Assembly: GCF_031292145.1 (NCBI RefSeq)
Contig: NZ_JARLHR010000120.1
DNA: 64,000 nucleotides
Reading direction: 5' to 3' (one strand)
From: Clostridium sp.
GTDB taxonomy: Bacteria > Bacillota > Clostridia > Clostridiales > Clostridiaceae
In this document: piece after piece, positions 1 to 64,000 of the stretch
Layout of the letters: each line of letters begins with the position of its first letter
Position numbering within the stretch: position 1 is the stretch's first letter
Position numbers and translations under genes: made by a program
Notes under the pieces: model-generated
Told to the model about the DNA's origin: nothing
The model's input: the letters and a program-made list of their open reading frames with translations, nothing else
The model's database searches: none

Positions 1-700
1 AATCTGTAGCCATTCCTCCACCTACTTTAAATGCCATTTTTACATTTAAACTTTTTAAAACATTAACAAAATCGTTGCTTGATTCACCAAATGGATATGC
101 AAAGTAATTTACCGGTTTGTTTGTCAAACTTTCAAGTTTAACGGTTGCCCCATTTACTCTTTTTGTTAGTTCTGCAGTCCCCAAATTTGCAATATGTCCA
201 TGTGTTGTAGAATGATTTTCCAACTCTATTTTGTTGTTTGCAACTGTTTTGAGTTGATTTTCGTTCATTATTCTAATTATATCTGATGGACTTCCCCAAG
301 ATGTTCCAATCTGATCTGTCACAACATATTCTGTAGAATTAAATCCATATTGTTTGAGTATAGGATACGCATTGTTATAAAAGTCTATTGTTGCACCATC
401 AAATGTTAAAAGAACTGATTTTTGGGGCATAGGAGCTTTTTTAGTAATAACGTTATAAAACTGATCATTAGTAAGCGTAGTATAACCGTTATCTTTTAAA
501 TATTTCATTTCCTGTTTAAATTCATTTAAGCCTATTTGCCATGTATCACTTACATTAGGATTTGTTTCGATTCTATGATACATTAGTACTGGAACTTTTA
601 CCGATGTTGCAGCATTTGCATTTATAGAAGTAGACACTGAAAAAAATAAACTTAATGCGATTGCTCCAACACACATTTTAATAATTTTTGATTTTAACAT
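1..700 (-). CDS. polysaccharide deacetylase (CE4) family protein; C-terminus runs off the window
   Basis: Open frame from ATG at 698-700 (RBS GGGGATGA) to the window edge. Has an N-terminal signal peptide (MLKSKIIKMCVGAIALSLFF) and CE4-like motifs LTFDG and NHSTTH. It is absent from the ORF track because no stop lies in the window. Confidence 0.7.
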   Translation of the reverse strand, partial: MLKSKIIKMCVGAIALSLFFSVSTSINANAATSVKVPVLMYHRIETNPNVSDTWQIGLNEFKQEMKYLKDNGYTTLTNDQFYNVITKKAPMPQKSVLLTFDGATIDFYNNAYPILKQYGFNSTEYVVTDQIGTSWGSPSDIIRIMNENQLKTVANNKIELENHSTTHGHIANLGTAELTKRVNGATVKLESLTNKPVNYFAYPFGESSNDFVNVLKSLNVKMAFKVGGGMATD

Positions 701-884
701 AATCATCCCCCTTTAACCTTTTTATATTCTTTTTGATAAGTTAGAAAACACTGCAACTTCTTATAATTATTGAAATTTGTATCTCCATTACGATTGACGC
801 CATCATTCATTTCATTTGGATACTTAATCAGCTCCTCATTCAATAGACTTATTAGGCATTTCTTAATACTTCTCTCACTTTGAC

Positions 885-2438
885 TTAAGATGTAAATTGC
901 CAATAATCCATATTAAATAAATTGCTTGTACTATTTCCAGTAAACTTAAAGAAAATATTGTGGACACCACTTACACTTTTTACATTACACTGCATTTCTT
1001 TCCATTGCTGCTCCCCACCTGTAGAGCTTACATTAAGAGTACCAATAAGTTGACCATCTAAACTATCCAGATGTATTTCTATTGTTCCACCTATAGTTGA
1101 TGCAATATTTGCTTTGAATGATTTAGCTCCTGTTCCAAAATCAGCTTTTGATACAGCAAGCCAATCTCCATTATTTATGCTTGTAACATCAAGATTAATG
1201 CTATTTACCATACTTCCCGGTGCTTGGCACTTTTCTGTTGAAATACCACCATTCCAACCAATTGTTTCAGCTTCAGTCCTTTTATACGGATTAAGATTAG
1301 CAACTTGAGATACACCTTGCATGTCTTCTTGTACATTTTTTATAAGCCCACTTCCATCATATTCAAGCTTATTAATATGCGGAGAACGATATCCTTTTGT
1401 AATTCCCATAGCCTTTCCAAGAGTCTGAGCATGATATGTTACATACCATTGATTATTAAATTGGAAAACAGCATGATGATTATTTCCACCTACTCCAAAA
1501 TAAGTTCCTGGATTTTTAAGGAAAGTACCTTTATAAGTAAATGGTCCCATAGGATTATCACTCATCATATAAGCAATTTCCCCTTGAGGTGGAGTTCCAG
1601 TTGGATGTGTACCAGAAAAATTAGAACAATATGAATAATAGTATTTGCCATTATATTTGTGAATACCAGAATCCTCAAACATAAAAGGAGCATCGATTAC
1701 TGATGCACTTCCACTAGTATGAATCATATCACTGTCTAATTTTATGACTCTGCCTGTTTTAGGATTTGCAATTTGACTTTGGGTAGGGCTACTTCCTCCT
1801 GGTATTCCTCCGCCAAAATATAAATAACCTGTTCCATCATCATCCACCAATACTGCCGGATCAAAAAGCCATACAACACCGCTGACTCCAGAAGTGCTAG
1901 GAGTAATAATAGGTTTTCCAAGAGGATCTGTCCATGGTCCTATCGGTGTATCTGCTGTAAGAACTCCAATGCCCCCTCCATTGTTTGCAAAATATAGGAA
2001 GAATTTTTCCTTACCATTAATAACCTTATGTGCAACAGCTGGAGCCCAAGAATTACTAGCCCATTTAGCAGCACCATTTAATCCTGCAACTGGAATTTCT
2101 CCACAATCCGTCCAATTTACCATATCATCAGATGATATAACAGTTATTGTCTTAATATTACTATAATTATTATCAATGATATTTCCTGCATTATCATACT
2201 CAAAGGCATCGCTGCTCATGTAAACGTATACTTTGCCATTATAAGTCATAACATATGGATCTGCTCCAAACTTTTGTGTAATAAGAGGATTAGAATTCAC
2301 AGGAATTTTTGCAAGTGCACTTGTACCTGAAGTTGATGTAGCTGTTGTTGTAACACTAGCATTTACTATAGATGTATTTAATCCAACGCTACATAATAAT
2401 GCCAAAGCCAATAAAAATGTACTTGATCTTTTTAACAT
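885..2438 (-). CDS. secreted glycoside hydrolase family 43 (arabinofuranosidase/xylosidase type) with C-terminal CBM6-like module
   Basis: 517-aa ORF with a signal peptide. The body reads as a GH43 five-bladed propeller (ADPY..YNGKVY, WAPAV, FEDSGIHKYNGKYYY). The C-terminal ~130 aa are carbohydrate-binding-module-like (RTEAE...DYWQF). Confidence 0.75.
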   Translation of the reverse strand: MLKRSSTFLLALALLCSVGLNTSIVNASVTTTATSTSGTSALAKIPVNSNPLITQKFGADPYVMTYNGKVYVYMSSDAFEYDNAGNIIDNNYSNIKTITVISSDDMVNWTDCGEIPVAGLNGAAKWASNSWAPAVAHKVINGKEKFFLYFANNGGGIGVLTADTPIGPWTDPLGKPIITPSTSGVSGVVWLFDPAVLVDDDGTGYLYFGGGIPGGSSPTQSQIANPKTGRVIKLDSDMIHTSGSASVIDAPFMFEDSGIHKYNGKYYYSYCSNFSGTHPTGTPPQGEIAYMMSDNPMGPFTYKGTFLKNPGTYFGVGGNNHHAVFQFNNQWYVTYHAQTLGKAMGITKGYRSPHINKLEYDGSGLIKNVQEDMQGVSQVANLNPYKRTEAETIGWNGGISTEKCQAPGSMVNSINLDVTSINNGDWLAVSKADFGTGAKSFKANIASTIGGTIEIHLDSLDGQLIGTLNVSSTGGEQQWKEMQCNVKSVSGVHNIFFKFTGNSTSNLFNMDYWQFTS

Positions 2439-2765
2439 TTTTTAATTTCCCCCTTATAAAATAATCTTTTTTGCTTAATTGGTAATATCATTACATATTA
2501 TTTCTGCTATAAAATCACCACCAATCTTTATAACTCGCATTCACACTACACATATCATTCATTGAATATTGACTTTTTATTCTCTTGCTGTTCAATAATA
2601 TGTTTAGCTATTCAGCTACTTAATTTAAGTACATATTAGAATATTTGTTAAGTTTAATCAATACATTTATCTCTAAACATACAAAATCGGGAACAAAACG
2701 CAAATAACGTCATTTTTACAAAAAATGTTTTTTTGTTCTGCAATGTATATGTTTTATTCCAATAA

Positions 2766-3004
2766 GGCACATGAAAGAAAATAATAGACCAAAGATGCTA
2801 TGAGATGTTCTTATATGCAGAAATGTTCCGTATTGCAGCATAGCTGCTCTTTTCATAAGTGCATAGCTGCTCTTTTTCAATGTGCATATTTTGTGTCAGG
2901 CAAGGAAGTAAATTCTGCTCATAGTGGGCTATTAGTAGAATTTACTGACGCAGTATGACGCGAAATAGACAAGCATACCGGTCTATTATTTTCTTGATTG
3001 TGCC
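2766..3004. mobile_element. family-A MITE-like hairpin element, copy A1 (long, with an internal 25-bp duplication)
   Basis: Ends GGCACATGAAAGAAAATAATAGAC / GTCTATTATTTTCTTGATTGTGCC, flanked by direct TAA/TAA. Conserved tip CTCATAGTGGGCTATTAG. Internal GCATAGCTGCTCTTTT occurs twice. Confidence 0.75.
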
Positions 3005-3105
3005 TAACATTATACTTTTATTAATTATAGTGTTACTAAGAAAAATAGATACTATTTATGACTACGCACAAAAAATGCTCCTTTATAATTAACTCCATTA
3101 ATCCT

Positions 3106-3163
3106 TAAAAAACAAAAATCATGAATGGCTTCAGGATTTTTCACCTTCATTCCATCCATGATT
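3106..3163 (-). terminator. rho-independent terminator at the end of the aro operon
   Basis: Minus sense reads AATCATGGATGG..loop..CCATTCATGATT followed by TTTTGTTTTTT, downstream of the tyrA stop. Confidence 0.6.
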
Positions 3164-3274
3164 CTTAATCAAGTTTTATTGTATTTATATTTATTTTTCC
3201 AAAGTGACACTTCATTCATAAAAGTTAGTGTAAAATTTTATGCAAAATTACATTAATGCACAACTTAAATATCA

Positions 3275-4108
3275 TTATAACTTTTCACGTCTCTTTGTAG
3301 ATTTCATAAATAATTTCTTTAAGGATTCTGTATCATTATCTTTGATTGCATCCTTTATTTTGTCCAATTCAGTTTCAAAATTTACTATAGATTTTAAAAG
3401 ATTCTCTTTATTCCCTAGGAAAAGCTCACTCCATAAATCTTCATTAATATTTGCTATTCTAGTTAAATCTCTATAACTGTCTCCAACAAAACTTCCAGTA
3501 TCTCTGCCTTCTACATCACTATTTACCAGTGCAACTGCTAATGCATGCGGTAATTGGCTTGTAAAACCTATCATTTCATCATGATATTCAGGTGTTATCC
3601 TTCTAACCCTCTTAAATCCTATTTCATATGCTAAGTTTTCTATAAGCTTAAGATTCTCTTCTTTATTTCTATCTACTGGAGTCAAAATATAATTCGCTCC
3701 CTTAAATACTTCACTAGTTGCGAAATCTATTCCTTTCTTTTCTCTTCCTGCCATTGGATGTCCAAAAACGAAATCAATATTTTCTGGTAAAATGTTTATT
3801 ATATCATCAATAAACATTTTCTTAATTCCAGTAGCATCCGTTATTACAGCACCATCCTTAAAATTTTCTCTATTATCTATAATAAATTTTTTAACTAACC
3901 TAGGATATAAAGAAATAATTATAAAATCTGCATTTTTAATTATTTCATCGCCATTTGTAAAACCTTCTTTTATTAATCCAAGGTTCTTAGCTTTCTCTAA
4001 AGATTCTTCATTGATATCTATGCCATATACATCATCATACCCTGCTTCTTTTAAAGCCATGGTAAATGACCCTCCAATTACTCCAAGACCTACAACTACT
4101 ATTCTCAT
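3275..4108 (-). CDS. tyrA: prephenate dehydrogenase
   Basis: N-terminal Rossmann motif VVGLGVIGGS and a TyrA-like body. Start moved to MRIVVVG, which sits 8 nt after AAGGAG. Confidence 0.8.
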   Translation of the reverse strand: MRIVVVGLGVIGGSFTMALKEAGYDDVYGIDINEESLEKAKNLGLIKEGFTNGDEIIKNADFIIISLYPRLVKKFIIDNRENFKDGAVITDATGIKKMFIDDIINILPENIDFVFGHPMAGREKKGIDFATSEVFKGANYILTPVDRNKEENLKLIENLAYEIGFKRVRRITPEYHDEMIGFTSQLPHALAVALVNSDVEGRDTGSFVGDSYRDLTRIANINEDLWSELFLGNKENLLKSIVNFETELDKIKDAIKDNDTESLKKLFMKSTKRREKL

Positions 4109-4153
4109 ATTCATAGCTCCTTTATTCCGTATATTTAACAAAATTATAAATTA

Positions 4154-4211
4154 GGCACATGAAAGAAAATAATAGACAAGTATGCTGATCTATTATTTTT
4201 TTGATTGTACC
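4154..4211. mobile_element. family-A MITE-like element, copy A2 (short form), followed by a partial right-arm fragment to about 4283
   Basis: GGCACATGAAAGAAAATAATAGAC...TCTATTATTTTTTTGATTGTACC flanked by TTA/TTA. Positions 4240-4283 resemble the right arm of copy A6. Confidence 0.7.
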
Positions 4212-4290
4212 TTAGTATACTAGCCTATTTCATCTTAAGACGAAACAGACTAGCATATCTGGTTTATTATTTTATTTTCTATACTCCCAC

Positions 4291-5304
4291 TTAAATTTCT
4301 TTACCTTCTATATTAGCTACTGCCTTAACCTTAGTCATTAATGCATCAAATTGATCTGGAGTAAGTGATTGTGGTCCATCACTTAATGCATTTTCAGGAT
4401 CATTATGAACTTCTATCATAAGACCATCTGCCCCTGCCATAATTGCTGCTTTAGCCATTGGTTCTACTAGGTAAGCATAACCTCCTGCATGACTTGGATC
4501 AACGATTATAGGTAAGTGTGATAATTTCTTTATTACTGGAATAGCTTGTAAATCTAATGTATTTCTTGTGATAGTTTCAAAAGTTCTTACACCTCTTTCA
4601 CAAAGAATTACATTTTCATTTCCACCAGCCATAATATATTCTGCTGACATTAACCATTCTTCTATAGTTGCTGATAAACCTCTCTTTAATAATATCGGTG
4701 TTTTAGTCTTACCAACTTGCTTTAGTAAATCAAAGTTTTGCATATTTCTAGCACCAATTTGAATCATATCAACTTCTTCAACAAAAGCATCTAAATAATC
4801 TGTTGACATAAGTTCTGTTACTATAGGAAGTCCTGTTTCTTTCTTTGCTGCTTTTAAAAGTTTTAATCCTTCAAGCTCTAATCCTTGGAAACTGTAAGGT
4901 GAAGTTCTTGGTTTAAATGCTCCTCCTCTTAAGAAGTTAGCACCTGCTGCCTTTACTCTCTTAGCTACTTCAATGATTTGTTCTTCACTTTCTACAGAAC
5001 ACGGACCTGCCATTATTCCAATTCTTCCTCCGCCAACTACTGATCCTTGAACATTAACTACTGTATCTTCTGGCTTGAATATTTTATTAGCTTTCTTAAA
5101 AGGTTCTTGAACCTTCATAACTCTATCTACACCTTTTAGAACTTGTATTTTTCTAGGATCTATTATAGAAGTATCTCCTACAACACCTATTATGTAGTAT
5201 GTCTCACCCTTGGATAGATTAGTTTCTAATCCCTTTGATTCAACTACTGCCTTTACCTTCATTACTTCTTCATCACTTGCTTTTGGGTTCATAATAATTA
5301 TCAT
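4291..5304 (-). CDS. aroF: 3-deoxy-7-phosphoheptulonate (DAHP) synthase, type I-beta, with N-terminal ferredoxin-like regulatory domain
   Basis: 337 aa. The KDO8P/DAHPS-like TIM barrel shows GPCSVES, KPRTSPY and DPSH motifs. It lies inside the aro operon. Confidence 0.85.
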   Translation of the reverse strand: MIIIMNPKASDEEVMKVKAVVESKGLETNLSKGETYYIIGVVGDTSIIDPRKIQVLKGVDRVMKVQEPFKKANKIFKPEDTVVNVQGSVVGGGRIGIMAGPCSVESEEQIIEVAKRVKAAGANFLRGGAFKPRTSPYSFQGLELEGLKLLKAAKKETGLPIVTELMSTDYLDAFVEEVDMIQIGARNMQNFDLLKQVGKTKTPILLKRGLSATIEEWLMSAEYIMAGGNENVILCERGVRTFETITRNTLDLQAIPVIKKLSHLPIIVDPSHAGGYAYLVEPMAKAAIMAGADGLMIEVHNDPENALSDGPQSLTPDQFDALMTKVKAVANIEGKEI

Positions 5305-5444
5305 TTTTACTTTCCTCCTGTACTTCTACTTTTGATTTTAATTTTTACTTTTCTACTGTACTCCTATACTACATTTTTAATATATTATTAGAAATAAACT
5401 AATGCTTATTAGCTATCTCTTAATATCTACTATTATATAATATA

Positions 5445-5885
5445 CTATTCAGACACTTTTTTCAATTCTAATGCCTTCATAGCCAATATATATCCAATTT
5501 CACCAAAACCACACATTTGCCCCATACAGGCTGGTGCAGTTACAGATTTTTTTCTAAAATCTTCTCTTGCATGCACATTTGATAGATGTACTTCAACTGT
5601 ATCAATATTAGTTCCTTTTATAGCATCGTGAATCGCATAACTATAATGAGTATAAGCCCCTGGATTTATTATTATTCCATCATAGTTCTCAAAATATGCT
5701 CTTTGTAATTCATTAATTATTTCACCTTCACAATTACTTTGAAATAACGTTATTTCATGGCCTCTTTTTTTGCCTTCTTCTTTAATATATTCACATATAT
5801 CTTCAAAAGATTTTGTACCATAGATACCTTTTTCCCTAACCCCAACCATATTTAAGTTAGGTCCATTAATAACCATAATCTTCAC
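5445..5885 (-). CDS. aroQ: type II 3-dehydroquinate dehydratase
   Basis: VINGPNLN...YTHYS...HLSN motifs. Start placed at the GTG (MKIMVING) after AAGGTGG; ATG 5876 is an alternative start. Confidence 0.85.
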   Translation of the reverse strand: MKIMVINGPNLNMVGVREKGIYGTKSFEDICEYIKEEGKKRGHEITLFQSNCEGEIINELQRAYFENYDGIIINPGAYTHYSYAIHDAIKGTNIDTVEVHLSNVHAREDFRKKSVTAPACMGQMCGFGEIGYILAMKALELKKVSE

Positions 5886-5920
5886 TTTAACACCACCTTG
5901 CACAATTAACAATTTATTTT

Positions 5921-6421
5921 TTATTCAAGAATTTTTTTCACTTCATCTACAGTTTCTCTTAGACCTTTATCATTATTAACTATTACATCCGCTGATAACT
6001 TATATAACTCGTAACGTTCTTCATACAGTTTAACTAATTTTTCTCTACCTTCTTTAAGTAGCGGTCTATTGGAAGTATCTATATCACTTAAAAGATCATC
6101 TAGAGGCCTATCTATAAAAATAATTAAAGCTTCTTTTTTTAATATTTCAATATTTTCTTGCCTTTTGATTACTCCACCTCCTGAAGAAATTAATATACTA
6201 CTTTTTTCAGATAATTCCTTACAGGCTAAAGTTTCAAAATCTCTAAAGTAATCTTCACCTTTTTCAAAAAGTTCTGGGATAGTTTTAGATGTCATATTTT
6301 CAATATACTTATCCATATCAAAATATTTAATATTTAACTCATCACTTACTAATTTGCCTATAGTGCTCTTTCCACAGCCAGGCATACCAATAAGCACTAC
6401 TTTATCTTTCACATTCACCAC
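5921..6421 (-). CDS. aroK: shikimate kinase
   Basis: 166 aa with Walker A GMPGCGKST and a size typical of AroK. Abuts aroE. Confidence 0.85.
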   Translation of the reverse strand: MVNVKDKVVLIGMPGCGKSTIGKLVSDELNIKYFDMDKYIENMTSKTIPELFEKGEDYFRDFETLACKELSEKSSILISSGGGVIKRQENIEILKKEALIIFIDRPLDDLLSDIDTSNRPLLKEGREKLVKLYEERYELYKLSADVIVNNDKGLRETVDEVKKILE

Positions 6422-7234
6422 CTATTTAAATTCATCTTGAAACATTGAATATAACTCTTGAGTTACTTCATCATTAAATGAATATCCTTGCCATATTTCT
6501 TCTGCTTTTATAGCCTGCCCAACTAACATTTCAATTCCACCACATACTTTTTTATTTAAAGCTTTTCCCATTCTTAAGAATTTCGTCTCCTTAGGGTTAT
6601 ATATTATATCTATTAAAGTTTCAAAATTATTTATTATCTCTTCATTTACAGGAGTCCCATCTATATGCGGATACATTCCAAGAGGAGTTGTATTTATTAA
6701 AATTTCTCCTTTTATATCTACTATTTCTTCATAAGATTTACTTACAATTCTTTCATCACTATAACCAATATTGTCTTTTTTATTTCTTGATACTAGATAA
6801 ATCTTTTTAATTCCTTCATCTAATAAATAAGTAATTACAGCCTTTGCTGCGCCACCATTCCCTAGTACCATTGCAATATTATCTTTAATATTAACATTAT
6901 GATTCTTAATTATAGTTCCAAAACCAAAATAATCAGTATTATACCCAAATAATTTTTTATCTTTTAAACAAATAGTATTAACTGCACCTATTTTCTTAGC
7001 TTCTTCTGATATAAAATCTAAGTACTCCATTACATATTGCTTATAAGGAATAGTTACATTTACTCCTTTTATCTTTAAGATTCTCAATGAATCTATAGCT
7101 TTTCCTAAATCTTCTTTTTCTACTTCAAAAAGCTTATATGCCCCCTGCATATTTAAAGCTTTAAAAAGTGTATTATGAATTTTAGGTGAAAGACTATGTG
7201 GCAACTTCTCTCCTATAAGTCCATAAAAATCCAA
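6422..7234 (-). CDS. aroE: shikimate dehydrogenase
   Basis: 270 aa with SLSPKIHN, NVTIPYK, NTD and GNGGAAKA motifs. Confidence 0.85.
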   Translation of the reverse strand: MDFYGLIGEKLPHSLSPKIHNTLFKALNMQGAYKLFEVEKEDLGKAIDSLRILKIKGVNVTIPYKQYVMEYLDFISEEAKKIGAVNTICLKDKKLFGYNTDYFGFGTIIKNHNVNIKDNIAMVLGNGGAAKAVITYLLDEGIKKIYLVSRNKKDNIGYSDERIVSKSYEEIVDIKGEILINTTPLGMYPHIDGTPVNEEIINNFETLIDIIYNPKETKFLRMGKALNKKVCGGIEMLVGQAIKAEEIWQGYSFNDEVTQELYSMFQDEFK

Positions 7235-7412
7235 ATTAATGCCCCCTTTTCAATGATTTGTTCCTTTATTGTGTATTGCTAATAAATTTCTTGGTTATAC
7301 TTAAAAATTTCTTGGTTGCACTCCGTGCTTTTTTTATATGTGTAAAAAATTTTTGTTGTGCTTAAAAGTTCTCAATTGTGCTTCGCACTCTTTTTAAAGG
7401 TGCGGATTTTTT

Positions 7413-8558
7413 CTAAGGTGTATATTTCCTATATCCACCAATTAACTTAAAGTAAGCACTGCTCTGTTCAATTAATTTTAAAGCCTTCGTTACTTTTTCG
7501 TCTTCAAGATTACCTTCAAAGTCAATATATAAGAAGTATTTCCAAGCACCCTTTTCCATAGGCCTTGATTCAATTTTCATCATATTTATATCATTTTCCG
7601 CGAAATGTCTTAATAATTTATATAGTGTACCTGCTTTATGTTCAAGAGAAAATACAACACTTACTTTATTACAACTTAAATCTGTTTCAAGATTTTTGGA
7701 TATTATTATAAATCTTGTTGAATTATCGCTTTGATTATTTATATTTTCTTTAATAATATCTAAATTATATATGCTGGCAGCCCTGTTACTTGCAATAGCA
7801 GCCTTTGACGTATCTTTCAAATCACTTATTAACTTTGCACTTACTGATGTACTATGAAAAGGTATAAGCTTCCAATGACTATAATTTTTTAAAAATTCAG
7901 TGCTTTGCTGCATTGGTTGTGGATGTGAATATACTTCTTTAATGGTATCTAAGGTTGTACCTTTAACACCAATTAAATGTTGATTTATTTTAATGCATTC
8001 TTCTCCAACAATGTAAAAACCATATTTATATAAAAGATCATAAACTTGTGCAATACCACCTGTTGATGAATTCTCTATTGGTACAACTCCATAATCAATT
8101 TCATCATTTTTTACTGCTAGAAATACATCTTCAAATTCATTACATTCTTTAGGATTTTCTACAATACCAAAATATTTTAGCATTGCTTCTTCACAAAATG
8201 ATCCCGAAACTCCATAGAATCCAATCTTACCTTGCTTTTTACCTTTAGCTTCTAATGAATCCATATTTTTTTCTAAAGTTCTTTCTGCTTCTAGCATTTT
8301 TCTGCTTTGCAACTCTCTAGCAACTTCCATTAAACCTATAAAAAACTTTCTTGTTTCTTGTGCATAATCGCTATTTTTTAAGTATTCTACATTTTTCTCA
8401 ACAACTTCATCTTCTCTACTCCTATTGAAAATTGGTAAGTTATTAATTTTTTTATAGTTACCTATTTTAATTACTGTATCCATACGTTCTTCAAAAAGCT
8501 TAGTTATTTCTTTATCTATTTCATCAATTCTATTCCTATAATTATCTATATCTGACAT
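7413..8558 (-). CDS. pheA: bifunctional chorismate mutase / prephenate dehydratase (P-protein) with ACT domain
   Basis: N-terminal CM type-2 helix (RNRIDEIDKEI), a PDT core (ESRP motif IESRPM) and a C-terminal ACT-like region. Confidence 0.8.
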   Translation of the reverse strand: MSDIDNYRNRIDEIDKEITKLFEERMDTVIKIGNYKKINNLPIFNRSREDEVVEKNVEYLKNSDYAQETRKFFIGLMEVARELQSRKMLEAERTLEKNMDSLEAKGKKQGKIGFYGVSGSFCEEAMLKYFGIVENPKECNEFEDVFLAVKNDEIDYGVVPIENSSTGGIAQVYDLLYKYGFYIVGEECIKINQHLIGVKGTTLDTIKEVYSHPQPMQQSTEFLKNYSHWKLIPFHSTSVSAKLISDLKDTSKAAIASNRAASIYNLDIIKENINNQSDNSTRFIIISKNLETDLSCNKVSVVFSLEHKAGTLYKLLRHFAENDINMMKIESRPMEKGAWKYFLYIDFEGNLEDEKVTKALKLIEQSSAYFKLIGGYRKYTP

Positions 8559-8600
8559 TTCACACTCTCCACACTCTTTTAATTAAATTGACAATTATTA

Positions 8601-8759
8601 GGCACATGAAAGAAAATAACAAGTCCAAAATGCCATGATTATTTTTCATCAGACAAGGAAGCAGGTTGGTCTCATAGCGAGCCTATTAGGGCAATCTGCT
8701 GACGCAGTATGATGGAAAATAGGCTTGGCAGATGGACTTGTTATTTTTTTGATTGTGCC
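8601..8759. mobile_element. family-A MITE-like element, copy A3 (full length, about 160 bp)
   Basis: GGCAC...GTGCC ends flanked by TTA/TTA. Tip CTCATAGCGAGCCTATTAGG. Lies between pheA and aroC inside the operon. Confidence 0.8.
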
Positions 8760-8972
8760 TTAATGCACAATTATAAGTTCATAGTTCACAATCATTAATG
8801 TACAATTTACACTTATAAGTTTATATTCCACACTTATGTAGCTGAATTTTAAAAGTCAAAATTTATCTTTTACGTTTAAGTATTAAACGCTGCTCTGGCA
8901 AACCTTATATTTTGTTCCTAGCACTTTCTGCTTTAGTCTATTTCTTAATTTTGAATTTATGATTATGCATTT

Positions 8973-10046
8973 TTATAAAATCAAATCAAGTATTCCTATT
9001 GCAGTTACTGCCTCAATTACTGGAACTGCTCTTTGTACTATACATGGATCATGTCTTCCTTCAATTACGAGATCTGTTTCCTTCTTTTCTGCAATGTCTA
9101 TTGTTCTTTGAGACGTTGATATTGATGGTGTTGGCTTTATTCCGACTTTGAATAATATTGGCATTCCATTAGTTATACCACCTGTGATTCCACCATTATT
9201 ATTTGTGTAAGTCTTTACTTGATCTCCATCATAATAGTATTCATCATTACACTCAGAACCTCTAAGCTTAGTCATCTCAAAGCCTTTTCCAAATTCTATT
9301 CCCTTAACTGCCGGAACAGAGAAGATTAAATGAGCTAAAGTAGATTCAACTGAATCAAAAAATGGATTTCCTATTCCAGCATTAATTCCAAGTACAGTAC
9401 ATTCAATAGTTCCACCTGTAGAATCTTGTTCTTTTCTTGCCTTAAGGATAGTATTTCTCATTTCCTCTTCTTTTTCTGGATTCAAAAGAGGCAGTTCCTT
9501 TATCTTTAAGTCACCCAAAAGTTCCTTACTTAATTCAACATCATAAAAACTCTTATCTTCAATATCCCCTATGCTCTTAACATGAGCTCCTATAACAATC
9601 CCTTTTACTTCTAAAACCTGCTTACATACGGCTCCCGCAAATACTAATGGTGCAGTAATTCTCCCCGAGAAATGCCCGCCTCCTCTGTAGTCATTAAATC
9701 CATTATATCTAATGAATCCAGGATAATCTGCGTGTCCAGGTCTCATTAAGTCCTTAAGCTTTCCATAGTCCTTCGAATGCATATCTGCATTTCTTATTAC
9801 TGCACAAAGAGGCGTGCCTGTTGTTTTCCCTTCAAAAAATCCACTTAAAATTTCAGGCGCATCGACTTCTTTTCTTGCAGTAGATAAATTGCTCTTACCT
9901 GGTGCACGACGAGCCATCTCTTTCATAACTTCTTCCATGTTAATTTCAATGCCAGATGGAAGTCCATCAATAGTAATCCCTATTCCTACTCCATGAGATT
10001 CACCAAAAATAGAAACCTTTAATTTATTGCCCCACATTCCACTCAT
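8973..10046 (-). CDS. aroC: chorismate synthase
   Basis: FGESHG and GRHDPC motifs. Start moved to ATG (MSGMWGNK), 7 nt after AGGAGGTG. Overlaps the aroA stop. Confidence 0.85.
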   Translation of the reverse strand: MSGMWGNKLKVSIFGESHGVGIGITIDGLPSGIEINMEEVMKEMARRAPGKSNLSTARKEVDAPEILSGFFEGKTTGTPLCAVIRNADMHSKDYGKLKDLMRPGHADYPGFIRYNGFNDYRGGGHFSGRITAPLVFAGAVCKQVLEVKGIVIGAHVKSIGDIEDKSFYDVELSKELLGDLKIKELPLLNPEKEEEMRNTILKARKEQDSTGGTIECTVLGINAGIGNPFFDSVESTLAHLIFSVPAVKGIEFGKGFEMTKLRGSECNDEYYYDGDQVKTYTNNNGGITGGITNGMPILFKVGIKPTPSISTSQRTIDIAEKKETDLVIEGRHDPCIVQRAVPVIEAVTAIGILDLIL

Positions 10047-11334
10047 CAAATACACCTCCTACATTTTTAAAGTCTTCCCAAAATTGTGGATATGATTTTG
10101 AAACACATTCATAATCCTTAAGTATTATAGGCTCTTTACATACAGTAGAAGCTATAGCTATAGTCATTGCAATTCTATGATCCTTATGACTCCAAACTTC
10201 AGTACCGCCTTTTAATTCTTTAACTCCTTCAATTATTAAGCCATCTTCTTTTTCTGTAATTTTAGCACCTAGCTTATTAAGTTCAGAAGTTACTGCTGCT
10301 AATCTATCACATTCCTTGATTCTAAGTCTTCCAGCGTTTATTATTTCTGTTGTTCCTTCGCTTAAGGCTGCAACTAAAGATACTACTGGAATTATATCTG
10401 GGCATTGAGAACCATCAATTACAGTTGCTTTTAACTTCTCATTTACGGTTCCAATTAAACCATTATTCTTATTGTTTATTTCAACGCCCATTCTTGTTAG
10501 AATATCTATTACTTCTTTGTCTCCTTGAAGAGAATCTACCTTCAAATCATTAAGCACTACATTATTTAAAAGTGCATCTGCACAGAAGAAAAATGCTGCT
10601 TGTGAATAATCTCCTTCAACTCTATACTCTCTGCTCTTATAAGTTTGATTTCCCTTTATTATAAATTCTTCATAATTATTATTTACAATTTCTATACCAA
10701 AATCATTCATAGCACTTAAAGTTAAGTCAATGTAACCTTTTGATTCCATTTCTGTTGTTATCACTATTTTAGAATCTCCATCTAAAAGAGGAAGCGTAAA
10801 TAATAATCCTGTTATAAATTGAGAGCTAATATTACCTTTAACTTTAAATTCTCCTGGCTGTAATCTGCCTTCTGTCTTTAAATCTAGTACTCCTTCTTTA
10901 TAAGAATATTTTATATTCTGCTCATCAAATATATTGTAATATGTATCTAGAGGTCTTTTTCCTAAATTACCTCTTCCAACAAATCTATTAACTCCATCAA
11001 ATAAAGCTGCTATCGGTACTAAAAATCTTAGGGTTGATCCTGATTCGTTACAATCTATGGTTCTTTCCTTTTTTACTTTATTAGCTTTAATATTTTCAGG
11101 ACTTTTGATGCCATTAACCTCAAGATAATCTTCCTTTTTAGTTATTTTTGCACCTAGAGATGACATAGCTTCAATAGTAGCTATAATATCATCTGAATAA
11201 TCTATGTTTGTAACCTTACTGATTCCATCTCCAAGAGCCGCACAAATAACAGCTCTATGCGCCATGCTCTTAGATGGTGGTATCTTGACTTCACCATTTA
11301 ATTTAGTTGGATTAATTTTAATATTTCCCATCAT
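10024..11334 (-). CDS. aroA: 3-phosphoshikimate 1-carboxyvinyltransferase (EPSP synthase)
   Basis: 436 aa with PPSKSMAHR, LGNSGT-like ESGSTLRF and RIKECDR motifs. Confidence 0.85.
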   Translation of the reverse strand: MMGNIKINPTKLNGEVKIPPSKSMAHRAVICAALGDGISKVTNIDYSDDIIATIEAMSSLGAKITKKEDYLEVNGIKSPENIKANKVKKERTIDCNESGSTLRFLVPIAALFDGVNRFVGRGNLGKRPLDTYYNIFDEQNIKYSYKEGVLDLKTEGRLQPGEFKVKGNISSQFITGLLFTLPLLDGDSKIVITTEMESKGYIDLTLSAMNDFGIEIVNNNYEEFIIKGNQTYKSREYRVEGDYSQAAFFFCADALLNNVVLNDLKVDSLQGDKEVIDILTRMGVEINNKNNGLIGTVNEKLKATVIDGSQCPDIIPVVSLVAALSEGTTEIINAGRLRIKECDRLAAVTSELNKLGAKITEKEDGLIIEGVKELKGGTEVWSHKDHRIAMTIAIASTVCKEPIILKDYECVSKSYPQFWEDFKNVGGVFDEWNVGQ

Positions 11335-11350
11335 ATCACCCCTTAGTTCA

Positions 11351-11378
11351 GTTAAGAGTTAAGAGTTAAAAGTTAAGA
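11351..11378. repeat. heptanucleotide tandem repeat GTTAAGA x4 (one variant unit)
   Basis: gttaaga gttaaga gttaaaa gttaaga read directly, in the aroB-aroA spacer. The same heptamer is repeated at 50921-50955 on the other strand. Confidence 0.9.
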
Positions 11379-11495
11379 GTTGGAGAATTATTCATATATT
11401 ACTATAGTTTTTTTGTTCTTCAAAACCTTGTTCTTTAACTATTACTTCTTATACTTTTTATTGCTTTTGGTTATTTATTCTTATTAATTTATTTT

Positions 11496-12548
11496 TTAAT
11501 TAAAAAAATTAACATTAGTTTTTTCTAAAAATGATTCTCCAATATTATTTAACAATACTACTTTTAAAACATTATCAATATTTTTCTTATCTAATGCTAT
11601 TGTATCTAGAATTGCTGAACTATCATTTATTTCTACTTCATATGGAAGACCATATTGTATTAATATTTCTTTTATCTCATTGCTTACCCCTTGCTCTGTA
11701 AGCCCTTTATTTTCTGCAATATTACTTATTTCATACATACCTATGGCAACAGCTTCTCCATGAGTGAATTTTTTAAAATTATAATAAGTCTCTATTGCAT
11801 GCCCTAAAGTATGCCCAAAGTTTAATAGCATTCTTTCCCCTGTATCTTTTTCATCATTTTCCACAACACATTTTTTTATAAAGCAGCATTTGTGGATAAT
11901 AGACTCTATATTGTGCATAACTTCTTCTTTATTTTTTAAACTTTCTAAGAAATAAAAGAATTCTTTATCTTTTATACATCCATACTTTATAACTTCAGCC
12001 ATCCCATCCTTAAAAAATCTTTCGCTTAAAGTTTCTAGTACATTTGGATCTATTAAAACTAACTTAGGATGATAAAAACTTCCTACTAAATTTTTACCTC
12101 TTTCTAAATCTACAGCAACTTTTCCACCTACACTGCTGTCAACTTGAGCAAGTAATGAAGTTGGCATTTGAATAAAACTTATTCCCCTTAAGAAAGTAGA
12201 TGCAACAAATCCACCAAGATCCCCAATTACTCCTCCACCAAGAGTTAGTATTAAATCACTTCTTGTTATTTTAAAATCTAAAAGTTCATTATATATTAAT
12301 GGAAGGGTAGTAAATGCCTTAGTTTCTTCACCTGGCTCTAAAGCCATTAATTTAACATCATACCCTGACTCAACTAAAGATGACTTAACTTTATCCCCAT
12401 AATGATAATTCACATTTTTATCCGTTAATATAAATATTTTCTTACCCCTATAAACCTTGCTAATTTCTGAGTTTACCTTATCAATTAATCCCTTTTTAAT
12501 TATAATTGGATAACTTCTTTCGCCAAGCTGAACAACCAAATCTTCCAT
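11496..12548 (-). CDS. aroB: 3-dehydroquinate synthase
   Basis: 350 aa with [11 protein letters not shown] and metal-binding HTLGHAIE motifs. First gene of the aro operon. Confidence 0.85.
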
Positions 12549-12641
12549 TCTGTTTTGCCCCCTATACTTTAATTTTAATTAATGATGAATGATTAATTAT
12601 TAATAAAATTACTTCGTAATTTCTTTAATTATATATTTTTA

Positions 12642-12662
12642 GAAATCTCCAAAGGAGATTTC
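12642..12662 (-). promoter_or_regulatory. perfect 9-bp stem hairpin in the aroB 5' leader
   Basis: GAAATCTCC-TTT-GGAGATTTC, with no U-tract. Lies between the attenuator-like terminator and the aroB RBS. Confidence 0.4.
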
Positions 12663-12693
12663 ACCATTCATCTTTCATTATTAACATACATAT

Positions 12694-12726
12694 AAAAAAA
12701 TGGAACTCATATATAAATGAGTTCCA
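12694..12726 (-). terminator. intrinsic terminator (candidate attenuator) upstream of aroB
   Basis: Minus sense reads TGGAACTCAT-TTATAT-ATGAGTTCCA followed by TTTTTTT. It lies 146 nt upstream of the aroB ATG and 42 nt downstream of the aromatic-rich ORF stop. Confidence 0.75.
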
Positions 12727-12768
12727 CTAAATACCAATATCACCTGATATCAAAAACTTGTATAAATA

Positions 12769-12903
12769 TTAAAAACTCATTAAAAAGATATTTTCAGTTT
12801 TTTTGCAAAATAAATAGCCAGCGCTAAAATAAAAGCCCCAGAACATAAAATAAAAAAAGCTATAAAATTTTTGCATAACTGATTTCACAATATCTTTCTC
12901 CAT
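12769..12903 (-). CDS. 44-aa aromatic-rich small ORF (candidate aro leader peptide, or a small membrane peptide)
   Basis: SD GGAG sits 6 nt before the ATG. Peptide MEKDIVKSVMQKFYSFFYFMFWGFYFSAGYLFCKKTENIFLMSF has 10 F, 4 Y and 1 W. An in-frame ATG at 12915 has no SD. Confidence 0.5.
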   Translation of the reverse strand: MEKDIVKSVMQKFYSFFYFMFWGFYFSAGYLFCKKTENIFLMSF

Positions 12904-12981
12904 GATTTTCTCCATTTCTAAAATAATAATTATTTTACGAATATTAATATAACATTAATTTATAAAATTTGTCTTTTTACC

Positions 12982-13009
12982 ATTATAACAAACTCTAATA
13001 CATTGTCAA
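12982..13009 (-). promoter_or_regulatory. consensus sigma-A promoter driving the small ORF and the aro leader
   Basis: Minus sense reads TTGACA, a 16-nt spacer, then TGtTATAAT (extended -10). Confidence 0.6.
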
Positions 13010-13325
13010 TACAAATTAACTCTTTTTCATTTTTTACGTCATTTCTTTATTTATTTATCAGTAATATTACACTTAAAATATTACAATATCAAAAATAAAT
13101 GCATATAATTTATCTTTTATCAAAATTCTTTTTTTTGCACTGCAATATTATTTATCTAGATAATTATATACTTGCTCATATTTATTACTACGTAATTCAT
13201 TTAATAAACTAAGCATAATATCACCTTCTTTATCCATATTATTATACATTAAAATATTATTAATAAAATACATGTAACTGCAAATAATAAGAAAGTATTC
13301 TAAAGGACAAGGTGGTAATAAATAT

Positions 13326-14702
13326 ATGATTAAAAAATTTTTATCTATTTTTATAATGATTATAATATTTGTTCTAGTAAGCTGCAGCGCTAAAAATTCA
13401 ATCAAAAATATAGAAGTTGAGCAACCTAAAGCCTATGATACAATCCCAACAAGGTCAAGTAATAAACTTGAGGTGGATTATACCAACTTTAAGGGATTAA
13501 ACTTGGTTGAAGATGAGATTAAATTTAAAATTGATGGTAACTCATTAAATCTAAACTTACCAATATATTTAGATAAAAATAGATATTACATATCTTTGAA
13601 TGAGTTAATTGAAAAACTTAATGGTGAAATAGAAAAAGTTGATAATTCTTTAAATATAGTTATTAATAATAATATCTATTGCATTAACTTTGATAATAAT
13701 ACAGTTACATGTCCTAACTATAAATTTCCTCTAAAAAAAGCATTATTAAATTCTGATGACATGTATTATATAAATTTTTCAGATTTTTCGCATATGCTTA
13801 ATTTATATACTAGATGGGACAAAGATAATAAAATAATAGATTGTAAGATAGATGGTTTTAAAAATACAAATCTTACGCCTTATAAATCAACAATAAATCA
13901 AATAGGCCTCATAAGATTTGAAGATGTGGGAGTAACCTCCCAAGCCTACTCAAAAGATTACTTTGAAAAACTTCGTATTATAGCGCATTATATGTATGAA
14001 AAAAAAATACCTTATCATATTGCATGGATTCCTAGATATGTTATTCCAAATCAAGGAGTTGATAATGATCCTTTAACTAAGAATAATTTTGAACTAGCTG
14101 AAATGGTATATAGTTTAGATTATTTCACTTCTCATAATGGACTAATTGGTCTTCACGGATATACTCACCAATGTGGAAACACTGAATCAGGTGCTGGTTT
14201 TGAATTTGGAAAATTTGATCCTTCTGATACAAACTTTGAAGAAAAAATCCAAAAAGCCATTAAAACTGCATCTTATTTAGATATACCAATTAAATTCTTT
14301 GAAGTCCCTCATTATGAAATTACGCCAAGTCAAAATAAAATTGCTGAAAAATATTTTAAGATATTATACTATCCATTTAATGATTATGGAAGAGATAAAG
14401 CTGATTTAACAAAACCCCAGCTTAGTCCTTACAATAAGGCTTCCTATTACATTTCAACACCTCTTGATTATATCCCTGTTGACCAAGAAGAGGTTACTTT
14501 AGATAAACTACGCAACAATGCTAATGAAGCTAAAATGGGAAGTGTATTTTTCCATCCATCTTTAGAAGATAATTATATTTCATTAACTCAAGATAACGAT
14601 ACTTCTCCTACTTTTTATTATGTTAAAGATTCAACCTTAAAAAAATTAATAGGTATATTAGAGGAAAGGGGCTTTAAAATGATTAGCGTAGCAGATATTT
14701 AG
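13326..14702 (+). CDS. lipoprotein with stalk-like N-terminal domain and DUF2334/polysaccharide-deacetylase-like C-terminal domain
   Basis: Signal peptide with lipobox LVSC and RBS AAGGTGG. The DUF2334 assignment comes from the general sequence character (HGYTHQ) only. Confidence 0.5.
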   Translation: MIKKFLSIFIMIIIFVLVSCSAKNSIKNIEVEQPKAYDTIPTRSSNKLEVDYTNFKGLNLVEDEIKFKIDGNSLNLNLPIYLDKNRYYISLNELIEKLNGEIEKVDNSLNIVINNNIYCINFDNNTVTCPNYKFPLKKALLNSDDMYYINFSDFSHMLNLYTRWDKDNKIIDCKIDGFKNTNLTPYKSTINQIGLIRFEDVGVTSQAYSKDYFEKLRIIAHYMYEKKIPYHIAWIPRYVIPNQGVDNDPLTKNNFELAEMVYSLDYFTSHNGLIGLHGYTHQCGNTESGAGFEFGKFDPSDTNFEEKIQKAIKTASYLDIPIKFFEVPHYEITPSQNKIAEKYFKILYYPFNDYGRDKADLTKPQLSPYNKASYYISTPLDYIPVDQEEVTLDKLRNNANEAKMGSVFFHPSLEDNYISLTQDNDTSPTFYYVKDSTLKKLIGILEERGFKMISVADI

Positions 14703-14892
14703 TTGCTCTAATTATTCGGATTTTATTGATGAGATTAACACGAACAAAATGACAAAAAATTTTAATAAAGATGAAGTAATTGATAATATTGCTATATCAT
14801 TAGACTATGATTGCTTAGAAGATATACCACACTTTGATACAAGAAATGATTTTTTGAAGAAATTGAAAGAAGCTTTGAGACTATATGATAAA

Positions 14893-14977
14893 CTGACTTA
14901 CGGACAGTAAAAAGGGCAAGCTAACCAACTATTTATCAAATCAGTATACCTAATCTAAATAGCTGTCCGTAAGTCAG
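14893..14977. repeat. 85-bp element bounded by a perfect 15-bp inverted repeat
   Basis: CTGACTTACGGACAG ...55 nt... CTGTCCGTAAGTCAG read directly. Confidence 0.85.
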
Positions 14978-15856
14978 ATCTGAAGATACTTTAAAATTTA
15001 GCAATGATTTAAAAACTGCAAGAACTCAATTAGAGGCTGAAAAAATAACTTCCATTTATGAAAAAACTCAAGCTGGAGAGCCTCTTGATTCCATTTTACA
15101 AATTTTTAATGTTGCATAAGAAACCTCCTTAGTTGTCTTAATGAAAATATTTATCTATAACTCTGCTCGTTTATAGAGCAATTTTATATGTTACATTTTT
15201 ATTTATATTATTAGCACTAAAACTTGTTTCTAAATTTATACTAAGACAAAAGATAACATTAATTAATTATTTCATGCAATGTTTATTTAAGGACAAAAAA
15301 CACTTCTATTAAATATACTTGATTATTTTTTCTTCAAATGATATTTTTGATCTTCCTTCATCCCTCCAATAATAGAAATATATATCAATATTTGTGAAGT
15401 AACCTATATAATAACCATTAAGTCTATAATTAAAAAATTATTTAAGATTAATGTATCATTATAAACAAATTTAACTTTTTCTTATATGCAATTTTAATTA
15501 TCGTGAGTAGCATTATATATGACGCAATAAAATTTAATTTAAACTGCTCAACAATCGTAATTAGGCTTGAACCAATAATTATGTTAAATAAAATTCTATA
15601 CAAACCATTATTTTTTTCTTCAAACTACCTATAAATAGATTATATTCATAGTATCTAAACTATTTATAACAGTATTATTCAACATAATATTTACCTGCTT
15701 GCTTAAATTCTGTGATCGAGTTGATGCACTTATGAATACTATAATTGCAAAAGATGTATTTCTTACAAAGCCAGGTAAATTAGTAAAAAAAATCAGCATA
15801 CTTAGTTGCAAAAAACACTACTAAATTTAATGTTAAATAGCCTATATAGCATAAAG

Positions 15857-15893
15857 ATAAGAGCCTTGAGTTTTATTTTCTCTCAGCTCTTAT
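15857..15893 (-). terminator. hairpin immediately after the distal ABC ATPase gene
   Basis: ATAAGAGC..TGAG/CTCA..GCTCTTAT stem 3 nt after the stop. The U-tract is weak. Confidence 0.35.
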
Positions 15894-15895
15894 TT

Positions 15896-16789
15896 TTATT
15901 TATAATTCTCCATTTCATTACATTCACTAATAGATATTACTTTTGCTAAATTTCTATTTAGTAATTCTTGAATTTTATTATAAAAACTAACGTTATTAAG
16001 ATTTTCTTTTATACGTAGTATATTTTTCTTATCTTCAATAATTGTATAATCAGAATAATACTCTTTTAAAAGACTAATATCATTTATTGCTTCTAAATAT
16101 ACATTTATATCTTTATCTAATTTTTTTTGATGATTAAGTTTTTGCACCTTATGATTTACAATTTGGTATTTTTCATTACATACTTCATTTAAAAAATTAC
16201 TATCATGACTTGTTATTATTATACTTGTGTTATAATAGTTAACCAATTGTAATAGATTTTCTTTAAATAAAATTTTATTTTCGGCATCTAATCCGTCTAC
16301 TGGTTCATCTAATATTATAAGATCTGGAAAATTTAATAACGATATAGAAAACATAAGCTTTTGCTTCATTCCTTTTGAATAGGTTTGAACTTTTTTATGT
16401 ATATAATTTTCCATGCTAAAGTTTTCAACCAAAGTATCTATTCTCTCTTTTATATTAATATCTAATCCTTTTAAAACTGCAAAATATCTAAGATTATCAT
16501 ATCCTGATAAGTTCCAATATAAATTTCTATTTCCATCACTCATTATGCTAATTTTTTTATTTAAATAATTTCCAATTTTATTAATATCATGCTCTAACAC
16601 CTTGCATATTCCACTTCTAGGCATTATTTGTCTACAAACAATTCTTATAAAAGTAGTTTTACCTGAACCATTCTTCCCAACTAGTCCAATAATTTTATTT
16701 TGAGGAATACACACAGACATATTTTCAAATACAATCTTATTCCCAAAGTTCAAATTAATATCATCCATTTTCACAATAAAATCACTCAT
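15896..16789 (-). CDS. ABC transporter ATP-binding protein (no adjacent intact permease)
   Basis: Walker A GKNGSGKTT, signature YSKGMKQKL, Walker B LIILDEP. Confidence 0.8.
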   Translation of the reverse strand: MSDFIVKMDDINLNFGNKIVFENMSVCIPQNKIIGLVGKNGSGKTTFIRIVCRQIMPRSGICKVLEHDINKIGNYLNKKISIMSDGNRNLYWNLSGYDNLRYFAVLKGLDINIKERIDTLVENFSMENYIHKKVQTYSKGMKQKLMFSISLLNFPDLIILDEPVDGLDAENKILFKENLLQLVNYYNTSIIITSHDSNFLNEVCNEKYQIVNHKVQKLNHQKKLDKDINVYLEAINDISLLKEYYSDYTIIEDKKNILRIKENLNNVSFYNKIQELLNRNLAKVISISECNEMENYK

Positions 16790-16820
16790 TATTCTATATA
16801 CCTTTCATAAAAATTATATA

Positions 16821-16882
16821 TTTTAAAAGTAACAGTAGCAGATAAAAGTTTCATATTTAAATTTTACCTACTACTGTTACTT
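16821..16882 (-). terminator. stem-loop after the precursor gene array (possible leaky terminator)
   Basis: Minus sense reads AAGTAACAGTAG ..32 nt loop.. CTACTGTTACTT followed by TTAAAATAT. Confidence 0.35.
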
Positions 16883-16917
16883 CTAACTTTCTATTATGTT
16901 ATTTGCATGTTTTTAGA

Positions 16918-17019
16918 TTAAGCTGAAAAATTGCTACCATTGTATCCAACATTTCCGCAAACAATTGCACCTACTGATACGCATCCTGCTTTTATGTCTT
17001 TCTTTAAGAAAAATAGCAT
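16918..17019 (-). CDS. RiPP precursor peptide, copy 1 (33 aa MLFFLKKDIKAGCVSVGAIVCGNVGYNGSNFSA)
   Basis: Translated by hand. RBS GGAGGTG sits 6 nt before the ATG. The ORF is below the track cutoff and lies in the rSAM operon. Confidence 0.75.
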   Translation of the reverse strand: MLFFLKKDIKAGCVSVGAIVCGNVGYNGSNFSA

Positions 17020-17065
17020 ACTAAACACCTCCTTCTTTCTTTTTTAATTGCTTGGACATTTTTAA

Positions 17066-17167
17066 TTAAGCTGAAAAGTTGCTACCATTGTATCCAACAT
17101 TTCCACAAACAATTGCACCTACTGATACGCATCCTGCTTTTATGTCTTTCTTTAAGAAAAATAACAT
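17066..17167 (-). CDS. RiPP precursor peptide, copy 2 (identical 33-aa product)
   Basis: Same frame and peptide as copy 1, with RBS GGAGGTA. Differs from copy 1 only at synonymous sites. Confidence 0.75.
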   Translation of the reverse strand: MLFFLKKDIKAGCVSVGAIVCGNVGYNGSNFSA

Positions 17168-17213
17168 ACTAAATACCTCCTTCTTTCTTTTTTAATTGCT
17201 TGGACATTTTTAA

Positions 17214-17315
17214 TTAAGCTGAAAAGTTGCTACCATTGTATCCAACATTTCCACAAACAATTGCACCTACTGATACACATCCTGCTTTTATGTCTTTCTT
17301 TAAGAAAAATAACAT
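17214..17315 (-). CDS. RiPP precursor peptide, copy 3 (identical 33-aa product)
   Basis: Same peptide, with RBS AAAGGAGA. One synonymous difference from copy 2. Confidence 0.75.
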   Translation of the reverse strand: MLFFLKKDIKAGCVSVGAIVCGNVGYNGSNFSA

Positions 17316-17424
17316 ACCTAATCGTCTCCTTTCCTAAAAATTAAAAATCTATTTAAATTTCAATATGGACACTCTTTATTCCACATGAAAATTAAAGCAG
17401 CTTTATTTTCTAAAATTAATAAAT

Positions 17425-17883
17425 CTAATGAACTTGTTCTTTCTTTTTTGAAATAAGTGTTGCAATCATTCCAGTGAAGTAAAATAACACCAAATAAATT
17501 GCAAATAAAAATACAAGTGAACTTATATCAAAACTTACATTTATATTACTTAGAGAAATACTCGAATTAGATTCTGCTAATTTTTTTGTGTTTTCAATAA
17601 TAATATCTATATTATCTTTAGATAAATTAATATATAAGAATATTCCTGTTATTAACATAGATATAACTGATATAATTGCAGAATATAAAATATTATCTTT
17701 CTTTGAAAAATTATTCTTTAAAACATTAATTCCATATATTACTGCATTTATAACTAGCGGAATGATTGTACTATACAAGAATAAAGTAAGTATATTTATT
17801 GTATCCATTTGTATTTCTATGCTAAAAAGACTAATTATTAAAACTAAAATCATAATAATATAATATTTAATAGATTTATTCAT
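17425..17883 (-). CDS. small polytopic membrane protein of unknown function (about 4 TM)
   Basis: 152-aa hydrophobic ORF between the CPBP gene and the precursor array. No recognisable motif. Confidence 0.6.
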   Translation of the reverse strand: MNKSIKYYIIMILVLIISLFSIEIQMDTINILTLFLYSTIIPLVINAVIYGINVLKNNFSKKDNILYSAIISVISMLITGIFLYINLSKDNIDIIIENTKKLAESNSSISLSNINVSFDISSLVFLFAIYLVLFYFTGMIATLISKKKEQVH

Positions 17884-17895
17884 AAAATCACCTCT

Positions 17896-18546
17896 TTAAA
17901 ATATTTTTAAAACCACTACTACATCATAAAACCAGTGAAGTAAAATTGATGATGATAGATTTTTAGTATATAAATACATACTTCCTAAAATAATTCCAAG
18001 TGGAACCCTAATAATTAAATTAGTTAAAATATCTTCATTTGAATGTAATATAAAAGCAAATATTAATGAACTAATTATCATAGAAACAATTTTACTTAAA
18101 TTTCTACTTAAAATATGGATAATTATGCCTCTTGATAAAATTTCTTCTGATATTCCAATAAACATAAAATGTATAAATACATAATAATTGCTTATAAGCG
18201 TATTGAATTTTTGGGCATATATAACTATAGATACAAACAAAATCAATATACTAATATTCATAATTATTGCTTTTCTATTTTTAAAACCCGACAAGCCTAT
18301 GTCATTAAAAGTTAATTTATCTGTAAATTTCAATATATATATTGGAATTAAAGCAAAACTAATAAAAATTGGTATTGATTGTGAAGCAAGTATAGAAATC
18401 AATGGTTGATCTATTCCAAACATTCCGACTAATAACGACATACTTATTAGCAATAATAGCAACATCAATGATGGTAAAACTGCTAACGCAATAACTTTTA
18501 ATACATTATTAAAAAAATCTTCTTTATTCCTAATTATATTTACCAT
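17896..18546 (-). CDS. CPBP (CAAX/Abi) family intramembrane metalloprotease
   Basis: Motifs EEILSRG (EExxxR), FAFILH (FxxxH) and HWFYD (HxxxD/N) in a polytopic membrane protein. Confidence 0.8.
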   Translation of the reverse strand: MVNIIRNKEDFFNNVLKVIALAVLPSLMLLLLLISMSLLVGMFGIDQPLISILASQSIPIFISFALIPIYILKFTDKLTFNDIGLSGFKNRKAIIMNISILILFVSIVIYAQKFNTLISNYYVFIHFMFIGISEEILSRGIIIHILSRNLSKIVSMIISSLIFAFILHSNEDILTNLIIRVPLGIILGSMYLYTKNLSSSILLHWFYDVVVVLKIF

Positions 18547-18547
18547 A

Positions 18548-19324
18548 TTAACTCACATCCATTTTTTTAAAACGCTTTTCAGCACGTTTTAATATTGTAA
18601 TTAAATATATAGCTGTAATTAGCAGATTTATAAAAACTAATAATACTGGATTAGATGCTTGCAAATATATCTTTTGATCAACCATATATGAAGGACTAAT
18701 ATATTTCAAATATGGAATATATGATAAAAGCTGTATTACTAAAAAGAATGCAACCGAAGATACACATACAATAAACGGCTTGAAGTATAACCCAAGTAAT
18801 ATGCAACCAGCAACAAAAATCAATATTTCTAAGCTATAAAAAAGCATTGAAATAAGTATTGTTGCGGTATCTAGAGAAAAGAAAATTTTCGATCCTATTT
18901 CAGAATTTGCAATAAAAATATAAAACACTAATATACTTATTAAATTGTAAGCAATAAAGTAAACAATAAATACTGCTGCTACTGCTAAGAATTTTGCATA
19001 CAAAAGCTTTTTTCTATTACATATATGAAGTAATTGCAATTTTATTTGGCCTGTTTCTATTTCGCTTGATACATTGTTTATAGATAGAAATAGAAATCCA
19101 AAAAAAGGCAAACCTAACAAAAACATTAAACACCACATTATGTTTACAAAATCCAAACATGTCATTAAAGTATTGTTGTTACTTGATACTTGTACAAAAG
19201 AAAATTTAAAATATATACTAATTCCGTAAAAAGCAGGAAGTATACATGTAGCAAATATAAAGTTTTTCATACTTCTTTTAGAAATTTTATACATTTCTAT
19301 ATTGATAATATTTAATAAACTCAT
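18548..19324 (-). CDS. ABC-2 type transporter permease (LanG/E-like)
   Basis: 258 aa with about 6 TM, adjacent to the ATPase. Confidence 0.65.
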   Translation of the reverse strand: MSLLNIINIEMYKISKRSMKNFIFATCILPAFYGISIYFKFSFVQVSSNNNTLMTCLDFVNIMWCLMFLLGLPFFGFLFLSINNVSSEIETGQIKLQLLHICNRKKLLYAKFLAVAAVFIVYFIAYNLISILVFYIFIANSEIGSKIFFSLDTATILISMLFYSLEILIFVAGCILLGLYFKPFIVCVSSVAFFLVIQLLSYIPYLKYISPSYMVDQKIYLQASNPVLLVFINLLITAIYLITILKRAEKRFKKMDVS

Positions 19325-19342
19325 ACTATACCCCCATATTAA

Positions 19343-20254
19343 TTAATTATTAATGAAAAACTGCATTAAAGAATCTTTCTGAACATCAATATCTTTAATC
19401 TTCAGATTGTTTCTTATGCAAAATTCTAATATTTCCGAAAGCAAATTGATATTATTGAATTTTATGCAACTATCTTTAATTGAAATTTCTTTTATTAAAT
19501 TTTTATCATTTTTTATCTTATTTATTATTTCATTATCTTGAATAGATCCATTTAAACATATGGTATAGAATTTATTACTGTTCAATTCACTGTATAACCC
19601 ATCATAAATTACTTTTTTATTTCCAATAACAAGTATTTTTTTACATAAGTCTTCCACTTCCTTTAGCTGGTGACTTGAAAATATAATTGATACCTTTTTT
19701 TCATTAGATAAATAGTGAATCTTTTCCTTTAACAGTTCTATACCAACTGGATCCAATCCAACAAATGGTTCATCTAAAATGAGTAGTTTAGGCTCTGAAA
19801 GTAACGACTGAACTAAACCTAGTCTTTGCTTCATTCCAAATGAAAAAGATTTAACCTTTTTATTATAAACATTCTCTAAATCTACAAATTTTAAAAGCTC
19901 CATTATCTTTTCTTTATATACAGCTTGTTTGACTTTTTTTATTCCCATCATTTGAATTTTTAAGTTATCATAGGCAGTCATATCCTCATAAAAACTGCAG
20001 TCTACAAGTGAACCTATACTATTCATAACATTTGGATCACTATGGTCTATTAATTTTTCTTCATAATAAATTTTCCCTGAAAAATCTTTATAAAGCCCCA
20101 AAATTGTTTTCATAAGTGTTGTTTTACCTGCTCCATTTTTACCAATAAGCCCTATAGTTTCTCCATATTTAATCGAAAAACTTATATTATCAAGTGCTAA
20201 AAATTCTCCAAATCTTTTTGTAACACCATCTACTGTTAATAGATTTTCACTCAT
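19343..20254 (-). CDS. ABC transporter ATP-binding protein (LanF-like)
   Basis: Walker A GKNGAGKTT, signature FSFGMKQRL, Walker B LLILDEP. Confidence 0.85.
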   Translation of the reverse strand: MSENLLTVDGVTKRFGEFLALDNISFSIKYGETIGLIGKNGAGKTTLMKTILGLYKDFSGKIYYEEKLIDHSDPNVMNSIGSLVDCSFYEDMTAYDNLKIQMMGIKKVKQAVYKEKIMELLKFVDLENVYNKKVKSFSFGMKQRLGLVQSLLSEPKLLILDEPFVGLDPVGIELLKEKIHYLSNEKKVSIIFSSHQLKEVEDLCKKILVIGNKKVIYDGLYSELNSNKFYTICLNGSIQDNEIINKIKNDKNLIKEISIKDSCIKFNNINLLSEILEFCIRNNLKIKDIDVQKDSLMQFFINN

Positions 20255-20266
20255 ATAAAACTCCTC

Positions 20267-21046
20267 CTAATAAACACCTAATGTACCATTTTTCTTTGTT
20301 TCATTATAAAAATATCTATATAAAATAATAGATAAAATAGCATATATTAAAGTATTAAGTATTGAAATTAATAAAATATTATTAAAATTAAAGGTAGCAG
20401 CTTTATTCAAAAATGATTGCATACAAGCTATTGTTCCACTAAAAGGCACTATCATATAAATTATTTTCTGTGTAACCTCTGTTAATGCTAAAAATGGTAA
20501 TCCAACCTCAATTATAAGAAGTATATTTAGAATATTAAAAATCGAGTCTAATTTTTTGAATCTAAGAAGTAACCCTACAAGGATCATTGATAATGATATA
20601 CCAGTAACAATTACAAGTACTAAGTTTGTAATCAAAAATAATACGCTTAAATTTACAGAACAAAATATACTATTTGCAATAAAAATCATCACAAACCATA
20701 TTGGAAGTGTAAATAATATACTGACTAATGTTCTTATAATTATTAATTCTGGAATAGAATAGCAGCTATTATAAATTTGTTCAAAGACTCCTATCTGAAT
20801 ATCTGTTCTAATACTTTGTGCTCCTACAATAACTACTGTTGTTATTATAGGTACTAACGAAAAGCTTAATATTTGCGATTTATCTCCAATTTTATTTATT
20901 CCAAACATAATTGCTGTAAATACAGTTATAAAAATTAATGTATTAAGAATAAATTCAAGTGGATATGCCATTGAATCTTTAAAATTTTTGTATACTTCTA
21001 TTTTTAAAAGCCTGAAATATCTTTTTAATATAATCATTACATTCAC
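20267..21046 (-). CDS. ABC-2 type transporter permease
   Basis: 259 aa with about 6 TM, between the rSAM gene and the ATPase. Confidence 0.65.
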   Translation of the reverse strand: MNVMIILKRYFRLLKIEVYKNFKDSMAYPLEFILNTLIFITVFTAIMFGINKIGDKSQILSFSLVPIITTVVIVGAQSIRTDIQIGVFEQIYNSCYSIPELIIIRTLVSILFTLPIWFVMIFIANSIFCSVNLSVLFLITNLVLVIVTGISLSMILVGLLLRFKKLDSIFNILNILLIIEVGLPFLALTEVTQKIIYMIVPFSGTIACMQSFLNKAATFNFNNILLISILNTLIYAILSIILYRYFYNETKKNGTLGVY

Positions 21047-21057
21047 ATTCCTTATAT

Positions 21058-22305
21058 TTAAGCAAGTTTAAGAATAGTTTTCATAAATTCATCAAAATAA
21101 ATTTTATTCATTTTACAATAACTATCTTTACAATCTACATTACCATTTGCAAAATAAGATCTTGCCCTACATCCACCTTTACATAAGTACATATATTCAC
21201 ACTCATTACATTCTTCTATATTTTCAACAGTTAGTCTCTGAAATTTTTTTGCAATTATATTATTATCCAGAATATCTTTTAAATTGCTTTCATCTAAATT
21301 TCCCATTTTAAATTTGGGGTCATGAAACATATGACATGGGTAAACAGACCCATCACTAGCAATACTTATATTATGTTTTCCTGCTCCACATGAATGGCCA
21401 ACATCAATAGAAAAATTTAATGGACTATCTTCAATTTGAATGCCATCTTCTTTTTGAAGTAAACATCTTACAATTTCATCAAAGTGTTCTTCTTTTAATA
21501 TATGTTCTTTAAACTCTTCATTGTTGCAGCTTAATATACTAAAGCTTATTCCAACACCTAGACTTTTAGATAATTTAATGTATTCATTTAACTTAGAATA
21601 GTTTTTACTATGAATTGTAGGGAGTATACTAACAGGTATTCCTGTTTCTTTTATAAGTTCTACTGTTGATACTACTTTTTCAAAAATGCCGTCATCTCTT
21701 ATAAATTTAGGATTATCTTTACTATATCCATCAATAGAAACTGCAATAGATGAGACGTATGCTTTTATACTTTCAAATAATTCTTTTTTATGTATAGTTC
21801 CATTTGTTATCATATCAATGGTTGGTATTTTCACTTCTTCCTTTGCATATCTTAATATTTCAACAATATCTTTTCTTAAAAGTGGTTCTCCTCCGGATAT
21901 AACAATCCTTTTTACACCTACACTACTTAATTCATTAAAATATTTTTTTATATTTTCATTAGATTTATCAAAACAATTGTTTCTTGTATTATCATATGAA
22001 TAACAACCTATACAATTTAAATTACATATATTAGTTACATGTAAGTATGCAGAATTAATTTCATATTCTTTTAACTTATAATCATCATTTAATAAAAAAT
22101 CATTTTCTTCTAAGGTCAATATAATCTCTCTTTGATTTTTGTCTAAATCATTTAAATTAATTTCACTGTTACTTTCTATTTTATTTATAATCTCATTTCC
22201 ATTTTCATTTAATCCCATAATCGATCCATTTGCAGTGTTTGCAATTAAAGTTATTCCTTTTATATTAAATTTTCTTACATCTTTTGAAAAAGCAAGTCTT
22301 TCCAT
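21058..22305 (-). CDS. radical SAM / SPASM-domain peptide maturase with N-terminal PqqD-like RRE
   Basis: CNLNCIGC (CX3CX2C) and GGEPLL. Full SPASM signature: CGAGKHNISIASDGSVYPC, then CNECEYMYLCKGGC, then CKDSYC. About 85 aa precede the core. Start moved to MERLAFS after GGAGGAG. Confidence 0.85.
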   Translation of the reverse strand: MERLAFSKDVRKFNIKGITLIANTANGSIMGLNENGNEIINKIESNSEINLNDLDKNQREIILTLEENDFLLNDDYKLKEYEINSAYLHVTNICNLNCIGCYSYDNTRNNCFDKSNENIKKYFNELSSVGVKRIVISGGEPLLRKDIVEILRYAKEEVKIPTIDMITNGTIHKKELFESIKAYVSSIAVSIDGYSKDNPKFIRDDGIFEKVVSTVELIKETGIPVSILPTIHSKNYSKLNEYIKLSKSLGVGISFSILSCNNEEFKEHILKEEHFDEIVRCLLQKEDGIQIEDSPLNFSIDVGHSCGAGKHNISIASDGSVYPCHMFHDPKFKMGNLDESNLKDILDNNIIAKKFQRLTVENIEECNECEYMYLCKGGCRARSYFANGNVDCKDSYCKMNKIYFDEFMKTILKLA

Positions 22306-22707
22306 TTTAATTTCTCCTCCACATAAATATATATCGATATATTGCAAATAAAAATTTGCATCTAATCAATTTGTTTTTAATACGTTTCAATCACTGCCTA
22401 AATAGTAACACAATCGCTCAATATTTTATCATTTAAGTAAAAAACAGATTGATATTTGTAATATATGTTCAAAAAAAAGCAACATTATACTTTTATTACT
22501 GATTTAATTACAAAAACAAAACTTATATATTTTTCTTACTATATTTAATGATTGATTTTTAATCTAGCTTTAATAATAAAAAACTTAGTGAAGCAATTAA
22601 TCTATGCTAAAAATTAGAACGTTTACCAAAAAATTGTTACATTCAAGATAATAACATCCTAATAAATCATTTATTACAAAATAAAGTACATAAATATCTT
22701 ATTTAAA

Positions 22708-22753
22708 ACAAAAAGTAGTTTGAAATATTAACTAATATTCAAACTACTTTTTG
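22708..22753 (-). terminator. rho-independent terminator after the LytTR regulator gene
   Basis: AAAAAGTAGTTTGAA..loop..TTCAAACTACTTTTT followed by GTTTT on the minus sense. Confidence 0.7.
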
Positions 22754-22797
22754 GGTACTATATGAAATTAAGCTAAAAACTCTTTAAATAAATAATT

Positions 22798-23523
22798 CTA
22801 TTTAAGCAATCCTCTAAGCAATCTAACGGCAACTAAGCATTCTTGTCCATTTATCATATAAATAACCCTATTATTTTTATCTATTTCTTTTATGTTATCT
22901 TTATTCACCAAAAATGATCTATGGCATCTATAGAAACGCTCATCAAGTTTCGCTTCAACATCTTTCAGCTTTGCATAAAATTCAATTTGCCTATCTACTG
23001 CATGAAGTATTACCTTATGTATAATGTTAGAAGTTTCAAAAAATAAAATCTTATTATATTCAATATTTATAATTTTATCTTCTGCTTTAATTGTAAAGTT
23101 TTTTTGCAGTCCTGTTGCTTTTGCTGAATACTTTTTATGAGCATTCAAAATGCATTCATGTATCCTTTCTTTTATAGTTTCAGGTTTATCCTTTATTATA
23201 TAATCCATTGCCTCAACCTTATATATAAAAGTCAAGTAACTCATTTCTGCATGAGTAGTTACAAAAACTATAAATCCCCTTGGATCATACTCTCTTATTG
23301 TTTCTGCAAGTTTTATGCCATTTAGCTCAGAATTTAAGTCTACATCCAAAAAGTACAATCCAGACATGTCATTATTCTCTAGATAATCTATAGTTTTTTC
23401 TGGACTTTCCGTAGACAACACAATTTTCATATCTAAATTTTCAATCATTATAATATCTTCAATAAGCTTTGTAATACTTTTTCTTTGAGATTCATTATCT
23501 TCACAAACTATTATACTTAGCAT
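22798..23523 (-). CDS. agrA: AgrA-like response regulator (receiver + LytTR DNA-binding domain)
   Basis: 241 aa with a CheY-like N-terminus (FLDVDL) and a LytTR-type C-terminus (FYRCHRSFLVN). Confidence 0.8.
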   Translation of the reverse strand: MLSIIVCEDNESQRKSITKLIEDIIMIENLDMKIVLSTESPEKTIDYLENNDMSGLYFLDVDLNSELNGIKLAETIREYDPRGFIVFVTTHAEMSYLTFIYKVEAMDYIIKDKPETIKERIHECILNAHKKYSAKATGLQKNFTIKAEDKIINIEYNKILFFETSNIIHKVILHAVDRQIEFYAKLKDVEAKLDERFYRCHRSFLVNKDNIKEIDKNNRVIYMINGQECLVAVRLLRGLLK

Positions 23524-23537
23524 TTTCTCATCTCCTC

Positions 23538-24863
23538 TTAGTTTAAGACATTAGTATTTGATATTTGTAAATTTTGAATAAATTCTTCATTTTGAATAGA
23601 TGTATCAATAGATATATTTTTATAATTATTTACAATTTCTTTTAAATTACTTAATCCAAGCCCCCTATTAGAACCCTTAGTTGAAAAACCGCTCTCAAAC
23701 ATCTTATAAATTGGAGGATTTTCTTTAAGACAAGAATTTATAATCAAAATAATTATAGAATTTTTCTTATTTATAATACCAATTTTTAAACTAGGAGATT
23801 CACATAAAAGTGCTGCATCAATTGCATTGTCTAAAAGAATTCCAATAATTCTACACAAATCTATAATATCTATATTTATAAATTCTACTGCTTCCATAAT
23901 ATCAATAAATACATTTACGCCTAATTCCTGTGCCCTGATAACTTTTGATGATAATACACCTTTTAATTCTGTAACTTTAATATGTTGAAGCAATTCCAAC
24001 TTATAATTTTTATTTGAAATCTCTTTGTTCATAAGCAATATTCTCTTATTGAAAAATTCATTCAGTCCATTTAAATCCTTTTGCTCAATATATCCTTTCA
24101 TTGAAGACAAAATATTTACATAATCATGCCTAAATTTTCTCATATCATTATACATACTCTCTAAATTAGAAGTGTATTCTTGTAAGTTATCAAATTCCAT
24201 CTTTTTAGTTTTAAAATCCATTTCCTTCTTTAAATTAATAACAAGAATATATGTCATTATAAGTGTGCAAAAGAAATATGATAAAAATAATACACTATCA
24301 ACATAAATAATAAGATTATCAACATTGGAAAATTTAATCAACATTGCATTTACATAAAATATTAAACTTGTTAATCCAATGTTGATTAAAATTAATAGCA
24401 CAAATTTATTTTTAAAATTGATTTCTTTTAAATTAAATCTTGATCGCTTTAATAAAAAAGCAATAAATGAACTAATTACAAAAGCAATAGAACATAATAC
24501 AAAATGCATACATATAAATACAATTTTGTTATTTAGAATCTGATGAGCATCTTGATTAAATATTTTTATAAAGATCGCACCTTGTATTGTATCTGATAGT
24601 ACAAAAATTATAATTGAAAAAATTATAGAAATAAAATTTTCAATAATTTTTTTGTTTTCCTTAAAAAGCAAAAGCATCATAACAATTAAAAATAAAGGTA
24701 TTCCAAGTATTTCAATTTTTACTGATATAATACCTGCTGTTAAATAAACGATTAAAAAATTTTTAATAAAATTTTTCTTCTTAAACTCTATTATTTTTAA
24801 ATTATAAGTTACAAAAACTAATGTAAACATAGATATTAATAAAGTAAATAGTTTTATAGCCAT
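23538..24863 (-). CDS. agrC: AgrC-like (HPK10) sensor histidine kinase
   Basis: 441 aa with 6-7 N-terminal TM segments, H-box KFRHDYVN, and GHKL N/G boxes (LLDNAIDA, GLGLSN). Confidence 0.8.
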   Translation of the reverse strand: MAIKLFTLLISMFTLVFVTYNLKIIEFKKKNFIKNFLIVYLTAGIISVKIEILGIPLFLIVMMLLLFKENKKIIENFISIIFSIIIFVLSDTIQGAIFIKIFNQDAHQILNNKIVFICMHFVLCSIAFVISSFIAFLLKRSRFNLKEINFKNKFVLLILINIGLTSLIFYVNAMLIKFSNVDNLIIYVDSVLFLSYFFCTLIMTYILVINLKKEMDFKTKKMEFDNLQEYTSNLESMYNDMRKFRHDYVNILSSMKGYIEQKDLNGLNEFFNKRILLMNKEISNKNYKLELLQHIKVTELKGVLSSKVIRAQELGVNVFIDIMEAVEFINIDIIDLCRIIGILLDNAIDAALLCESPSLKIGIINKKNSIIILIINSCLKENPPIYKMFESGFSTKGSNRGLGLSNLKEIVNNYKNISIDTSIQNEEFIQNLQISNTNVLN

Positions 24864-24977
24864 AAATCCTCCAAGTTATTTGTAAAATAATAAATTACAT
24901 GAAAAATAGGTAAATTTATTTACTATTTTATAATATTACCTATTATTTTACAATAAAAAAATAGGTTAGTAATTAAC

Positions 24978-25148
24978 CTATTCTTCATCTATCATTATTA
25001 GTTCCTCTGGAAATTTAGTTTCATAAAATCCTCCACACTCACAACATTTATCTGCAGATGATTCTGCAAGTTTTACTGATAATTCTCCAAGCTTATGTAA
25101 TGACACATCAATTAAATTTTCAACAAATGACTTTTTTATATCGTTCAT
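24978..25148 (-). CDS. agrD: AgrD-type autoinducing peptide precursor (56 aa)
   Basis: MNDIKKSFVENLIDVSLHKLGELSVKLAESSADKCCECGGFYETKFPEELIMIDEE. It has an amphipathic N-terminus, a Cys-containing core and a PEEL acidic tail. RBS GGAAGGAGA. Overlaps the agrB 3' end by 29 nt. Confidence 0.7.
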   Translation of the reverse strand: MNDIKKSFVENLIDVSLHKLGELSVKLAESSADKCCECGGFYETKFPEELIMIDEE

Positions 25149-25752
25149 AATTTTTATATCTCCTTCCAAATAATTTATATATAATTGGAGTTATAGTGAT
25201 TGATTCACACAATACTCCATAACTAATGCAAAATTTTAAAGCAGAATTATTTATACACAGTGCTAGAATCATTAAAATCCCAGCTGATAATAATGCCTTA
25301 ATTTTAAGTCTCTTTCTTAAATTCCTTCCTACTAATGGTCTTGCTTCTGTATCAGCTGGTGCATATAAATAGAGTAATAATGCTGTTCCAAAAAGCATAA
25401 GTAAAACTTTATCATTTGTTATAGCTAAAATTTTAGATATATATACTCCAGTAAAAAAACATATGGAAGTTGTAACTGTACAGCTTGTACTACTTTTAGC
25501 ATGCATTCCAAATGCATAACATCTTATAAAACTAAAGCTTAACATAATAAATAGAGTTTCTTTAAATATTCCTAAAATCTCAGCTATCACAAGAATCAAA
25601 ACTATTTTAGATAAATTAATAATCAATACTTCCAATCCATATTTCATTTTTTTAAATTTTAGTTCATCTATTTCAGCTTCATTGCTAATTTTATTTGCTA
25701 ACTTAAAAGCAATTCTCTCTGACAAATTTTTTTCAACTAAATCTCTCTCCAT
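25120..25752 (-). CDS. agrB: AgrB-type AIP-processing membrane endopeptidase
   Basis: 210 aa and polytopic. FGMHAKSSTSC places His and Cys 7 residues apart, as with the catalytic pair in characterised AgrB. Confidence 0.75.
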   Translation of the reverse strand: MERDLVEKNLSERIAFKLANKISNEAEIDELKFKKMKYGLEVLIINLSKIVLILVIAEILGIFKETLFIMLSFSFIRCYAFGMHAKSSTSCTVTTSICFFTGVYISKILAITNDKVLLMLFGTALLLYLYAPADTEARPLVGRNLRKRLKIKALLSAGILMILALCINNSALKFCISYGVLCESITITPIIYKLFGRRYKNYERYKKVIC

Positions 25753-25789
25753 ATTTATCCCTCGCTTCGATTAAATTTATATATCCTTT

Positions 25790-25820
25790 CTTAACTTATT
25801 GCATTCGCTTATGGAACTTA
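25790..25820 (-). promoter_or_regulatory. candidate LytTR (AgrA-like) direct-repeat boxes upstream of agrB
   Basis: Minus sense reads TAAGTTCCA-N13-TAAGTTAAG, 22 bp start to start. The proximal box resembles the AgrA consensus ACAGTTAAG. Confidence 0.3.
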
Positions 25821-25832
25821 TCGCTAGAAGTG

Positions 25833-25991
25833 TTATTTGCTTTTAATTTTCAAACAAATATATTGAAACCCTAAAATAACAAACATTCCTCCAAGGATAA
25901 TTCCTTTAATAAATAAATTTATTTGAATAAATATAGTCATTGTAAAAAAAAGTAAATTTAATATAATCAACAAGATTAAGTAATTTCTCAT
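25833..25991 (-). CDS. 52-aa hydrophobic small ORF upstream of agrB
   Basis: MRNYLILLIILNLLFFTMTIFIQINLFIKGIILGGMFVILGFQYICLKIKSK, with a weak RBS (AGAGG). Confidence 0.3.
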   Translation of the reverse strand: MRNYLILLIILNLLFFTMTIFIQINLFIKGIILGGMFVILGFQYICLKIKSK

Positions 25992-26189
25992 AAAACTACC
26001 TCTATACCTCTTAATGTTGGATATGTAAGGTATATGAATTTAGGTATTAATTTGTGTAAATTTATTATTTCTTAGATATCCATTAATCTTATTGTAATAC
26101 ATTAATTTATATATATCCATTTATTATAATAAATGACTTTCTTTTAGTAATAAACGTATGTAATATCTTGTCATTTACAAAAAAGGGAA

Positions 26190-26218
26190 ATAATGTTCAT
26201 TAAATTAATGAACATTAT
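26190..26218 (-). terminator. 29-bp perfect palindrome followed by a U-tract (minus sense)
   Basis: ATAATGTTCATTAA-A-TTAATGAACATTAT, then TTCCCTTTTTTG on the minus sense, about 250 nt downstream of the MFS gene stop. Confidence 0.4.
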
Positions 26219-26405
26219 AAGTCATAATCGATATACTAGATAGCAATTTTATAAAAGAAGTAAACAAAAATGTTTTTTATCAATATAAAAATATATATTT
26301 ATCGCAACATTTATATTATTATATAAAACTTATTATTCTAATCATACCTTATCTTTATTCATTAATTGATAAGTCACCATATTATTATTCACATACACTA
26401 TATTT

Positions 26406-26450
26406 AGGCATATTCAAAAATATAATAATTTTTTCAGTATACTCGGTTGC
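26406..26450. mobile_element. solo half-copy of the family-A element
   Basis: AGGCATATTCAAAAATATAATAA...TCAGTATACTC matches the left arm of copy A6. No matching right arm. Confidence 0.45.
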
Positions 26451-26471
26451 ACTTTGCATATATAGTCAAAC

Positions 26472-27644
26472 TTATCTTTTAGACCTTCCCGTCATTACAT
26501 TAGGTTTTGGAAGAACTTTAGCTGCAATTATAGAAAAAATTAATATAATTGAAAATCCAACTAAATACATAGTTGTATATCCAAATTTTACTTGAATAGC
26601 ACTAAACATCTGAGGATATATAAAACTTGCACCAGCAGAACCTATAACAGCTACTAAAGAATATGTTCCTGCAACTAACCTGTCTTCCACTACTTCTCTT
26701 ATGTATTTAAATAAAAATGTTAAGTAACATCCATACATTAATCCATGTAATTGGTCTCCTAAAACAATTAATGGAACATATCCTGTTGAAAATAATAATA
26801 TTCTTGTAGCTCCAATAATAAATGATATAATTAAATATTTTTTAGGATTCTTATTTTGCAAAAATCTTCCCACAAGCATAAAAGACATAAACTCAACAAA
26901 AACCCGAAAAAAAATAGATTTACTATATATAGAATTAGCTAAATCGGCACTTCCAGTTATATCTATTAAATAGGTTGAATATGCAAATTCTATTGAATTA
27001 TAAATTCCAACTATTAAAATGCTAGTAAAAGCTAAAATTATTGAATTTTTATTCTTTAATATATCTATTAGTTTTATTGCTTCTTTTTCTTTTTTTGACT
27101 CAATATTTTTAAAATTCAATGCTATCATAAGTATTACAATACTTGCCATTACAATTCCCATAATATAAATAGTTTTGAATCCAAACTTTGAGATTATAAT
27201 TCCACTTAAAAGTACTACACATCCAAAGCCTATAGAACCCCATTTTCTTATTTGTGAATACTCCATCCTTTGCTTAACAGCTAAACCTTCTACATATACC
27301 TCGTATATGGTTCCAACTGTTTGTACAATAATCCCATATAAAATTGCAAAAAAGTATATTATGAATTTGCTTGCAAATATAAAAAGCAACATCATAAAAA
27401 TCAGTGCACACAAATGGATCATAACAAATTTCTTTTTATTATAACTTATTGAAAACCTACTTACTAAAAGCTGTTGTGAAAAAATTGCAAATAACGCTCC
27501 TATAGATACTACTCTTCCTACCTCACTTAAGGATAATCCAACTACTTGATTTAAATATGGTACATAAAATGTTGTTACTATGCTAATTATTCCATAAGTG
27601 ATATATGTAGTTAAAGAATAATAAAATTTTGTTTTTTCTTTCAT
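26472..27644 (-). CDS. MFS transporter
   Basis: 390 aa with about 12 TM segments. Confidence 0.7.
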   Translation of the reverse strand: MKEKTKFYYSLTTYITYGIISIVTTFYVPYLNQVVGLSLSEVGRVVSIGALFAIFSQQLLVSRFSISYNKKKFVMIHLCALIFMMLLFIFASKFIIYFFAILYGIIVQTVGTIYEVYVEGLAVKQRMEYSQIRKWGSIGFGCVVLLSGIIISKFGFKTIYIMGIVMASIVILMIALNFKNIESKKEKEAIKLIDILKNKNSIILAFTSILIVGIYNSIEFAYSTYLIDITGSADLANSIYSKSIFFRVFVEFMSFMLVGRFLQNKNPKKYLIISFIIGATRILLFSTGYVPLIVLGDQLHGLMYGCYLTFLFKYIREVVEDRLVAGTYSLVAVIGSAGASFIYPQMFSAIQVKFGYTTMYLVGFSIILIFSIIAAKVLPKPNVMTGRSKR

Positions 27645-27661
27645 AAATAATACTCCAATCT

Positions 27662-27738
27662 AAGACACATAAGAGAAAATAACAAGTAAATTATATTTAA
27701 TGAACTAATATGCAAACTTATTATTTTCTGAAATATAT
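27662..27738. mobile_element. degenerate short family-A element, copy A4
   Basis: AGACACATAAGAGAAAATAACAAGT...ACTTATTATTTTCTGAAATATATC. The right terminus is eroded. Confidence 0.5.
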
Positions 27739-27874
27739 CAAATCTATATTACTTTTTTATCATATTTTCTAATTTATATCTTAACCTATGTTCCGTCAAG
27801 ATTTTAAAATCTGCTTTCTAAGTTTCAAATCTTACAAGTTTTCATAATTACTTCAAAGTAAATTGCTATTCTAG

Positions 27875-27930
27875 AAATAAGTAACACATTGTGTGGAGTG
27901 TTTCATAGGAACACAATCTGTTACTTATTT
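27875..27930. repeat. family-B hairpin element, short copy B1
   Basis: AAATAAGTAACACATTGTGT..loop..ACACAATCTGTTACTTATTT. Same termini as 57878-58061. Confidence 0.7.
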
Positions 27931-27970
27931 AGGTTAGCCATCTCATAAGCATATGCTTAAATTGGGATAT

Positions 27971-29404
27971 CTATAATATTGGAGATACTAATCTAATTAA
28001 GGATTCTTTAATTCTAAGTGAAAGGCTTCTATTATAATAAACTTCTTTTGTTATTTCCTCTGAATCCATAATATCTTTCATAAATTGCATTTCTCCATCC
28101 TTTGCAATCCTATCATCAAAAATAAATGCATTAACTTCGAAGTTAAGTTTAAAACTTCTAATATCTAAATTAGCTGTCCCTATACTCATTACTGAACTAT
28201 CAGCAACTATTGTCTTTGCATGAATAAATCCATTTTCGTAACAATATATCTTTATTCCTGCCTCTAAAAGTTCACCAACATATGAACTTGCAGCCCATTT
28301 CATGAAAAAATGGTCTGGCTTGCCTGGTATTATTATTCGCACATCTACCCCTGATAATGCAGATATTTTTAGAGATTCTAATATAGGTGAGTCCAAAACT
28401 AAATATGGTGTCTCTAAATATAAATTCCTTTTAGCATTATTTATTAACTTTAAATAAGCATTTCTAATATACTCTTCCTTATGGTCTGGCCCACTAGTAA
28501 CAATTTGTATACCTACATCTCCAAAGCCTTCTGGAATTTCTTCTGCATATTTATCATAATCATTTATTTTTTCTCCAGAGGCATAACACCAATCAAGTAA
28601 AAATCTTTCATTTAGGTCCCCAACCGCTTCTCCTTGAATTCTCACATGAGTATCTCTCCAAAATCCAAATTCTTTATCTCTGTTTATATATTCCTTTCCC
28701 ACATTAAATCCGCCAACATACCCATACTCTCCATCAATAACAACTATTTTTCTGTGATTTCTGTAATTTATACGCGTATTTATATGTGGTAAAATTCCTG
28801 GAAAGAATAAAGCAAATTTTCCTCCAACATTTAAATATTTTCTAAGTGCTTTTTTGGTTAACTTACGTGAACCCATACTATCTACTAATAGCCTTACCTC
28901 TACTCCACTTTTAACTTTTTTAGTAAGTTCTTCTAGTATACTTTTACCAAGAGTATCAGCTCTAAAAATGTAATACTCCACATGAATATATTTTTTAGCA
29001 TTTCTAATGTCTTCTAGTAATTGCTTAAATTTATCTTCACCATTTGTATACACCTTTACTTTGTTATTTATTCTATACTTTGCACCAGAATGGTTAAAGT
29101 TTAATTTTCTTAAATCCGAAAATTTTTCGCCTCCATCGTGACTATAATAATTCGATTCATATGTATCAATTAAAAATTTTCTTTTATTTTCATCATTTTT
29201 TATTTTCTCTTTAAAAATCTTTTGCCTACTTAGATTTTGGCCAAACATAACATAAATAGAGAAACCAAGTATTGGTAAAACCATAATTATCAGAAGCCAT
29301 GCCCATGTTGTAGTTGGATCTTTTCGTTCTATAAATATTAATGAAAAAGCAAGTAAGCTATTTAATATCAAAGCTATAGTTACTAAGAATAAAATTATAT
29401 TCAT
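27971..29404 (-). CDS. cls: cardiolipin synthase
   Basis: 477 aa with two N-terminal TM segments and two HKD motifs (HRKIVVIDG, HAKTIVAD). Confidence 0.85.
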   Translation of the reverse strand: MNIILFLVTIALILNSLLAFSLIFIERKDPTTTWAWLLIIMVLPILGFSIYVMFGQNLSRQKIFKEKIKNDENKRKFLIDTYESNYYSHDGGEKFSDLRKLNFNHSGAKYRINNKVKVYTNGEDKFKQLLEDIRNAKKYIHVEYYIFRADTLGKSILEELTKKVKSGVEVRLLVDSMGSRKLTKKALRKYLNVGGKFALFFPGILPHINTRINYRNHRKIVVIDGEYGYVGGFNVGKEYINRDKEFGFWRDTHVRIQGEAVGDLNERFLLDWCYASGEKINDYDKYAEEIPEGFGDVGIQIVTSGPDHKEEYIRNAYLKLINNAKRNLYLETPYLVLDSPILESLKISALSGVDVRIIIPGKPDHFFMKWAASSYVGELLEAGIKIYCYENGFIHAKTIVADSSVMSIGTANLDIRSFKLNFEVNAFIFDDRIAKDGEMQFMKDIMDSEEITKEVYYNRSLSLRIKESLIRLVSPIL

Positions 29405-29567
29405 ATGAATTCACTTCCTTTCTTGTGAACTACCATCACTATAGAAGTGGCTGGCTTCTTGGTCAATTATATTGAATTTACATATAATATTGTATCATAA
29501 ATAGTCTATTCTTAATATTTTCATTTTATAATTAAATTTCAATCGCAAGATATTGTAAGTTATATAA

Positions 29568-29707
29568 GATACATTCAAAAAAAATAACAAGTCAGGATTC
29601 TAGTATATTTTGCGCAATGCTTTGTCGGCAATACTAACTAATATTACCAACTTGCTTTACAAAAATATACGCAACATCTTTGACCCATATAGTGACAAGG
29701 TAATGCC
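29568..29707. mobile_element. degenerate family-A (A8 subtype) copy abutting the leuS promoter
   Basis: The left arm AAAATAACAAGTCAGGATTCTAGTATATTTTGCGC aligns with 52925-52960. The right arm is only partly retained and ends in ATGCC at 29707. Confidence 0.45.
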
Positions 29708-29737
29708 TTGACTTTTTTACATTTTTTAATATATAAT
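29708..29737 (+). promoter_or_regulatory. sigma-A promoter of the leuS T-box leader
   Basis: TTGACT, an 18-nt spacer, then TATAAT. Confidence 0.5.
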
Positions 29738-29744
29738 ATCTTTA

Positions 29745-30052
29745 AATTTATATATTATATATATTGTGATGAATAGGAGTATTAGTAATAAATATATCCT
29801 AGGCACAATAAAAAAATACGATGCATCTTTGGTCTATTATTTTATTATGTGCCTTACAGAGAGCTGTTGGTCGGTGTAAAACAGTGTTATATTATTATGA
29901 ACTTGCCTAGGAGCTTACTTGTTTAAAGCAAGTACGGTAAACCCGTTAAAGTTTTTGAGTGAGAAGAATTAATTTAATTTATTTCTTCTAATTAAGAGTG
30001 GTACCACGGAATTATGCTTTCGTCTCTTTGTTTTAGAGATGAAGGCTTTTTT
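29745..30052 (+). promoter_or_regulatory. T-box riboswitch leader (probable Leu specifier CUU) with terminator
   Basis: GA motif TGATGA, AGTA box, AG bulge AGAGAG, distal loop GGTGTAA, F-box CCGTTA and T-box AATTAAGAGTGGTACCACGG at 29990-30009. The terminator is GCTTTCGTCTCT/AGAGATGAAGGC plus T6 at 30016-30052. CTT at 29902-29904 sits in the expected specifier position. Confidence 0.85.
29802..29853. mobile_element. family-A MITE-like element, copy A5 (short), inside T-box Stem I
   Basis: GGCACAATAAAAAAATA...TATTATTTTATTATGTGCC, flanked by CTA/TTA. Confidence 0.7.
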
Positions 30053-30082
30053 ATTTACAATTAACAATTTAGGAGGATAACA

Positions 30083-32533
30083 ATGGCAAATTACGGAACT
30101 AAAATCGATGAAAAATGGCAAAAAATATGGGAAGAAAATGAAACTTATAAGTTTAATCCTGAAAATGCAGATAAGAAACTTTATACACTTGAAATGTTCT
30201 CTTATCCATCAGGTGCTCAACTTCATGCTGGTCACTGGTTTAACTATGGGCCAACAGATTCATGGGCAAGACTTAAGAGAATGCAGGGATATAACGTATT
30301 CCAACCAATGGGCTTCGATGCTTTTGGATTACCTGCCGAAAACTATGCTATAAAAACAGGAATACATCCACAAGATTCTACTTTAAAGAATATAGAAACA
30401 ATGGAAAAACAATTAAAATCAATGGGTGCAATGTTCAACTGGGAAAATGAAGTTGTTACTTGTCTTCCTGATTATTATAAATGGACTCAATGGTTATTCC
30501 TAAAACTTTACGAAAAAGGTTTAGCTTATAGAAAAAAGGCACCTGTAAATTGGTGTCCATCATGCAACACCGTTTTAGCAAATGAACAAGTTGTTGATGG
30601 AGCTTGCGAAAGATGTAGTACAGAAGTTAAGAAGAAAGACCTTACTCAATGGTTCTTCAAAATAACTGACTACGGTGATGAATTACTTGATAAGCTAGAT
30701 GGTTTAGATTGGCCTGAAAAGACTAAATCTATGCAAAAACACTGGATTGGAAGATCTTACGGCGCTCAAGTTACTTTCAAGGTTAAAGATTCAGACTTAC
30801 AATTTGATGTCTTTACTACAAGAGTTGATACTTTAAATGGTGTTACATATGTAGTTTTAGCTCCTGAAAATAAATTAGTTGATGAGCTTACACTTCCAGA
30901 ATATAAGACTGCTGTTGAAGAATATAAAGAAGCTGCTGCTAAACAATCTGAAATTGAAAGACAATCAAATACAAAAGAAAAGACAGGCGTATTTACTGGA
31001 TCTTATGCTATGAATCCTATAAACGGTAAAGTAGTTCCTATTTGGATTTCTGATTATGTATTAGCTACTTATGGTACTGGATGCGTTATGGCTGTTCCGG
31101 CTCATGATGAAAGAGACTTTGCTTTTGCAACTAAATTTAATTTACCAATTGAAAGAGTTATAACCGATAAAGACAACACTAATCCAGAACTTCCATATTG
31201 CGAATATGGAGTACTTGTTAATTCAGGTAAATTTGATGGATTAACAACTGATGACGCTAAAAAGAAAATAGTTGAAGATTTAGAAAAAGATAAATTAGGT
31301 GCAATGAAGATTAACTTCAGATTAAGAGACTGGTTAGTTTCAAGACAAAGATATTGGGGTGCTCCAATTCCAATTGTATATTGTGACGATTGCGGAATAG
31401 TTCCAGTCCCTGAAAAAGATCTTCCAGTAGAACTTCCATACGATGTTGAATTTACTCCAGATGGTAAATCACCACTCGGTAAATCTGAAAAATTCATAAA
31501 TACCACTTGTCCTCACTGCGGAAAACCTGCAAAGAGAGAAGCTGATACTTTAGATACTTTTGTATGTTCCTCATGGTACTACTTAAGATATGCAGATAGC
31601 AAAAATGCAGATGCACCTTTTGATCCTGAAAAAATCAATAAGATTCTTCCTGTAGATAAATACGTTGGTGGCCCAGAACATGCCTGCATGCACTTATTAT
31701 ATGCAAGATTTATAACAAAAGCTTTAAGAGATATGGGATACTTAAACTTTGATGAACCATTCTTAAGCTTAACTCACCAAGGCTTAATATTAGGGCCAGA
31801 TGGACTTAAAATGAGTAAATCAAAAGGAAATACAATTTCTCCTGATGATTACATTAAAGAATACGGTGCTGATGTATTTAGAATGTATTTAATGTTTGGA
31901 TTTGGATACACTGAAGGTGGAGCATGGAGTGATGATGGAATAAAATCTGTTGGTAAATTTGTAGATAGAATTGAAAGAACTCTAGAAACTTGCAGAAATA
32001 TAATAGCTTCAAATGAAAATCCTAAAGATTCCATAGATTCAGCTGAAAAAGAATTAAACTTCTGGAAGCACACTGCTATAAAAGGTGTTACTGAAGATGG
32101 AGAAAAAATGCAATTTAACACTGCAATAGCAAGACTTATGGAGCTTACAAATGCAATCAATAAGTATATTCAAGAAGAAGTAAAAAATCCAAAATTCCTA
32201 AAGGAAACTATAGCTGATTTCTTAAAATTACTTGCACCATTTGCTCCACACTTTACTGAAGAACAATGGAACTTACTTGGAAATGCATCAACAATATTTA
32301 ATGAAAAATTCCCTAAATTTGATCCTTCTGCTTTAATTAAGGATGAAGTTGAAATTGCTATTCAAGTCAATGGTAAGATAAAAGCAAAAATTATGGTAGC
32401 TTCAAACTTAGATGAAGAAGGTATAAAGAAAGCTTCTTTAGAAAATGAAACTATTAAAGAAAATACTGAAGGTAAAAATATTGTTAAAGTAATTGTAATT
32501 AAAGGAAGACTTGTTAATATAGTTGTAAAATAA
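30083..32533 (+). CDS. leuS: leucine--tRNA ligase
   Basis: 816 aa with a HIGH-type motif (HAGH) and KMSKS (LKMSKSKGN). RBS AGGAGGA. Confidence 0.95.
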
Positions 32534-32547
32534 TTATAAAAAATATA

Positions 32548-32600
32548 AAGGATACCCATTGTAATATCTATATTAGGGTATCCTTTGAATTTTTATATTG
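32548..32600. terminator. bidirectional terminator between convergent leuS and the MCP-like gene
   Basis: AAGGATACCC..loop..GGGTATCCTT followed by TGAATTTTTA. Confidence 0.6.
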
Positions 32601-32611
32601 CTAATATTATT

Positions 32612-33448
32612 TTATGAAATTAAGTTATTAGCTAATTCTATCATTTTTTTAGCATTATCATCTAAATCGCTCATCGAAGCATTTATTTCCTCAGTTGCAG
32701 CAGCTTGATTCTGAACAATGTCATCCAATTGACCAATATTTTGTTCTATTGTTACAAAAGCATTATAAATAGATGTAACAATGTTAGATATTTCTTGCAC
32801 ATTATTATTTGTATCTGCTGCCAATTTACCGATTTCGTTCGCAACAACCCCAAATCCTTTTCCTTGATCTCCAGCTCTAGCTGCTTCTATCCTTGCATTT
32901 AGCGAAAGTAGTTTAGTCTGGTTAGCTATTTGTTTTATCAATGTAGTAACTGACTCTATTTTCTTTAACTGATCATTAGCTTTACCAGTATTGTAGCTTA
33001 ACTCATCAACTGCATTAGCTATACTATTAGCATTCATTGCAATATTTTCGCTTGCTTTTAATGTATGCTCTGAAGTTTCATTAAGCTGAGCAGACATTTC
33101 CCTAAACATATCTTGTTGTTCGGATGGAGATGTCATAGCAATTACTCCAATTACTTCACCATTATGAAATACAGGTGAAGAAATACCTACATATGGCGTA
33201 CCTGAAGGTGAATGCTTTCCATCTATATTAACTTTTATACGCTTTTTCTCTCTAATTGCTCTATCACCAGCAGTTCCTTGTACTATTTTAGAACCAACTT
33301 GTAAATTTAATTTTATTTCATCTGATTGATAATAACCTATTATTTTCTCTGTGTCATAAATACCAACAGTACTCTTTCCATCCATTAAATCATACAGGTA
33401 CTTGCCAGTTTGTATCATTAATTCATATGTGCTTTCTAATGTCTCCAT
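32612..33448 (-). CDS. soluble methyl-accepting chemotaxis-type signalling protein with N-terminal sensor domain
   Basis: C-terminal MCP signalling hairpin ([30 protein letters not shown]). Start moved to METLEST after GGAGGAA. Confidence 0.75.
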
Positions 33449-34329
33449 AATATACCATTCCTCCAAAATATTCACTTTATGTTAAAGTAAACAAATTATA
33501 ATTAATTTTTTTCTTTCTGACTCATTTTTTCATCTCCAATGCCTTATCTAATTAAGATTTTTTCTATATATTATTTTTGTCCATAATGAATATGCAATTA
33601 AAAATAAAATCAATAATACTAACATTCCATATTCTTTTTCTAAAGAGTATTATATGAAAAATAACATATTAAAAAACAGTAAATATATATATAATAAAAT
33701 TTGCTTTGAAATATTGATTTATTATTCCCTAAATATTTTATGACTATTTTCTGAGCTTTTTTAGTTAATATAATTTCAACAAGCATAGAAATTATAAATG
33801 TAATATATTTATTAATTTTAAAAAATGATAATAACATGGAAAAAATCAAGCTAACTTTAACATATTTATATTAATTATTAATTCAGTCAAAATTATAATT
33901 TATTTATCTATTTTCTTCACATTGCAAAACACACATCTTTATGCACATATACTTACTATTTTGTATTATATATTGCATACTACTCAAATAATACCTGACA
34001 AATTATACTTTATTTACCCATAATTTTTGAGAGTCTAAAACTGCTAAATCATATATTTATAAACTAACACTAAATTTAAAACTCTAAAAGTATACGACTT
34101 TTTAGTCGAACTTAGGTCATAGCATCCCTTAATACATCTAAGTTTGGTTACAATAGCTTAGTTTCAACCAGCTTTCTTTTATTATTAAGTATTTTTTACT
34201 ATAGCTGAATTACCTTAGAATTTAAATCTATACGCCAAAATCATTTATTTTACTAAGTTTTCTACATCCATATAATTGAACATCTAATTGTATACTCAGT
34301 AAAAAAGTCCGACTTATTACTTTGTAAGT

Positions 34330-35016
34330 TTATGAATTAAACCTATATCCCGTACCCCAAAGAGTTTCTATGTACTCTGGATTTCCAGGGTCTTTTTCAA
34401 TCTTCTTCCTTAGCTTCTGTATATGAACTGCCACAGTCGCTGTATCACCATAGTACTCTTCTCCCCATATTTTATCGAACAACTGATCCTTAGTGAAAAC
34501 TATATTAGGATTAGAAGCTAAGAATACCATAAGCTCATACTCTTTTGTAGTAAGAATAACTTCTTTACCACTTACAAAAACTTTATGAGAATCTGTCCTT
34601 ATCTCTAAGGATTTGTGGCTAATAACACTAGTTTGCATCTTCTTTCCTGATAATCGTTCATATCTAATCATGTGAGACTTTATTCTTGCAACTAATTCTG
34701 CCGGACTAAAAGGTTTTGTTAAATAATCATCTGCTCCAAACCCCAAACCCTTTATCTTATCAATATCTTCACATCTTGCTGATACAATTATTATAGGTAT
34801 TTCATATTTATCTCTGACTTCCTTTACTATTTCATATCCACCCTTACCAGGGATCATTAAATCTACGATAATAAGATTATATATACCCATAAGAGCTTTC
34901 TTTAATCCCTCAGTACCATCTTCAATTATTTCTACCTTGTAGCCATTCAATTGAAGATACTCTTTTTCTAGTTCTGCAATATTCATATCATCTTCAATAA
35001 TTAATATCTGTTTCAT
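34330..35016 (-). CDS. OmpR-family response regulator
   Basis: Receiver domain (IVDLMIPG) plus a winged-helix C-terminus (TLWGTGYRF). Confidence 0.85.
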   Translation of the reverse strand: MKQILIIEDDMNIAELEKEYLQLNGYKVEIIEDGTEGLKKALMGIYNLIIVDLMIPGKGGYEIVKEVRDKYEIPIIIVSARCEDIDKIKGLGFGADDYLTKPFSPAELVARIKSHMIRYERLSGKKMQTSVISHKSLEIRTDSHKVFVSGKEVILTTKEYELMVFLASNPNIVFTKDQLFDKIWGEEYYGDTATVAVHIQKLRKKIEKDPGNPEYIETLWGTGYRFNS

Positions 35017-36269
35017 ATACTTTCTCCTCTCTTTATAGGAAGCTGTATAGTAAAGGTACTTCCATCCCCTATGGTGCTAGTTACATAAATCTCTCCGCCA
35101 TGAGCCTCTATCATTTCTTTAGCAATTGCAAGACCCAAACCTGTACTCATTAAATCTTTAGTTCGTTCTGCATCAATACGATAAAACCTATTAAATATGT
35201 TTGGAAGTTTATCTTCTGGAATACCTGGCCCATTATCTTTAACCTCTATATTAACATATGCATCCTCGTTATATAATTTAACTTTAATAAACGGCTCCTG
35301 TTGATTCCCATATTTCACTGCATTCCCTATAACATTTCTAATAACTTGATATATTCTTTTTCCATCTACACTAGCTTCTAATTCTTCCGATAATTTATCT
35401 TCAAATATAAATTTAATATCTTTTTCCTTAAGCACAAAGCTAAACTCTTCCATAAGATCAATCATAAAAGGTCTGATTTTGATTTTCTCAAAGTTAAAAT
35501 CCAGTTTCTGCATATCTAATTTTGAAAATAAAAACAAATCATCAATAAGGTTATTTATATATATAGTATTATTATGAATTACTTTTAGATAGTTATTTAC
35601 TTTGTCAGCAGACGTAACAACTCCATCCACTAAAGCCTCAATATATCCATTTATTGAAGTGATTGGTGTTTTTAAATCATGTGAAATATTAGCTATAAGT
35701 GCCTTTCTATTTTCTTCGTATTCCTGTTTCATTTTCTCAGCTTGACTTAAATTTTCAGCCATTTTATTAAAATCATATATTAAAATACCTATTTCATTAT
35801 ATATATCGTTATCAATTCTCACATTATAATTTCCTTTAGCAATTTGCTCGACACCATCTTTTAACTTTTCTATAGGCTCCATAATTCTTTTTTCCATCCT
35901 CAAAGTAATATATATATGCACAATTTCTTTAATAATAAAAATCACTACAAAGAAAATAGTAATTGCTTGCACACCCACAAATTTGAATACTAGAAAAAGT
36001 AAAAAGACACTCATCAAAAAGCTGGCTGGTCTTAACCATCTTAAACATCTATGAATTCTATGAAATTCATTAAATTGCTTATGATGAAGCTTATGATGTT
36101 CATGTGAAAATTCATGTCTCATTCTATTAAGCTCATGAAGTTTCTCAAAGTATCTACGATATTCTTCATCTGTTTTATCATTAAAATGCTTTCTAGCTTT
36201 AAATCTTTTAATCTTAGACACCACCTTAAATGAGATTTTAATTATTATAAATATTATAACATTACACAT
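35013..36269 (-). CDS. sensor histidine kinase with His-rich N-terminal extension
   Basis: H-box ISHDLKTP and GHKL G-boxes (DNGPGI, GLGLAI). Two TM segments have almost no external loop. The N-terminus reads HEFSHEHHKLHHKQFNEFHRIHR. The start codon is uncertain. Confidence 0.8.
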   Translation of the reverse strand: MCNVIIFIIIKISFKVVSKIKRFKARKHFNDKTDEEYRRYFEKLHELNRMRHEFSHEHHKLHHKQFNEFHRIHRCLRWLRPASFLMSVFLLFLVFKFVGVQAITIFFVVIFIIKEIVHIYITLRMEKRIMEPIEKLKDGVEQIAKGNYNVRIDNDIYNEIGILIYDFNKMAENLSQAEKMKQEYEENRKALIANISHDLKTPITSINGYIEALVDGVVTSADKVNNYLKVIHNNTIYINNLIDDLFLFSKLDMQKLDFNFEKIKIRPFMIDLMEEFSFVLKEKDIKFIFEDKLSEELEASVDGKRIYQVIRNVIGNAVKYGNQQEPFIKVKLYNEDAYVNIEVKDNGPGIPEDKLPNIFNRFYRIDAERTKDLMSTGLGLAIAKEMIEAHGGEIYVTSTIGDGSTFTIQLPIKRGESI

Positions 36270-36365
36270 TAACCTTCCATAAATAAAAATATAATTAGTA
36301 TAAACTTATTAATTATAAAATCAGCAGAATAAACTTTTGTTTTTTGTTCTATATATTATAATTAT

Positions 36366-36394
36366 AAGAAAAGCTACCGCTTTATACGATAGCC
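36366..36394 (-). terminator. hairpin plus U-tract after the His-rich protein gene
   Basis: Minus sense reads GGCTATCG-TATAAAG-CGGTAGC followed by TTTTCTT. Confidence 0.4.
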
Positions 36395-36490
36395 ATTCAT
36401 TAATTTTAATTATCTTTGTTATATATTAAAACTTTAAGTTAATCTTATATTGGGAATAGATATTCACACTTACTACACTTAAGTCTAGCT

Positions 36491-37159
36491 TTACCAAACT
36501 AGATCTAAACAACCTTTGATTGTATTTGCACCTTTTGCTGAGATTTCAACCTTTTCGATTTGATTGTTTTTATTTGCATATATTTTTAATAAAGCATCAC
36601 TTTGTTCTGAACATAATATCTCTTTTATAAATTCATGGTGCTTACAAAAGTCCTTGTTCATTCCATCATGCATTTGTTTGTTATACTCTAATATTTTTTC
36701 ATTATCAATTTCTTTATGGAAATCTTTATGCATATCCTTTATTTCCTTTAATACTTCCTTTAATTCTAAAGATATAATAGATTTTTCTTCCTTTTCTTCA
36801 ATTTGTACATTATTTAATAGATTTAATACAAAAGTGATTCTTGAAAGCCCAGCCTTTATTCCACCATGCCCATGCATTCTATGATGGTGCATATGCATTC
36901 CTTTATGGAACTTATGATGCGGGCAATCCTTTATATTAAATTCTGAATTACTTTCATGTTTTACTTTTTTTCCTTCAGCATCTAAATCTACATTTAATTT
37001 AGCTTTTGTTTCTCCACTTTTAGTATTAATTTCAAATTCATTAGAAAATGATAAGACTTTTACTTCTCCTTTAGCTGCTTCTACTTTTATATTTCCTTTG
37101 AATAGCTCCTTATCCTTCATTGTTTTAAATACATCATATAATACTTTAATTTTATTCAT
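36491..37159 (-). CDS. His-rich hypothetical protein
   Basis: 222 aa with no signal peptide. Contains the tract CPHHKFHKGMHMHHHRMHGHGG. Confidence 0.6.
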   Translation of the reverse strand: MNKIKVLYDVFKTMKDKELFKGNIKVEAAKGEVKVLSFSNEFEINTKSGETKAKLNVDLDAEGKKVKHESNSEFNIKDCPHHKFHKGMHMHHHRMHGHGGIKAGLSRITFVLNLLNNVQIEEKEEKSIISLELKEVLKEIKDMHKDFHKEIDNEKILEYNKQMHDGMNKDFCKHHEFIKEILCSEQSDALLKIYANKNNQIEKVEISAKGANTIKGCLDLVW

Positions 37160-37233
37160 TTATAACGCCTCCTAATATTTTTTCAAGGATACTTTAATAT
37201 GTTTCCTTGCTGTTATGAGTACATTATAAAATC

Positions 37234-37269
37234 CAATTTTAAAAATCCTTTAAAGCAATTTTAAAAATT
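37234..37269. promoter_or_regulatory. 14-bp direct repeat (22-bp period) upstream of the His-rich protein gene
   Basis: CAATTTTAAAAATC at 37234 and CAATTTTAAAAATT at 37256. Confidence 0.3.
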
Positions 37270-37425
37270 CTATAAACAATATTAAAATAATAAAAAATTA
37301 TAATGACAGTTTACTAAAATCTCTGCATATGTTTAAGACAAACTTAAACGAGCAATGCACTTAGTAACCTGCCATTACGTAATTTTATATTCTATTATTA
37401 TTTAAAGCTTGATACTGCTGCCTTG

Positions 37426-37776
37426 TTAAGCATAAGTATCAATTATATTAGTACTCCCTTGGGCAGTTTGTCCTGAATTTGTTGCATTTCCTTTGCCCTC
37501 AGTTTTTTTTAATGGTTCTGCTTGTTTATTAGAAACTTGGCTTGTACCATTAGACTTCTTTGCTTGAATTTGTGCCTCAATTTGTTGAATTTGAGATTGT
37601 AACTCTGAAATCTTTGATTGCTTTGTCTTTTCATCCCCCTTACTTGATTTAGCTGTTGATAACTCTGTTTCTAAACTTGCTTTTTCTTTCTCTAAAGCAC
37701 TTGTATCACTGCTACTTGTTGATGTACTTGTTGCATATGATGTGCTAGATACTGATGAAATTCCTGAAATACTCAT
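37426..37776 (-). CDS. Ser/Thr-rich coiled-coil protein, FlxA-like
   Basis: 116 aa with a low-complexity S/T N-terminus and the heptad-like ISELQSQIQQIEAQIQAKK. Confidence 0.5.
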   Translation of the reverse strand: MSISGISSVSSTSYATSTSTSSSDTSALEKEKASLETELSTAKSSKGDEKTKQSKISELQSQIQQIEAQIQAKKSNGTSQVSNKQAEPLKKTEGKGNATNSGQTAQGSTNIIDTYA

Positions 37777-37808
37777 AACATTTCTCCTTGTTTAATATTT
37801 ATTATTTA

Positions 37809-38618
37809 TTAAAGACTTTCGAAATTCATTGCTGATTCAAAATCACTTTTAATTGCATCTTCTTGATCTTGTGTTATTGTTTCTGATGTTACTAAGCTAT
37901 CTAGTGGATTTGTTCTTGTGCTAGTTGATGATGTATCCATGCTTGATTCATTTGCTTTCATGGCTTCTTCAAATGTACTTTCAATTGCATCTTCTTGGTC
38001 TTGCGTTATTGTCCCTGCCGATACTAAGCTATCTAATGGATTTGTTCTTGTGCTAGTTGATGATGTATCCATACTTGGTTTATTTGCTTTCCTTGCCGCA
38101 TCTAAAGCACTTTCAATTGCATCTTCTTGGTCTTGTGTTATTGCTCCTGATGATACTAAACTATCTAATGGATTTGTACTTGTTGATGTTGTATCCACGC
38201 TTGGTTTATTTGCTTTCATGGCCGTATCTAAAGCACTTTTAATTGAATCTGCTTGATCTTGCGTTATTGTTCCTGCAGTTATTAGGCTTTCTAAAGGATT
38301 TTGGGATTTATTTTTATTACTATATGTTCCTGATGCTTGAATTTCACTACCTCTAGATTGAAATACACTTTGAACAGCATCTGCTTGGTCTTGAGTAATA
38401 GTTCCCGCTTCAACTAAGCCAGATAAAGGGCTACTATTAGATCCATTTTGTGCAGAGTTTCCTAATGTCTGAACTCCTTGTTGACTTATTGATATAGAAT
38501 CATTTTCCTCTTGTTTTTTTTGTTGTTCTAATTTAGATTGTTGCAAAGCTTTTGCTGCTTGTATCCTTTTCTCAAGATATACTTCCATATTGTTTTGATT
38601 ATTACTTATTGTGTTCAT
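37809..38618 (-). CDS. repeat protein with about 6 copies of an NPL(D/E)SL..GTITQDQ(A/E)DAI module
   Basis: 269-aa ORF with tandem repeats of about 44 aa that are obvious in the translation. Confidence 0.6.
   Translation of the reverse strand: MNTISNNQNNMEVYLEKRIQAAKALQQSKLEQQKKQEENDSISISQQGVQTLGNSAQNGSNSSPLSGLVEAGTITQDQADAVQSVFQSRGSEIQASGTYSNKNKSQNPLESLITAGTITQDQADSIKSALDTAMKANKPSVDTTSTSTNPLDSLVSSGAITQDQEDAIESALDAARKANKPSMDTSSTSTRTNPLDSLVSAGTITQDQEDAIESTFEEAMKANESSMDTSSTSTRTNPLDSLVTSETITQDQEDAIKSDFESAMNFESL
37845..38300. repeat. intragenic tandem DNA repeats, about 132-bp period
   Basis: GCTATCTA(A/G)TGGATTTGTTCTTGTGCTAGTTGATGATGTATCCAT recurs at about 37896 and 38028, with a 6-nt shorter variant at about 38161. 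Confidence 0.8.
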
Positions 38619-38711
38619 CTATTATTCTCTCCTTCAACCCTGCTTCCCTGCATTTATTTTCTCCTATACTATATTTCATCGAAACATATGAATTAAAATC
38701 TAACGTAGTAC

Positions 38712-38743
38712 TGTGGCAACTTTGTGGCAACTTTGTGGCAATC
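38712..38743. promoter_or_regulatory. three tandem 11-bp direct repeats TGTGGCAACTT in a divergent promoter region
   Basis: tgtggcaactt tgtggcaactt tgtggcaatc read directly, between the gene starts at 38618 (-) and 38818 (+). Confidence 0.45.
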
Positions 38744-38817
38744 AAGTGCACATAGAAAATTTTGAATAGAATTCTAATTCTTATATGGTAAAATATACTT
38801 TGAGGTGAACTAATTTC

Positions 38818-39510
38818 ATGGATAAAAAATTAATATATATTGCTGATGACGAAGTTAATATTTGTAACATCATAAAATCTTTTCTTATTAAAGAAGGCTT
38901 TGAAGTTGAGATATTTACAAATGGACGTTCTATACTTGAAGCATTTAACAGAAAACAGGCTGATATGCTTATATTAGATATCATGATGCCTGAAATAGAT
39001 GGATATGCACTCTGCTCTTTAATAAGGCTTAAAAGTTGTGTGCCAATAATAATTGTGTCTGCCAAAGATACGGAGTCAGATAAAATAACCGGCCTTAAAT
39101 TAGGAGGCGATGATTATCTTACTAAGCCTTTTAGTCCGTTAGAACTTATTGCAAGGATTAATAGTATTTTTAGAAGAATAGAATTGGACAAGACTACTGC
39201 AAATAGTAGCCAAATTATTAAAATATTTGATGTTTCAATAAATCTTGATACTAAACAAGCTGAAGTAAATGGTAAGCCTTTAGGTCTTACGGTAATGGAA
39301 CTATCGCTTCTTTATTATCTCATAGAAAATAAAAATAGAGCTGTCAGCCGAAGTGAACTTTTAGATAAAATTTGGGGGTTCGATAATAGAGTAGAGACTC
39401 GTGCTACTGATGATATGCTAAAAAGAATACGCAAAAAACTTTCTGATGTAGATTCGACTCTAAAAATTCATACGGTATGGGGTTTTGGTTTCACCATATA
39501 TGATAACTAA
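38818..39510 (+). CDS. OmpR-family response regulator
   Basis: Receiver domain (LILDIMMPE) plus a winged helix (TVWGFGF). Confidence 0.85.
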   Translation: MDKKLIYIADDEVNICNIIKSFLIKEGFEVEIFTNGRSILEAFNRKQADMLILDIMMPEIDGYALCSLIRLKSCVPIIIVSAKDTESDKITGLKLGGDDYLTKPFSPLELIARINSIFRRIELDKTTANSSQIIKIFDVSINLDTKQAEVNGKPLGLTVMELSLLYYLIENKNRAVSRSELLDKIWGFDNRVETRATDDMLKRIRKKLSDVDSTLKIHTVWGFGFTIYDN

Positions 39511-39554
39511 GAACATAAAACATAGAATTATTAATACATATAAGGAAGGATATT

Positions 39555-41051
39555 ATGAAAAGAAATACAATAAAATGGAGAATTTTTAAATATAATATTA
39601 TTGTTATTATTATGTTAATTACATTCACCGCTGTAATATTTAATGTAGCTGTACGCATATACATAGAAAAAAACATTGTGACACAACTAAATAAGATTGC
39701 ATCGAATGCTGAAGATACTGCGCTTAAACATGGGCCAGACTTTTTTAAACAAATTCCACCACCACCTCCTCCAGATTCACAAAATATTGATCTTCCTCCT
39801 TTTCATGCGGAGGAGACTGAACTTCCACTTACTGATCTGCAAGGTACTAATGACCTTTTTAAATACTATTTTATGTTAGATCATTCACTCAAAGAGCCTC
39901 TTACTTTATTAAATGCTGACTTTATTTTAATTGATCAAAACGAAAATAGAATTACCCCTTTTACAGATAAATATGTTTCTGATGATTTTATGAAGCAGTT
40001 AAAAAATGAAATTAACAATTCTAAAAAAATAGCTCAAGAAACTCACTTAACTTTCCGTTCATCTGGTACTGAATACATTGCTATTATAAAACCTGTATCT
40101 GATAAAAATTCTTTTGGTTTAGGTTGGATAATCATATATTCAAATGTTGAACAAATAAATCAACTACAAATTGCAATAAATTTAATTCTTTTTTTTATTC
40201 TGATTTTTTCTGCACTTATTACTGTAGTATTTTCTTCACGTGTATCAAAAAAAATCTCTGAACCATTTTATCATCTTAATCAATATATAAGTGCTATTTC
40301 TGAAAGAAACTTCGGAAATAAAATTGAAATGCCTGTATACGATGAATTACGTGAATTGGTAAATAACATAAACATTATGTCTGAAAAACTTGAAACTTAT
40401 GATAAGGCTCAAAAAACCTTTTTACAAAACGCCTCACATGAATTTAGAACTCCACTTATGTCAATACAGAGCTATGCTGAGGGGATTAAGTATGAAGTTG
40501 TTGATAGTAATAGTGCTGTTACAGTTATACTTTCTGAAATTAAACGTATGACTCGTTTAGTGGAAGACTTGTTATATTTATCTCGTCTTAATGCAATTGA
40601 AGAAAATTATAATTATGTAAATTTAGATTTTAATGCGCTTACAAAGAACTGTGTGACTAGCGTGAATTTGCTAGCTGAAAAAAGTAATATAACTCTTAGA
40701 ACTAAACTATCTAATCAAATAATTCAAATTTATGGAGATGAAGAAAAGCTTTCTCGAGCAATTACTAATGTTATTAATAATTGTATAAGATATGCAAATA
40801 GTATTGTTACAATAGAACTAATCACTATAGATAAAGCAAACGTACAACTTGTAATATCCGATGATGGTCCAGGCTTCAAAAATAGCGAACTTCCTAATAT
40901 ATTTGAACGGTTTTATAAAGGAGTAAATGGTAATTTAGGACTCGGATTATCTATTAGTAAAAATATCATCGAAAAGCTAAATGGTCAAATTTCTGCTAAA
41001 AATTCAATGTCAGGCGCCCTGTTTATAATTGAATTGCCAATTAGTTTTTAA
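39555..41051 (+). CDS. sensor histidine kinase (two TM, Pro-rich extracytoplasmic domain)
   Basis: H-box ASHEFRTP and G-boxes DDGPGF and GLGLSI. Confidence 0.85.
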   Translation: MKRNTIKWRIFKYNIIVIIMLITFTAVIFNVAVRIYIEKNIVTQLNKIASNAEDTALKHGPDFFKQIPPPPPPDSQNIDLPPFHAEETELPLTDLQGTNDLFKYYFMLDHSLKEPLTLLNADFILIDQNENRITPFTDKYVSDDFMKQLKNEINNSKKIAQETHLTFRSSGTEYIAIIKPVSDKNSFGLGWIIIYSNVEQINQLQIAINLILFFILIFSALITVVFSSRVSKKISEPFYHLNQYISAISERNFGNKIEMPVYDELRELVNNINIMSEKLETYDKAQKTFLQNASHEFRTPLMSIQSYAEGIKYEVVDSNSAVTVILSEIKRMTRLVEDLLYLSRLNAIEENYNYVNLDFNALTKNCVTSVNLLAEKSNITLRTKLSNQIIQIYGDEEKLSRAITNVINNCIRYANSIVTIELITIDKANVQLVISDDGPGFKNSELPNIFERFYKGVNGNLGLGLSISKNIIEKLNGQISAKNSMSGALFIIELPISF

Positions 41052-41084
41052 AAATATTACTAACTAAAATATACTTTCATAGGA

Positions 41085-41137
41085 CAAAAAAACTGCACAA
41101 TTCAAAATGCACAATCAATAATTATGCATTTTGAATT
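41085..41137 (-). terminator. terminator between convergent genes
   Basis: Perfect 13-bp stem AATTCAAAATGCA/TGCATTTTGAATT, with T7 six nt downstream on the minus sense. Confidence 0.5.
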
Positions 41138-41277
41138 ATGTACTAATTGGAGTATATTCCCTACCCCTTGATTCTTTAAAAATCTTTGCTTTATTGTTCT
41201 TAATATAAAAAATTTAATTATGATTCCTTCAATTATTTACATCAATACTAGTTCACTAAAACTATTTTTCTAAATTT

Positions 41278-42021
41278 TTATGCATTTAGTACTTCTTTAA
41301 ATTCAAGAAGTATCGTTTTTACTTTTTCCTCTTCTAAAGGTTTGTATGCTTCTATATATCTTGATGCATCAAGAGCTTCATAGGCTTTTTTACTCATAGC
41401 AACCCAATTTTCAGGTATATATACCCATACTATATCTTCATATTTACAACTTAATAAAAAATGTTCTAGTCCATAAAATGCATACTCTTCAATTTCATGC
41501 AATTCATTAAAAGCCACATAATCTTTAACTACATTTATTGTTAATCCCTCTTTATACATATCTACATAAAAGAAATCAAACTTTTCTTTTGAAACTTTTA
41601 GAGCATCACCTTTTATTATTTTTATTTTTTCATTTTCATTAAAGTTTTGATAATATAATTCAATTAATTCAGCTCTATTCTCATATACAATAACTTCTTT
41701 TACCTTAGTTTTTTTTGCAATTTCCTGCACTACATAACCAATACCAAGTCCAACTACTCCAACTTTTCCATAAGCAAACGAAATAGCACCATAAGAACTT
41801 TCTATTTCTTTAGGTGTAAACTCTATTAAACTAATACTTTTTCTATATAATTGTATTGTATCTATATCATATTTTTCTTTATTTTCATACATATATCCTT
41901 GTAAATTCTGTTTATCTATAGCATATTTAACTATTTTATAGTCACCACAAGTTCCTTGATTAACTAACTTATTATATTTTTTCATCTCTTGGAACACAAA
42001 ATTTTTATTATATGGCTTCAT
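41278..42021 (-). CDS. hypothetical protein with Rossmann-like (spermidine-synthase/methyltransferase-like) GxGxG motif
   Basis: 247 aa. VGVVGLGIGYV followed by an acidic residue about 20 aa later. The assignment is weak. Confidence 0.35.
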   Translation of the reverse strand: MKPYNKNFVFQEMKKYNKLVNQGTCGDYKIVKYAIDKQNLQGYMYENKEKYDIDTIQLYRKSISLIEFTPKEIESSYGAISFAYGKVGVVGLGIGYVVQEIAKKTKVKEVIVYENRAELIELYYQNFNENEKIKIIKGDALKVSKEKFDFFYVDMYKEGLTINVVKDYVAFNELHEIEEYAFYGLEHFLLSCKYEDIVWVYIPENWVAMSKKAYEALDASRYIEAYKPLEEEKVKTILLEFKEVLNA

Positions 42022-42228
42022 AGTTAATTCCCCTTCTTGAAATATTTAACAAAACTTTTATTAATTATAACACATATTCCAATTCTTGCATAACCTTATA
42101 TGTAAATTTATTCTCATTCATATATTTAACAAACCATAACATAATACCATATTTTTATCTATAATATAAATAGTAATATTAACTTTTTATTTTTATATAT
42201 GTATGCTATACTTACGTTAATGATTTGA

Positions 42229-42386
42229 GGCATATTCAAAAAAATAATAAGTCAGTATGCTAGTCTATTTCCAGTCATACTTCGTCAGCATGTTCACCTA
42301 ATAGGCCCACTATGAGGCAAACATACTTCCTTGTCTGACTGGAAATATACATCGCATCACGGACTCATTATTTTCTTTCATATGCC
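42229..42386. mobile_element. family-A MITE-like element, copy A6 (full length, inverted orientation)
   Basis: GGCATATTC...GAATATGCC-type ends. The tip is the reverse complement of CTCATAGTGGGCCTATTAGG. Flanks are TGA/TGG. Confidence 0.75.
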
Positions 42387-42422
42387 TGGTATCATTCAAT
42401 ATTTTGTAAAGTAGGTGTCTAT

Positions 42423-42752
42423 ATGAAAAATGTTACTATAAGCCAAGAAGCTTATAATGAATTTAAATCTTTTTTAGAAGAAAATAAAATCACTGATTTT
42501 AATATTAGAATAAATTTTGCTGGTTTTGCATGTAGCGGCCCAATTTTTAACATATCTGTTTCAAAAGCAGGCGATGAAGATGAAGTTGAAAAAATTGATG
42601 ACATCTCATTTATATATGAAAAAAGTCTAATAGAACAATTTGGTGGATTCATAATCCTTTCTTCCGAAGAAAATGAAGGTCGCGGCTTAAGCTTAAAACC
42701 TGTTATTGAACCTGAAGGCGGATGCGGTGGTTCTTGTAGCGGATGCCACTAA
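42423..42752 (+). CDS. HesB/IscA-like iron-sulfur cluster assembly family protein
   Basis: 109 aa with an IscA-like fold signature (FAGFACSGP) and a Cys-rich tail GGCGGSCSGCH. Confidence 0.6.
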   Translation: MKNVTISQEAYNEFKSFLEENKITDFNIRINFAGFACSGPIFNISVSKAGDEDEVEKIDDISFIYEKSLIEQFGGFIILSSEENEGRGLSLKPVIEPEGGCGGSCSGCH

Positions 42753-43186
42753 AATAAATACAAAAAATTTATGTAGGATGAGTGCAATAATATTAAGCAT
42801 TCATTCTTCATTTTTTATTATTAAGGCACATTTTAAAAAATCAACTTATAATATAATTCTATTTAATTACGTCTACTTATTGTATTTATCATTGTAAATT
42901 AACATAATCATCACTAATATCATATATTGCAGCTAGCATGTCTATCCAATAATACTCTCTTATAACTTTTTTCTCTTTTTCTTCCCCTGTAGCATCTTTT
43001 AACCATTATACTTATTATAATAGGTATAGATAACAACATTATATAATCTATATTTTTAAGATCTCGAACCAAGAACTCCCATCTTATATTCTCATTTATT
43101 TTAACACATAAGCTTATGTTTGCATATTTAAAATTGGACAATTGGAGGAAATTTATTATGCTGAAAATATGATTTTTAAATGTACC

Positions 43187-44521
43187 TTATCTAGCCCACT
43201 CATGTATGGCTTCATTAACCATTTTTAAGCCAATATTTCCTTCTAGAACTTCTTTCACTTCTGTGTTTATTCTTTTTATTTCTCCATATGCTCTTTTTAG
43301 AGATAACTCTTCATTTCCAGATATGACCCATATTGACTTTTTATTAATTGGTTTTACACCTAACTCTTTTTCTCCAACTCCATCTGTAAAATATATTAAT
43401 ACAGAATCTCTCAAATTATTATCATTAATATATTGAAATACTGGTGTAAATTCTGTTGAACCATTATCTTTTGATCTTTTACGTATGTCATTTTCATCTT
43501 TAAGTAGATATATGCTTCTAATTTCATTATCGCATTCAATAATTGTAATCTTGTTTTTAGTATTTGATGTTATTGATACTATTTCTATTAATATTTTATG
43601 CATATCATCATCGTTAATGCTAGCACTTATATCAATAGCAACAATCAGCTCTGTTTCACTTTTAGGCAATCTTCCCCTTAAATCTAATCTATCTGGCTGC
43701 CTTCTATCTCTTCTTGTTATTGTTTTTTTATAACCTGATTTTACAGTTGGCAGAATATTTTTAAGAACAACTTGCCAAGGTATTTCAGCTTTTTCCTTAT
43801 ATGCCAAGATTATAGTTTCTAATCCCTGAGGAGTATTTGGGTTATAAGCACTTATAGCAGTTTTCTTTGTTAAATTTTTAATATCCTCTTCACTCATTTG
43901 TATTTCTTCCCACAAATCGTGGGCCTTTGACATATCTAGCTCATATTTTAAATCATCATCTTTATTAACTGTACTTTCTTTTATCCTAGATTTAATTGAT
44001 TTATATATTTTTTCTGCATATTCTTCTATACTTCTATTTTCTTCAAGAGATAACTTATATTCCATATTGATTGCATGAAGCCTTTTACTAAAACCAGGCA
44101 AATCTTTAATATATTGATTAATTGAAATATCTAATGCAACATTTATTGCCTCTTTATTAAATCTATTTTTTAATTTTCTCTCCCTTTCAAAATGAGAATT
44201 CATTATATGATATATTTCATGTTTAAATAAAGCAGCCATCTCCCTTTTACTGCAATTTAAAAATAAGAAAGGATTAAAGTACATATTAAAATTCTCTCGG
44301 TTAGGAATAGTAGCTATTGGTACAGTTAAATTAATATTGATATTTCGTCGTACTCTAAGCATGAATTGTCCAAAAAATACATCCTGAGTTTGTAATAGAT
44401 ATAATATGACATCTTCAACTAATTCAAAGAAACGTCTTTTATAGCTGTCATTAAATTTAACACTTTCTTCTAAAGTATATGCTTCTTTTAAAAGTTGCTG
44501 TCTTTTTTCTTCAAAATCCAT
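43187..44521 (-). CDS. VWA-like domain protein with N-terminal putative metallopeptidase domain (DUF2201-like)
   Basis: HEIYH zinc-binding-like motif and a C-terminal VWA/MIDAS-like IAIDISASI. Paired with the AAA gene. Confidence 0.6.
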   Translation of the reverse strand: MDFEEKRQQLLKEAYTLEESVKFNDSYKRRFFELVEDVILYLLQTQDVFFGQFMLRVRRNININLTVPIATIPNRENFNMYFNPFLFLNCSKREMAALFKHEIYHIMNSHFERERKLKNRFNKEAINVALDISINQYIKDLPGFSKRLHAINMEYKLSLEENRSIEEYAEKIYKSIKSRIKESTVNKDDDLKYELDMSKAHDLWEEIQMSEEDIKNLTKKTAISAYNPNTPQGLETIILAYKEKAEIPWQVVLKNILPTVKSGYKKTITRRDRRQPDRLDLRGRLPKSETELIVAIDISASINDDDMHKILIEIVSITSNTKNKITIIECDNEIRSIYLLKDENDIRKRSKDNGSTEFTPVFQYINDNNLRDSVLIYFTDGVGEKELGVKPINKKSIWVISGNEELSLKRAYGEIKRINTEVKEVLEGNIGLKMVNEAIHEWAR

Positions 44522-44532
44522 ACTATTTCTCC

Positions 44533-45618
44533 TTACTTAAATATATCAAAAAACGCCTCCAAAAATGCTTCATTATTTAATAATTTTCCATATACTTCAC
44601 CATTATAGTCACGCTTTATTTCTTTCATTATTCCAAATCTTAAATCTCTAGGATATAAATTTAATACTTCAGAAAATAACCTTAAATTTTTTTCTTGAGA
44701 CATATTTTCTAAATATTTTAACGAATTTTTTGCTAATATGTACAACCTTGAATGATTTTCCTTTTGAATTATTTCTTTTAACTCAAAATTTAAAATTTCA
44801 TTATTGAATATGTCTTCTATATTTATTAATGGATTTTTTAAATTAATTATGAAATTACCAAAATCATTAGCAATATTTGTTCCAACATTTCCTTTTACAA
44901 CATTTAAAAATATATCAAAAGAATACTTTTCCTTATTTCGTAAGTAAATATTATAAGCCTTTGATATTCTTTCCCAGCTTCTTGGTGTAGCTTTTATTGT
45001 TTCCTCAGAATCTGGAGAATGTAGGTATTCTGGAAAGGTAGATAAAAACTCTATAATATGTTCATTTATATTTCCACCCTTGCTCATTCCCCAATTTATC
45101 CATTCTTTAATGTCAGAATCAAGCCTTACCCAAACAAACCTATCTTCTTGCGCTGGATCCATCTCTACGACGTCATACCTACTATTGGCAAAACCATCAT
45201 TTCTATTTGAAGGATTCATTGCTGCTATAACCTTAACTTTATCATTTAATACATACCCATTGATTTCTCTATTTAAAATTAAATTCATTAGTTCCTGAGC
45301 AACAGCATGATCACATCTATTTAATTCATCAATAAACAAAATAACATTTCTATCTTTTTCTTCTTTTATAGCTCTTTCAATTTCTAATAATTTTACATGT
45401 GTAGCATATATAGTAGCCTTGTTTTCAACTATAGGCAATCCGCCTATTTCTCCTTCTTTTAATAAGTTAGCATCTATTGTGACCAAGTAATCTCCGTTAT
45501 TTTTAGCAATCTGCTTAACCAGAGAAGTTTTTCCGACTCCGCTTTCTCCTATTATTAAAGGTACATCATCTGCTGCAATTATTAAATCTACTGTATTTAA
45601 GCATTCTGAATATTTCAA
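44533..45618 (-). CDS. MoxR/AAA_5-type AAA+ ATPase
   Basis: Walker A GESGVGKTS and Walker B LFIDELNR. Confidence 0.75.
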   Translation of the reverse strand: MKYSECLNTVDLIIAADDVPLIIGESGVGKTSLVKQIAKNNGDYLVTIDANLLKEGEIGGLPIVENKATIYATHVKLLEIERAIKEEKDRNVILFIDELNRCDHAVAQELMNLILNREINGYVLNDKVKVIAAMNPSNRNDGFANSRYDVVEMDPAQEDRFVWVRLDSDIKEWINWGMSKGGNINEHIIEFLSTFPEYLHSPDSEETIKATPRSWERISKAYNIYLRNKEKYSFDIFLNVVKGNVGTNIANDFGNFIINLKNPLINIEDIFNNEILNFELKEIIQKENHSRLYILAKNSLKYLENMSQEKNLRLFSEVLNLYPRDLRFGIMKEIKRDYNGEVYGKLLNNEAFLEAFFDIFK

Positions 45619-45636
45619 AATTTACCCCCCTTAAGA

Positions 45637-46416
45637 TTACATCGATAATTTATAATCTACTAATAACTTTTTGGTTCTTTTACTTCCATACTCTCTGACA
45701 AAATTAATTTTATCCATCTCTAAAATCTCTAGTTCCAAAAAATCTACAATATATTTTCTTTCAATGTTTTCATCTTTAATCTTTTCTTGTAGAACTTCAA
45801 CTACTAAATCTACATCTATACTTCCATAAATATATTTCACCACATTAATATTTTCATAAATAAAACTTCTTATTTCATCCAAATCATAGTTAGAAATATA
45901 ATTTATAGCTTCTCCATTTAATTTTATTGCTCTTACTTTAGCTTCTATACTTGGATTTTTAATATATCTAATTGCCACATAATAATTTTCTATGGCTGAA
46001 AGTTGAACTTTTTCTGATGGATTTTCTATATACTTAATTGCATCATAATCCTTACTAACTGCTATAAGTTGTAATTCTTCACTTGGATTTTTTACATATT
46101 GTATAGCCCATCCTTTAGTTTTAATAGCTTCTTCAATAATTTCTTTACTTGGATTTTTGATAAACTCCAAAGAATTCCATAAGCTTTTTACACACATAAT
46201 GCCAATTTCTGCATTAACATTCTCAATATATTTTACGCATAAAGGAGTATTACTTATAGCTTGTTTTTGAACTTCTTTACTTGGATTTTTGATGTACTTA
46301 ATATTATTACCATTATTTTTTACTATAAATAATTCTAATTCTTCATCTACCTTATCTAATTGTAGAACATATTCAGGATTATTTTTTAATTTTAATAATA
46401 CTTGCTCTTTATCCAT
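45637..46416 (-). CDS. repeat protein (DUF4116-like IKYIxNPSxE repeats)
   Basis: At least 6 copies of an approximately 30-aa repeat xxIKYIKNPSxEVQxxAI. Confidence 0.5.
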   Translation of the reverse strand: MDKEQVLLKLKNNPEYVLQLDKVDEELELFIVKNNGNNIKYIKNPSKEVQKQAISNTPLCVKYIENVNAEIGIMCVKSLWNSLEFIKNPSKEIIEEAIKTKGWAIQYVKNPSEELQLIAVSKDYDAIKYIENPSEKVQLSAIENYYVAIRYIKNPSIEAKVRAIKLNGEAINYISNYDLDEIRSFIYENINVVKYIYGSIDVDLVVEVLQEKIKDENIERKYIVDFLELEILEMDKINFVREYGSKRTKKLLVDYKLSM

Positions 46417-46455
46417 TCTTTATCACCTCTTCATTAGAATAAATAGTTAATTGTT

Positions 46456-47247
46456 TCAATCCTTATACTTTTCAATTTCTCTTTTAACAGAAAAAAGCAA
46501 ACTATTTAATTCCCATATTTCCCCATCCTCTATTAACTTATTTAAAGTTTTTTGATATCTAGATGCTTCTGCTTCTTTACCTAATGAAATTAATGTAAGT
46601 AATGAATTCATTATATTAGAAATCAAATTTGACTTAACTTCAAATAATTTTTGAGCATCTTTAATTTCATCCTTAATTTCTAACATTTCTTCGTCTAATC
46701 TAAATGCTGCGTCAGCAGAGCTCTTAAGCTTTTCTTTTAATTGTTCTGGTATATGTTGTTTATATTTATAATTTAGAGAATGTTCAATGGTTGCCCAAAA
46801 GTTCATCGCTAATGTTCTAATTTGGAATTCTGCTAATATCTCAACTAATCCCTCCGCCATATTTACAGGATATTTTATTATCATGTGATAACTTCTATAA
46901 CCACTTTCTTTTACATTTCTTACATAATCTTTTTCATAAAGAATTTGCATATCTTTACGACCTCTTAATATCTCGACAACTGTATCTATATCATCAACAA
47001 ATTGGCACATTATTCTAATACCCGCTATATCCTCAAGTTCATACCTAATTCTATCTATTGGTATTTCAAATTTATTAGCCTTTTCTAGCATACTCGATAC
47101 TTCTTTTACTCTTCCAGTTACAAATTCTATAGGTGAATATTCATTTTTTCTTCTATATTCTTTCCTAATTGATTTTAATTTAACTTTCATTTCATCCACT
47201 GCTTGCTCGTAAGGCATTAAAAAAACCTTCCAATCATTTATTGCCAT
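46456..47247 (-). CDS. small alarmone synthetase (RelQ/RelP-type GTP pyrophosphokinase)
   Basis: RelA/SpoT synthetase-fold motifs (DIAGIRI, SGYRSYH, EFQIRT). Start moved to MAINDW after AAGGGTGG. Confidence 0.8.
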   Translation of the reverse strand: MAINDWKVFLMPYEQAVDEMKVKLKSIRKEYRRKNEYSPIEFVTGRVKEVSSMLEKANKFEIPIDRIRYELEDIAGIRIMCQFVDDIDTVVEILRGRKDMQILYEKDYVRNVKESGYRSYHMIIKYPVNMAEGLVEILAEFQIRTLAMNFWATIEHSLNYKYKQHIPEQLKEKLKSSADAAFRLDEEMLEIKDEIKDAQKLFEVKSNLISNIMNSLLTLISLGKEAEASRYQKTLNKLIEDGEIWELNSLLFSVKREIEKYKD

Positions 47248-47316
47248 AATACCACCCTTTGATAACATCATTACTCAATATCGTTCTTATCTATTATATC
47301 AAAAACTTTAAATTAA

Positions 47317-47375
47317 GACACATGAAAAAAAATAATAGCTACGCATACTGATCTATTATTTTTTTTGATTGTTCC
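47317..47375. mobile_element. family-A MITE-like element, copy A7 (short)
   Basis: GACACATGAAAAAAAATAATAGC...ATCTATTATTTTTTTTGATTGTTCC flanked by TAA/TAA. Confidence 0.7.
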
Positions 47376-47504
47376 TAAGTTTGCATAATATAAATAAACT
47401 ATTAAGAAAATTAACATAACCTATTTATGAATTGCATTAATATGATATAATCTATCTATAAATAAAATTTTAAGTAATGTACTTATTATTGAGGGGACTA
47501 TAAA

Positions 47505-48185
47505 ATGAACAATACTAATATATTAAATCATTTATTTGATAAGCAAATAATCTGCCCTGTTTGCGATGCACATTTTAAAGTAAAAACAGTAAAATCTAAA
47601 TCACCAAGAATCTCCTCTAAAGATTCAGATTTTTTTATACGATATTCAGTAGTCAACCCATATTTTTACGATGTTATAATTTGTAATTCTTGTGGTTATG
47701 CAGCCTTACGCTCGGACTTTGATAATATTAAATCTTATAAAAAAGAACTTGTTTTTAGCAATGTAACTCCAAAATGGAAACCAAGAGAATATCCTGATAT
47801 TTTAGATGAAAAATTAGCAATTGAACGTTATAAATTAGCATTATTAAATGCTGTACTCCTTAATCTTTCAGATAGCACAAAGGCCATGATTTCATTAAAA
47901 ATATCTTGGATGTATAGATTACTTGAAAATAATACTCAAGAAACAACATTTCTATCACAAGCTCTTGAAGGATTTAATGATGCATATATAAAAGAAGTTT
48001 TTCCATTATACGGAATGCAAAGAGATGCTTTTATGTATCTGCTTGGTGAATTAAATAGAAAAATAGGACACTATCAAGATGCATTATTATGGTTTTCAAA
48101 GACCATCGTTAGCGTTAATTCTTCACATAAAATTAAAGAACTAGCTCGCATTGGAAGAGATTTGATTAAAAATCAAACTCTTTAG
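47505..48185 (+). CDS. DUF2225-like zinc-ribbon protein
   Basis: CPVC...CNSC pairs at the N-terminus and a TPR-like helical C-terminus. Confidence 0.5.
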   Translation: MNNTNILNHLFDKQIICPVCDAHFKVKTVKSKSPRISSKDSDFFIRYSVVNPYFYDVIICNSCGYAALRSDFDNIKSYKKELVFSNVTPKWKPREYPDILDEKLAIERYKLALLNAVLLNLSDSTKAMISLKISWMYRLLENNTQETTFLSQALEGFNDAYIKEVFPLYGMQRDAFMYLLGELNRKIGHYQDALLWFSKTIVSVNSSHKIKELARIGRDLIKNQTL

Positions 48186-48220
48186 AAATATATTTTTTAC
48201 TTAACTAGGGGGAATATGTA

Positions 48221-49162
48221 ATGAAATTTTTTAAAAATAATACAACAAACACAACCATAACTCCTGAAATTTCCAAAACCGAAAACATTAACAAAGAAAC
48301 TATAAATCAAGAATTAAATAACAATTTAAGAGATTTACAAAATAAAGCTGATAGAATAGATAACTCTCTTAAAGATATTACCACTACAGCATCTTCATTA
48401 ATATCTTCTACACAATCTCAAAATAGTGAGTTACATAACACTAGCAATATGTTATCTAGCTTTCGTTCAAACATGGAAAATTTAGCAATTGATATTACAA
48501 ATGTTCATATTAAAGTATTAGATACAGATAAATTAGCTGATAACGGCTTAAATACTATTGGCAACTTAGATACATCATTAACTGACCTTGAGGAGGCATT
48601 TACCGTATCTACTTCAACTGTAAATGCATTAGTGTCAAAGTTAGAATCTGTAAACACTATAACTGATTCTATAAGTCAAATAGCAAGCCAAACTAATCTT
48701 TTATCACTAAATGCTGCAATAGAAGCTGCTAGAGCTGGTGAAGCTGGTAAAGGTTTCTCTGTTGTTGCCGGCGAAGTTAGAAAACTTGCTGAAAATTCAA
48801 AACTTGCTGTACAAAGCATAACTAGTATCCTTGAAGAAATTAAAGTAGATATTTTGAAGGCCTCTAATGCAATGAATTCTGGTAATTCAGCATTAACAAC
48901 TCAACATAATTCTTTACAAGAAGCAAAATGCAGTTTTTCAGACATAAAAACATCTATCGAAGAAGCAACCGAAGAGATTAATACTTGTATAGATCACTTA
49001 ACTGCTGCCTCTCAAGAAAAAGATACTGTAATTTCTTCAGTTGATAATATGTTTACTATTTTTGAAGAAAGTGAAAATTTATCAAAAGAAATTGCTTCAC
49101 ACATTCATGCCCAAGAAAATGCTATTGAAAATATTAGTGATTCCATAAGAAAATTACTGTAG
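48221..49162 (+). CDS. soluble methyl-accepting chemotaxis signalling-domain protein
   Basis: [34 protein letters not shown] signalling hairpin. No TM segment. Confidence 0.75.
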
Positions 49163-49443
49163 ATACCCAACTGTGGACTTAGACTTATGCATTAACCTAC
49201 CGAAAGGCAGTGGAATCTGTTGTTTCGGGATGCTATAGAATATAGCTGTGGATTTCTACCAGTAGAAGTTGCACCATTTAAACTTGCTCCTAAGGCAAGC
49301 TTATGACAAGTTTAAATGGTACAACTTCTACTGAAGAAATGCCTACAGCCATATTCTAAATGCACCCTGCACAAAAGATTCCACTGCCTTTCTAGTGTGG
49401 TATATATTTCAATGTATAAATCTAATTAATATTTTGGATATCT
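49161..49443. repeat. about 283-bp long imperfect palindrome (C1)
   Basis: Arms 49201-49285 and 49307-49395 are near-complementary. The outer ends are AGATACCCAA/TTGGATATCT. It starts at the MCP gene stop codon. Confidence 0.8.
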
Positions 49444-49563
49444 GTATGGATACATAATTATATCCATTCATTTCCTTATGCACAAAACATAATAAAAACA
49501 TCTCTTTCAGACTTATCAGATGAATATATTTGTTAAATCTTATGTTGATATATCAACACAAAT

Positions 49564-49747
49564 AACTTAGATAAATATGTGTGAAATAGGCCTTTAAAAA
49601 TGAGCTGTCGAAGGTTCTTAATAGGTGGTTGTTCCACTTTAGCTTGTCACATTGAATAATGGGAGCATGCTAAAGTGGAACAACCACCTATTTAGAACCT
49701 TCCAGCGCAATTTTCATAGTCCTATGGAACACATATTTATCTAAGTT
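49564..49747. repeat. about 184-bp long imperfect palindrome (C2)
   Basis: AACTTAGATAAATATGTGT...ACACATATTTATCTAAGTT, with inner stem AATAGGTGGTTGTTCCACTTTAGC/GCTAAAGTGGAACAACCACCTATT. Confidence 0.8.
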
Positions 49748-49787
49748 CGGTTGATTACCACATAAGTCTAAATCCAATTTGGGTTAA

Positions 49788-50477
49788 CTATAATATTCTC
49801 TTCGGGTTAAAATCTAGATAATCTGCTGATGATAATATATATTCTACTCCATCTAAATATCCATTTAATACTTTCCCTGATAAAACTGGTCCATGCAAGT
49901 GTCCGTATATAACCTTTTCTACATTATATTCTTTTATTATTTTTGTAAATTCTGATTCTTCAATTTTATCATTTACTGGTGGATAATGAAGCATAACTAT
50001 TATTCTTTCAAATTTATTTCTTTTCGCTGCATCTAAAGAAAGTTTTAGTCTGATTTGCTCCCTACTATATATTTTCGCATCTTTCTCACTATATTTATCG
50101 CTACTAGGGCATATCCAGCCTCTGGTACCACATATAGCATAATCATTATAAGTATAAAAATTATTTTGAACAAATTTAGTATTTTCATACATCTGATTTA
50201 GCTTTGAAATACTTCCCCACCAATAATCATGATTACCCTTACTAATAATCTTCCTACCTGGCAATTCATTTATCCAATCTAAATCATATTTACTATCTTG
50301 TTCCCTCAATGACCAAGATATATCTCCAGCTATGAGCACCATATCTTCTTCAGTTATTTTGCTAAGCCAATTTTCTTTTATTTTATCACAATGACCTTTC
50401 CACTTATCGCCAAAAATATCCATTGGTTTTTCAACATTAAAGCCTAAGTGTAAGTCTGAGATAGTATACAGTGCCAC
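49788..50477 (-). CDS. metallophosphoesterase family protein
   Basis: Motifs SDLHLG, GDISW, GNHDYW and GHLH. Confidence 0.75.
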   Translation of the reverse strand: MALYTISDLHLGFNVEKPMDIFGDKWKGHCDKIKENWLSKITEEDMVLIAGDISWSLREQDSKYDLDWINELPGRKIISKGNHDYWWGSISKLNQMYENTKFVQNNFYTYNDYAICGTRGWICPSSDKYSEKDAKIYSREQIRLKLSLDAAKRNKFERIIVMLHYPPVNDKIEESEFTKIIKEYNVEKVIYGHLHGPVLSGKVLNGYLDGVEYILSSADYLDFNPKRIL

Positions 50478-50546
50478 TTAATCCTCACCTTTCTGTTATC
50501 TTTAAATACATAAAAAGCAAACATTTATGTACGTGTCTTATGCCTA

Positions 50547-50804
50547 TTATCTCTTCTTATCTAAATCTGTAATAAATGCTATTACATGCGCTACTGCTTC
50601 ATACAATTCTGTAGGAATTTCATCTCCAACATCTACATTACACAACAAATCAGTTAGTTCTTTATTATAAACTATTGGCACATCATTTTCCGTTGCTTTT
50701 TCTATTATCTTATCTGCAATATGCCCCATTCCTGCTGCTGTAACTATTGGAGCATCACTATTAAATTCATATTTTAATGCTGCTGCCCTTTTCCTCTGAT
50801 TCAT
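50547..50804 (-). CDS. FlhB C-terminal-domain-like (EscU/YscU family) small protein
   Basis: 85 aa reading AAALKY...PIVTAAG...DVPIV...LTDLL, typical of stand-alone FlhB-C homologs found next to fliK-like genes. Confidence 0.6.
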   Translation of the reverse strand: MNQRKRAAALKYEFNSDAPIVTAAGMGHIADKIIEKATENDVPIVYNKELTDLLCNVDVGDEIPTELYEAVAHVIAFITDLDKKR

Positions 50805-50920
50805 ATTTTGTACACCCCCTTTTTTCAGTTAACAGTGCACAATTAACAGTTATGGATAAAAAACTCCTTCTGAGTTTCTTAAAATATTTTTTTAAAACCC
50901 TTTGGGTTTTGTTCTTTAAA

Positions 50921-50955
50921 TCTTAACTCTTAACTCTTAACTCTTAACTCTTAAC
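50921..50955. repeat. heptanucleotide tandem repeat TCTTAAC x5 (GTTAAGA on the minus strand)
   Basis: Five perfect units read directly, between the fliK-like and flhB-C-like genes. Confidence 0.9.
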
Positions 50956-50963
50956 TCAATATA

Positions 50964-52880
50964 TTATACCTTAATATCAATAGCAGAAATAGTTAAATCA
51001 TTAAAGAAACTTCTACAGTTTACCAAATCTACTGGTTTATCTTTAGTTGACACATGCACATTAACAAATAACCCCAGTGTAGCTAATCCATCTGCTAATT
51101 TCTGCTTATTTTTATTTATAGTGGATGCAAAGTCACTCTCACATTTTAAGTTTACATCAATTCTATTATCTCTAATAGTTAAATATCCATCAACTTCTCC
51201 TAAGTGTGCAGTCTTAACACTAACAATCATCTTAGCATTAGTTGTATCAATTTTTTTACCGTCTTTCCTATTATCTTTAATTATAAGTTTACATGGATAC
51301 TCTTGTAAATTTGCCGTTATAGGCATATTTAAATAATAGTATTCATTACTAACAGAATTAAATACTTTAATATCACTAATGTTTGTTTTTATTAAATTCA
51401 TTATTTTATCATATCCATCTTCTTTTAATTCTGTCTTATCTATTATTTCCTTAACTATATCTCTTATATTATTAATTTTATCCTTCATTTCAGCTTTTAT
51501 TTCATCTTTACCACCTAATGTAGTTCTAAGCACTGTATCGTCAGTCTCTAGCTCCCCCATACTTTGCTTAATCTCAACTGTATCTTTCATATCATTAGTT
51601 GACACTTCTTTAGGTTGAATATTACTTTTATCATTTAATATATTTTCTTGCTTATCATCTTTTCCTTGAATTTTATTATTTAATAACTCACTAAATGTTT
51701 TAAATTCATTATCTGTAAGTTTAACTTGCCTGCCTTCAATATTACTTAATAATTCTTCTAATTTTGATTTATTGGATGATTCTATAAGCTTTTCTGCTTG
51801 AGTTTTAGGTGCATCACTTTTTACTATGTCATCCCCCATAGTATCTTTAATTAATTTCACAATTTCTTTATTATCCAATTTTTCAATTAAAGAAGGTGAT
51901 AGATTTATTTTTTCAATATTAGAATCACTAACTCCACTATTAGCATTTTTTTGAATTATATTTAATTCACTATCTTCACTTCCCGCTAATGTTTTTAATA
52001 TATCTAATATATTTATTTTTTTTGTTAATGGATCATTTTCATTATAAATTTTTGAAGCTAACGCTGTTGATGTATCTAAAATATTTCTAGATACTTCCGG
52101 TTCTTTATTTATTAACTTATTATTTATAAAATTATCAAAAACTTTATTATCTGAAGTTTTCTCTGAAAACTCTAAAGAATTTAAAGAATCATTTAATTTT
52201 GTGAGAATCTGCTCTATTGATACGTTACCCTTAAATAATTTATTAAAACTATTTATACTTTCTTCTGAAAAATCCAAGTTATTTTCTACAAACGCAAGTA
52301 TATCATCTGATGTCATATTTTTAAATTCATTAAAAAATTTAGTTAACATTTCTTTAGTAGCTTGACCTTCTGTGCTGTCAGCTGATATTCCTTTACTTTG
52401 CAAATACGTTTGAATAAATGCATCTATCTCTTTGGGATTTGCACTTACCCTTCCATTAAACTGAATCAATCCCTTGATTTGATTAATATTATCCCTAGTT
52501 AAAGGTATATTATGTTTAACCATATTCTTCAAAACATCAATATCATCTTTAGAAAGTCCTTCTTTATCAATTATGTCTTGAAAACTCTCATCTTTATCTA
52601 TTTCTTCATCCGTAGTATTTTGAACTAATTTTAATTTTAACTTCCCATTTTCAAATCCATCTACTTGAAATTTCGCTAATTTTACATTATCTAAATTAAC
52701 ATTACTATCAAGTTCCGCATTAAATTGCCATCCATCCGCAAGCTTTATAGTAATATCATTTCCTTGTCCCTTTTCAACTACTCTTCCTGCAAAACGTTCC
52801 CCTACTTGAAAAGTCAATTTACTAGAAACTTTCTTTGTATTTACATTATATGCATTCCCTACATTCCAAACTCCTGGCAT
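50964..52880 (-). CDS. flagellar hook-length control (FliK)-like protein
   Basis: About 638 aa, low complexity and Asn/Lys/Asp-rich, with a C-terminal FliK-like domain. Start moved to MPGVWN after GGGGGGAG. Confidence 0.5.
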   Translation of the reverse strand: MPGVWNVGNAYNVNTKKVSSKLTFQVGERFAGRVVEKGQGNDITIKLADGWQFNAELDSNVNLDNVKLAKFQVDGFENGKLKLKLVQNTTDEEIDKDESFQDIIDKEGLSKDDIDVLKNMVKHNIPLTRDNINQIKGLIQFNGRVSANPKEIDAFIQTYLQSKGISADSTEGQATKEMLTKFFNEFKNMTSDDILAFVENNLDFSEESINSFNKLFKGNVSIEQILTKLNDSLNSLEFSEKTSDNKVFDNFINNKLINKEPEVSRNILDTSTALASKIYNENDPLTKKINILDILKTLAGSEDSELNIIQKNANSGVSDSNIEKINLSPSLIEKLDNKEIVKLIKDTMGDDIVKSDAPKTQAEKLIESSNKSKLEELLSNIEGRQVKLTDNEFKTFSELLNNKIQGKDDKQENILNDKSNIQPKEVSTNDMKDTVEIKQSMGELETDDTVLRTTLGGKDEIKAEMKDKINNIRDIVKEIIDKTELKEDGYDKIMNLIKTNISDIKVFNSVSNEYYYLNMPITANLQEYPCKLIIKDNRKDGKKIDTTNAKMIVSVKTAHLGEVDGYLTIRDNRIDVNLKCESDFASTINKNKQKLADGLATLGLFVNVHVSTKDKPVDLVNCRSFFNDLTISAIDIKV

Positions 52881-52912
52881 ATCATTTTCTCCCCCCACCA
52901 ATTAATACTTTA

Positions 52913-53068
52913 GAGACCCGAAAGAAAATAACAAGTCAAAGATTCTGAGGATATTTTGCGCTAGGCAAAGAACCATAACCCACGCATAGTGCGCTATGTA
53001 AGGGTTATAGTAATGAAGCATAGCACAAAACAGACCAGAATCTGATTGGTTATTTTTTTGAAGATCCC
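52913..53068. mobile_element. family-A (subtype) MITE-like element, copy A8
   Basis: GAGACCCGAAAGAAAATAACAAGTC...GGTTATTTTTTTGAAGATCCC flanked by TTA/TTA. Confidence 0.7.
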
Positions 53069-53071
53069 TTA

Positions 53072-53191
53072 GACATACGAAAGAAAATATTAAGTCCCTG
53101 ATGGATGTCTATTTCCATTTGATAAGGAAATGCGTTTATCAAATAGTATGCTATTAGATAAACATATGACTTATTATTTTTTTAATATGCC
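53072..53191. mobile_element. family-A MITE-like element, copy A9
   Basis: GACATACGAAAGAAAATATTAAGTC...GACTTATTATTTTTTTAATATGCC flanked by TTA/TTA. The left TTA is shared with A8. Confidence 0.7.
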
Positions 53192-53265
53192 TTAACGCTA
53201 ATTCTAATATACTTATCGTATAATTAATGTATAAATTAACTAAATTCTATTGCTAATTTCACCTA

Positions 53266-53424
53266 GGCACATGAAAATAAATAACAAGTCCAAAGTTGCC
53301 ATGAATATTTTTCATCAGGCAAGAAGGTGAATTGCCCTCATAGCGGGCCTATTAGGTCAATTTGCCGACGTAGGATGATGGGAAATAGGCTGGCAAAAGG
53401 ACTTGTTATTTATTTGATTGTGCC
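53266..53424. mobile_element. family-A MITE-like element, copy A10 (full length)
   Basis: GGCACATGAAAATAAATAACAAGTCC...GGACTTGTTATTTATTTGATTGTGCC flanked by CTA/CTA. Tip CTCATAGCGGGCCTATTAGG. Confidence 0.8.
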
Positions 53425-53650
53425 CTATATTCACATTGCTATTAAATACAAGTATTTCATCAAATCCCATCTTTACAATACTCATTTTATTAGAATAATA
53501 GATTGTTTTATTATAACTCTATATTCAGATAAACATTTCTTATCCTTAGTGTACTATAAATAGTGCAGAAATTGAATGTATAAAAAAATTTTTAACTTAT
53601 TCTCGTACAATATATTATTACGTTAAAATATTATTATGAATTTATTACAA

Positions 53651-54721
53651 TTACTTGTATTCCTTAATCTCTTCCTCCCCATTTAATACTCTAATTGCCC
53701 CTTGCGCCAATGCAAGCATTTCATCTTCACCTGGATAAACTATTATAGGAGCTATAAAAGCTACCTTTTCCTTAAGAAAGTTTATCATTGGTTTTGCATA
53801 AGCCATACCTCCAGTTAAGATTATAACATCTACCTGGCCATTAAGGACTGCTGCTGCTGCACCTATCTCTTTTGCAACTTGATATCCCATGGCATCATAA
53901 ATTAGCTTTGCTTTTGGATTTCCTTCCAATGAAGCATTTTCTACAATTCTTGCATCATTTGTATTGAAATAAGCTACAAATCCACCTTTTCCTGTAATTT
54001 TTTTAAGAATTTCTTCTAGCGTATATTTTCCACTAAAACACATTCTGGCCAAATCCCCGGCTGGAACTCCTCCACTTCTTTCTGGCGAAAAAGCTCCATC
54101 CCCATCAAGAGCATTATTTACATCAATTATCTTTCCTTTTTGGTGTGCCCCTACGGAAACTCCACCTCCCATATGGGCTACTATTACATTCACATCTTCA
54201 TAATTTAAACAAAATTCTTGTGCATATCTTTTAGCTACAGCTTTTTGATTTAAAGCATGAAAAATACTTTTTCTAGGCAATTCTGGAATACCTGATAATC
54301 TTGCTATCTCCTCCATTTCATCAACAACCACTGGGTCTACAATAAAAGCAGGTTTACCAATAGAATTAGCGATTTCTTTTGCTATTATAGCACCAAGATT
54401 AGATGCATGCTCCCCTTGTACACTCTCTTTCAAATCTTGTAACATTGCATCATTTACATTATAAGTTCCACTAAGTATAGGTTTTAAAAGCCCCCCTCTA
54501 CCAACTATTGCATCAAGTTCTTTTATGTGCATATTATTGTCTTGTAATACTTTTAATATAATTTGTGTTCGAAAGTCCTTTTGATCTAATATATGTTCAT
54601 ATTTACCTATTTCTTCTGACGAATGCCTTAGGGTTTCTCCAAATATTTCTTTTTCATCTTCATATACAGATATTTTAGTTGATGTAGAACCTGGGTTTAT
54701 TATTAATAATTTATAACTCAT
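53651..54721 (-). CDS. buk: butyrate kinase
   Basis: 356 aa with INPGSTSTK at the N-terminus and an acetate/butyrate kinase fold. No adjacent ptb. Confidence 0.9.
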
Positions 54722-55080
54722 ATTTTATCCTCCTTATATTTCTATTTTTAATATTCCCATATTATTGGAATATTAAACTTTATTTTTTGATTGCTCATTA
54801 ATGCTATAGCAGAAAAGTTCCAATAGCAAATAACCGTACACCAATTGAATTTAGGTGTACGGTTAAAAACATGATAACTTTTTTTAAATTTCTACTTATT
54901 ACTTGGTTCAGTTAATTTTTATTTTTAATATTTTATATCATAATTTACGAATTTCTGAGTGCAATACTAATATTGTCAGGAGATGATATTTATGAACATG
55001 CAATTAGCTCCACATGAAGCTATTGAAGTTAGAACTCTAATATTGCTCTAACTTTTTATCACTACATCCCCTTTATAAAA

Positions 55081-56019
55081 CTATCCAGCTAACCGTGTTA
55101 GTAATATTACATTTTCACTTTTAAATAGATTAATCTCTCCCTTTAGGAGCATAACTTGAGTTTTTTCTATTTTAAATTTGTGTTTTGATATTAAATAATT
55201 GCAAATTTCTTTATTGTAAGTATTGCAATCAATTGATATACTTTCATATTTAATATTCTGAGCATAATTTGCGCAAAAATTTATAATAGAATCTATGGCC
55301 TTCCTATAGTCTACATTACTGTTTATAATAGCTAATTTAATTTGAAAATTTTTCTGTAAATCCTCTCTTATGGATTTCATATAGCATATTGCAATTCCTT
55401 GAATTTTATTTTGAAATTCTAAAGTAAAAATAGTTCCAAATCCATGATTCTTTATTAGGTATAACTCCGATGCTAAATCAAAATTATTGAATGTTTTATT
55501 TGATATAGATTTTAGATTTTCTTTAATTAATAAATAATTTTTCTCATCGCTTATATCTATCTCATTAACATTATATTGATTTACGTGTGATACTATTATT
55601 GGACTTGAGAAATCAATCTGCTTTTTCAAATTCAATGAAAGCTTAAGCGGTGTAAAGCCAAGATTCATATAAAAACCAACATTATATTGAGATTCAGGCA
55701 TAGTATAAAGCCCTATAGTTAATACTTTATAATCCTCTGCTAAAATTTTTATTGTATGATTAATTAATTCTCTTCCAATTCCTTTACTTTGATATTCTGG
55801 ATGCACTCCCAAAGGTCCAAACCATGCAAAAGAACCCCAAATATGTATAAAATTAAATCCTACAACCTTATTGTTTACTTCATATACAATACTTGAATTG
55901 TTCCCAGCCTTAATGTATCCTATTATTCCTTCATTTGTCCTTTTAGCATTAGCTTTAAAGCATAATTTGTCTATTTCTTTTATCTCTTCAACATCTTTTA
56001 ACTGCATAGTTCTTATCAT
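55081..56019 (-). CDS. GNAT family N-acetyltransferase
   Basis: Acetyl-CoA motif QSKGIGRELI in the N-terminal half, plus a second GNAT-like half. Confidence 0.65.
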   Translation of the reverse strand: MIRTMQLKDVEEIKEIDKLCFKANAKRTNEGIIGYIKAGNNSSIVYEVNNKVVGFNFIHIWGSFAWFGPLGVHPEYQSKGIGRELINHTIKILAEDYKVLTIGLYTMPESQYNVGFYMNLGFTPLKLSLNLKKQIDFSSPIIVSHVNQYNVNEIDISDEKNYLLIKENLKSISNKTFNNFDLASELYLIKNHGFGTIFTLEFQNKIQGIAICYMKSIREDLQKNFQIKLAIINSNVDYRKAIDSIINFCANYAQNIKYESISIDCNTYNKEICNYLISKHKFKIEKTQVMLLKGEINLFKSENVILLTRLAG

Positions 56020-56055
56020 CTAAATCTCTCCTATAAGTTAAATTCTTTAAATCTT

Positions 56056-56343
56056 TTATATAATGAATTCTTTAAATCCACTTGAATACTTAGTTGGAAT
56101 AAATTCTATTATTTCATATTTCGCAATGTCATTTTTATAAAAAGGATCCTCCTTAATTATTAAATTTACTTCCTCTTCATCCTTTCCATTACATAATATT
56201 ATTCCTCCAGTTCTTGGTTCTTGCCTTCCTGAACATATGAATTTATTAATAGCATAATATTTTTCAAGAAAAACTACATGCTCATTTAAATGCCTCATAA
56301 CCTCATCTAGTGACTTTTGATATTTTAAAATTACTACAAACAT
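56056..56343 (-). CDS. YciI-like family protein
   Basis: 95 aa with a YciI-like pattern (HLNEH...GGIIL...DPF). Confidence 0.55.
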   Translation of the reverse strand: MFVVILKYQKSLDEVMRHLNEHVVFLEKYYAINKFICSGRQEPRTGGIILCNGKDEEEVNLIIKEDPFYKNDIAKYEIIEFIPTKYSSGFKEFII

Positions 56344-56450
56344 AAAATTGTCCTCCTAAAATAAATTTATGGTACAATTAAATTGTAAATTAGCAGAAAA
56401 GACTATGCAATGTTGAAAAATATAGATTGTACTAGTACAAGAGGTAAGAA

Positions 56451-57788
56451 ATGAGTAAATATCAGGACATAGTGACTTTTATTAATCATGAAATAGAAAA
56501 TCAACATATACAACATGGTGAAAAAATGCCTACCATAAGAGATTTGTCTAAAAGATTCAAGTGTAGTAAGCAAACAGTCGTACATGCTTATGAAATTCTT
56601 CAAAAAGCTCATTTAGTTTATTCAATCCCACAAAGCGGATATTATTTGGTTGACACTAAAGAACTTTACGCACACAAGGAAAATAAAATAATTGATCTTT
56701 CTGCCGGCTCTCCAGATGAGAGTATATTGCAATATGAAGGTTTTCAGCACTGTTTAAACCAAGCAATAGATATATATAAGACCACTCTTTTTAATTATTC
56801 TTCCCCAAAAGGTCTTCCTGAGTTAATATGTACTTTAAAAAAGCATTTTGAAGACTATCAAATTTTCTGTTCTATCGATAACATATATATAACTTCTGGC
56901 TCGCAACAAGCTATAAATATACTTTGCAGTATGCCTTTTCCCAATGGAAAAAGTAATGTGCTTGTAGAACAGCCGACTTATCATGGCACTTTAAAAGCTT
57001 TAGAAACTACAAGAACTCCTGTAATAGGTATTAAAAGAAAGTTTGATGGAATAGATTTTAAAGAACTTGAAAAGAAATTTGCTTATGGAAATATAAAATG
57101 CTTTTATACAATTCCACGCTTTAGTAATCCTCTTGGAATAAGCTATGATAGCAATGAGAAAAAACAAATTATAAAATTAGCTGAAAAATATGATGTATAT
57201 ATAATCGAAGATGATTATCTTGCTGATTTAGAAATCAAAAACAATTCTTATCCTATGTATTATACTGATGTCTCAGATAGAGTCATTTATATAAAAAGTT
57301 TTTCAAAAATCCTGCTTCCAGGCCTTAGAATTGGCGCTGTTATACTACCTAAAGTTTTAAGAAATACCTTTGAAGAATATAAAAAATGGATGGATTTAAA
57401 CACCTCTGTTTTATCTCAGGGAGCCTTAGACATTTATATAAAAAGTGGACTGTTTAATGCAAATAAAAACCATATAAAAAGAATATACACTGACAGAATG
57501 TCTGCACTGAAGCAAGCATCAAGTCAAATTGAAATTTCTCAAATAAAATGGCACATACCCGATACTGGATTTTATGCATGTATTGAATTTTTGGATAAAT
57601 TCAATATAACTTGGTTAATTAAAGAATGTAATAAGAAAGATATCCTCATTGAAGATATGAGCGATCATTACTTAAAAGATTATTTTAATAATGACATTTT
57701 AATAGTAAGTATTGGGAATTGCAAAACATCAGATGTAAGAAATGGAATTCTAGATATGTTAAAATTAATTCAAAGTTATTATAAATAA
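56451..57788 (+). CDS. MocR-type regulator (GntR HTH fused to a PLP aminotransferase-like domain)
   Basis: N-terminal winged HTH (PTIRDLSKRFKCSKQTV) and a fold-type I domain with SFSK lysine. Divergent from the YciI gene. Confidence 0.75.
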   Translation: MSKYQDIVTFINHEIENQHIQHGEKMPTIRDLSKRFKCSKQTVVHAYEILQKAHLVYSIPQSGYYLVDTKELYAHKENKIIDLSAGSPDESILQYEGFQHCLNQAIDIYKTTLFNYSSPKGLPELICTLKKHFEDYQIFCSIDNIYITSGSQQAINILCSMPFPNGKSNVLVEQPTYHGTLKALETTRTPVIGIKRKFDGIDFKELEKKFAYGNIKCFYTIPRFSNPLGISYDSNEKKQIIKLAEKYDVYIIEDDYLADLEIKNNSYPMYYTDVSDRVIYIKSFSKILLPGLRIGAVILPKVLRNTFEEYKKWMDLNTSVLSQGALDIYIKSGLFNANKNHIKRIYTDRMSALKQASSQIEISQIKWHIPDTGFYACIEFLDKFNITWLIKECNKKDILIEDMSDHYLKDYFNNDILIVSIGNCKTSDVRNGILDMLKLIQSYYK

Positions 57789-57877
57789 CACATTATATCT
57801 CATGTAGCAAATAGTTCTTTTGAATCTAGATAATTTGATATTCGCAATAACTAACCTTAATTATATTTCTACAGTAG

Positions 57878-58061
57878 AAATAAGCAACATGTTGTGTGGA
57901 GCGTTTCATTGAAATTTTGATGTTAATGATTCTTGACTAGAAGTTGTTCCAAAATGCTAGTTCAAAACTTGTTTTTGAAGCCAGCATTTTGGGTACAACT
58001 TCTAGTCTTAGAATCATCAATCAAAATTTTTAGAAACCGTAACACAACATGTTGCTTATTT
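57878..58061. repeat. family-B hairpin element, long copy B2 (nested palindromes)
   Basis: Outer arms are AAATAAGCAACATGTTGTGT/ACACAACATGTTGCTTATTT. The inner stem is GACTAGAAGTTGTTCCAAAATGCT.../...AGCATTTTGGGTACAACTTCTAGTC. Lies between the convergent MocR and tyrS genes. Confidence 0.8.
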
Positions 58062-58102
58062 CGGTGAGTAATCACATAACTCTAGAGTGCATATTGTATA
58101 CA

Positions 58103-59323
58103 CTATTTAACTTCTATTTTATTGTAATTCTTCTTACCTCTTTTAATTAAAGCAGCACCATCTTGAAAATCTTCTTTATTTAAAGTTCTAGTTACATCTT
58201 CAACCTTAACTCCATTGATAGATAATCCTCCCTGTTCAACCAATCTTCTACCTTCTTTTTTAGAAGGAACAATCTTAGTGCTTGCCATAATATCTAAAAT
58301 TGGTAATCCAATTTCTTCTCTAGTTATCGTAACAGTTGGCACATTTGACATATCAGCTCCGCCAGCAAATAGGGCAGTTGCTGCTTCTTCTGCTTTTTTA
58401 GCTTCTTCTTCTCCATGAACCAACTTAGTTATTTCATAAGCAAGCACTTTCTTAGCGTTGTTTATTTCTGCACCTTCTAAGCTTCCCAATCTTCTTACTT
58501 CATCCATTGGCACAAATGTTAATAATGCTAAGCACTTTTCAACATCTGCATCATCTACATTTCTCCAATATTGATAGAAATCATATGGTGAAGTTTTTTC
58601 TGGATTAAGCCATAATGCTCCACCAACAGTTTTACCCATCTTTTGACCTTGGCTGTTAGTTAATAATGTACAAGTCATAGCCATAGCTTCACCTTGAGCT
58701 TTTCTTCTTACAAGTTCAACTCCAGCTATCATATTAGACCATTGATCATCTCCACCAAGCTGCATCTTACAGTTATATTTTTGATTTAATTCATAGAAAT
58801 CATAGCCTTGCATTAACATATAGTTAAATTCTAAGAAAGATAATCCTTTTTCTAATCTTTGCTTAAAACATTCAGCTGTTAACATTCTGTTTACTGAAAA
58901 ATGGACTCCTACTTCTCTTAAGAAATCAACGTAATTAAGATTTAATAACCAATCAGCATTGTTTACCAATAAAGCCTTGTCATCTGAAAAATCTATAAAC
59001 CTTTCCATTTGTTTCTTAATAGAATCAACATTATGCTGAATATCTTCTTTTGTAAGCATTTTTCTCATATCAGTCTTACCACTTGGATCTCCAACCATAG
59101 CTGTTCCACCACCAATTAAAGCTATTGGTCTATGTCCTGCTTTTTGCATATGTGCCATAAACATCATGGCTATAAAATGTCCTACATGTAAACTATCTGC
59201 TGTTGGGTCAAAGCCTATATAAAAAGTTATCTTTTCATTTTCTAATAACTTTCTTGTTTCTTCTTCATGCGTAAATTGTTTTATGTATCCTCTTTCTAAT
59301 AGCTCATCTAATACACTTGCCAT
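58103..59323 (-). CDS. tyrS: tyrosine--tRNA ligase
   Basis: 406 aa with HIGH (HVGH), KMSKS-type KMGKT and a C-terminal S4 domain. Confidence 0.95.
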
Positions 59324-59433
59324 TATAGTACCTCCTAAAAATCTTCTTATTTAAAATAAATTATAGTAATAAACGAATACTTCAAAGTAAACTTCGAATT
59401 TAATAACTTTATAGTATTTAAATCACTTATTAT

Positions 59434-59462
59434 AGTATATCCTCAACCTTAAGTTTTGGCAA
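59434..59462 (-). promoter_or_regulatory. candidate sigma-A promoter for tyrS
   Basis: Minus sense reads TTGCCA, a 17-nt spacer, then TATACT, about 110 nt upstream of the ATG. Confidence 0.35.
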
Positions 59463-59549
59463 TAATTCATACATACTAAGCCTATAATAAAGGATTATAA
59501 AATTATATTTTCTTACATAATTTATCATGAATTTATTTGACAAGTTCAA

Positions 59550-59600
59550 AAAAGAGCCACCATCGAATAACTAAAAAATCATTCTCTGGCGACTCCTTAT
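59550..59600 (-). terminator. terminator after the GPH transporter gene
   Basis: Minus sense reads GAGTCGCCA..loop..TGGTGGCTC (two G-U pairs) followed by TTTTTT. Confidence 0.55.
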
Positions 59601-59699
59601 TCTTGGTAATATTATCAAATCGATTACTAAAAACAATCTTTTTCTGCAACATTGTTTTCTAATAATTGAATTTTAGCAAACTTAAAATAATATTAAACT

Positions 59700-61112
59700 T
59701 TATTCTAGAATTCCTTTTTCCCACTTACCATTTTGTAAATCTGAAGCAATCTCTCTATATTTATCATCTGGCAAGTTATGCATTAAACCTACTACAATAG
59801 CAGCTATGACTAATGCAATCGCTGGATATAATGTCATTGCACCTTTAATTCCTAATAAAGTTGTAGCACTTTGCTGAGCATTCGCAATATATCCAGTCAT
59901 ACCTAATACTCCTGCACTAACAAGAGCAGCTATAGATTGAGCAATTTTTCTTGAGAAGTTAAATGCAGCATAAGTTATCCCTTCTTTTCTTATTCCAGTA
60001 TGCCAATGACCATAGTCTATAGCATCTGATACGAATGCCCAAGTAACTCCATTTGGAATTGCTAAAGCTACATATCCAACTGTGACAAGAACTGTGAAAG
60101 TAGTAGGATTTGTTGGTATTATAAAATTTAACCCGTTAGCAATAATTCCAATTAACAATCCCACCATTGCAGTTTTCTTCTTACCAAATTTCTTTACTAA
60201 AAACGGAATTGCAAATATACCGATTACAGAACATCCAATCATTATACCATTTACTTTGGGTTGAAGATGAATATCTCCTAAGTTATATTGACAGAAGAAA
60301 ATCATCATTTGGTTATTTGTATTCATCGCTGATATTGTAAATAATTGCATAAGAATTAAGCATAATAACGGTCTATTTGTAAATACAACTCTCAAATAAT
60401 CTTTAGCAGTAGCTTTTTCCGACTTACCTTCTCTGTTAATTACTACATGCTCTTTAGTATTTTTAAAACAAATAAAGAATGAAATCACTCCTATAAGTGC
60501 CATAATTGCAGCTGCAACTGGATAACCAATTCTAGGATTTGTAAACATAATTAGAATAGGTACAAAAGCTACACCTGTTATTAATTGCGCTCCCAATGAG
60601 CCTGCTTGTCTAAATGTAGCCAGTTGACTTCTTTCTTCTACATCTCTTGTCATAACAGATGCCAATGATCCATAAGGAACATTAGTAAATGAGTAAATGA
60701 GGCCCCAAGCCATATATGCCACATAACCATATATAATCTTAGTTGAAGGTGATACATCTGGCATCATAAATGTGACTACTGTAAGTATAGCAAGAATTAT
60801 ACTTGAAATCATCATTACCGGTCTAAACTTACCAGATTTACTTGCTTTTCTACGGTCTATTGTTGAACCCGCTATTGGATCCATAAATGCATCAAATATT
60901 TTAGTAATTGAAAAAATACCTGCAACTGCAACTGCGCTTATACCGCATGCGTCAATGAAAAACTTTGTAAGGTATGATTGTCCTAAATCAAACATAAAAC
61001 CATTACCAAAATCTCCAAAACCATATGATATTTTTTCTTTTAAACTTAACTTAACATCTCCAGTTTTTGTCACTTTGTTACTAATTTCATTATTATTTTC
61101 TAAATGTGCCAT
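59700..61112 (-). CDS. glycoside-pentoside-hexuronide (GPH):cation symporter (MFS)
   Basis: About 12 TM segments and the MelB/GPH-type N-terminal YGFGDFGNG. Start moved to MAHLEN after GGAGGAAG. Confidence 0.75.
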   Translation of the reverse strand: MAHLENNNEISNKVTKTGDVKLSLKEKISYGFGDFGNGFMFDLGQSYLTKFFIDACGISAVAVAGIFSITKIFDAFMDPIAGSTIDRRKASKSGKFRPVMMISSIILAILTVVTFMMPDVSPSTKIIYGYVAYMAWGLIYSFTNVPYGSLASVMTRDVEERSQLATFRQAGSLGAQLITGVAFVPILIMFTNPRIGYPVAAAIMALIGVISFFICFKNTKEHVVINREGKSEKATAKDYLRVVFTNRPLLCLILMQLFTISAMNTNNQMMIFFCQYNLGDIHLQPKVNGIMIGCSVIGIFAIPFLVKKFGKKKTAMVGLLIGIIANGLNFIIPTNPTTFTVLVTVGYVALAIPNGVTWAFVSDAIDYGHWHTGIRKEGITYAAFNFSRKIAQSIAALVSAGVLGMTGYIANAQQSATTLLGIKGAMTLYPAIALVIAAIVVGLMHNLPDDKYREIASDLQNGKWEKGILE

Positions 61113-61337
61113 ATTCTCTTCCTCCACTTGTTATTTATTTTCATCTTTAGAATTCTAGTGTTTATAAATTACTTTTTATTTTTTTGATCGTGTATAATAT
61201 CAGTGAATCTAAATATTGTTTAACATTGTCATAAAATTTGAATTTTTACTTAGTTATCGTTTTCACGAAGTATGATATATAGTATGACTCCTTAATTTTA
61301 TTCTATACAAATTATAGGAATCCCCTAAAGACTTTTT

Positions 61338-61403
61338 ATTCTTTTATAACTATGATGGTTATTCTTTTTATAACTATGATGGTTATTCTTTTTATAACAA
61401 TAA
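61338..61403. repeat. about 2.8 tandem copies of a 23-24-bp unit ATTCTTTT(T)ATAACTATGATGGTT
   Basis: Read directly. The last unit runs into operator-like site O1. Confidence 0.85.
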
Positions 61404-61417
61404 TGTTCACGTTAACA
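61404..61417. promoter_or_regulatory. LacI-family operator-like palindrome O1
   Basis: TGTTCACGTTAACA, a 14-bp near-palindrome centred on CG. Confidence 0.5.
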
Positions 61418-61494
61418 ATTCGTTGCAACTCTTAATTAACATTCATTACTTATATTTATTATAATTCTAAATATCGAATTACGCAACACTTTTT

Positions 61495-61508
61495 CGTTAA
61501 CGTTAACA
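61495..61508. promoter_or_regulatory. LacI-family operator-like palindrome O2
   Basis: CGTTAACGTTAACA contains the perfect palindrome GTTAACGTTAAC. Confidence 0.5.
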
Positions 61509-61682
61509 AAAAAATAATGGTAATAGTTCCAAGACTAATTAATAACCTATCTCTAGTTTTTATAGCGCTGGATCCCCCCTACCATACAGTGATAATAGGG
61601 GGGCTAAATACTATCATTATCTTTTTCCCCTTACTCCGAAACGAAGTTAATTCTACCAATATCTAAATTCATAGGTATTTAT

Positions 61683-62684
61683 TTATATTTGATTTAAATT
61701 TTTAATTGAATTGCCCATTGACAGTTCTGACTCTATATATATTTTTTTATCAATTATATCTTTATTATTTATTAATTTAAATAACAACTCAATCCCCAAT
61801 TTTGATATTTCGCCAATAGGTCTTATAATAGTAGTTATACTGGGATTTATAAATTTTCCAATCTCATTTCCATCAAACCCCAAAATAGAAATATCATCTG
61901 GTACTTTTAATCCATGTTCTACAATAGCTTTAATGGCACCCGTTGCCATTTCATCATTGAAAGCAAAAATAGCCGAAAAGCTGTCTTTTCCCTCCATAAT
62001 TTCTTTAGCTTTTAGATAACCACTTTTTACGCTAAAATCCCCATTTAATATTAAATTCTTATTTAATTTAATATTATAATTTTTGAAAGCTTCTAAATAT
62101 CCTTCTCTCCTCATTTTAGTTGAGTCGAAATTTTTAGCTCCTTCAATTATCGCAATGTTCTTGTGGCCGTTTTTTATTAATTGTTCTACACCCTTATAAG
62201 TTCCAATTTTTTCATCTGTATATACGTTTATAACTTCATGACTTACTTTTCTATTTATAACTACAATAGGTATTTTCTTTTCTAAAATTTCTTTTATAAA
62301 GCCATCATCATCCTTTTTCTGACTTAGAACTAGTATTCCATCATAATTTTTGGGACTTATTGTACTTTCCCTATGCATATCTATTCCTTTAACGATAGCA
62401 TTATACTTTTTGTCCATATTTCTATACACATTATTTATAACAGTCTGAAATACAAAAGGTGAAGTTCCATTATCTATAGTTGAAAAAAATACTCCTATGT
62501 TATAAGCTTTATCTATTCTCAAACTTCTAGCATTCATATTAGGAATATAATTTAATTCCTTAGCTACCTTAAGTATTTCTTGCTTAGTTTTTTCATTAAC
62601 ATATTTATAACCTGTTAATGCTCTAGAAACAGTTGAATGAGATATATTAAGAATTCTTGCAATGTCCTTAATAGTAACAGTCAT
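61683..62684 (-). CDS. LacI-family transcriptional regulator
   Basis: N-terminal HTH TIKDIARILNISHSTVSRAL plus a periplasmic-binding-protein-like core. Start moved to MTVTIKD after GGAGGA. Confidence 0.85.
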   Translation of the reverse strand: MTVTIKDIARILNISHSTVSRALTGYKYVNEKTKQEILKVAKELNYIPNMNARSLRIDKAYNIGVFFSTIDNGTSPFVFQTVINNVYRNMDKKYNAIVKGIDMHRESTISPKNYDGILVLSQKKDDDGFIKEILEKKIPIVVINRKVSHEVINVYTDEKIGTYKGVEQLIKNGHKNIAIIEGAKNFDSTKMRREGYLEAFKNYNIKLNKNLILNGDFSVKSGYLKAKEIMEGKDSFSAIFAFNDEMATGAIKAIVEHGLKVPDDISILGFDGNEIGKFINPSITTIIRPIGEISKLGIELLFKLINNKDIIDKKIYIESELSMGNSIKNLNQI

Positions 62685-62914
62685 TTTTTCCTCCATAAGT
62701 GCATTTTAGCATTTGTTTTTTAATGATTATTATAATGGTATTTTCTTTTTTGTTATGAATTATTTTAATTATAACCCATACTTAATTTTCTTAAAACAAA
62801 AATAACTAGGATTCCTTCTGGAAATTATCCCACAAAATATTAAAAAAGGGTATCATAACTACTAAAAATAGTTTGCCTCCCCCTTTCCCTTTATATAATT
62901 AGGTATTATAGTTA

Positions 62915-64000
62915 TTATTTATCACCTACACCTGGTAATATCACTTTAAAGTTATGCTCCACACTAGAATTAATAAACTTAACCTTGTTTTTTCCTTTAA
63001 ATGAATCTTTAATAATTGTAAATCCTCTTCCACTGTTTAAAAATCTCTTTTTTTCATCCAATGTAATTAATTTCTCATAAAGCCAAATATTCCTTTTATT
63101 ATAATTAACTATTTCCCCTTTAGTATTTTTATTTATAAATTCACCAGGACTCGAAATTACAATCTTATTTTCATCCATGATTACTTCAATTATCTTATTT
63201 AAATCAAAATATTCTCTATATAATACTGCATTTTTAACTGCTTCAATCACTGCTTGTATAGGATAATCCTTAGGTAAAATTTCTGTTATCTTCTCTTCTG
63301 CTTCATCAATCATAGACAAAAGATCACCTTGGATTATGTGTATTTCTTCATTAATATGATTTAATTTATTAATAATCTTTATCATATTGTTTGGAATGTA
63401 TAGATAATTTTTATCTGAAAATACAAGCAATCCACCATAAGTGCAGTTAAGTGGTGATTCTTCTTTATGCTCAAAAGCTATTCCTGCACTTAATAGCAAA
63501 AACTTTCTATTTTCTTCATTAACCTCTATGCCTTTTTTATTAAAATACTTATTAACTAATTCCATATTTAATATATCAATACTACTTCTAATAAGCGGGC
63601 AGGTTTCAATTGTTAGACTTAAATTTTCTTCAAATAAAGCTATAAGTTCTTGCTTTCTCATTATATCTGTTGTCGATCCTCTTCTAATATAAAAAGCACC
63701 ATTTTCCCTAACTTGATAAGGCTTTTGACCGCCATCATAAATGGATATAACACCTATTTTTTTATTTTGAATACCGATAAAATCTACTTTTATTGGTATT
63801 GGTGGTTCACATCTTGTTGCTACTATTTGCTGTATTTGTTCTTCTTGGAATATATCATTTTCTTCTATTCCTATAATTTCTTTAGTTTTATCTTCAATGC
63901 CAACAATTATATATCCTCTCCCACCGTTTGAATTAGCTATTGCACATATATCCTTAGTTAATTCTTTTTTTCCGGTTTCATAGTAGAGTTCTAATTTTAA
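62915..64000 (-). CDS. AlbA_2 (Schlafen-like divergent AAA) + HATPase_c_4 putative DNA-binding protein; N-terminus runs off the window
   Basis: The frame stays open from 64000 to the stop at 62915. The upstream part reads ...ICAIANSNGGRGYIIVGIEDKTKEIIGI..., typical of AlbA_2. The track M at 63661 is internal. Confidence 0.6.
   Translation of the reverse strand, partial: LKLELYYETGKKELTKDICAIANSNGGRGYIIVGIEDKTKEIIGIEENDIFQEEQIQQIVATRCEPPIPIKVDFIGIQNKKIGVISIYDGGQKPYQVRENGAFYIRRGSTTDIMRKQELIALFEENLSLTIETCPLIRSSIDILNMELVNKYFNKKGIEVNEENRKFLLLSAGIAFEHKEESPLNCTYGGLLVFSDKNYLYIPNNMIKIINKLNHINEEIHIIQGDLLSMIDEAEEKITEILPKDYPIQAVIEAVKNAVLYREYFDLNKIIEVIMDENKIVISSPGEFINKNTKGEIVNYNKRNIWLYEKLITLDEKKRFLNSGRGFTIIKDSFKGKNKVKFINSSVEHNFKVILPGVGDK

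Follow-up and report, generated by a model that had tools for sequence, protein, structure and literature searches.

A GGCAC-ended repeat family of Clostridium sensu stricto, very probably a MITE, with 3-bp TWA duplications and a strand-specific hairpin

The repeat that is scattered through the window (the whole 64-kb stretch of Clostridium sp. DNA that was analysed) very probably represents a MITE (non-autonomous DNA transposon) family of Clostridium sensu stricto. The insertion sites are TWA trinucleotides (TTA or TAA) of AT-rich intergenic DNA, which are duplicated in the process, and the long form of the element folds into a hairpin that is conserved on one strand only. MITEs are well known as a kind, but no description of the GGCAC-ended Clostridium family was found in the searched literature, whose papers do not contain its terminus.

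Copies, anatomy and distribution

The window contained 11 recognisable copies and two fragments of the family, and all of the copies were intergenic. The termini read GGCACATGAAAGAAAATAA...TTATTTTTTTGA(T/A)TGTGCC, and the 19-nt terminus occurred eight times in the window at three or fewer mismatches, compared with 0.09 occurrences expected by chance. Copies were detected with profiles made from 41 long and 38 short copies of other genomes. These searches recovered every copy that was listed in the earlier note (one of them weakly), as well as its solo end, but also a fragment at ~4215-4277 that the note had overlooked.

Two canonical long-form copies of 159 bp were located on the plus strand, at 8601-8759 in the aroC-pheA spacer (fold of -77.7 kcal/mol, z = -11.2) and at 53266-53424 (profile E = 1e-40). 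The long-form copy at 2766-3004 (plus strand, 239 bp) carried a nested 80-nt module at ~2804-2882 and gave RNA folds of -89.4 kcal/mol on the top strand and -71.5 kcal/mol on the bottom strand. Two long-form copies were on the minus strand, including one of 158 bp at 42229-42386 (E = 1e-40), in which both termini were GGCATAT, and a degenerate one at 29571-29707 (E = 8e-14), upstream of the leuS promoter region. The short forms included an internal-deletion derivative of 58 bp at 4154-4211 (plus strand; E = 8e-14), which was adjoined by the profile-matched degenerate right-arm fragment of an older copy (4215-4277, plus strand), a 59-bp copy at 47317-47375 (plus strand), a 52-bp copy at 29802-29853 (minus strand) within stem I (5' strand) of the leuS T-box leader, and the weakly matched degenerate copy at 27664-27732 (plus strand; E = 0.001), with TAA on its left flank. 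A solo right-type terminus, GGCATATTCAAAAATATAATAA, at 26407-26440 (plus strand) was preceded by TTA and represents a truncated copy. Two diverged plus-strand copies, a long form of 156 bp at 52913-53068 (E = 5e-21) and a 120-bp copy at 53072-53191 that matched the profiles, shared a flank: the left TTA of the second doubles as the right TTA of the first. The 120-bp copy was therefore inserted into the duplicated site of its neighbor.

In the long form (~159 bp), terminal inverted repeats of ~25 bp, conserved among the 41 long copies, enclose an interior that is an imperfect palindrome; its left end is GGCACATGAAAGAAAATAAYARRYC and its right end GGCACA(A/T)TCAAAAAAATAAYARRYC. The terminal inverted repeats at 2765/3005, 8600/8760, 47310/47381, and 53266/53424 were 26-29 nt long and 79-88% complementary. 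Copy length ranged from 52 to 276 bp, with some copies having gained nested modules that brought them to 195-276 bp. The short forms (52-75 bp) probably arose through recurrent internal deletions of a long master form and were then amplified themselves; identical deletion boundaries were repeatedly seen in different genomes. The sole recurring ORF was a frame of 22-23 codons, open in 23 of the 41 long copies and broken in the others, which had no transposase match and matched only three database proteins of 47-59 aa. The inner stems TAAATTCT, CAGGTTGG, TATGTTTG, and GTGAATTG each pair with their own partner arm, as had been claimed. The tip CTCATAG-YGRGC-CTATTAG, previously described as conserved, was present in four long window copies and its ATAG...CTAT part family-wide, but the subfamilies differ at this position. 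The asymmetric, non-complementary loops were common to all subfamilies, as was the difference between left and right termini (TGA vs. TTC/ATC), and internal-loop sequences such as ACAAGGARG and CTGACGCAGTATGA were conserved, together with a tandem G-A motif.

Numerous Clostridium sensu stricto species carry the family, among them C. uliginosum, C. frigidicarnis, C. beijerinckii, C. chromiireducens, C. puniceum, C. vincentii, and C. sartagoforme, as do three Clostridium plasmids; the exact 21-mer was found in at least 89 stretches of other genomes. The density in the window was 13 copies or fragments per 64 kb. In the source metagenome, the depth of the terminus was ~8,500-9,700, compared with ~10 for the flanks (~700-1,000x), and the source Clostridium genome may contain perhaps ~1,000 copies, a figure to which other hosts in the metagenome could add depth. 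The copy at 8601 shared 96% identity with copies in C. uliginosum and in a Bacillota MAG; this level was also seen between a window copy and copies in species whose LeuRS proteins are only 85% identical. No pair of copies sampled within a genome exceeded 97.5% identity, and only one of 76 copies overlapped a long ORF.

Target-site duplication, empty sites, and the candidate transposase

The window and 89 loci supplied 97 distinct complete copies for flank statistics. Identical trinucleotides flanked 84 of these copies (TTA in 50, TAA in 33, and CTA in one). Each outer position agreed with TWA in 93-96 of the 97 copies, and the middle base was T or A in 95; it was concordant in 83 of the 87 TWA/TWA pairs and discordant in four (Fisher p = 3e-19). 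Both TTA and TAA were found with either orientation of the element. Beyond the 3 bp, the flanks showed only an AT-rich background without conservation, and the trinucleotides, checked against the possibility of a longer palindrome, proved to be true direct repeats. The earlier note had counted eight identical flank pairs in the window; seven are identical (TTA/TTA at 4154, 8601, 52913, and 53072, TAA/TAA at 2766, with its repeats at 2763-2765 and 3005-3007, and at 47317, and CTA/CTA at 53266), whereas that of the copy at 29802 is near-identical (CTA/TTA). The copy at 42229, flanked by TGA and TGG, has no visible duplication.

Comparisons between species revealed presence/absence differences in the leuS leader and in the aroC-pheA spacer, in support of the insertion proposed earlier. 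In Clostridium sp. LS, C. beijerinckii, and C. saccharoperbutylacetonicum, the leuS T-box leader was without the 52-bp copy and had a single TTA, reading TATATC-TTA-A-AGAGAG (the empty site was seen in loci L094-L097), whereas the window reads TATATC-CTA-[52 bp]-TTA-C-AGAGAG. This is a clean empty site against a filled site, exact to the TTA. The copy had been recognized before, and its location inside a T-box riboswitch is added here. The T-box scored 97.8 bits with the insert (window) and 119.7 bits without it (C. beijerinckii), and the Rfam alignment took the MITE sequence for the 5' strand of the T-box. Because the element folds on itself, its insertion into transcribed DNA, as in this leader, would be harmless. 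Three relatives lacked the copy at 8601 in their aroC-pheA spacer.

The 3-bp staggered cut would be made by a DDE transposase that is supplied in trans, with its gene being elsewhere in the genome or lost. IS5-family and PIF/Harbinger transposases are known to give 3-bp TNA/TWA duplications. Judged only by the length and sequence of the duplication, the transposase most likely belongs to the IS5 family (IS1031, ISL2, and IS427 groups) or to the related PIF/Harbinger type. Among the families that had been proposed, the consistent TWA duplication fits IS5-type (or PIF/Harbinger-type) elements, but not IS3 or IS30.

As previously stated, the window is without a transposase gene: no transposase domain was detected among its 49 non-overlapping ORFs of at least 100 aa. 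Thirty-seven of these were scanned against Pfam and NCBIfam, and for the other 12, which comprise the genes of the aromatic amino acid operon, an MFS transporter, cardiolipin synthase, leuS, and a two-component pair, identities were taken from precomputed Pfam hits of the same or orthologous genes; six window ORFs matched no Pfam or NCBIfam family. No multi-copy ORF was found in the 89 loci and the window (~0.74 Mb), and pairs of termini 400-3,500 bp apart enclosed only host genes and no full-length IS. A tblastn search with IS5 InsH, an E. coli probe that is distant from ISL2/IS1031, gave no match in ~0.8 Mb of Clostridium loci and the window. Furthermore, the plasmid regions examined contained no IS5-type gene, and a pattern scan of the metagenome yielded no autonomous IS with matching ends.

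The strand-specific hairpin and its interpretation

The hairpin of the long form has ~70 bp per arm. Paired cells amounted to 94.8%, compared with 87.3% in shuffles (none of 500 reached the observed value) and 39-47% in slid controls. Compensatory (double) changes were observed in 23 of 52 pairs, a count that is inflated by inheritance within subfamilies; the covariation that had been put forward for examination is statistically supported. On the top strand, the ratio of G-U to A-C was 191:43 (27:7 by pair, and 27:4 among 21 representatives; p = 3e-5). The mean RNA fold energy was -64.5 kcal/mol for the top strand and -51.4 kcal/mol for the bottom strand, with the top strand being more stable in all 41 copies. 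With DNA parameters, the values were -32.6 and -27.9 kcal/mol, respectively, and the top strand was better in 39 of 41. Because pairing is compensatory and better on the top strand, selection would appear to act on a form with one strand, which may be RNA (a transcript) or single-stranded DNA. A plain double-stranded-DNA MITE model with a cut-and-paste transposase does not predict a strand-specific hairpin.

We consider it a minor but real possibility that the long form, with a hairpin maintained by selection on only one strand, exceeds a selfish MITE, as a mobile structured-RNA module or by way of a folded single-stranded intermediate of the top strand that gives the 3-bp TWA duplication. Such an RNA module, used by the host or by the element, might be a processed small RNA, for instance, or might regulate the element's own transposase. 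To our knowledge, the combination of a folded single-stranded intermediate with a 3-bp TWA duplication has been described for no bacterial transposase family.

In our view, it is unlikely that the element functions primarily as structured RNA, whether as a small RNA, as a substrate of RNase III, or as a stabilizer or terminator of mRNA, with secondary or ancient mobility. The strong covariation, the top-strand preference, the conserved internal-loop sequences, and the tandem G-A motif agree with such a role, as do copies within 1-8-kb RNA-seq contigs of several Clostridium species. However, no element-sized transcript was seen among these contigs, which give neither direction nor ends, and no terminator-like site was called at element ends. 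No Rfam 15 family matched the elements (the best match, to a plant miRNA hairpin, scored 26 bits, with a gathering threshold of 144), and scores at or above threshold came only from the T-box leader and from a TPP riboswitch in locus L050. The placement of copies showed no bias among tandem, convergent, and divergent spacers, or relative to gene ends, and the top strand was more often antisense to neighboring genes (29 vs. 14), so that the better-folding strand is usually not the mRNA strand. The duplication and the empty site show insertion by transposition regardless.

That the arms are not selected, each subfamily having made a foldback copy of one arm or having undergone gene conversion within the element, is decidedly improbable. 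Palindromic MITEs can arise by foldback, and the inflation of the covariation counts noted above would suit this explanation, but it would erase the shared asymmetric loops and the left/right terminus difference, and it predicts no excess of G-U over A-C on one strand. Movement as single-stranded DNA by an HUH (Y1) transposase (as for REP/BIME elements with RAYT, or IS200/IS605 relics) or by a recombinase on a folded strand (as at integron attC sites) would explain the strand-specific hairpin, its better top-strand fold with DNA parameters, and a mild orientation bias relative to GC skew (48 vs. 28), but is very improbable and largely refuted by the duplication statistics. Such systems make no target-site duplications, whereas here the 3-bp flank is variable (TTA/TAA, in either orientation) and duplicates the target. 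The element, which has true inverted repeats of ~25 bp at its ends, is far longer than REP and does not occur in cassette arrays, and no Y1 transposase, RAYT, or integrase gene recurred near copies.

Relation to known elements and significance

The preferred MITE reading places the family beside several known systems. Members of the IS5 family (IS1031, ISL2, IS427), which are prokaryotic relatives of PIF/Harbinger, duplicate 2-4 bp, typically TNA/TWA, and have ends that begin with GG or GA. The Clostridium family resembles these ISs and their bacterial MITE derivatives in duplication type and GG ends, a link drawn from the duplication alone; unlike them, it was accompanied by no IS5-type transposase or IS with matching ends in ~0.8 Mb of related DNA, the window, and the plasmid regions. 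The sequence duplicated by mPing is TWA. Like Tourist-like MITEs (mPing; PIF/Harbinger, in eukaryotes), the elements are small and non-coding, with inverted repeats starting with GG, AT-rich sites, and a 3-bp duplication, which is also the length reported for mPing (PMC7584900). A likeness is also noted to the high copy number that Tourist-like MITEs reach through bursts, as deletion derivatives moved in trans. In contrast to them, the Clostridium family is bacterial and its whole element is a covarying hairpin; the two are likened without sequence similarity or a partner having been found.

Correia elements (NEMIS/CREE) of Neisseria are MITEs of 100-160 bp with inverted repeats of ~26 bp and hundreds of intergenic copies; they duplicate TA, have long and short forms, are co-transcribed with neighboring genes, and fold into hairpins. 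Their effects include outward promoters, an IHF site, and RNase III processing. The Clostridium family is similar in MITE size, inverted-repeat length, long and short forms, and hairpins, but it duplicates TWA rather than TA and its sequence is unrelated. RUP and BOX (Streptococcus pneumoniae), ERIC/IRU (enterobacteria), bcr1 (Bacillus cereus group), and RPE (Rickettsia) are abundant intergenic elements of ~100-160 bp whose RNA forms long, stable hairpins; several are presumed to be mobilized in trans, and RUP duplicates TA and bcr1 TTTAT. We know of none of these from Clostridium. As abundant intergenic bacterial repeats with long stable hairpins, they are comparable to the present family, but they have other termini and other or no duplications, and none matched by sequence.

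Two further candidates were rejected. REP/BIME with RAYT are palindromes of 20-40 nt with a GTAG/CGTC head, no duplication, and a Y1 transposase, whereas the present elements are 52-276 bp long, start with GGCAC, and have a 3-bp duplication and no recurrent neighboring ORF. IS200/IS605-type relics (PATE) lack terminal inverted repeats and duplications and insert 3' of a fixed tetra- or pentanucleotide, whereas terminal inverted repeats and a variable TWA duplication are present here.

A repeat of up to ~1,000 copies breaks short-read assemblies of these Clostridium genomes, and Logan contigs end at the element. It also confuses RNA-family annotation, as in the T-box strand misread by Rfam. The family can readily be used as a marker in strain typing and to trace gene flow between clostridia of the solvent-producing and psychrophilic kinds. 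C. beijerinckii has ~10 copies and a close relative perhaps ~1,000, which makes the family a bacterial counterpart to bursts of the Tourist/mPing type. The leuS copy represents a natural experiment, in which a self-folding insert resides inside stem I of a T-box that controls an aminoacyl-tRNA synthetase gene. Furthermore, the compensatory evolution and the G-U/A-C asymmetry would make the family a clear case of a MITE hairpin that is selected in its single-stranded state.

Copies, size classes and nested modules

The GGCAC family, a set of intergenic hairpins with GGCAC...GTGCC termini, is a real MITE family. No earlier description of it was found; neither the terminus string nor any Clostridium MITE of this kind appeared in the literature searched, and the family had no Rfam match. 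The window is AT-rich (G+C ~24-32%), and the 19-nt terminus GGCACATGAAAGAAAATAA occurred in it eight times at no more than three mismatches, against 0.09 expected. An independent inverted-repeat detection found 26-29-nt arms terminating copies 2766, 8601, 47317 and 53266 (named by start coordinate). Profiles from 41 long and 38 short copies, all from other genomes, recovered each copy claimed in the earlier note, including a weak one at 27664-27732 (E = 0.001) and a degenerate one at 29571-29707, together with an additional right-arm fragment at ~4215-4277. Every window copy sat between ORFs, with one copy every 5 kb on average. The short copy 4154 adjoins an older fragment, suggestive of nesting or clustering. 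A 645-aa ORF (50964-52901, minus strand) beside the three-copy cluster had no Pfam or NCBIfam match. A low-GC (24%) block at ~12000-26000 contained no MITE copy, in contrast to the remaining window; it carried an agr-like quorum-sensing set, in which AgrB (25120-25752) is joined by a histidine kinase and a LytTR regulator, along with a radical SAM/SPASM enzyme and ABC transporters, and looks like a peptide-modification cluster.

The long-form alignment comprised 41 copies of 152-159 bp with a mean column identity of 81%, and the family ends were of the GGCACATGAAAG type. The long form reads GGCACATGAAAGAAAATAAYARRYC - AAAGATGC.. - TATTTTGYGTCA - GACAAGGARG - variable stem, then the tip (C/T/A)TCATAG..CTAT(T/G)RG and another variable stem, and finally CTGACGCAGTATGA - YRCAAAATA - GACTAGCATACT - GRYYTRTTATTTTTTTGA(A/T)TGTGCC. 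Subfamilies, distinguished by the terminal repeat (CAAGTC or TAGACC type) and by the tip, coexist in one genome. Long and deleted forms were both amplified. The short forms (52-75 bp) are internal-deletion derivatives, and since identical junctions recur across genomes, they were amplified in their own right.

Copies of 195-276 bp hold nested modules that are themselves recurrent. Copy 2766-3004 contains an 80-nt module (2804-2882) with tandemly duplicated sequence, in which a terminator-like hairpin, GCAGCATAGCTGC, the sole such call, precedes TCTTTT and is followed by the near-repeat GTGCATAGCTGC and TCTTTTT; the module recurs in other Clostridium genomes, again within element copies, and was also seen in RNA-seq contigs. 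A module of ~65 nt, GAGCAGAGAACC...GAGTCGAGCTTCC, was present in long copies of L018, L050, L054, L066 and L081 (L-numbers denote loci from other genomes; here C. uliginosum and a MAG), and another of ~65 nt, TCTTAAGATAAGTTCAACTAAATTC..., in those of L025, L033, L047 and L066; neither matched an Rfam family. Three other near-perfect hairpins of ~185-190 nt, at 49202-49392, 49564-49747 and 57877-58062 (-100 to -111 kcal/mol), are unrelated in sequence to the GGCAC family. They have relatives of 73-86% identity at L050, L035, L026, L065, L003, L102 and L047, and probably represent further MITE-like families.

Target-site duplication and empty sites

Copies of the GGCAC family are inserted at TWA (TTA or TAA) with a 3-bp duplication. 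Pairing of left and right termini across 89 loci and the window yielded 97 distinct complete copies, of which 84 had identical flanking trinucleotides (TTA/TTA in 50, TAA/TAA in 33 and CTA/CTA in one). The middle base was discordant in just four TWA pairs (Fisher p = 3e-19; 97 copies), and flank positions -4 to -10 and +4 to +10 showed only an AT-rich background. Among confidently oriented copies, 39 had TTA and 26 had TAA; the trinucleotide was therefore copied from the target and lies outside the element, which rules out both a fixed recombination core and a longer palindrome. The 3-bp flanks recognized in the earlier note are thus a true duplication, with nothing conserved past 3 bp in the 97 copies. 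Seven of the eight window pairs that it listed are identical as written, the eighth, at 29802 (CTA/TTA), is near-identical, and copy 42229 has no visible duplication when its flanks are read from the sequence. The TTA at 53069-53071 is both the right duplication of copy 52913-53068 and the left duplication of copy 53072-53191; the latter element thus inserted into the site duplicated by the former. Insertion into pre-existing hairpins was rejected, as the folding of rebuilt empty sites was not superior to that of intergenic TWA sites chosen at random (p = 0.43), and no preference for a spacer type was seen.

Between related species, copies were present or absent at orthologous sites in the leuS leader and the aroC-pheA spacer. 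An Rfam T-box leader at 29812-30030, upstream of leuS, overlaps copy 29802-29853. The cls-leuS spacer of the window was aligned with its counterparts in Clostridium sp. LS, C. saccharoperbutylacetonicum and C. beijerinckii, the last from two sources. Leader sequence was conserved to either side of the copy, and the relatives lacked exactly the 52-bp element and 3 bp, reading ...TATATC-TTA-A-AGAGAG... where the window reads ...TATATC-CTA-[GGCAC...GTGCC]-TTA-C-AGAGAG.... The uninterrupted C. beijerinckii leader scored 119.7 bits as a T-box, with its 5' strand at GCGAUGAAUAGGAG..., and the window leader scored 97.8 bits because the Rfam model took MITE sequence for the 5' strand of stem I. In the window the actual 5' strand lies at 29767-29801, and the leader (29765-30030) has the specifier codon CUU. 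The alignment and strand positions thus place the element in stem I, immediately 5' of the AGAGA motif. MFE folding predicted the element to be a self-contained hairpin in the leuS leader transcript; in the stem I region it did not reproduce the canonical stem.

Three relatives lacked copy 8601 in their aroC-pheA spacer. No base-precise empty site was mapped for copies 8601 and 27664, whose flanks are too diverged. Within C. beijerinckii, the element at locus L041 was present in all runs examined, without polymorphism, and C. beijerinckii-like genomes lacked it only at a paralogous locus diverged by ~10%. Another repeat, of ACTGTAAACTG / CAGTTAACAATTAAC units flanking a small GC-rich hairpin, was seen past the leuS T-box terminator in two of the relatives' cls-leuS loci (L094 and L097) and in the aroC-pheA spacer of L103 and L104, where the window has nothing or a GGCAC element.

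Hairpin pairing and strand asymmetry

Copy 8601 folded at -77.7 kcal/mol (z = -11.2). RNAalifold predicted 52 pairs for the long form, 23 with compensatory double changes, and 94.8% of cells were paired against 87.3% in column shuffles, none of 500 reaching the observed value; paired cells fell to 39-47% when partners were slid by 1-3 columns. Double-change cells numbered 185 against 66 in shuffles. The covariation of the arms proposed from the sequence alone is borne out by these values, with the covariation test of this alignment inflated by inheritance among copies. Seventeen covarying pairs lie in two inner helices, away from any plausible transposase-binding terminus. Repeated foldback or arm-to-arm conversion is unlikely as the cause of arm pairing, because the non-complementary loops and the left/right terminus difference (TGA vs TTC/ATC, a tandem G-A juxtaposition) are common to all subfamilies. 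A terminator function was also rejected, as element ends gave no terminator-like call.

The two strands of the element were not equivalent. Long copies contained 191 G-U cells against 43 A-C cells; counted by pair, the ratio was 27 to 7, and 27 to 4 (p = 3e-5) among 21 representatives less than 90% mutually identical. The consensus fold energy was -50.0 for the top strand (the better-folding one) against -19.2 for the bottom strand. As RNA, the top strand was more stable in all 41 long copies, with DNA parameters in 39 of the 41, and among short forms in 30 of 38; it lay on the C-rich strand in 48 cases against 28, and was antisense to flanking tandem genes in 29 against 14 (p = 0.03). The usual leading-strand C-to-T bias would give the opposite G-U/A-C asymmetry, and the asymmetry is therefore taken to reflect selection acting on the top strand in single-stranded form, as RNA or single-stranded DNA. 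RNA-seq contigs of several Clostridium species, which carry no strand or end information, contained copies within transcripts of 1-8 kb.

Distribution and mobilization

The GGCAC family has spread over species and onto plasmids. An exact 21-mer scan of one genome per species found at least 89 stretches, most of those listed in C. uliginosum and C. frigidicarnis; others were in C. beijerinckii, C. chromiireducens, C. puniceum, C. vincentii, C. sartagoforme, C. aquiflavi, C. weizhouense and several MAGs. Copies were carried by plasmids of C. taeniosporum and C. estertheticum and were not found in phage genomes, a viral-contig scan giving one chance match in a coding region. The window LeuRS was 94% identical to those of Clostridium sp. 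LS and C. beijerinckii. DNA near-identical to the window was found in only four runs of one bioreactor-metagenome study, where contigs stop at the element. Terminus depth in the source metagenome was ~8,500-9,700 against ~9-12 for unique flanks, which suggests, consistent with the window density, on the order of 1,000 termini per genome, although other hosts in the metagenome may add depth; in a C. beijerinckii-like isolate the excess was only ~10-fold. Copy 8601 was 96% identical to C. uliginosum and Bacillota MAG copies and only 83% to window copy 53266. LeuRS of the window organism and C. uliginosum share 85% protein identity, and the higher copy identity points to horizontal spread or strong constraint.

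The earlier finding of no transposase in the window stood. Of its 49 non-overlapping ORFs of 100 aa or more, 37 were scanned with Pfam and NCBIfam, and the other 12 were assigned from precomputed Pfam matches to the gene itself or an ortholog; none showed a transposase domain, and six had no family match. Searches for an autonomous partner were negative throughout. In an all-against-all blastp, the 698 ORFs of the window and the loci gave no multi-copy protein, and where two termini with matching TWA lay 400-3,500 bp apart, the DNA between them contained only host genes, among them nrdG, an exonuclease and transporters. Annotated regions around copies on C. taeniosporum pCt2 and C. estertheticum pCF001-A held IS91 at most and no IS5-type gene. 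In tblastn, E. coli IS5 InsH gave nothing in Clostridium loci and was saturated by enterobacterial IS5 in plasmids. A 34-nt terminus blastn against plasmids returned only MITE copies and chance matches, and a metagenome scan for the left arm running into SD and ATG gave 120 chance matches, none with the GGCAC family. A top-strand ORF of 22-23 codons, MKENN[KR][SP]KM..IFCVRQG..., starts at an ATG inside the left terminus (e.g., in 42229-42386, minus strand). It was open in 23 of 41 long copies and broken in the others, and the element has no ribosome-binding site; as a transposase N-terminus it was rejected, its database matches being three tiny proteins only, and it is probably incidental.

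The family would be mobilized in trans by a DDE transposase making 3-bp staggered cuts. Within the IS5 family, the IS1031, ISL2 and IS427 groups typically make TNA/TWA duplications, as do eukaryotic PIF/Harbinger elements, which are related to that family; of the sources suggested in the earlier note, IS3 and IS30 do not match the consistent TWA duplication. The 3-bp duplication of the GGCAC family is shared with Tourist-type MITEs such as mPing of PIF/Harbinger (PMC7584900). The family is of interest for its abundance, its Tourist-like target and its clean insertion into a T-box stem, and its hairpin, conserved on one strand, goes unexplained by the standard MITE model.

What the first reader, a model, noticed from the sequence alone, without database searches (positions are those of the whole stretch)
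12694..13009. Aromatic-rich leader ORF plus terminator upstream of the aro operon: possible ribosome-mediated attenuation in a Firmicute
Three elements line up upstream of aroB. A near-consensus promoter (TTGACA-16-TGtTATAAT, 12982-13009) comes first. It is followed by an SD-preceded 44-codon ORF (12903-12769) with 15 aromatic residues, 13 of them in the 20-residue stretch FYSFFYFMFWGFYFSAGYLF, covering Phe, Tyr and Trp. Next is a perfect 10-bp stem plus U7 terminator (12726-12694), and aroB starts at 12548. The last sense codons of the ORF (AUGAGUUUU, 12780-12772) repeat the 3' arm of the terminator, so they can pair with its 5' arm (GGAACUCAU) as an antiterminator. A ribosome that reaches the stop codon would mask this segment and favour termination. 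A ribosome stalled at the upstream Phe/Tyr/Trp codons would leave it free and favour read-through. This matches the logic of the enterobacterial pheA, trp and his leaders. It would be unusual in Firmicutes, which typically use T-boxes or TRAP and are reported to couple transcription and translation weakly. I saw no convincing alternative promoter between the terminator and aroB.
Basis: partly seen in the sequence, partly recalled or inferred. Interest (0 to 1): 0.75.

Follow-up and report, generated by a model that had tools for sequence, protein, structure and literature searches.

The report
Aromatic leader-peptide attenuator of aro operon
A tiny gene rich in Phe, Tyr and Trp codons, followed by a stop-transcription hairpin, sits in front of the aromatic amino-acid biosynthesis operon; it is very probably a real ribosome-sensed on/off switch, but this class of switch was already predicted in Clostridia in 2019.

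Summary
The module consists of a consensus promoter, a Shine-Dalgarno (SD) site, a 44-codon ORF with 15 aromatic codons and an intrinsic terminator. It recurs ahead of the aro operon in 41 distinct leaders of related Clostridium species. It also recurs in C. difficile, Crassaminicella and Trichococcus, and in about 80 metagenome loci. Wherever the next gene could be read and named it is aroF, aroB, pheA or aroE; in one lineage it is a LarA-like racemase with a symporter.

The proposed antiterminator (ORF end against the terminator 5' arm) is supported by covariation. Cognate pairs also bind better than non-cognate pairs (0 of 10,000 permutations). The stop codon usually lies 9 nt past the AUG of the antiterminator strand, so a terminating ribosome would mask that strand.

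A second conserved hairpin (P1: CUGGGGC, a loop encoding Phe-Tyr-Phe, GCGCUGG) lies inside the ORF.

[quoted passage not shown] 2019 (supplement). That motif is absent from Rfam, Pfam and NCBIfam, and I found no experimental test of it. The antiterminator evidence and the near-invariance of P1 are the parts added here.

The parts
12982..13009 (-). Sigma-A-type promoter: -35 TTGACA (13009-13004), 16-nt spacer with TG, -10 TATAAT (12987-12982). The inferred transcription start is near 12975.
   Evidence: 12/12 consensus match. TTGAC[A/T], a 16-17 nt spacer and a -10 hexamer (TATAAT in 40, TATATT in one) lie 35-110 nt before the start codon in all 41 orthologous leaders.
12910..12913 (-). Shine-Dalgarno GGAG, 6 nt before the ATG at 12903.
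   Evidence: Sequence. A purine-rich SD-like run (GGAG/GGAGG in most) precedes the chosen start codon in the 41 leaders.
12769..12903 (-). Leader ORF of 44 codons plus UAA: MEKDIVKSVMQKFYSFFYFMFWGFYFSAGYLFCKKTENIFLMSF.
   Evidence: Homologues found by protein search. Two deletions inside the core (6 nt in the short-form leaders, 21 nt in L033) keep the reading frame. Third-codon positions vary most in the core. No Pfam or NCBIfam family.
12808..12867 (-). Regulatory codon run, codons 13-32: 8 Phe, 4 Tyr and 1 Trp (invariant UGG at 12840-12838).
   Evidence: Phe/Tyr exchanges and synonymous UUU/UUC and UAU/UAC changes dominate the variation. Trp is invariant in 36 of 36 unique sequences.
12818..12841 (-). 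P1 hairpin inside the ORF: 5' arm CUGGGGC (12841-12835), loop UUUUAUUUUA encoding Phe-Tyr-Phe (12834-12825), 3' arm GCGCUGG (12824-12818).
   Evidence: Predicted by RNAalifold. 100% of cells are pairable, with one compensatory and six compatible one-sided changes. Stem sequence unchanged in the 8 distant leaders read, including C. difficile, Trichococcus, Crassaminicella and Cellulosilyticum, with loops of 4-14 nt in the predicted folds. Rare codons GGC, AGC and UUC are fixed here, against 8-16% genomic use.
12772..12781 (-). Segment A, the antiterminator 5' strand AAUGAGUUUU, formed by the last codons of the ORF.
   Evidence: The same RNA motif UAAUGAGU is read in other frames in other lineages, e.g. 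..TNEFV*.
12730..12751 (-). Spacer hairpin GAUAUCAG-GUGAUA-UUGGUAUU between A and B. It would shorten the A:B loop.
   Evidence: Predicted in the window RNA only. Conservation was not established.
12716..12725 (-). Segment B, GGAACUCAUU. It is the strand shared by the antiterminator (with A) and the terminator (with C).
12694..12728 (-). Intrinsic terminator: stem 12728-12717 / 12710-12699, loop UUAUAU, seven U at 12700-12694 (the two 5'-most can extend the stem to 12 pairs).
   Evidence: Energy -15.7 kcal/mol. A terminator lies 22-66 nt after the stop codon in all 41 leaders, with many compensatory changes.
3275..12548 (-). Regulated aro operon: aroB, aroA, aroC, pheA (chorismate mutase / prephenate dehydratase), aroE, aroK, aroQ, aroF (DAHP synthase), tyrA.
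   Evidence: Pfam assignments. Operon continuity is inferred from strand and spacing only; several gaps of 140-414 nt exist.

Best explanation
This is a ribosome-mediated transcription attenuator. It sets expression of the common aromatic amino-acid pathway according to the supply of charged tRNA-Phe, tRNA-Tyr and tRNA-Trp.

Transcription starts at a strong constitutive promoter. The 5' leader encodes a 44-codon peptide with 13 aromatic codons in codons 13-32. Downstream, segment B (GGAACUCAUU) can pair in two ways: with segment A (AAUGAGUUUU, the last codons of the ORF) as an antiterminator, or with segment C as a terminator followed by seven U.

When aromatic aminoacyl-tRNAs are plentiful, the ribosome reaches the stop codon and covers A. 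B then pairs with C and transcription ends before aroB. When any of the three is scarce, the ribosome stalls at least 17 nt upstream of A. A then pairs with B as soon as B emerges, and RNA polymerase reads into the operon.

Shown here by sequence and comparison: all the parts, their conservation, their linkage to aro genes, the A:B and B:C alternatives with covariation, and the placement of the stop codon. Inferred: translation of the ORF, stalling, and the response to amino acids.

A further inference concerns the conserved P1 hairpin inside the ORF, which is followed by TTATTT at 12813-12808. That matches the NusG pause motif TTNTTT. P1 may pause RNA polymerase near 12803, before A is made, until the ribosome catches up and melts it. 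This would supply the transcription-translation synchrony that Firmicutes otherwise lack.
For: 1. The module is conserved. All 41 distinct leaders from the aroB loci of Clostridium and a few related genera (Sarcina, Haloimpatiens) have promoter, SD, ORF and terminator.

2. Linkage follows the head of the operon, not one gene. The leader precedes aroF in most species. It precedes aroB where aroF has moved, as in the window.

3. An unbiased DNA-pattern scan of metagenomes gave 91 hits. Where the next ORF could be read and named it was aroF, pheA, aroB or aroE, or a LarA-like racemase with a symporter. Two loci had an unassignable or chimeric next ORF. One 1.59-Mb contig carries three copies in front of three different units.

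4. Eight of eight peptide-based look-ups in distant taxa land directly before a DAHP synthase gene.

5. The antiterminator covaries. In 27 of 41 leaders the nascent-RNA minimum-energy fold pairs at least 5 nt of the terminator 5' arm with the ORF end. In the window the antiterminator is -11.7 kcal/mol and the terminator -15.7 kcal/mol, and the antiterminator is the best fold until C is made.

6. Stop-codon geometry fits, and segment A is conserved whatever the reading frame.

7. There are signs of coding selection. Deletions in the core are in frame, third positions are the most variable, Phe and Tyr exchange freely, and Trp is invariant.

8. The median gap from terminator to the next gene is 48 nt.

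9. The Breaker laboratory independently predicted an attenuator of this description (PMC6429828).

10. Pausing-assisted ribosome attenuation has a Firmicute precedent in vmlR (PMC9226507). The NusG motif is described in 10.1101/2022.10.28.514324.
Against: - There are no expression, Term-seq or ribosome-profiling data for any member.
- The architecture is not the classical three-hairpin one. P1 shares no strand with A, so without any translation the default would be read-through rather than termination.
- Firmicute RNA polymerase is reported to outrun ribosomes. Timing therefore depends on an unproven pause.
- The P1 stem is almost invariant rather than covarying. A plain pause hairpin does not require that, so something beyond simple attenuation may act there.
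- L033 lacks the 3' arm of P1 yet keeps the rest of the module.
- In the window, 145 nt separate the terminator from aroB. A weak promoter missed by the consensus scan cannot be excluded there.
Confidence: 0.8

Rival explanations
1. The switch is set mainly by a trans-acting factor or small ligand that recognises the invariant P1 hairpin (CUGGGGC / GCGCUGG). On this view it works like a protein-dependent attenuator or a riboswitch, and translation of the ORF is secondary or only helps.
For: The P1 stem sequence is unchanged in every distant leader read, from Clostridium to C. difficile, Crassaminicella, Cellulosilyticum and Trichococcus, while the loop length varies. Rare GC-ending codons are fixed there against the genomic bias. 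That is more constraint than base pairing alone needs.
Against: P1 shares no strand with the antiterminator or the terminator, so no route from P1 to the termination decision is visible. The SD, the start codon, the in-frame core deletions, the stop-codon placement and the choice of Phe/Tyr/Trp codons would all be left unexplained. L033 has lost half of P1 but keeps the ORF and terminator. There is no match to any Rfam family.
Confidence: 0.1
2. The ORF is a stand-alone gene for a small membrane peptide with its own promoter and terminator. The aro operon is then expressed by leaky read-through or from an unseen promoter.
For: The peptide looks like a single transmembrane helix: a 20-residue hydrophobic core flanked by Lys. 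It has a strong promoter, an SD and a strong terminator. Databases list it as a hypothetical protein.
Against: It is never found away from aromatic-pathway genes. Several paralogous copies occur in one genome, each ahead of a different aromatic unit. There is no room for a promoter before the next gene in 27 of 41 loci. Its C-terminal part is conserved as RNA across reading frames, not as peptide. Substitutions are Phe to Tyr rather than Phe to Leu/Ile/Val.
Confidence: 0.05
3. The nascent peptide is an arrest peptide that senses free aromatic amino acids inside the ribosome, in the manner of TnaC. Stalling would then depend on amino-acid concentration rather than tRNA charging.
For: Non-aromatic residues are also highly conserved (W-G-F-Y-F-S-A-G-Y, followed by C-K-K).
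Against: Conservation of G, S, A and G is explained at the RNA level by P1. Codon choice is fixed to GGC, AGC and GCU, not merely the amino acid. The logic would also be inverted: stalling when amino acids are abundant would free A and switch a biosynthetic operon on. The loop between W-G and S-A-G varies in length, which fits an exit-tunnel sensor poorly.
Confidence: 0.05

Closest known systems
[quoted passage not shown] 2019, BMC Microbiol 19:66, PMC6429828, Table S1 and supplementary text; type locus C. novyi NT NC_008593.1:2308872-2309418)
   Same: [quoted passage not shown] About half of its 336 examples lie upstream of aroF and the rest near other shikimate genes. It occurs in Firmicutes, including C. 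perfringens, C. sartagoforme and C. difficile. All of these features hold for the window element and its relatives.
   Different: The published text I could read describes no antiterminator, no stop-codon geometry and no experiment. No alignment is held, so identity is judged from the description and not from a sequence comparison.
Enterobacterial trpL and pheL (pheA leader) attenuators
   Same: They share a leader peptide with codons for the pathway's end product, a terminator and antiterminator sharing one strand, and ribosome position as the deciding factor. By my recollection (not checked here) the trp leader energies are of the same order as the -12 and -16 kcal/mol computed here.
   Different: There is no sequence relationship (no Rfam hit). 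The ORF is much longer (44 codons against about 14-15, from memory) and carries 13 dispersed regulatory codons for three amino acids. The upstream hairpin P1 does not share a strand with the antiterminator, so the predicted state without translation is read-through rather than super-attenuation.
Corynebacterium glutamicum aroR leader (cited in the PMC6429828 supplement)
   Same: It is a leader peptide with an F-Y-F motif ahead of an aromatic biosynthesis gene.
   Different: According to the same supplement it belongs to a different phylum and has a different peptide and RNA structure.
uORFC-13-1 motif upstream of aroF in Acholeplasma (Brewer et al. 2021, PMC8632094)
   Same: It is a uORF with Phe codons and a terminator ahead of aroF.
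   Different: It is restricted to Acholeplasma and is described as a separate motif. It was not compared at the sequence level here.
Firmicute ribosome-dependent attenuators: S. aureus ilv leucine-rich leader (PMC5794164), his leaders of the B. cereus group and C. difficile (PMC2965389, PMC9413887), B. subtilis vmlR (PMC9226507)
   Same: They show that leader-peptide attenuation exists in Firmicutes. For vmlR, the paper's title lists RNA polymerase pausing among the regulatory layers, and the paper mentions NusG-dependent pausing and TTNTTT.
   Different: They involve different amino acids or signals and unrelated sequences.
T-box leader (RF00230)
   Same: It is the usual Firmicute sensor of tRNA charging. 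One is present in this same window, ahead of leuS at 29812-30030.
   Different: The aro leader has no T-box features and no Rfam hit at E<=10. It would sense charging through the ribosome, not by binding tRNA directly.

Membership tests
[quoted passage not shown] 2019) | Short ORF with a ribosome-binding site, located upstream of an intrinsic terminator stem | tested here: met
[quoted passage not shown] 2019) | Conserved F-Y-F encoded within the loop of a P1 hairpin | tested here: met
   The P1 loop UUU UAU UUU at 12834-12826 encodes Phe24-Tyr25-Phe26.
[quoted passage not shown] 2019) | Located upstream of aroF or other shikimate / Tyr-Phe pathway genes | tested here: met
   aroB in the window. 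aroF, pheA, aroB and aroE in relatives.
[quoted passage not shown] 2019) | Taxonomic range in Firmicutes, including C. perfringens, C. sartagoforme and C. difficile | tested here: met
   Homologous leaders in L035 (C. perfringens), L041 (C. sartagoforme) and L171 (C. difficile).
[quoted passage not shown] 2019) | Match to the published alignment or covariance model, or to the C. novyi type locus | not testable with these tools
   No alignment is among the held supplements. The motif is not in Rfam 15.
Classical leader-peptide transcription attenuator (trp/pheA/his type) | Translatable leader ORF enriched in codons for the pathway's end products | tested here: met
   15 of 44 codons are aromatic, with SD and ATG conserved. 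Translation itself was not shown.
Classical leader-peptide transcription attenuator (trp/pheA/his type) | Intrinsic terminator between leader and first structural gene, with no promoter in between | tested here: met
   Median gap 48 nt. In the window itself the gap is 145 nt with no consensus promoter.
Classical leader-peptide transcription attenuator (trp/pheA/his type) | Antiterminator mutually exclusive with the terminator, and a ribosome at the stop codon masks its 5' strand | tested here: met
   Covariation and permutation tests. Energies. Stop-codon position.
Classical leader-peptide transcription attenuator (trp/pheA/his type) | Upstream 1:2 hairpin that shares a strand with the antiterminator, giving termination when the leader is not translated | tested here: not met
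   P1 (12841-12818) does not overlap segment A (12781-12772). No conserved partner for A was found upstream.
Classical leader-peptide transcription attenuator (trp/pheA/his type) | Read-through rises on starvation for the cognate amino acids and depends on leader translation | not testable with these tools
   This needs reporter fusions, Term-seq or in vitro coupled assays.
Rfam leader families (T-box RF00230, Phe_leader, Trp_leader and others) | Covariance-model match | tested here: not met
   No hit at E<=10 in 12300-13500. The only T-box in the window is at 29812-30030.
Stand-alone small membrane protein or type I toxin | Occurrence independent of the function of the downstream gene | tested here: not met
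   Wherever the downstream gene could be assigned it belongs to an aromatic-pathway unit.

The most novel reading that the evidence does not exclude
The leader may be more than a classical attenuator. Its P1 hairpin keeps the same stem sequence, with almost no covariation, in every leader read from Clostridium to a lactobacillale. It holds the single Trp codon in its stem and Phe-Tyr-Phe codons in its loop. P1 could be a sequence-specific module that, together with the TTNTTT motifs created by Phe/Tyr codons themselves, sets a NusG/NusA-dependent pause. Such a pause would re-couple the ribosome and RNA polymerase in bacteria with 'runaway' transcription. Alternatively, P1 could take a second regulatory input.
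Probability: 0.25. Interest if true: 0.65.

Novelty: already known. Interest (0 to 1): 0.4.

Why it matters
The aro operon supplies chorismate for Phe, Tyr, Trp, folate and quinones, so this switch probably governs a central pathway in many Clostridia, including C. difficile and C. perfringens.

Firmicutes are thought to rely on T-boxes, riboswitches and RNA-binding proteins because their RNA polymerase outruns ribosomes. A widespread, strongly conserved leader-peptide attenuator is a good system for asking how ribosome sensing still works there.

The element is missing from Rfam, Pfam and NCBIfam. Genome annotation calls it a hypothetical protein or nothing at all. The comparative data here would allow a proper family model to be built.

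Tried and rejected
- Rfam at gathering and at E<=10 thresholds: no family over the leader. None near aroB in 15 more distant loci.
- Pfam and NCBIfam on the peptide: nothing.
- A second copy in the window: none within 3 mismatches of the core.
- Aromatic-rich leaders upstream of aroB in the aroB loci that lacked a peptide hit (mostly Lachnospiraceae, plus Paenibacillus and a few Clostridium): none comparable, with at most 5-9 aromatic residues per 20.
- An independent aroB promoter downstream of the terminator: no consensus match.
- The 22-codon ORF upstream of the promoter (13214-13146): not conserved, so dropped.
- A conserved upstream partner for segment A (a true 1:2 hairpin): not found.
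- Literature searches for the peptide motif and for 'uORF-13' in main texts: nothing. The description exists only in a supplement.
- The first end-trimming of leader sequences by a T-run regular expression cut some leaders short. It was redone with a hairpin finder.
Full report
**Observation**

On the minus strand the window carries the following parts.
- A promoter TTGACA-16-TGtTATAAT at 13009-12982. It is the only 12/12 match in the 3 kb scanned.
- GGAG at 12913-12910, followed by ATG at 12903.
- A 44-codon ORF ending with UAA at 12771-12769. The peptide is MEKDIVKSVMQKFYSFFYFMFWGFYFSAGYLFCKKTENIFLMSF, with 10 Phe, 4 Tyr and 1 Trp.
- A 10-12 bp hairpin followed by U7, at 12728-12694.
- aroB at 12548-11496.

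Downstream of aroB lie aroA, aroC, pheA, aroE, aroK, aroQ, aroF and tyrA (Pfam).

In a genome of 25-30% GC, aromatic richness alone is weak evidence. A count of 13 aromatic residues in 20 ties for first among 265 small ORFs in the window, and was reached in 1 of 2000 shuffles.

**Conservation and linkage**

AroB relatives were fetched from 79 genomes; the best is 89% identical, in the C. beijerinckii / C. puniceum group. A tblastn search with the peptide found it upstream of aroB on the same strand in about 40 Clostridium species, plus Sarcina and Haloimpatiens.

All 41 distinct leaders have these features:
- TTGAC[A/T], a 16-17 nt spacer and a -10 hexamer (TATAAT in 40, TATATT in one), 35-110 nt before the start codon, plus an SD-like purine run;
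- an ORF of 33-53 codons with the core FYSF(F)YFxFWGFYFSAGY;
- a terminator 22-66 nt after the stop codon.

In most species the next gene is DAHP synthase (aroF); an example is L003. In the window aroF sits near the end of the operon, and the leader directly precedes aroB. The leader therefore follows the head of the operon and not one particular gene. The median distance from the terminator stem to the next start codon is 48 nt, and 27 of 41 are at most 80 nt. That leaves no room for a separate promoter.

Two searches that did not start from aroB gave the same picture.
- A DNA pattern from the core (TGGGGCTTTTAYTTTAGYGCTGG) hit 91 metagenome stretches. Where the next ORF could be read and named it was aroF, pheA, aroB or aroE. 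In one lineage it was a LarA-like racemase with a sodium:solute symporter. Two loci had an unassignable or chimeric next ORF. One 1.59-Mb contig carries three copies, ahead of pheA, aroE and the LarA unit.
- A profile of the peptides found 172 small proteins. They include ones from C. difficile, C. septicum, C. pasteurianum, Intestinibacter, Romboutsia, Crassaminicella, Cellulosilyticum and Trichococcus, a lactobacillale. All eight contexts fetched place the ORF directly before a DAHP synthase gene.

This pattern is that of a cis-regulatory element of a regulon. It is not the pattern of a free-standing membrane peptide.

**RNA alternatives**

Segment A (AAUGAGUUUU, 12781-12772) can form 10 pairs with segment B (GGAACUCAUU, 12725-12716). 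B is also the 5' arm of the terminator.

Evidence from the 41-sequence alignment and the combined set:
- A:B is paired in 86% of cells, against 24-45% when the partner is slid by 1-3 columns.
- Four pairs show compensatory changes, and 0 of 500 shuffles reach the observed covariation score.
- Across 79 distinct A/B combinations, cognate duplexes average -9.95 kcal/mol against -8.72 for non-cognate ones. None of 10,000 permutations reached the cognate mean.
- Divergent lineages change both strands together: AAGAGCC/GGCUCU, AAGGAGUUC/GAACUCUUU and AAGAGUCC/GGACUCUU.
- The terminator itself shows many compensatory pairs.

For the window RNA, the terminator hairpin is -15.7 kcal/mol and the antiterminator arrangement -11.7 kcal/mol. 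The antiterminator is the minimum-energy fold until the 3' arm of the terminator is made. In 27 of 41 species the nascent-RNA fold pairs at least 5 nt of the terminator 5' arm with the end of the ORF.

**Ribosome geometry and signs of coding**

The stop codon lies 9 nt after the AUG of segment A in 52 of 82 leaders, and within -12 to +41 nt in all of them. A terminating ribosome would therefore cover A. A ribosome stalled at codon 32 or earlier would end at least about 17 nt before A; this last figure is inferred from standard ribosome footprint sizes.

Several features point to selection on the reading frame and on aromatic codons.
- The two deletions inside the core are in frame: 6 nt in the short-form leaders and 21 nt in L033.
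- In the register-safe core, third codon positions carry the most variation: summed entropy 5.56, against 2.12 and 3.20 for positions 1 and 2.
- The common replacements are Phe to Tyr and synonymous changes, not Phe to Leu/Ile/Val.
- The Trp codon is invariant.

By contrast, the motif UAAUGAGU of segment A is read as ..LMSF* in the window and as ..TNEFV* or ..SNE.. in other lineages. It is therefore conserved as RNA and not as peptide.

RNAalifold finds a hairpin inside the ORF, P1. It consists of CUGGGGC (12841-12835), a loop UUUUAUUUUA that encodes Phe-Tyr-Phe, and GCGCUGG (12824-12818).
- Every observed change keeps pairing: one C-G to U-A swap and six one-sided compatible changes, with 100% of cells paired.
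- The stem sequence is the same in all 8 distant leaders read, including C. difficile, Trichococcus, Crassaminicella and Cellulosilyticum, while the predicted loop ranges from 4 to 14 nt.
- Rare codons are fixed there. Gly23 is GGC in 35 of 36 leaders, against 8% genomic use. Ser27 is AGC in 28 of 31 Ser codons, against 11%. The Phe before Trp is UUC in 26 of 26, against 16%.

P1 explains why non-aromatic residues look conserved. It does not overlap segment A, so this is not the classical 1:2 / 2:3 / 3:4 design. With no ribosome present, the predicted default is read-through.

I infer that P1 serves as a pause hairpin. TTATTT at 12813-12808 matches the Gram-positive NusG pause motif TTNTTT, which lies at -11 to -6 in the non-template strand (10.1101/2022.10.28.514324). 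This places a possible pause near 12803, with P1 just out of the RNA exit channel and A not yet made. Such motifs are expected by chance in runs of Phe and Tyr codons, so this remains a hypothesis only.

**Comparison with what is known**

Rfam 15 has no match over the leader. Pfam and NCBIfam have none for the peptide.

The literature does hold a match. Stav et al. [quoted passage not shown] It has 336 examples in Firmicutes, about half of them upstream of aroF. [quoted passage not shown] They name C. perfringens, C. sartagoforme and C. difficile among the carriers.

Every descriptive feature of that motif matches. A direct sequence comparison was not possible, because no alignment is held. 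I judge identity with that motif at about 0.85.

Related precedents:
- the C. glutamicum aroR leader;
- an Acholeplasma aroF uORF (PMC8632094);
- Firmicute leader peptides for his (PMC2965389, PMC9413887) and ilv (PMC5794164);
- vmlR, whose paper lists RNA polymerase pausing among its regulatory layers (PMC9226507).

I found no experimental study of uORF-13.

**Verdict**

The kind of element is already on record as a computational prediction.

What this analysis adds:
- covariation support for the antiterminator;
- the stop-codon rule;
- conservation of segment A independent of reading frame;
- regulon-style multi-copy use;
- the unexplained near-invariance of P1.

Interest is moderate (0.4). 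The element is a good experimental system for ribosome sensing in Firmicutes, but it is not a new class.

Noticed in passing
window 8600-8760 (minus strand), in the 414-nt aroC-pheA spacer: A long imperfect hairpin of about 160 nt. It is richer in GC than its surroundings. RNA minimum free energy is -59.5 kcal/mol, z = -6.8 against shuffles. It has no Rfam match and occurs once in the window. It could be an inserted repeat element or a structured RNA inside the operon.
   Followed up: partly
window 29812-30030 (+), upstream of the ORF at 30083-32533: A T-box leader (97.8 bits) precedes an 816-aa ORF that I read as leucyl-tRNA synthetase, from its length and sequence motifs; it was not scanned against Pfam. 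If so, the same genome uses a T-box for an aminoacyl-tRNA synthetase and a leader peptide for the aro operon.
   Followed up: partly
L139 and L111 (metagenome contigs OKWK01000001.1 and OFLK01000001.1), with L091, L129 and L143: A copy of the aromatic leader with its terminator precedes a LarA-like racemase (Lar_N/LarA_C). In L111 a sodium:solute symporter follows. The same genomes have further copies before pheA and aroE. This may be salvage of an aromatic 2-hydroxy acid under the same control.
   Followed up: partly
L174 and L175 (Crassaminicella thermophila CP042243.1, about 8 kb apart): Two leader copies, each before its own DAHP synthase paralogue. One paralogue is followed by trpE/G/D, the other by tyrA-aroB-aroA.
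   Followed up: no
L033:2720-2926 (Clostridium sp. DSM 8431): The leader has an in-frame 21-nt deletion that removes GFYFSAG. This takes out the P1 loop and 3' arm, yet the ORF, segment A and the terminator are kept. It is a natural variant for testing the role of P1.
   Followed up: no
L056:1992-2060 (Faecousia sp.): A small ORF, MVKTSVAAQFNYGYYYFFTTKK, lies 2 kb upstream of aroB. It may be an unrelated Tyr/Phe-rich leader.
   Followed up: no
L006:3836-3900, compared with the window: After the terminator, L006 keeps a sequence resembling the ribosome-binding site and start region of aroF (GTAAGGGGGCAAATATAAAT) although aroB now follows. It looks like a scar of the rearrangement that moved aroF to the operon end in the window lineage.
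   Followed up: no
window 12805-12807 and homologous positions: The Cys codon after the aromatic run is UGC in 29 of 30 Cys codons, against 17% genomic use, and is followed by an almost invariant AAAAAA(A). No structure found here explains this RNA-level conservation.
   Followed up: no

What the first reader, a model, noticed from the sequence alone, without database searches (positions are those of the whole stretch)
15896..25991. agr quorum-sensing cassette coupled to an skf-like radical-SAM RiPP island
All genes are co-oriented on the minus strand. First comes agrB, agrD, an AgrC-like kinase and a LytTR regulator, ending at a terminator at 22708-22753. A roughly 400-bp promoter region then leads into a second operon. 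That operon encodes an rSAM/SPASM maturase with an N-terminal RRE, an ABC-2 permease, an ABC ATPase, a second ABC-2 permease, a CPBP/CAAX protease, a 4-TM protein of unknown function, three identical 33-aa two-Cys peptide genes and a further ABC ATPase. The combination of rSAM thioether-type maturase, CAAX-type protease and ABC transporter is the architecture of the Bacillus subtilis skf (sporulation killing factor) locus. Here, however, the precursor is much shorter, is triplicated and sits at the distal end of the operon. A dedicated agr module is attached, which suggests density-dependent production of a modified peptide such as a bacteriocin, cannibalism factor or second signal. I do not recognise the core peptide from any characterised sactipeptide or ranthipeptide. 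Both flanks (14.7-15.9 kb and 25.8-26.5 kb) are AT-rich, non-coding or decayed, consistent with an accessory island.
Basis: partly seen in the sequence, partly recalled or inferred. Interest (0 to 1): 0.9.

Follow-up and report, generated by a model that had tools for sequence, protein, structure and literature searches.

The report
Agr-controlled radical-SAM peptide gene cluster
A Clostridium chromosome carries a cell-density-sensing (agr) cassette next to an operon with a matching promoter design, and that operon makes, processes and exports a short two-cysteine peptide modified by a radical-SAM enzyme, from a family that is widespread in gut bacteria but has no name or known chemistry.

Summary
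On the minus strand, a complete agr cassette (a small membrane ORF, then agrB, agrD, agrC and agrA) ends at a strong terminator. It is followed by an operon for an rSAM/SPASM maturase with an RRE-like N-terminus, two ABC systems, a CPBP protease, a 4-TM protein and three identical 33-aa peptide genes.

The peptide belongs to a conserved, unnamed family, called "MLF peptides" here: MLF-x8-10-C-x3-G-x3-5-C-x3-G. Members lie beside homologues of this maturase in 36 of 85 related loci from Firmicutes and Coriobacteriia. The maturase resembles CteB, SuiB and StsB rather than SkfB, so "skf-like" holds only for gene content.

Three results support agr control:
- The agr autoregulatory promoter design, conserved in orthologous cassettes, recurs once more in the 64-kb window, upstream of the maturase, with identical spacing. 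About 0.06 such sites are expected by chance.
- LytTR regulators or full agr systems accompany the family in 11 independent loci. One locus has AgrA-type repeats driving agrD-agrB-precursor.
- Orthologous agr cassettes flank other biosynthetic clusters: lanthipeptide, ThiF-type and PKS/NRPS.

The chemistry (probably two small thioether rings), the bioactivity and the regulation have not been tested experimentally. I rate this a new variant of a known kind, a quorum-sensing-regulated rSAM RiPP.

The parts
26091..26156 (-). Candidate AgrA-dependent autoregulatory promoter of the agr cassette: CGTTTATTAC-N11-CATTTATTAT-N29-TACAAT
   Evidence: The two 10-bp direct repeats, their 21-bp period and the -10 hexamer are conserved upstream of the small ORF in orthologous cassettes L173, L177, L178, L179 and L180. 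The window site scores 26/26 against that template.
25833..25991 (-). orf52, a 52-aa membrane peptide and first gene of the agr cassette
   Evidence: Homologues of 50-52 aa (M[KR]NYLILL...FIKGII[IL]GG...FQYI) lie directly upstream of agrB in L174, L178, L179 and L177. It matches no family.
25120..25752 (-). agrB (AgrD-processing membrane peptidase)
   Evidence: PF04647 E 1.4e-39; NF002210 250.7 bits. Orthologues at 64-77% identity occur in C. beijerinckii and C. diolis.
24978..25148 (-). agrD (autoinducer precursor, 56 aa)
   Evidence: TIGR04223 scores 20.2 bits against a cut-off of 19. Orthologues conserve CC-x2-GG-x-Y followed by ETKFPEELL.
23538..24863 (-). agrC-like sensor histidine kinase
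   Evidence: PF14501 E 4.6e-19; NF046015 AgrC E 1.5e-77, 261.6 bits, below the staphylococcal equivalog cut-off of 500.
22798..23523 (-). agrA-like response regulator (receiver + LytTR)
   Evidence: PF04397 E 2e-21, PF00072 E 5e-15, NF046049 AgrA E 1e-69.
22708..22753 (-). Intrinsic terminator after agrA
   Evidence: Hairpin of -19.1 kcal/mol, z -6.8, followed by UUUUUGUUUU.
22402..22467 (-). Candidate AgrA-dependent promoter of the RiPP operon: CATATATTAC-N11-TGTTTTTTAC-N29-TACTAT
   Evidence: This is the only other site in the window (both strands) scoring at least 19/26 against the ortholog-derived template. It scores 21/26 with identical spacings. A Markov null gives 0.057 sites of at least 21 per window. 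The same architecture lies upstream of the maturase in L092 (22/26) and L085 (20/26).
21058..22305 (-). RRE-like / radical SAM / SPASM peptide maturase (415 aa)
   Evidence: PF04055, PF13186 and PF13353. CX3CX2C at C94/C98/C101 plus seven invariant C-terminal Cys. AF2 model pLDDT 91, with an N-terminal three-strand/helix domain. Foldseek best matches are CteB 5why/5wgg (E 3e-22), then SuiB and anSME. phmmer against PDB: CteB 6.7e-18, SkfB 1.8e-12.
20267..21046 (-). Polytopic membrane protein (perm1), putative permease partner of the distal ATPase
   Evidence: No Pfam or NCBIfam match. Its homologue in L005 lies immediately after the homologue of the distal ATPase. The single-sequence AF2 model was unusable, pLDDT 49.
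19343..20254 (-). ABC ATPase 1
   Evidence: PF00005 E 3e-29; best NCBIfam match is TIGR03740, lantibiotic-protection ABC ATPase, E 4e-55, below its cut-off.
18548..19324 (-). ABC-2-type permease (perm2)
   Evidence: Weak matches to PF12679 (E 0.0026) and PF12730 (E 0.036). Homologues follow an ABC ATPase in 30 family loci.
17896..18546 (-). CPBP (CAAX-type) intramembrane glutamic protease
   Evidence: PF02517 E 2e-15. The EExxxR motif (SEEILSR) and HxxxD motif (HWFYD) are visible in the translation. Homologues occur in 32 family loci.
17425..17883 (-). Conserved 4-TM protein of unknown function (TM4), candidate immunity or accessory protein
   Evidence: No family match. Homologues lie next to the CPBP gene in 17 family loci.
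17214..17315 (-). Precursor peptide copy 1 (MLFFLKKDIKAGCVSVGAIVCGNVGYNGSNFSA)
   Evidence: GGAG ribosome-binding site 8 nt upstream. Member of the MLF peptide family.
17066..17167 (-). Precursor peptide copy 2 (identical product)
   Evidence: 148-bp tandem unit with 97% matches. Differences from the other copies are only synonymous.
16918..17019 (-). Precursor peptide copy 3 (identical product)
16823..16886 (-). Strong hairpin after the precursor array (terminator or attenuator)
   Evidence: -30.4 kcal/mol, z -9.0, followed by UUUU. An analogous hairpin follows the precursor in L096.
15896..16789 (-). ABC ATPase 2, probable partner of perm1
   Evidence: PF00005 E 6e-25. Its homologue in L005 (40% identity) directly precedes the perm1 homologue.

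Best explanation
The locus is a two-module system.

**Module 1: the sensor.** This is an agr quorum-sensing cassette, orf52-agrB-agrD-agrC-agrA.
- AgrB processes AgrD into a cyclic autoinducer, derived from the conserved CC-x2-GG-x-Y segment.
- AgrC senses the autoinducer and phosphorylates AgrA.
- AgrA binds two 10-bp direct repeats spaced 21 bp apart, upstream of orf52 (autoinduction). It also binds a weaker copy of the same promoter design upstream of the maturase gene.

**Module 2: the output.** This is a RiPP operon.
- Three identical 33-aa precursors supply substrate.
- The short N-terminal MLF... leader (about 12 residues) is probably held by the RRE-like domain of the radical-SAM/SPASM enzyme.
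- That enzyme most likely makes two small, side-by-side thioether rings from Cys13 and Cys21. The invariant glycines four residues downstream are the most likely acceptors.
- The CPBP protease is the candidate leader peptidase.
- Two ABC systems and the 4-TM protein export the product and/or protect the producer.
- The product is most likely a density-dependent bacteriocin or fratricide-type peptide.

**Status of each step.** Shown by sequence: gene identities, the peptide family and its linkage to the maturase, and the shared promoter architecture. Inferred: AgrA binding, the thioether chemistry and acceptor sites, the protease role of CPBP, and antimicrobial activity.
For: **Gene identities**
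-.

**The maturase is a peptide maturase**
- AF2 model pLDDT 91, with an N-terminal strand/helix domain.
- Best fold matches are CteB and SuiB, both RRE-rSAM-SPASM enzymes.
- The best full-length NCBIfam alignment is to the StsB sactisynthase family.

**The precursor is real and conserved**
- The three copies differ only by synonymous changes.
- MLF-type peptides lie on the same strand next to maturase homologues in 36 of 85 loci.
- About 35 further short members come from exhaustive searches, with invariant M-L-F, C, G(+4), C, G(+4).

**Regulation**
- The promoter template was derived only from orthologous agr cassettes. It finds exactly one further site in the window, upstream of the maturase on the correct strand, with identical spacings: 21/26, against 0.057 sites expected per window.
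- The same design lies upstream of the maturase in L092 and L085, and between agrA and the ThiF cargo in L177.
- A LytTR regulator lies near the maturase in 16 of 84 family loci (11 independent) and in 0 of 84 control rSAM loci.
- AgrB is adjacent in L012, L095 and L096.
- L096 has three 21-bp CCAGTTAGG-type repeats driving agrD-agrB-precursor.
- L086 has TTTAATACA-N12-TTTAATACA upstream of its CPBP-...-maturase operon.

**Precedents**
- Clostridial genes directly downstream of agr can be Agr-controlled effectors (PMC10301443).
- Streptosactin is a quorum-sensing-controlled sactipeptide with two unnested small rings, one of which ends on Gly (PMC8172795 and PMC13361665).
Against: - There are no expression, binding or mass-spectrometry data.
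- A strong terminator separates agrA from the operon, so coupling must act in trans.
- The second repeat of the operon promoter is degenerate: 8/10 in the window and 6/10 in L085.
- The two closest relatives (82-83% identical maturase) have no agr cassette directly upstream.
- The maturase falls far below the cut-off of every curated family. Examples are StsB at 117 bits against 625 and PapB at 94 against 340. Its chemistry therefore cannot be read from homology.
- CPBP proteins can serve as bacteriocin immunity proteins rather than leader peptidases (own knowledge).
- The jackhmmer search found no CPBP, ABC-2, TM4 or LytTR homologue in the loci carrying the MLFYS-type (Coriobacteriia-type) peptides.
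Confidence: 0.6

Rival explanations
1. The modified MLF peptide is mainly a signal, a second pheromone, rather than a toxin. In the many loci that have a LytTR two-component system but no agrBD, that kinase would sense the mature peptide. In this window the peptide would be a downstream signal in an agr cascade.
For: Most family loci with a kinase/LytTR pair lack AgrB and AgrD: L005, L007, L022, L086-91, L097, L119, L126 and L131. L086 has LytTR-type repeats upstream of the biosynthetic operon, as expected for peptide autoinduction.
Against: Dedicated ABC-2 'protection-type' ATPase/permease pairs, a CPBP gene and a conserved TM4 protein accompany the peptide. L005 has four divergent precursors in one locus. 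Both are typical of bacteriocin loci. The two roles are not exclusive: nisin-type autoinduction combines them (own knowledge).
Confidence: 0.15
2. The adjacency is incidental. The agr cassette regulates other traits such as sporulation or metabolism, and the RiPP operon is controlled independently.
For: There is a strong terminator after agrA. The closest relatives, L085 and L092, carry the operon without an adjacent agr cassette. Orthologous agr cassettes occur in many different neighbourhoods.
Against: The operon promoter copies the agr autoregulatory promoter, with the same box spacing and the same distance to the -10, at a level expected 0.057 times per window. The relatives without adjacent agr keep the same boxes. 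Recurrent, independently arranged agr/LytTR linkage is seen across the family.
Confidence: 0.08
3. The maturase does not make thioethers. It installs another radical-SAM modification, such as epimerisation, a C-C or C-O cross-link, or methylation. The cysteines would then form a disulfide or bind metal.
For: No curated maturase family is matched above its cut-off. Top NCBIfam scores are spread over NirJ2, AhbD, WgkB (Lys-Trp cross-link), StsB and ScmE. SuiB, a C-C cross-linking enzyme, is the second-best fold match.
Against: The only invariant core residues are two Cys, each followed by Gly at +4. No Trp, Lys, Tyr or Arg is conserved that could serve C-C chemistry. The best sequence and fold match is the sactisynthase CteB.
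Confidence: 0.15

Closest known systems
Streptosactin (GggA/GggB = StsA/StsB) of Streptococcus thermophilus, a quorum-sensing-regulated sactipeptide
   Same: Both have an RRE-rSAM-SPASM maturase, and StsB is the only curated family that aligns over the full length. Both have a short precursor with two Cys. In streptosactin these form two unnested small sactionine rings, Cys25-Ser28 and Cys31-Gly34. Production depends on cell density through a peptide quorum-sensing system, and a protease removes the leader (PMC8172795 and PMC13361665).
   Different: The maturase scores 117 bits against the StsB cut-off of 625, so it is not a member. Regulation is by agr/LytTR rather than shp/rgg. The motif is C-x3-G twice, rather than C-x2-S and C-x2-G. 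The leader is only about 12 residues and starts with the invariant MLF. CPBP, two ABC-2 systems and TM4 are part of this cluster. The chemistry here is untested.
CteB / thermocellin (SCIFF-type thioether peptide maturase; PDB 5wgg, 5why)
   Same: It is the best sequence match (E 6.7e-18) and the best fold match (E 3e-22). It has the same three-part architecture: an N-terminal RRE, the rSAM core, and a SPASM region with two auxiliary clusters.
   Different: Identity is only about 22%. The precursor is not a SCIFF peptide (no NCBIfam match). The PapB ranthipeptide model scores 94 bits against a cut-off of 340.
Bacillus subtilis skf (sporulation killing factor) locus
   Same: The gene content is similar: a thioether-type rSAM enzyme, a CPBP/CAAX-type membrane protease and an ABC transporter next to a small Cys-containing precursor. 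The product may likewise act on kin cells.
   Different: SkfB is a weaker match than CteB or anSME. No SkfB model is among the 25 best NCBIfam matches shown, out of 81. The precursor is 33 aa and matches no NCBIfam model. No homologue of the skf thioredoxin-like SkfH was looked for, and no ORF of the operon is left unassigned (own knowledge for skf gene content). Regulation is by agr, whereas skf is under Spo0A (own knowledge).
agr operons with an Agr-controlled effector gene immediately downstream in Clostridium (LanM-like CA_C0082 of C. acetobutylicum)
   Same: It is a clostridial agrBDCA cassette with a peptide-modification-type gene directly downstream whose expression is Agr-controlled (PMC10301443).
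   Different: CA_C0082 is a lone, catalytically degenerate LanM-like protein that affects granulose and sporulation. It is not a complete RiPP pathway with precursor, maturase, protease and transporters.
Three-component regulation of class II bacteriocins and autoinduced lantibiotics (AgrC-type kinase + LytTR regulator binding 9-10-bp direct repeats about 21 bp apart)
   Same: A LytTR regulator and an AgrC-type kinase are encoded beside the bacteriocin genes. Direct repeats with a 21-bp period lie upstream of the operons.
   Different: In this window the signal is a separate AgrB-processed AgrD peptide, not a double-glycine pheromone. The product is rSAM-modified. (The description of the known systems is own knowledge.)

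Membership tests
agr quorum-sensing system (AgrBDCA) | AgrB membrane peptidase | tested here: met
   PF04647 scores 135.8 bits against a cut-off of 23. NF002210 scores 250.7, below its equivalog cut-off of 282.
agr quorum-sensing system (AgrBDCA) | AgrD precursor encoded next to agrB, with a Cys-containing core and a conserved charged C-terminal tail | tested here: met
   TIGR04223 scores 20.2 bits against a cut-off of 19. The gene overlaps the end of agrB. Orthologues conserve CC-x2-GG-x-Y / ETKFPEELL.
agr quorum-sensing system (AgrBDCA) | AgrC-type (HATPase_c_5) kinase and LytTR response regulator | tested here: met
   PF14501 E 4.6e-19; PF04397 E 2e-21 plus PF00072.
agr quorum-sensing system (AgrBDCA) | Autoregulatory promoter with paired direct repeats for the LytTR regulator | tested here: met
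   CGTTTATTAC-N11-CATTTATTAT-N29-TACAAT at 26156-26091, conserved in five orthologous cassettes. Binding itself is not testable here.
agr quorum-sensing system (AgrBDCA) | Production of a cyclic thiolactone or lactone autoinducer | not testable with these tools
   This needs mass spectrometry of culture supernatant. The ring size is ambiguous from the alignment.
Sactipeptides | Cys sulfur to alpha-carbon thioether in the mature peptide | not testable with these tools
   This needs HR-MS/MS and NMR of the modified peptide.
Sactipeptides | RRE-rSAM-SPASM sactisynthase encoded beside a Cys-containing precursor | tested here: met
   CteB is the best PDB sequence and fold match. The maturase has seven invariant SPASM-region Cys. 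Conserved 2-Cys peptides are adjacent in 36 of 85 loci.
Streptosactin / StsB (GggB) family | Maturase reaches the curated StsB model cut-off | tested here: not met
   NF045574 scores 117.4 bits against a cut-off of 625.
Ranthipeptides (SCIFF / PapB type) | PapB- or SCIFF-type maturase and a SCIFF-type precursor | tested here: not met
   NF047865 PapB scores 94 bits against 340. The peptide matches no NCBIfam model at E up to 1.
skf (sporulation killing factor) system | SkfB-type maturase | tested here: not met
   SkfB (6efn) has E 1.8e-12 and is weaker than CteB (6.7e-18) and anSME. It ranks 18th in the fold search.
skf (sporulation killing factor) system | SkfA-type precursor | tested here: not met
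   The 33-aa peptide matches no NCBIfam family. It belongs to its own MLF family.
skf (sporulation killing factor) system | CPBP/CAAX-type protease and ABC transporter in the operon | tested here: met
   PF02517 E 2e-15; two PF00005 ATPases.
Anaerobic sulfatase maturases (the non-RiPP alternative) | Maturase reaches the anSME model cut-off and lacks a peptide-recognition domain | tested here: not met
   TIGR03942 scores 90.9 bits against 349. The anSME structures align without the N-terminal domain: 365 aligned columns against about 440 for CteB.

The most novel reading that the evidence does not exclude
MLF peptides are a new RiPP class with a cross-link pattern not yet described: two tandem Cys-to-Gly(+4) rings, or a non-thioether chemistry. 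The product would act as both toxin and autoinducer for the LytTR systems that so often accompany it. In addition, the nearly invariant N-terminus Met-Leu-Phe would be released as a formylated leader fragment of the fMLF type, the classic ligand of the neutrophil formyl-peptide receptor. Bacterial quorum sensing in gut Firmicutes and Coriobacteriia would then be directly visible to host innate immunity. Nothing here excludes this. The MLF conservation may equally just be the RRE recognition motif.
Probability: 0.05. Interest if true: 0.9.

Novelty: new variant of a known kind. Interest (0 to 1): 0.68.

Why it matters
- **An unnamed RiPP family.** It defines a precursor family (MLF-...-C-x3-G-...-C-x3-G) and its maturase clade. 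They are common in gut Firmicutes and Coriobacteriia: one member was seen on 163 contigs and another on 212. The family matches no Pfam or NCBIfam model and was not found in the searchable literature.
- **It probably escapes standard genome mining.** The antiSMASH rules listed in PMC13289728 call sactipeptides by subtilosin, thuricin or SkfA models, RaS-RiPPs by an Rgg domain, and ranthipeptides by SCIFF. None of these applies here. By inference, such loci would be labelled only as 'autoinducer' or 'RRE-containing'.
- **A testable regulatory circuit.** The agr autoregulatory promoter design is reused upstream of the RiPP operon. This extends the streptococcal theme of quorum-sensing-controlled rSAM peptides from shp/rgg to agr.
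- **A portable switch.** The same agr lineage sits beside lanthipeptide, ThiF-type and PKS/NRPS clusters in other clostridia. This suggests a portable quorum-sensing switch with exchangeable cargo. Adding synthetic autoinducer could therefore be a way to wake silent clusters.

Tried and rejected
1. **An apparent AgrA box between orf52 and agrB.** The exact 10-bp repeat GCGATAAGTT-N12-GCAATAAGTT (25824-25793) first looked like the AgrA box. I rejected it. It is absent from orthologous cassettes, where that spacer is only about 38 nt, and nothing similar lies upstream of the maturase.
2. **A degenerate motif.** [AC]TA[AG][AG]TT paired at 21-22 nt gave three intergenic pairs. It was derived from the same sites, so the test is circular, and I did not use it.
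3. **Generic scans.** The sigma-70 and terminator scan was uninformative in this AT-rich DNA. It found fewer promoter-like sites than shuffles did and missed both hairpins.
4. **The peptide against curated libraries.** It matched no NCBIfam family. The peptide itself was not scanned against Pfam.
5. **Literature search for family sequences.** Strings such as MLFFSKK, SYGKNW and others returned only an unrelated scorpion paper.
6. **First profile search.** I solved this by putting a 52-aa ORF first in the alignment.
7. **The streptosactin paper.** It is not held by PubMed id, so I used reviews instead.
8. **perm1.** It shows no significant similarity to perm2 and no Pfam match at E 10. The single-sequence AF2 model had pLDDT 49, so I made no fold search.
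9. **PF05402 (PqqD/RRE).** It is not detected in the maturase even at E 10.
10. **Coriobacteriia-type loci.** Listing ORFs in these high-GC loci gave too many spurious frames to define their accessory genes.
11. **Compositional island test.** GC is uniform across the locus and its flanks.

Full report
**1. What is in the sequence**

The upstream block is a canonical agr set:
- AgrB: PF04647, E 1e-39.
- A 56-aa AgrD that overlaps the end of agrB: TIGR04223, 20.2 bits against a cut-off of 19.
- An AgrC-type kinase: HATPase_c_5.
- A receiver-LytTR regulator.

The block ends at a hairpin of -19.1 kcal/mol (z -6.8) followed by a U-run at 22753-22708.

The downstream block encodes, in order:
- an rSAM/SPASM protein (22305-21058);
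- a polytopic membrane protein with no family match;
- an ABC ATPase;
- a weakly ABC-2-like permease;
- a CPBP protease (PF02517, E 2e-15);
- a 152-aa 4-TM protein;
- three 33-aa ORFs, each with a good ribosome-binding site, in a 148-bp tandem array;
- a very stable hairpin (-30.4 kcal/mol, z -9.0);
- a second ABC ATPase.

The three peptide ORFs differ at four positions, and all four changes are synonymous. That is what a translated, selected product should look like.

The host is a low-GC Clostridium. NCBI names the identical proteins 'Clostridium sp.'. The locus lies between a shikimate-pathway operon and an MFS transporter gene, a cardiolipin synthase gene and a T-box/leuS unit. GC content is uniform, at 0.19-0.28, across the locus and its flanks. 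The 'AT-rich flanks' argument for an island therefore does not hold.

**2. The maturase**

An AlphaFold model built on 43 homologues is confident (pLDDT 91). It shows an N-terminal three-strand plus helices domain ahead of the rSAM barrel and the SPASM region.

The best Foldseek matches are the sactisynthase CteB (E 3e-22) and then SuiB. Both are RRE-rSAM-SPASM peptide maturases. anSME, PqqE and SkfB follow. Sequence search of the PDB gives the same order: CteB 6.7e-18, anSME about 1e-12, SkfB 1.8e-12.

The homologue alignment has an invariant CX3CX2C and seven invariant C-terminal cysteines, enough for two auxiliary clusters.

No curated family is reached. The only model aligning over the full length, including the N-terminal domain, is StsB (streptosactin), at 117 bits against a cut-off of 625. 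PF05402 is not detected, so the RRE call rests on fold and not on the Pfam model.

**3. The precursor is a member of a conserved, unnamed family**

Scans of genome and metagenome collections with the maturase alignment returned 160 loci. Together with loci fetched by exact protein look-up, 85 loci (counting this window) carry a homologue of the maturase.

In 36 of these 85 loci, a short ORF on the same strand lies directly before or after the maturase gene. It starts with MLF and carries C-x3-G-x3-5-C-x3-G. Two styles are seen:
- a Firmicutes style, for example MLFKSKKVTAPGCISAGFYICVSYGKNF, which the window peptide resembles;
- a Coriobacteriia style, for example MLFYSEADPRAICPIIGFGGICIAPGV, which ends one residue after the second glycine.

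Profile searches of 5.8 billion proteins and of 1.84 billion representatives found about 35 further short members. Nearly all are 27-63 aa, and none carries a name other than 'hypothetical protein'. One member was seen on 163 contigs and another on 212.

The invariant residues are M1, L2, F3, the two Cys, and the Gly four residues after each Cys. No NCBIfam model matches the peptide. No paper in the searchable library contains these sequences.

**4. The rest of the operon is the family's standard kit**

Across the Firmicutes loci the recurring set is precursor(s), maturase, ABC ATPase plus ABC-2 permease, CPBP and the TM4 protein. A fused ABC exporter is often present too.

L005 has the order maturase, four divergent precursors, ATPase2, perm1, ATPase1, perm2, CPBP, TM4. 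This shows that the window's 'further ABC ATPase' is the partner of the first membrane protein. The window is simply a permuted arrangement, with the precursors and that ATPase moved to the end.

**5. Is the agr cassette functionally coupled?**

Adjacency alone is weak evidence, for two reasons. A terminator intervenes. Also, the two closest relatives (82-83% identical maturase; L085 and L092) have a divergent 50-aa membrane ORF upstream instead of agrA. Three independent lines of evidence nevertheless support coupling.

(a) *Promoter architecture.*
- Orthologues of this AgrB (64-77% identity) were traced to their contigs.
- Most of these cassettes start with a conserved 50-52-aa membrane ORF. 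No such ORF was found in L175 or L180.
- Upstream of that ORF (or of agrB in L180), the cassettes in L173/L174, L177, L178, L179 and L180 share CGTTTATTAC-N11-C[GA]TTTATTA[TC]-N29-TA[CT]AAT. No site scoring at least 20 was found in L175.
- The template was derived without using the RiPP promoter. In the whole window, on both strands, it finds only two sites scoring at least 19/26. One is the agr promoter itself at 26156-26091 (26/26). The other is 22467-22402 (21/26), which lies on the correct strand, 96 nt upstream of the maturase start, with exactly the same spacings.
- A second-order Markov null gives 0.057 sites of at least 21 per window.
- The same design precedes the maturase in L092 (22/26) and L085 (20/26). 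It also lies between agrA and the downstream ThiF-type genes in L177.
- The weaker second repeat at the operon promoter would fit a lower-affinity, later-firing target. This resembles staphylococcal P3 versus P2 (own knowledge).

(b) *Family-wide linkage.*
- A LytTR regulator lies within the fetched flank in 16 of 84 family loci (11 independent species or arrangements). It is found in 0 of 84 control loci brought in by the same scans but carrying unrelated rSAM genes. The control loci are, however, taxonomically different.
- AgrB is adjacent in L012, L095 and L096.
- L096 has the order agrA-agrC-agrD-agrB-precursor-hairpin-maturase. Three 21-bp direct repeats (ATTATTCCAGTTAGGAAATAA) lie upstream of agrD. 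This gene order differs from the window's, which implies an independent fusion.
- L086, from a common gut organism, has TTTAATACA-N12-TTTAATACA upstream of its CPBP-TM4-maturase-precursor operon.

(c) *The agr lineage keeps company with biosynthetic clusters.* The orthologous cassette sits next to:
- a class I lanthipeptide cluster in C. beijerinckii;
- a LanM/flavoprotein/S8-protease set in C. diolis, there also beside the shikimate operon;
- a ThiF-type set;
- a PKS/NRPS cluster;
- an AfsA/tautomerase set.

One further example has no obvious cluster.

There is also a clostridial precedent for an Agr-controlled effector gene directly downstream of agr (PMC10301443).

**6. Most likely mechanism**

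At high cell density the AgrD-derived autoinducer activates AgrC and AgrA. AgrA then drives its own cassette and, from a weaker copy of the same promoter, the RiPP operon.

The triplicated precursor gives high substrate dosage. The hairpin after the array probably sets the ratio of operon transcript to the distal ATPase.

The RRE-like domain probably binds the short MLF leader. The enzyme most likely makes two thioether links from Cys13 and Cys21. The acceptors cannot be read from sequence. The only universally conserved candidates are the glycines at +4; the serine at +2 is absent from the Coriobacteriia style.

The nearest characterised analogue is streptosactin. It has two unnested small sactionine rings, one of which ends on Gly. 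It is controlled by quorum sensing and acts on the producer's kin (PMC8172795 and PMC13361665).

CPBP is the candidate leader peptidase, although CPBP proteins can also be immunity factors (own knowledge). The ABC-2 pairs and TM4 would export the product and/or protect the producer.

Steps shown by sequence: gene identities, family membership and promoter similarity. Steps inferred: AgrA binding, the chemistry, the cleavage and the bioactivity.

**7. Comparison, novelty and verdict**

The locus works like a quorum-sensing-regulated rSAM RiPP of the streptococcal type, but it is wired to agr. In gene content it resembles skf. It is not a member of the StsB, PapB/SCIFF, SkfB or anSME families by their curated models.

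The antiSMASH rules listed in PMC13289728 call sactipeptides, RaS-RiPPs and ranthipeptides through models that are absent here. That probably explains why the family has stayed unnamed. Large microbiome RiPP surveys also note many uncharacterised rSAM-type families (PMC11953309).

I rate it a new variant of a known kind, of solid interest. It offers an uncharacterised but widespread precursor/maturase family, a concrete and testable agr-to-RiPP promoter link, and an agr lineage that appears to act as a portable switch for different clusters.

The main caveats are that nothing has been tested experimentally, the chemistry is open, and subscription-journal literature could not be searched.

Noticed in passing
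window 17315-17307, 17167-17159, 17019-17011 (first three codons of each precursor); family members: Nearly every member of the peptide family, across Firmicutes and Coriobacteriia, starts with Met-Leu-Phe. Rare exceptions start MIF, MLA or MIKFF. Formyl-Met-Leu-Phe is the classic ligand of the neutrophil formyl-peptide receptor (own knowledge). The conservation may simply be the maturase recognition motif.
   Followed up: partly
window 25793-25824 (minus strand), between orf52 and agrB: An exact 10-bp direct repeat, GCGATAAGTT-N12-GCAATAAGTT, is the only such pair in the window. It is absent from orthologous agr cassettes, where this spacer is only about 38 nt. It might be a second, window-specific regulator site or an internal promoter for agrB. 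It remains unexplained.
   Followed up: partly
window 25833-25991 (minus strand): A 52-aa hydrophobic ORF is conserved as the first gene of this agr cassette lineage (L174, L177, L178, L179). It lies downstream of the AgrA-type boxes, so the unit is orf52-agrBDCA. No function or family match is known.
   Followed up: partly
L085 1-640 and L092 1-660: The two closest relatives of the RiPP operon have no agr cassette upstream. They do have a divergent 50-aa membrane ORF vaguely like orf52. AgrA-type box pairs face both ways in the shared intergenic region (scores 20-22 of 26). This suggests control by an unlinked agr system.
   Followed up: partly
L173, L175, L177, L179, L180 (loci around orthologous agrB genes): The same agr lineage lies next to a class I lanthipeptide cluster, a LanM-type cluster, a ThiF-type set, an AfsA/tautomerase set and a PKS/NRPS cluster in different clostridia. 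It looks like a conserved quorum-sensing cassette with exchangeable biosynthetic neighbours. In C. diolis it also adjoins the shikimate operon, as in this window.
   Followed up: partly
window 14911-15895: About 1 kb between the 53-aa ORF at 14749-14910 and the distal ABC ATPase has no ORF longer than 60 aa in any frame and no Rfam match. It could be decayed coding sequence or a long regulatory/3' region.
   Followed up: partly
L096 5550-6641 and 15943-16242: The agr plus MLF-peptide cluster of this metagenomic contig is bracketed by two related ORFs sharing ...LKAWERYIRKHINTIREENNIKRENFEFICAVHEKDINYHTHILFWDK... This hints that the whole unit sits on a mobile element or duplicated module.
   Followed up: no
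window 29812-30030 (plus strand): A T-box leader (RF00230, 97.8 bits) lies upstream of the leucyl-tRNA synthetase gene at 30083-32533. This is ordinary housekeeping regulation.
   Followed up: no
L005 11290-11757: A rumen Lachnospiraceae locus carries four different MLF-type precursors in a row after one maturase. This suggests a multi-peptide product set or substrate-tolerant maturation.
   Followed up: no
P0142 (585 aa): The top hit of the exhaustive peptide-profile search is a long, highly repetitive protein with eleven TGCISFGV-like stretches. It looks like a translated DNA repeat rather than a relative of the peptide family.
   Followed up: no
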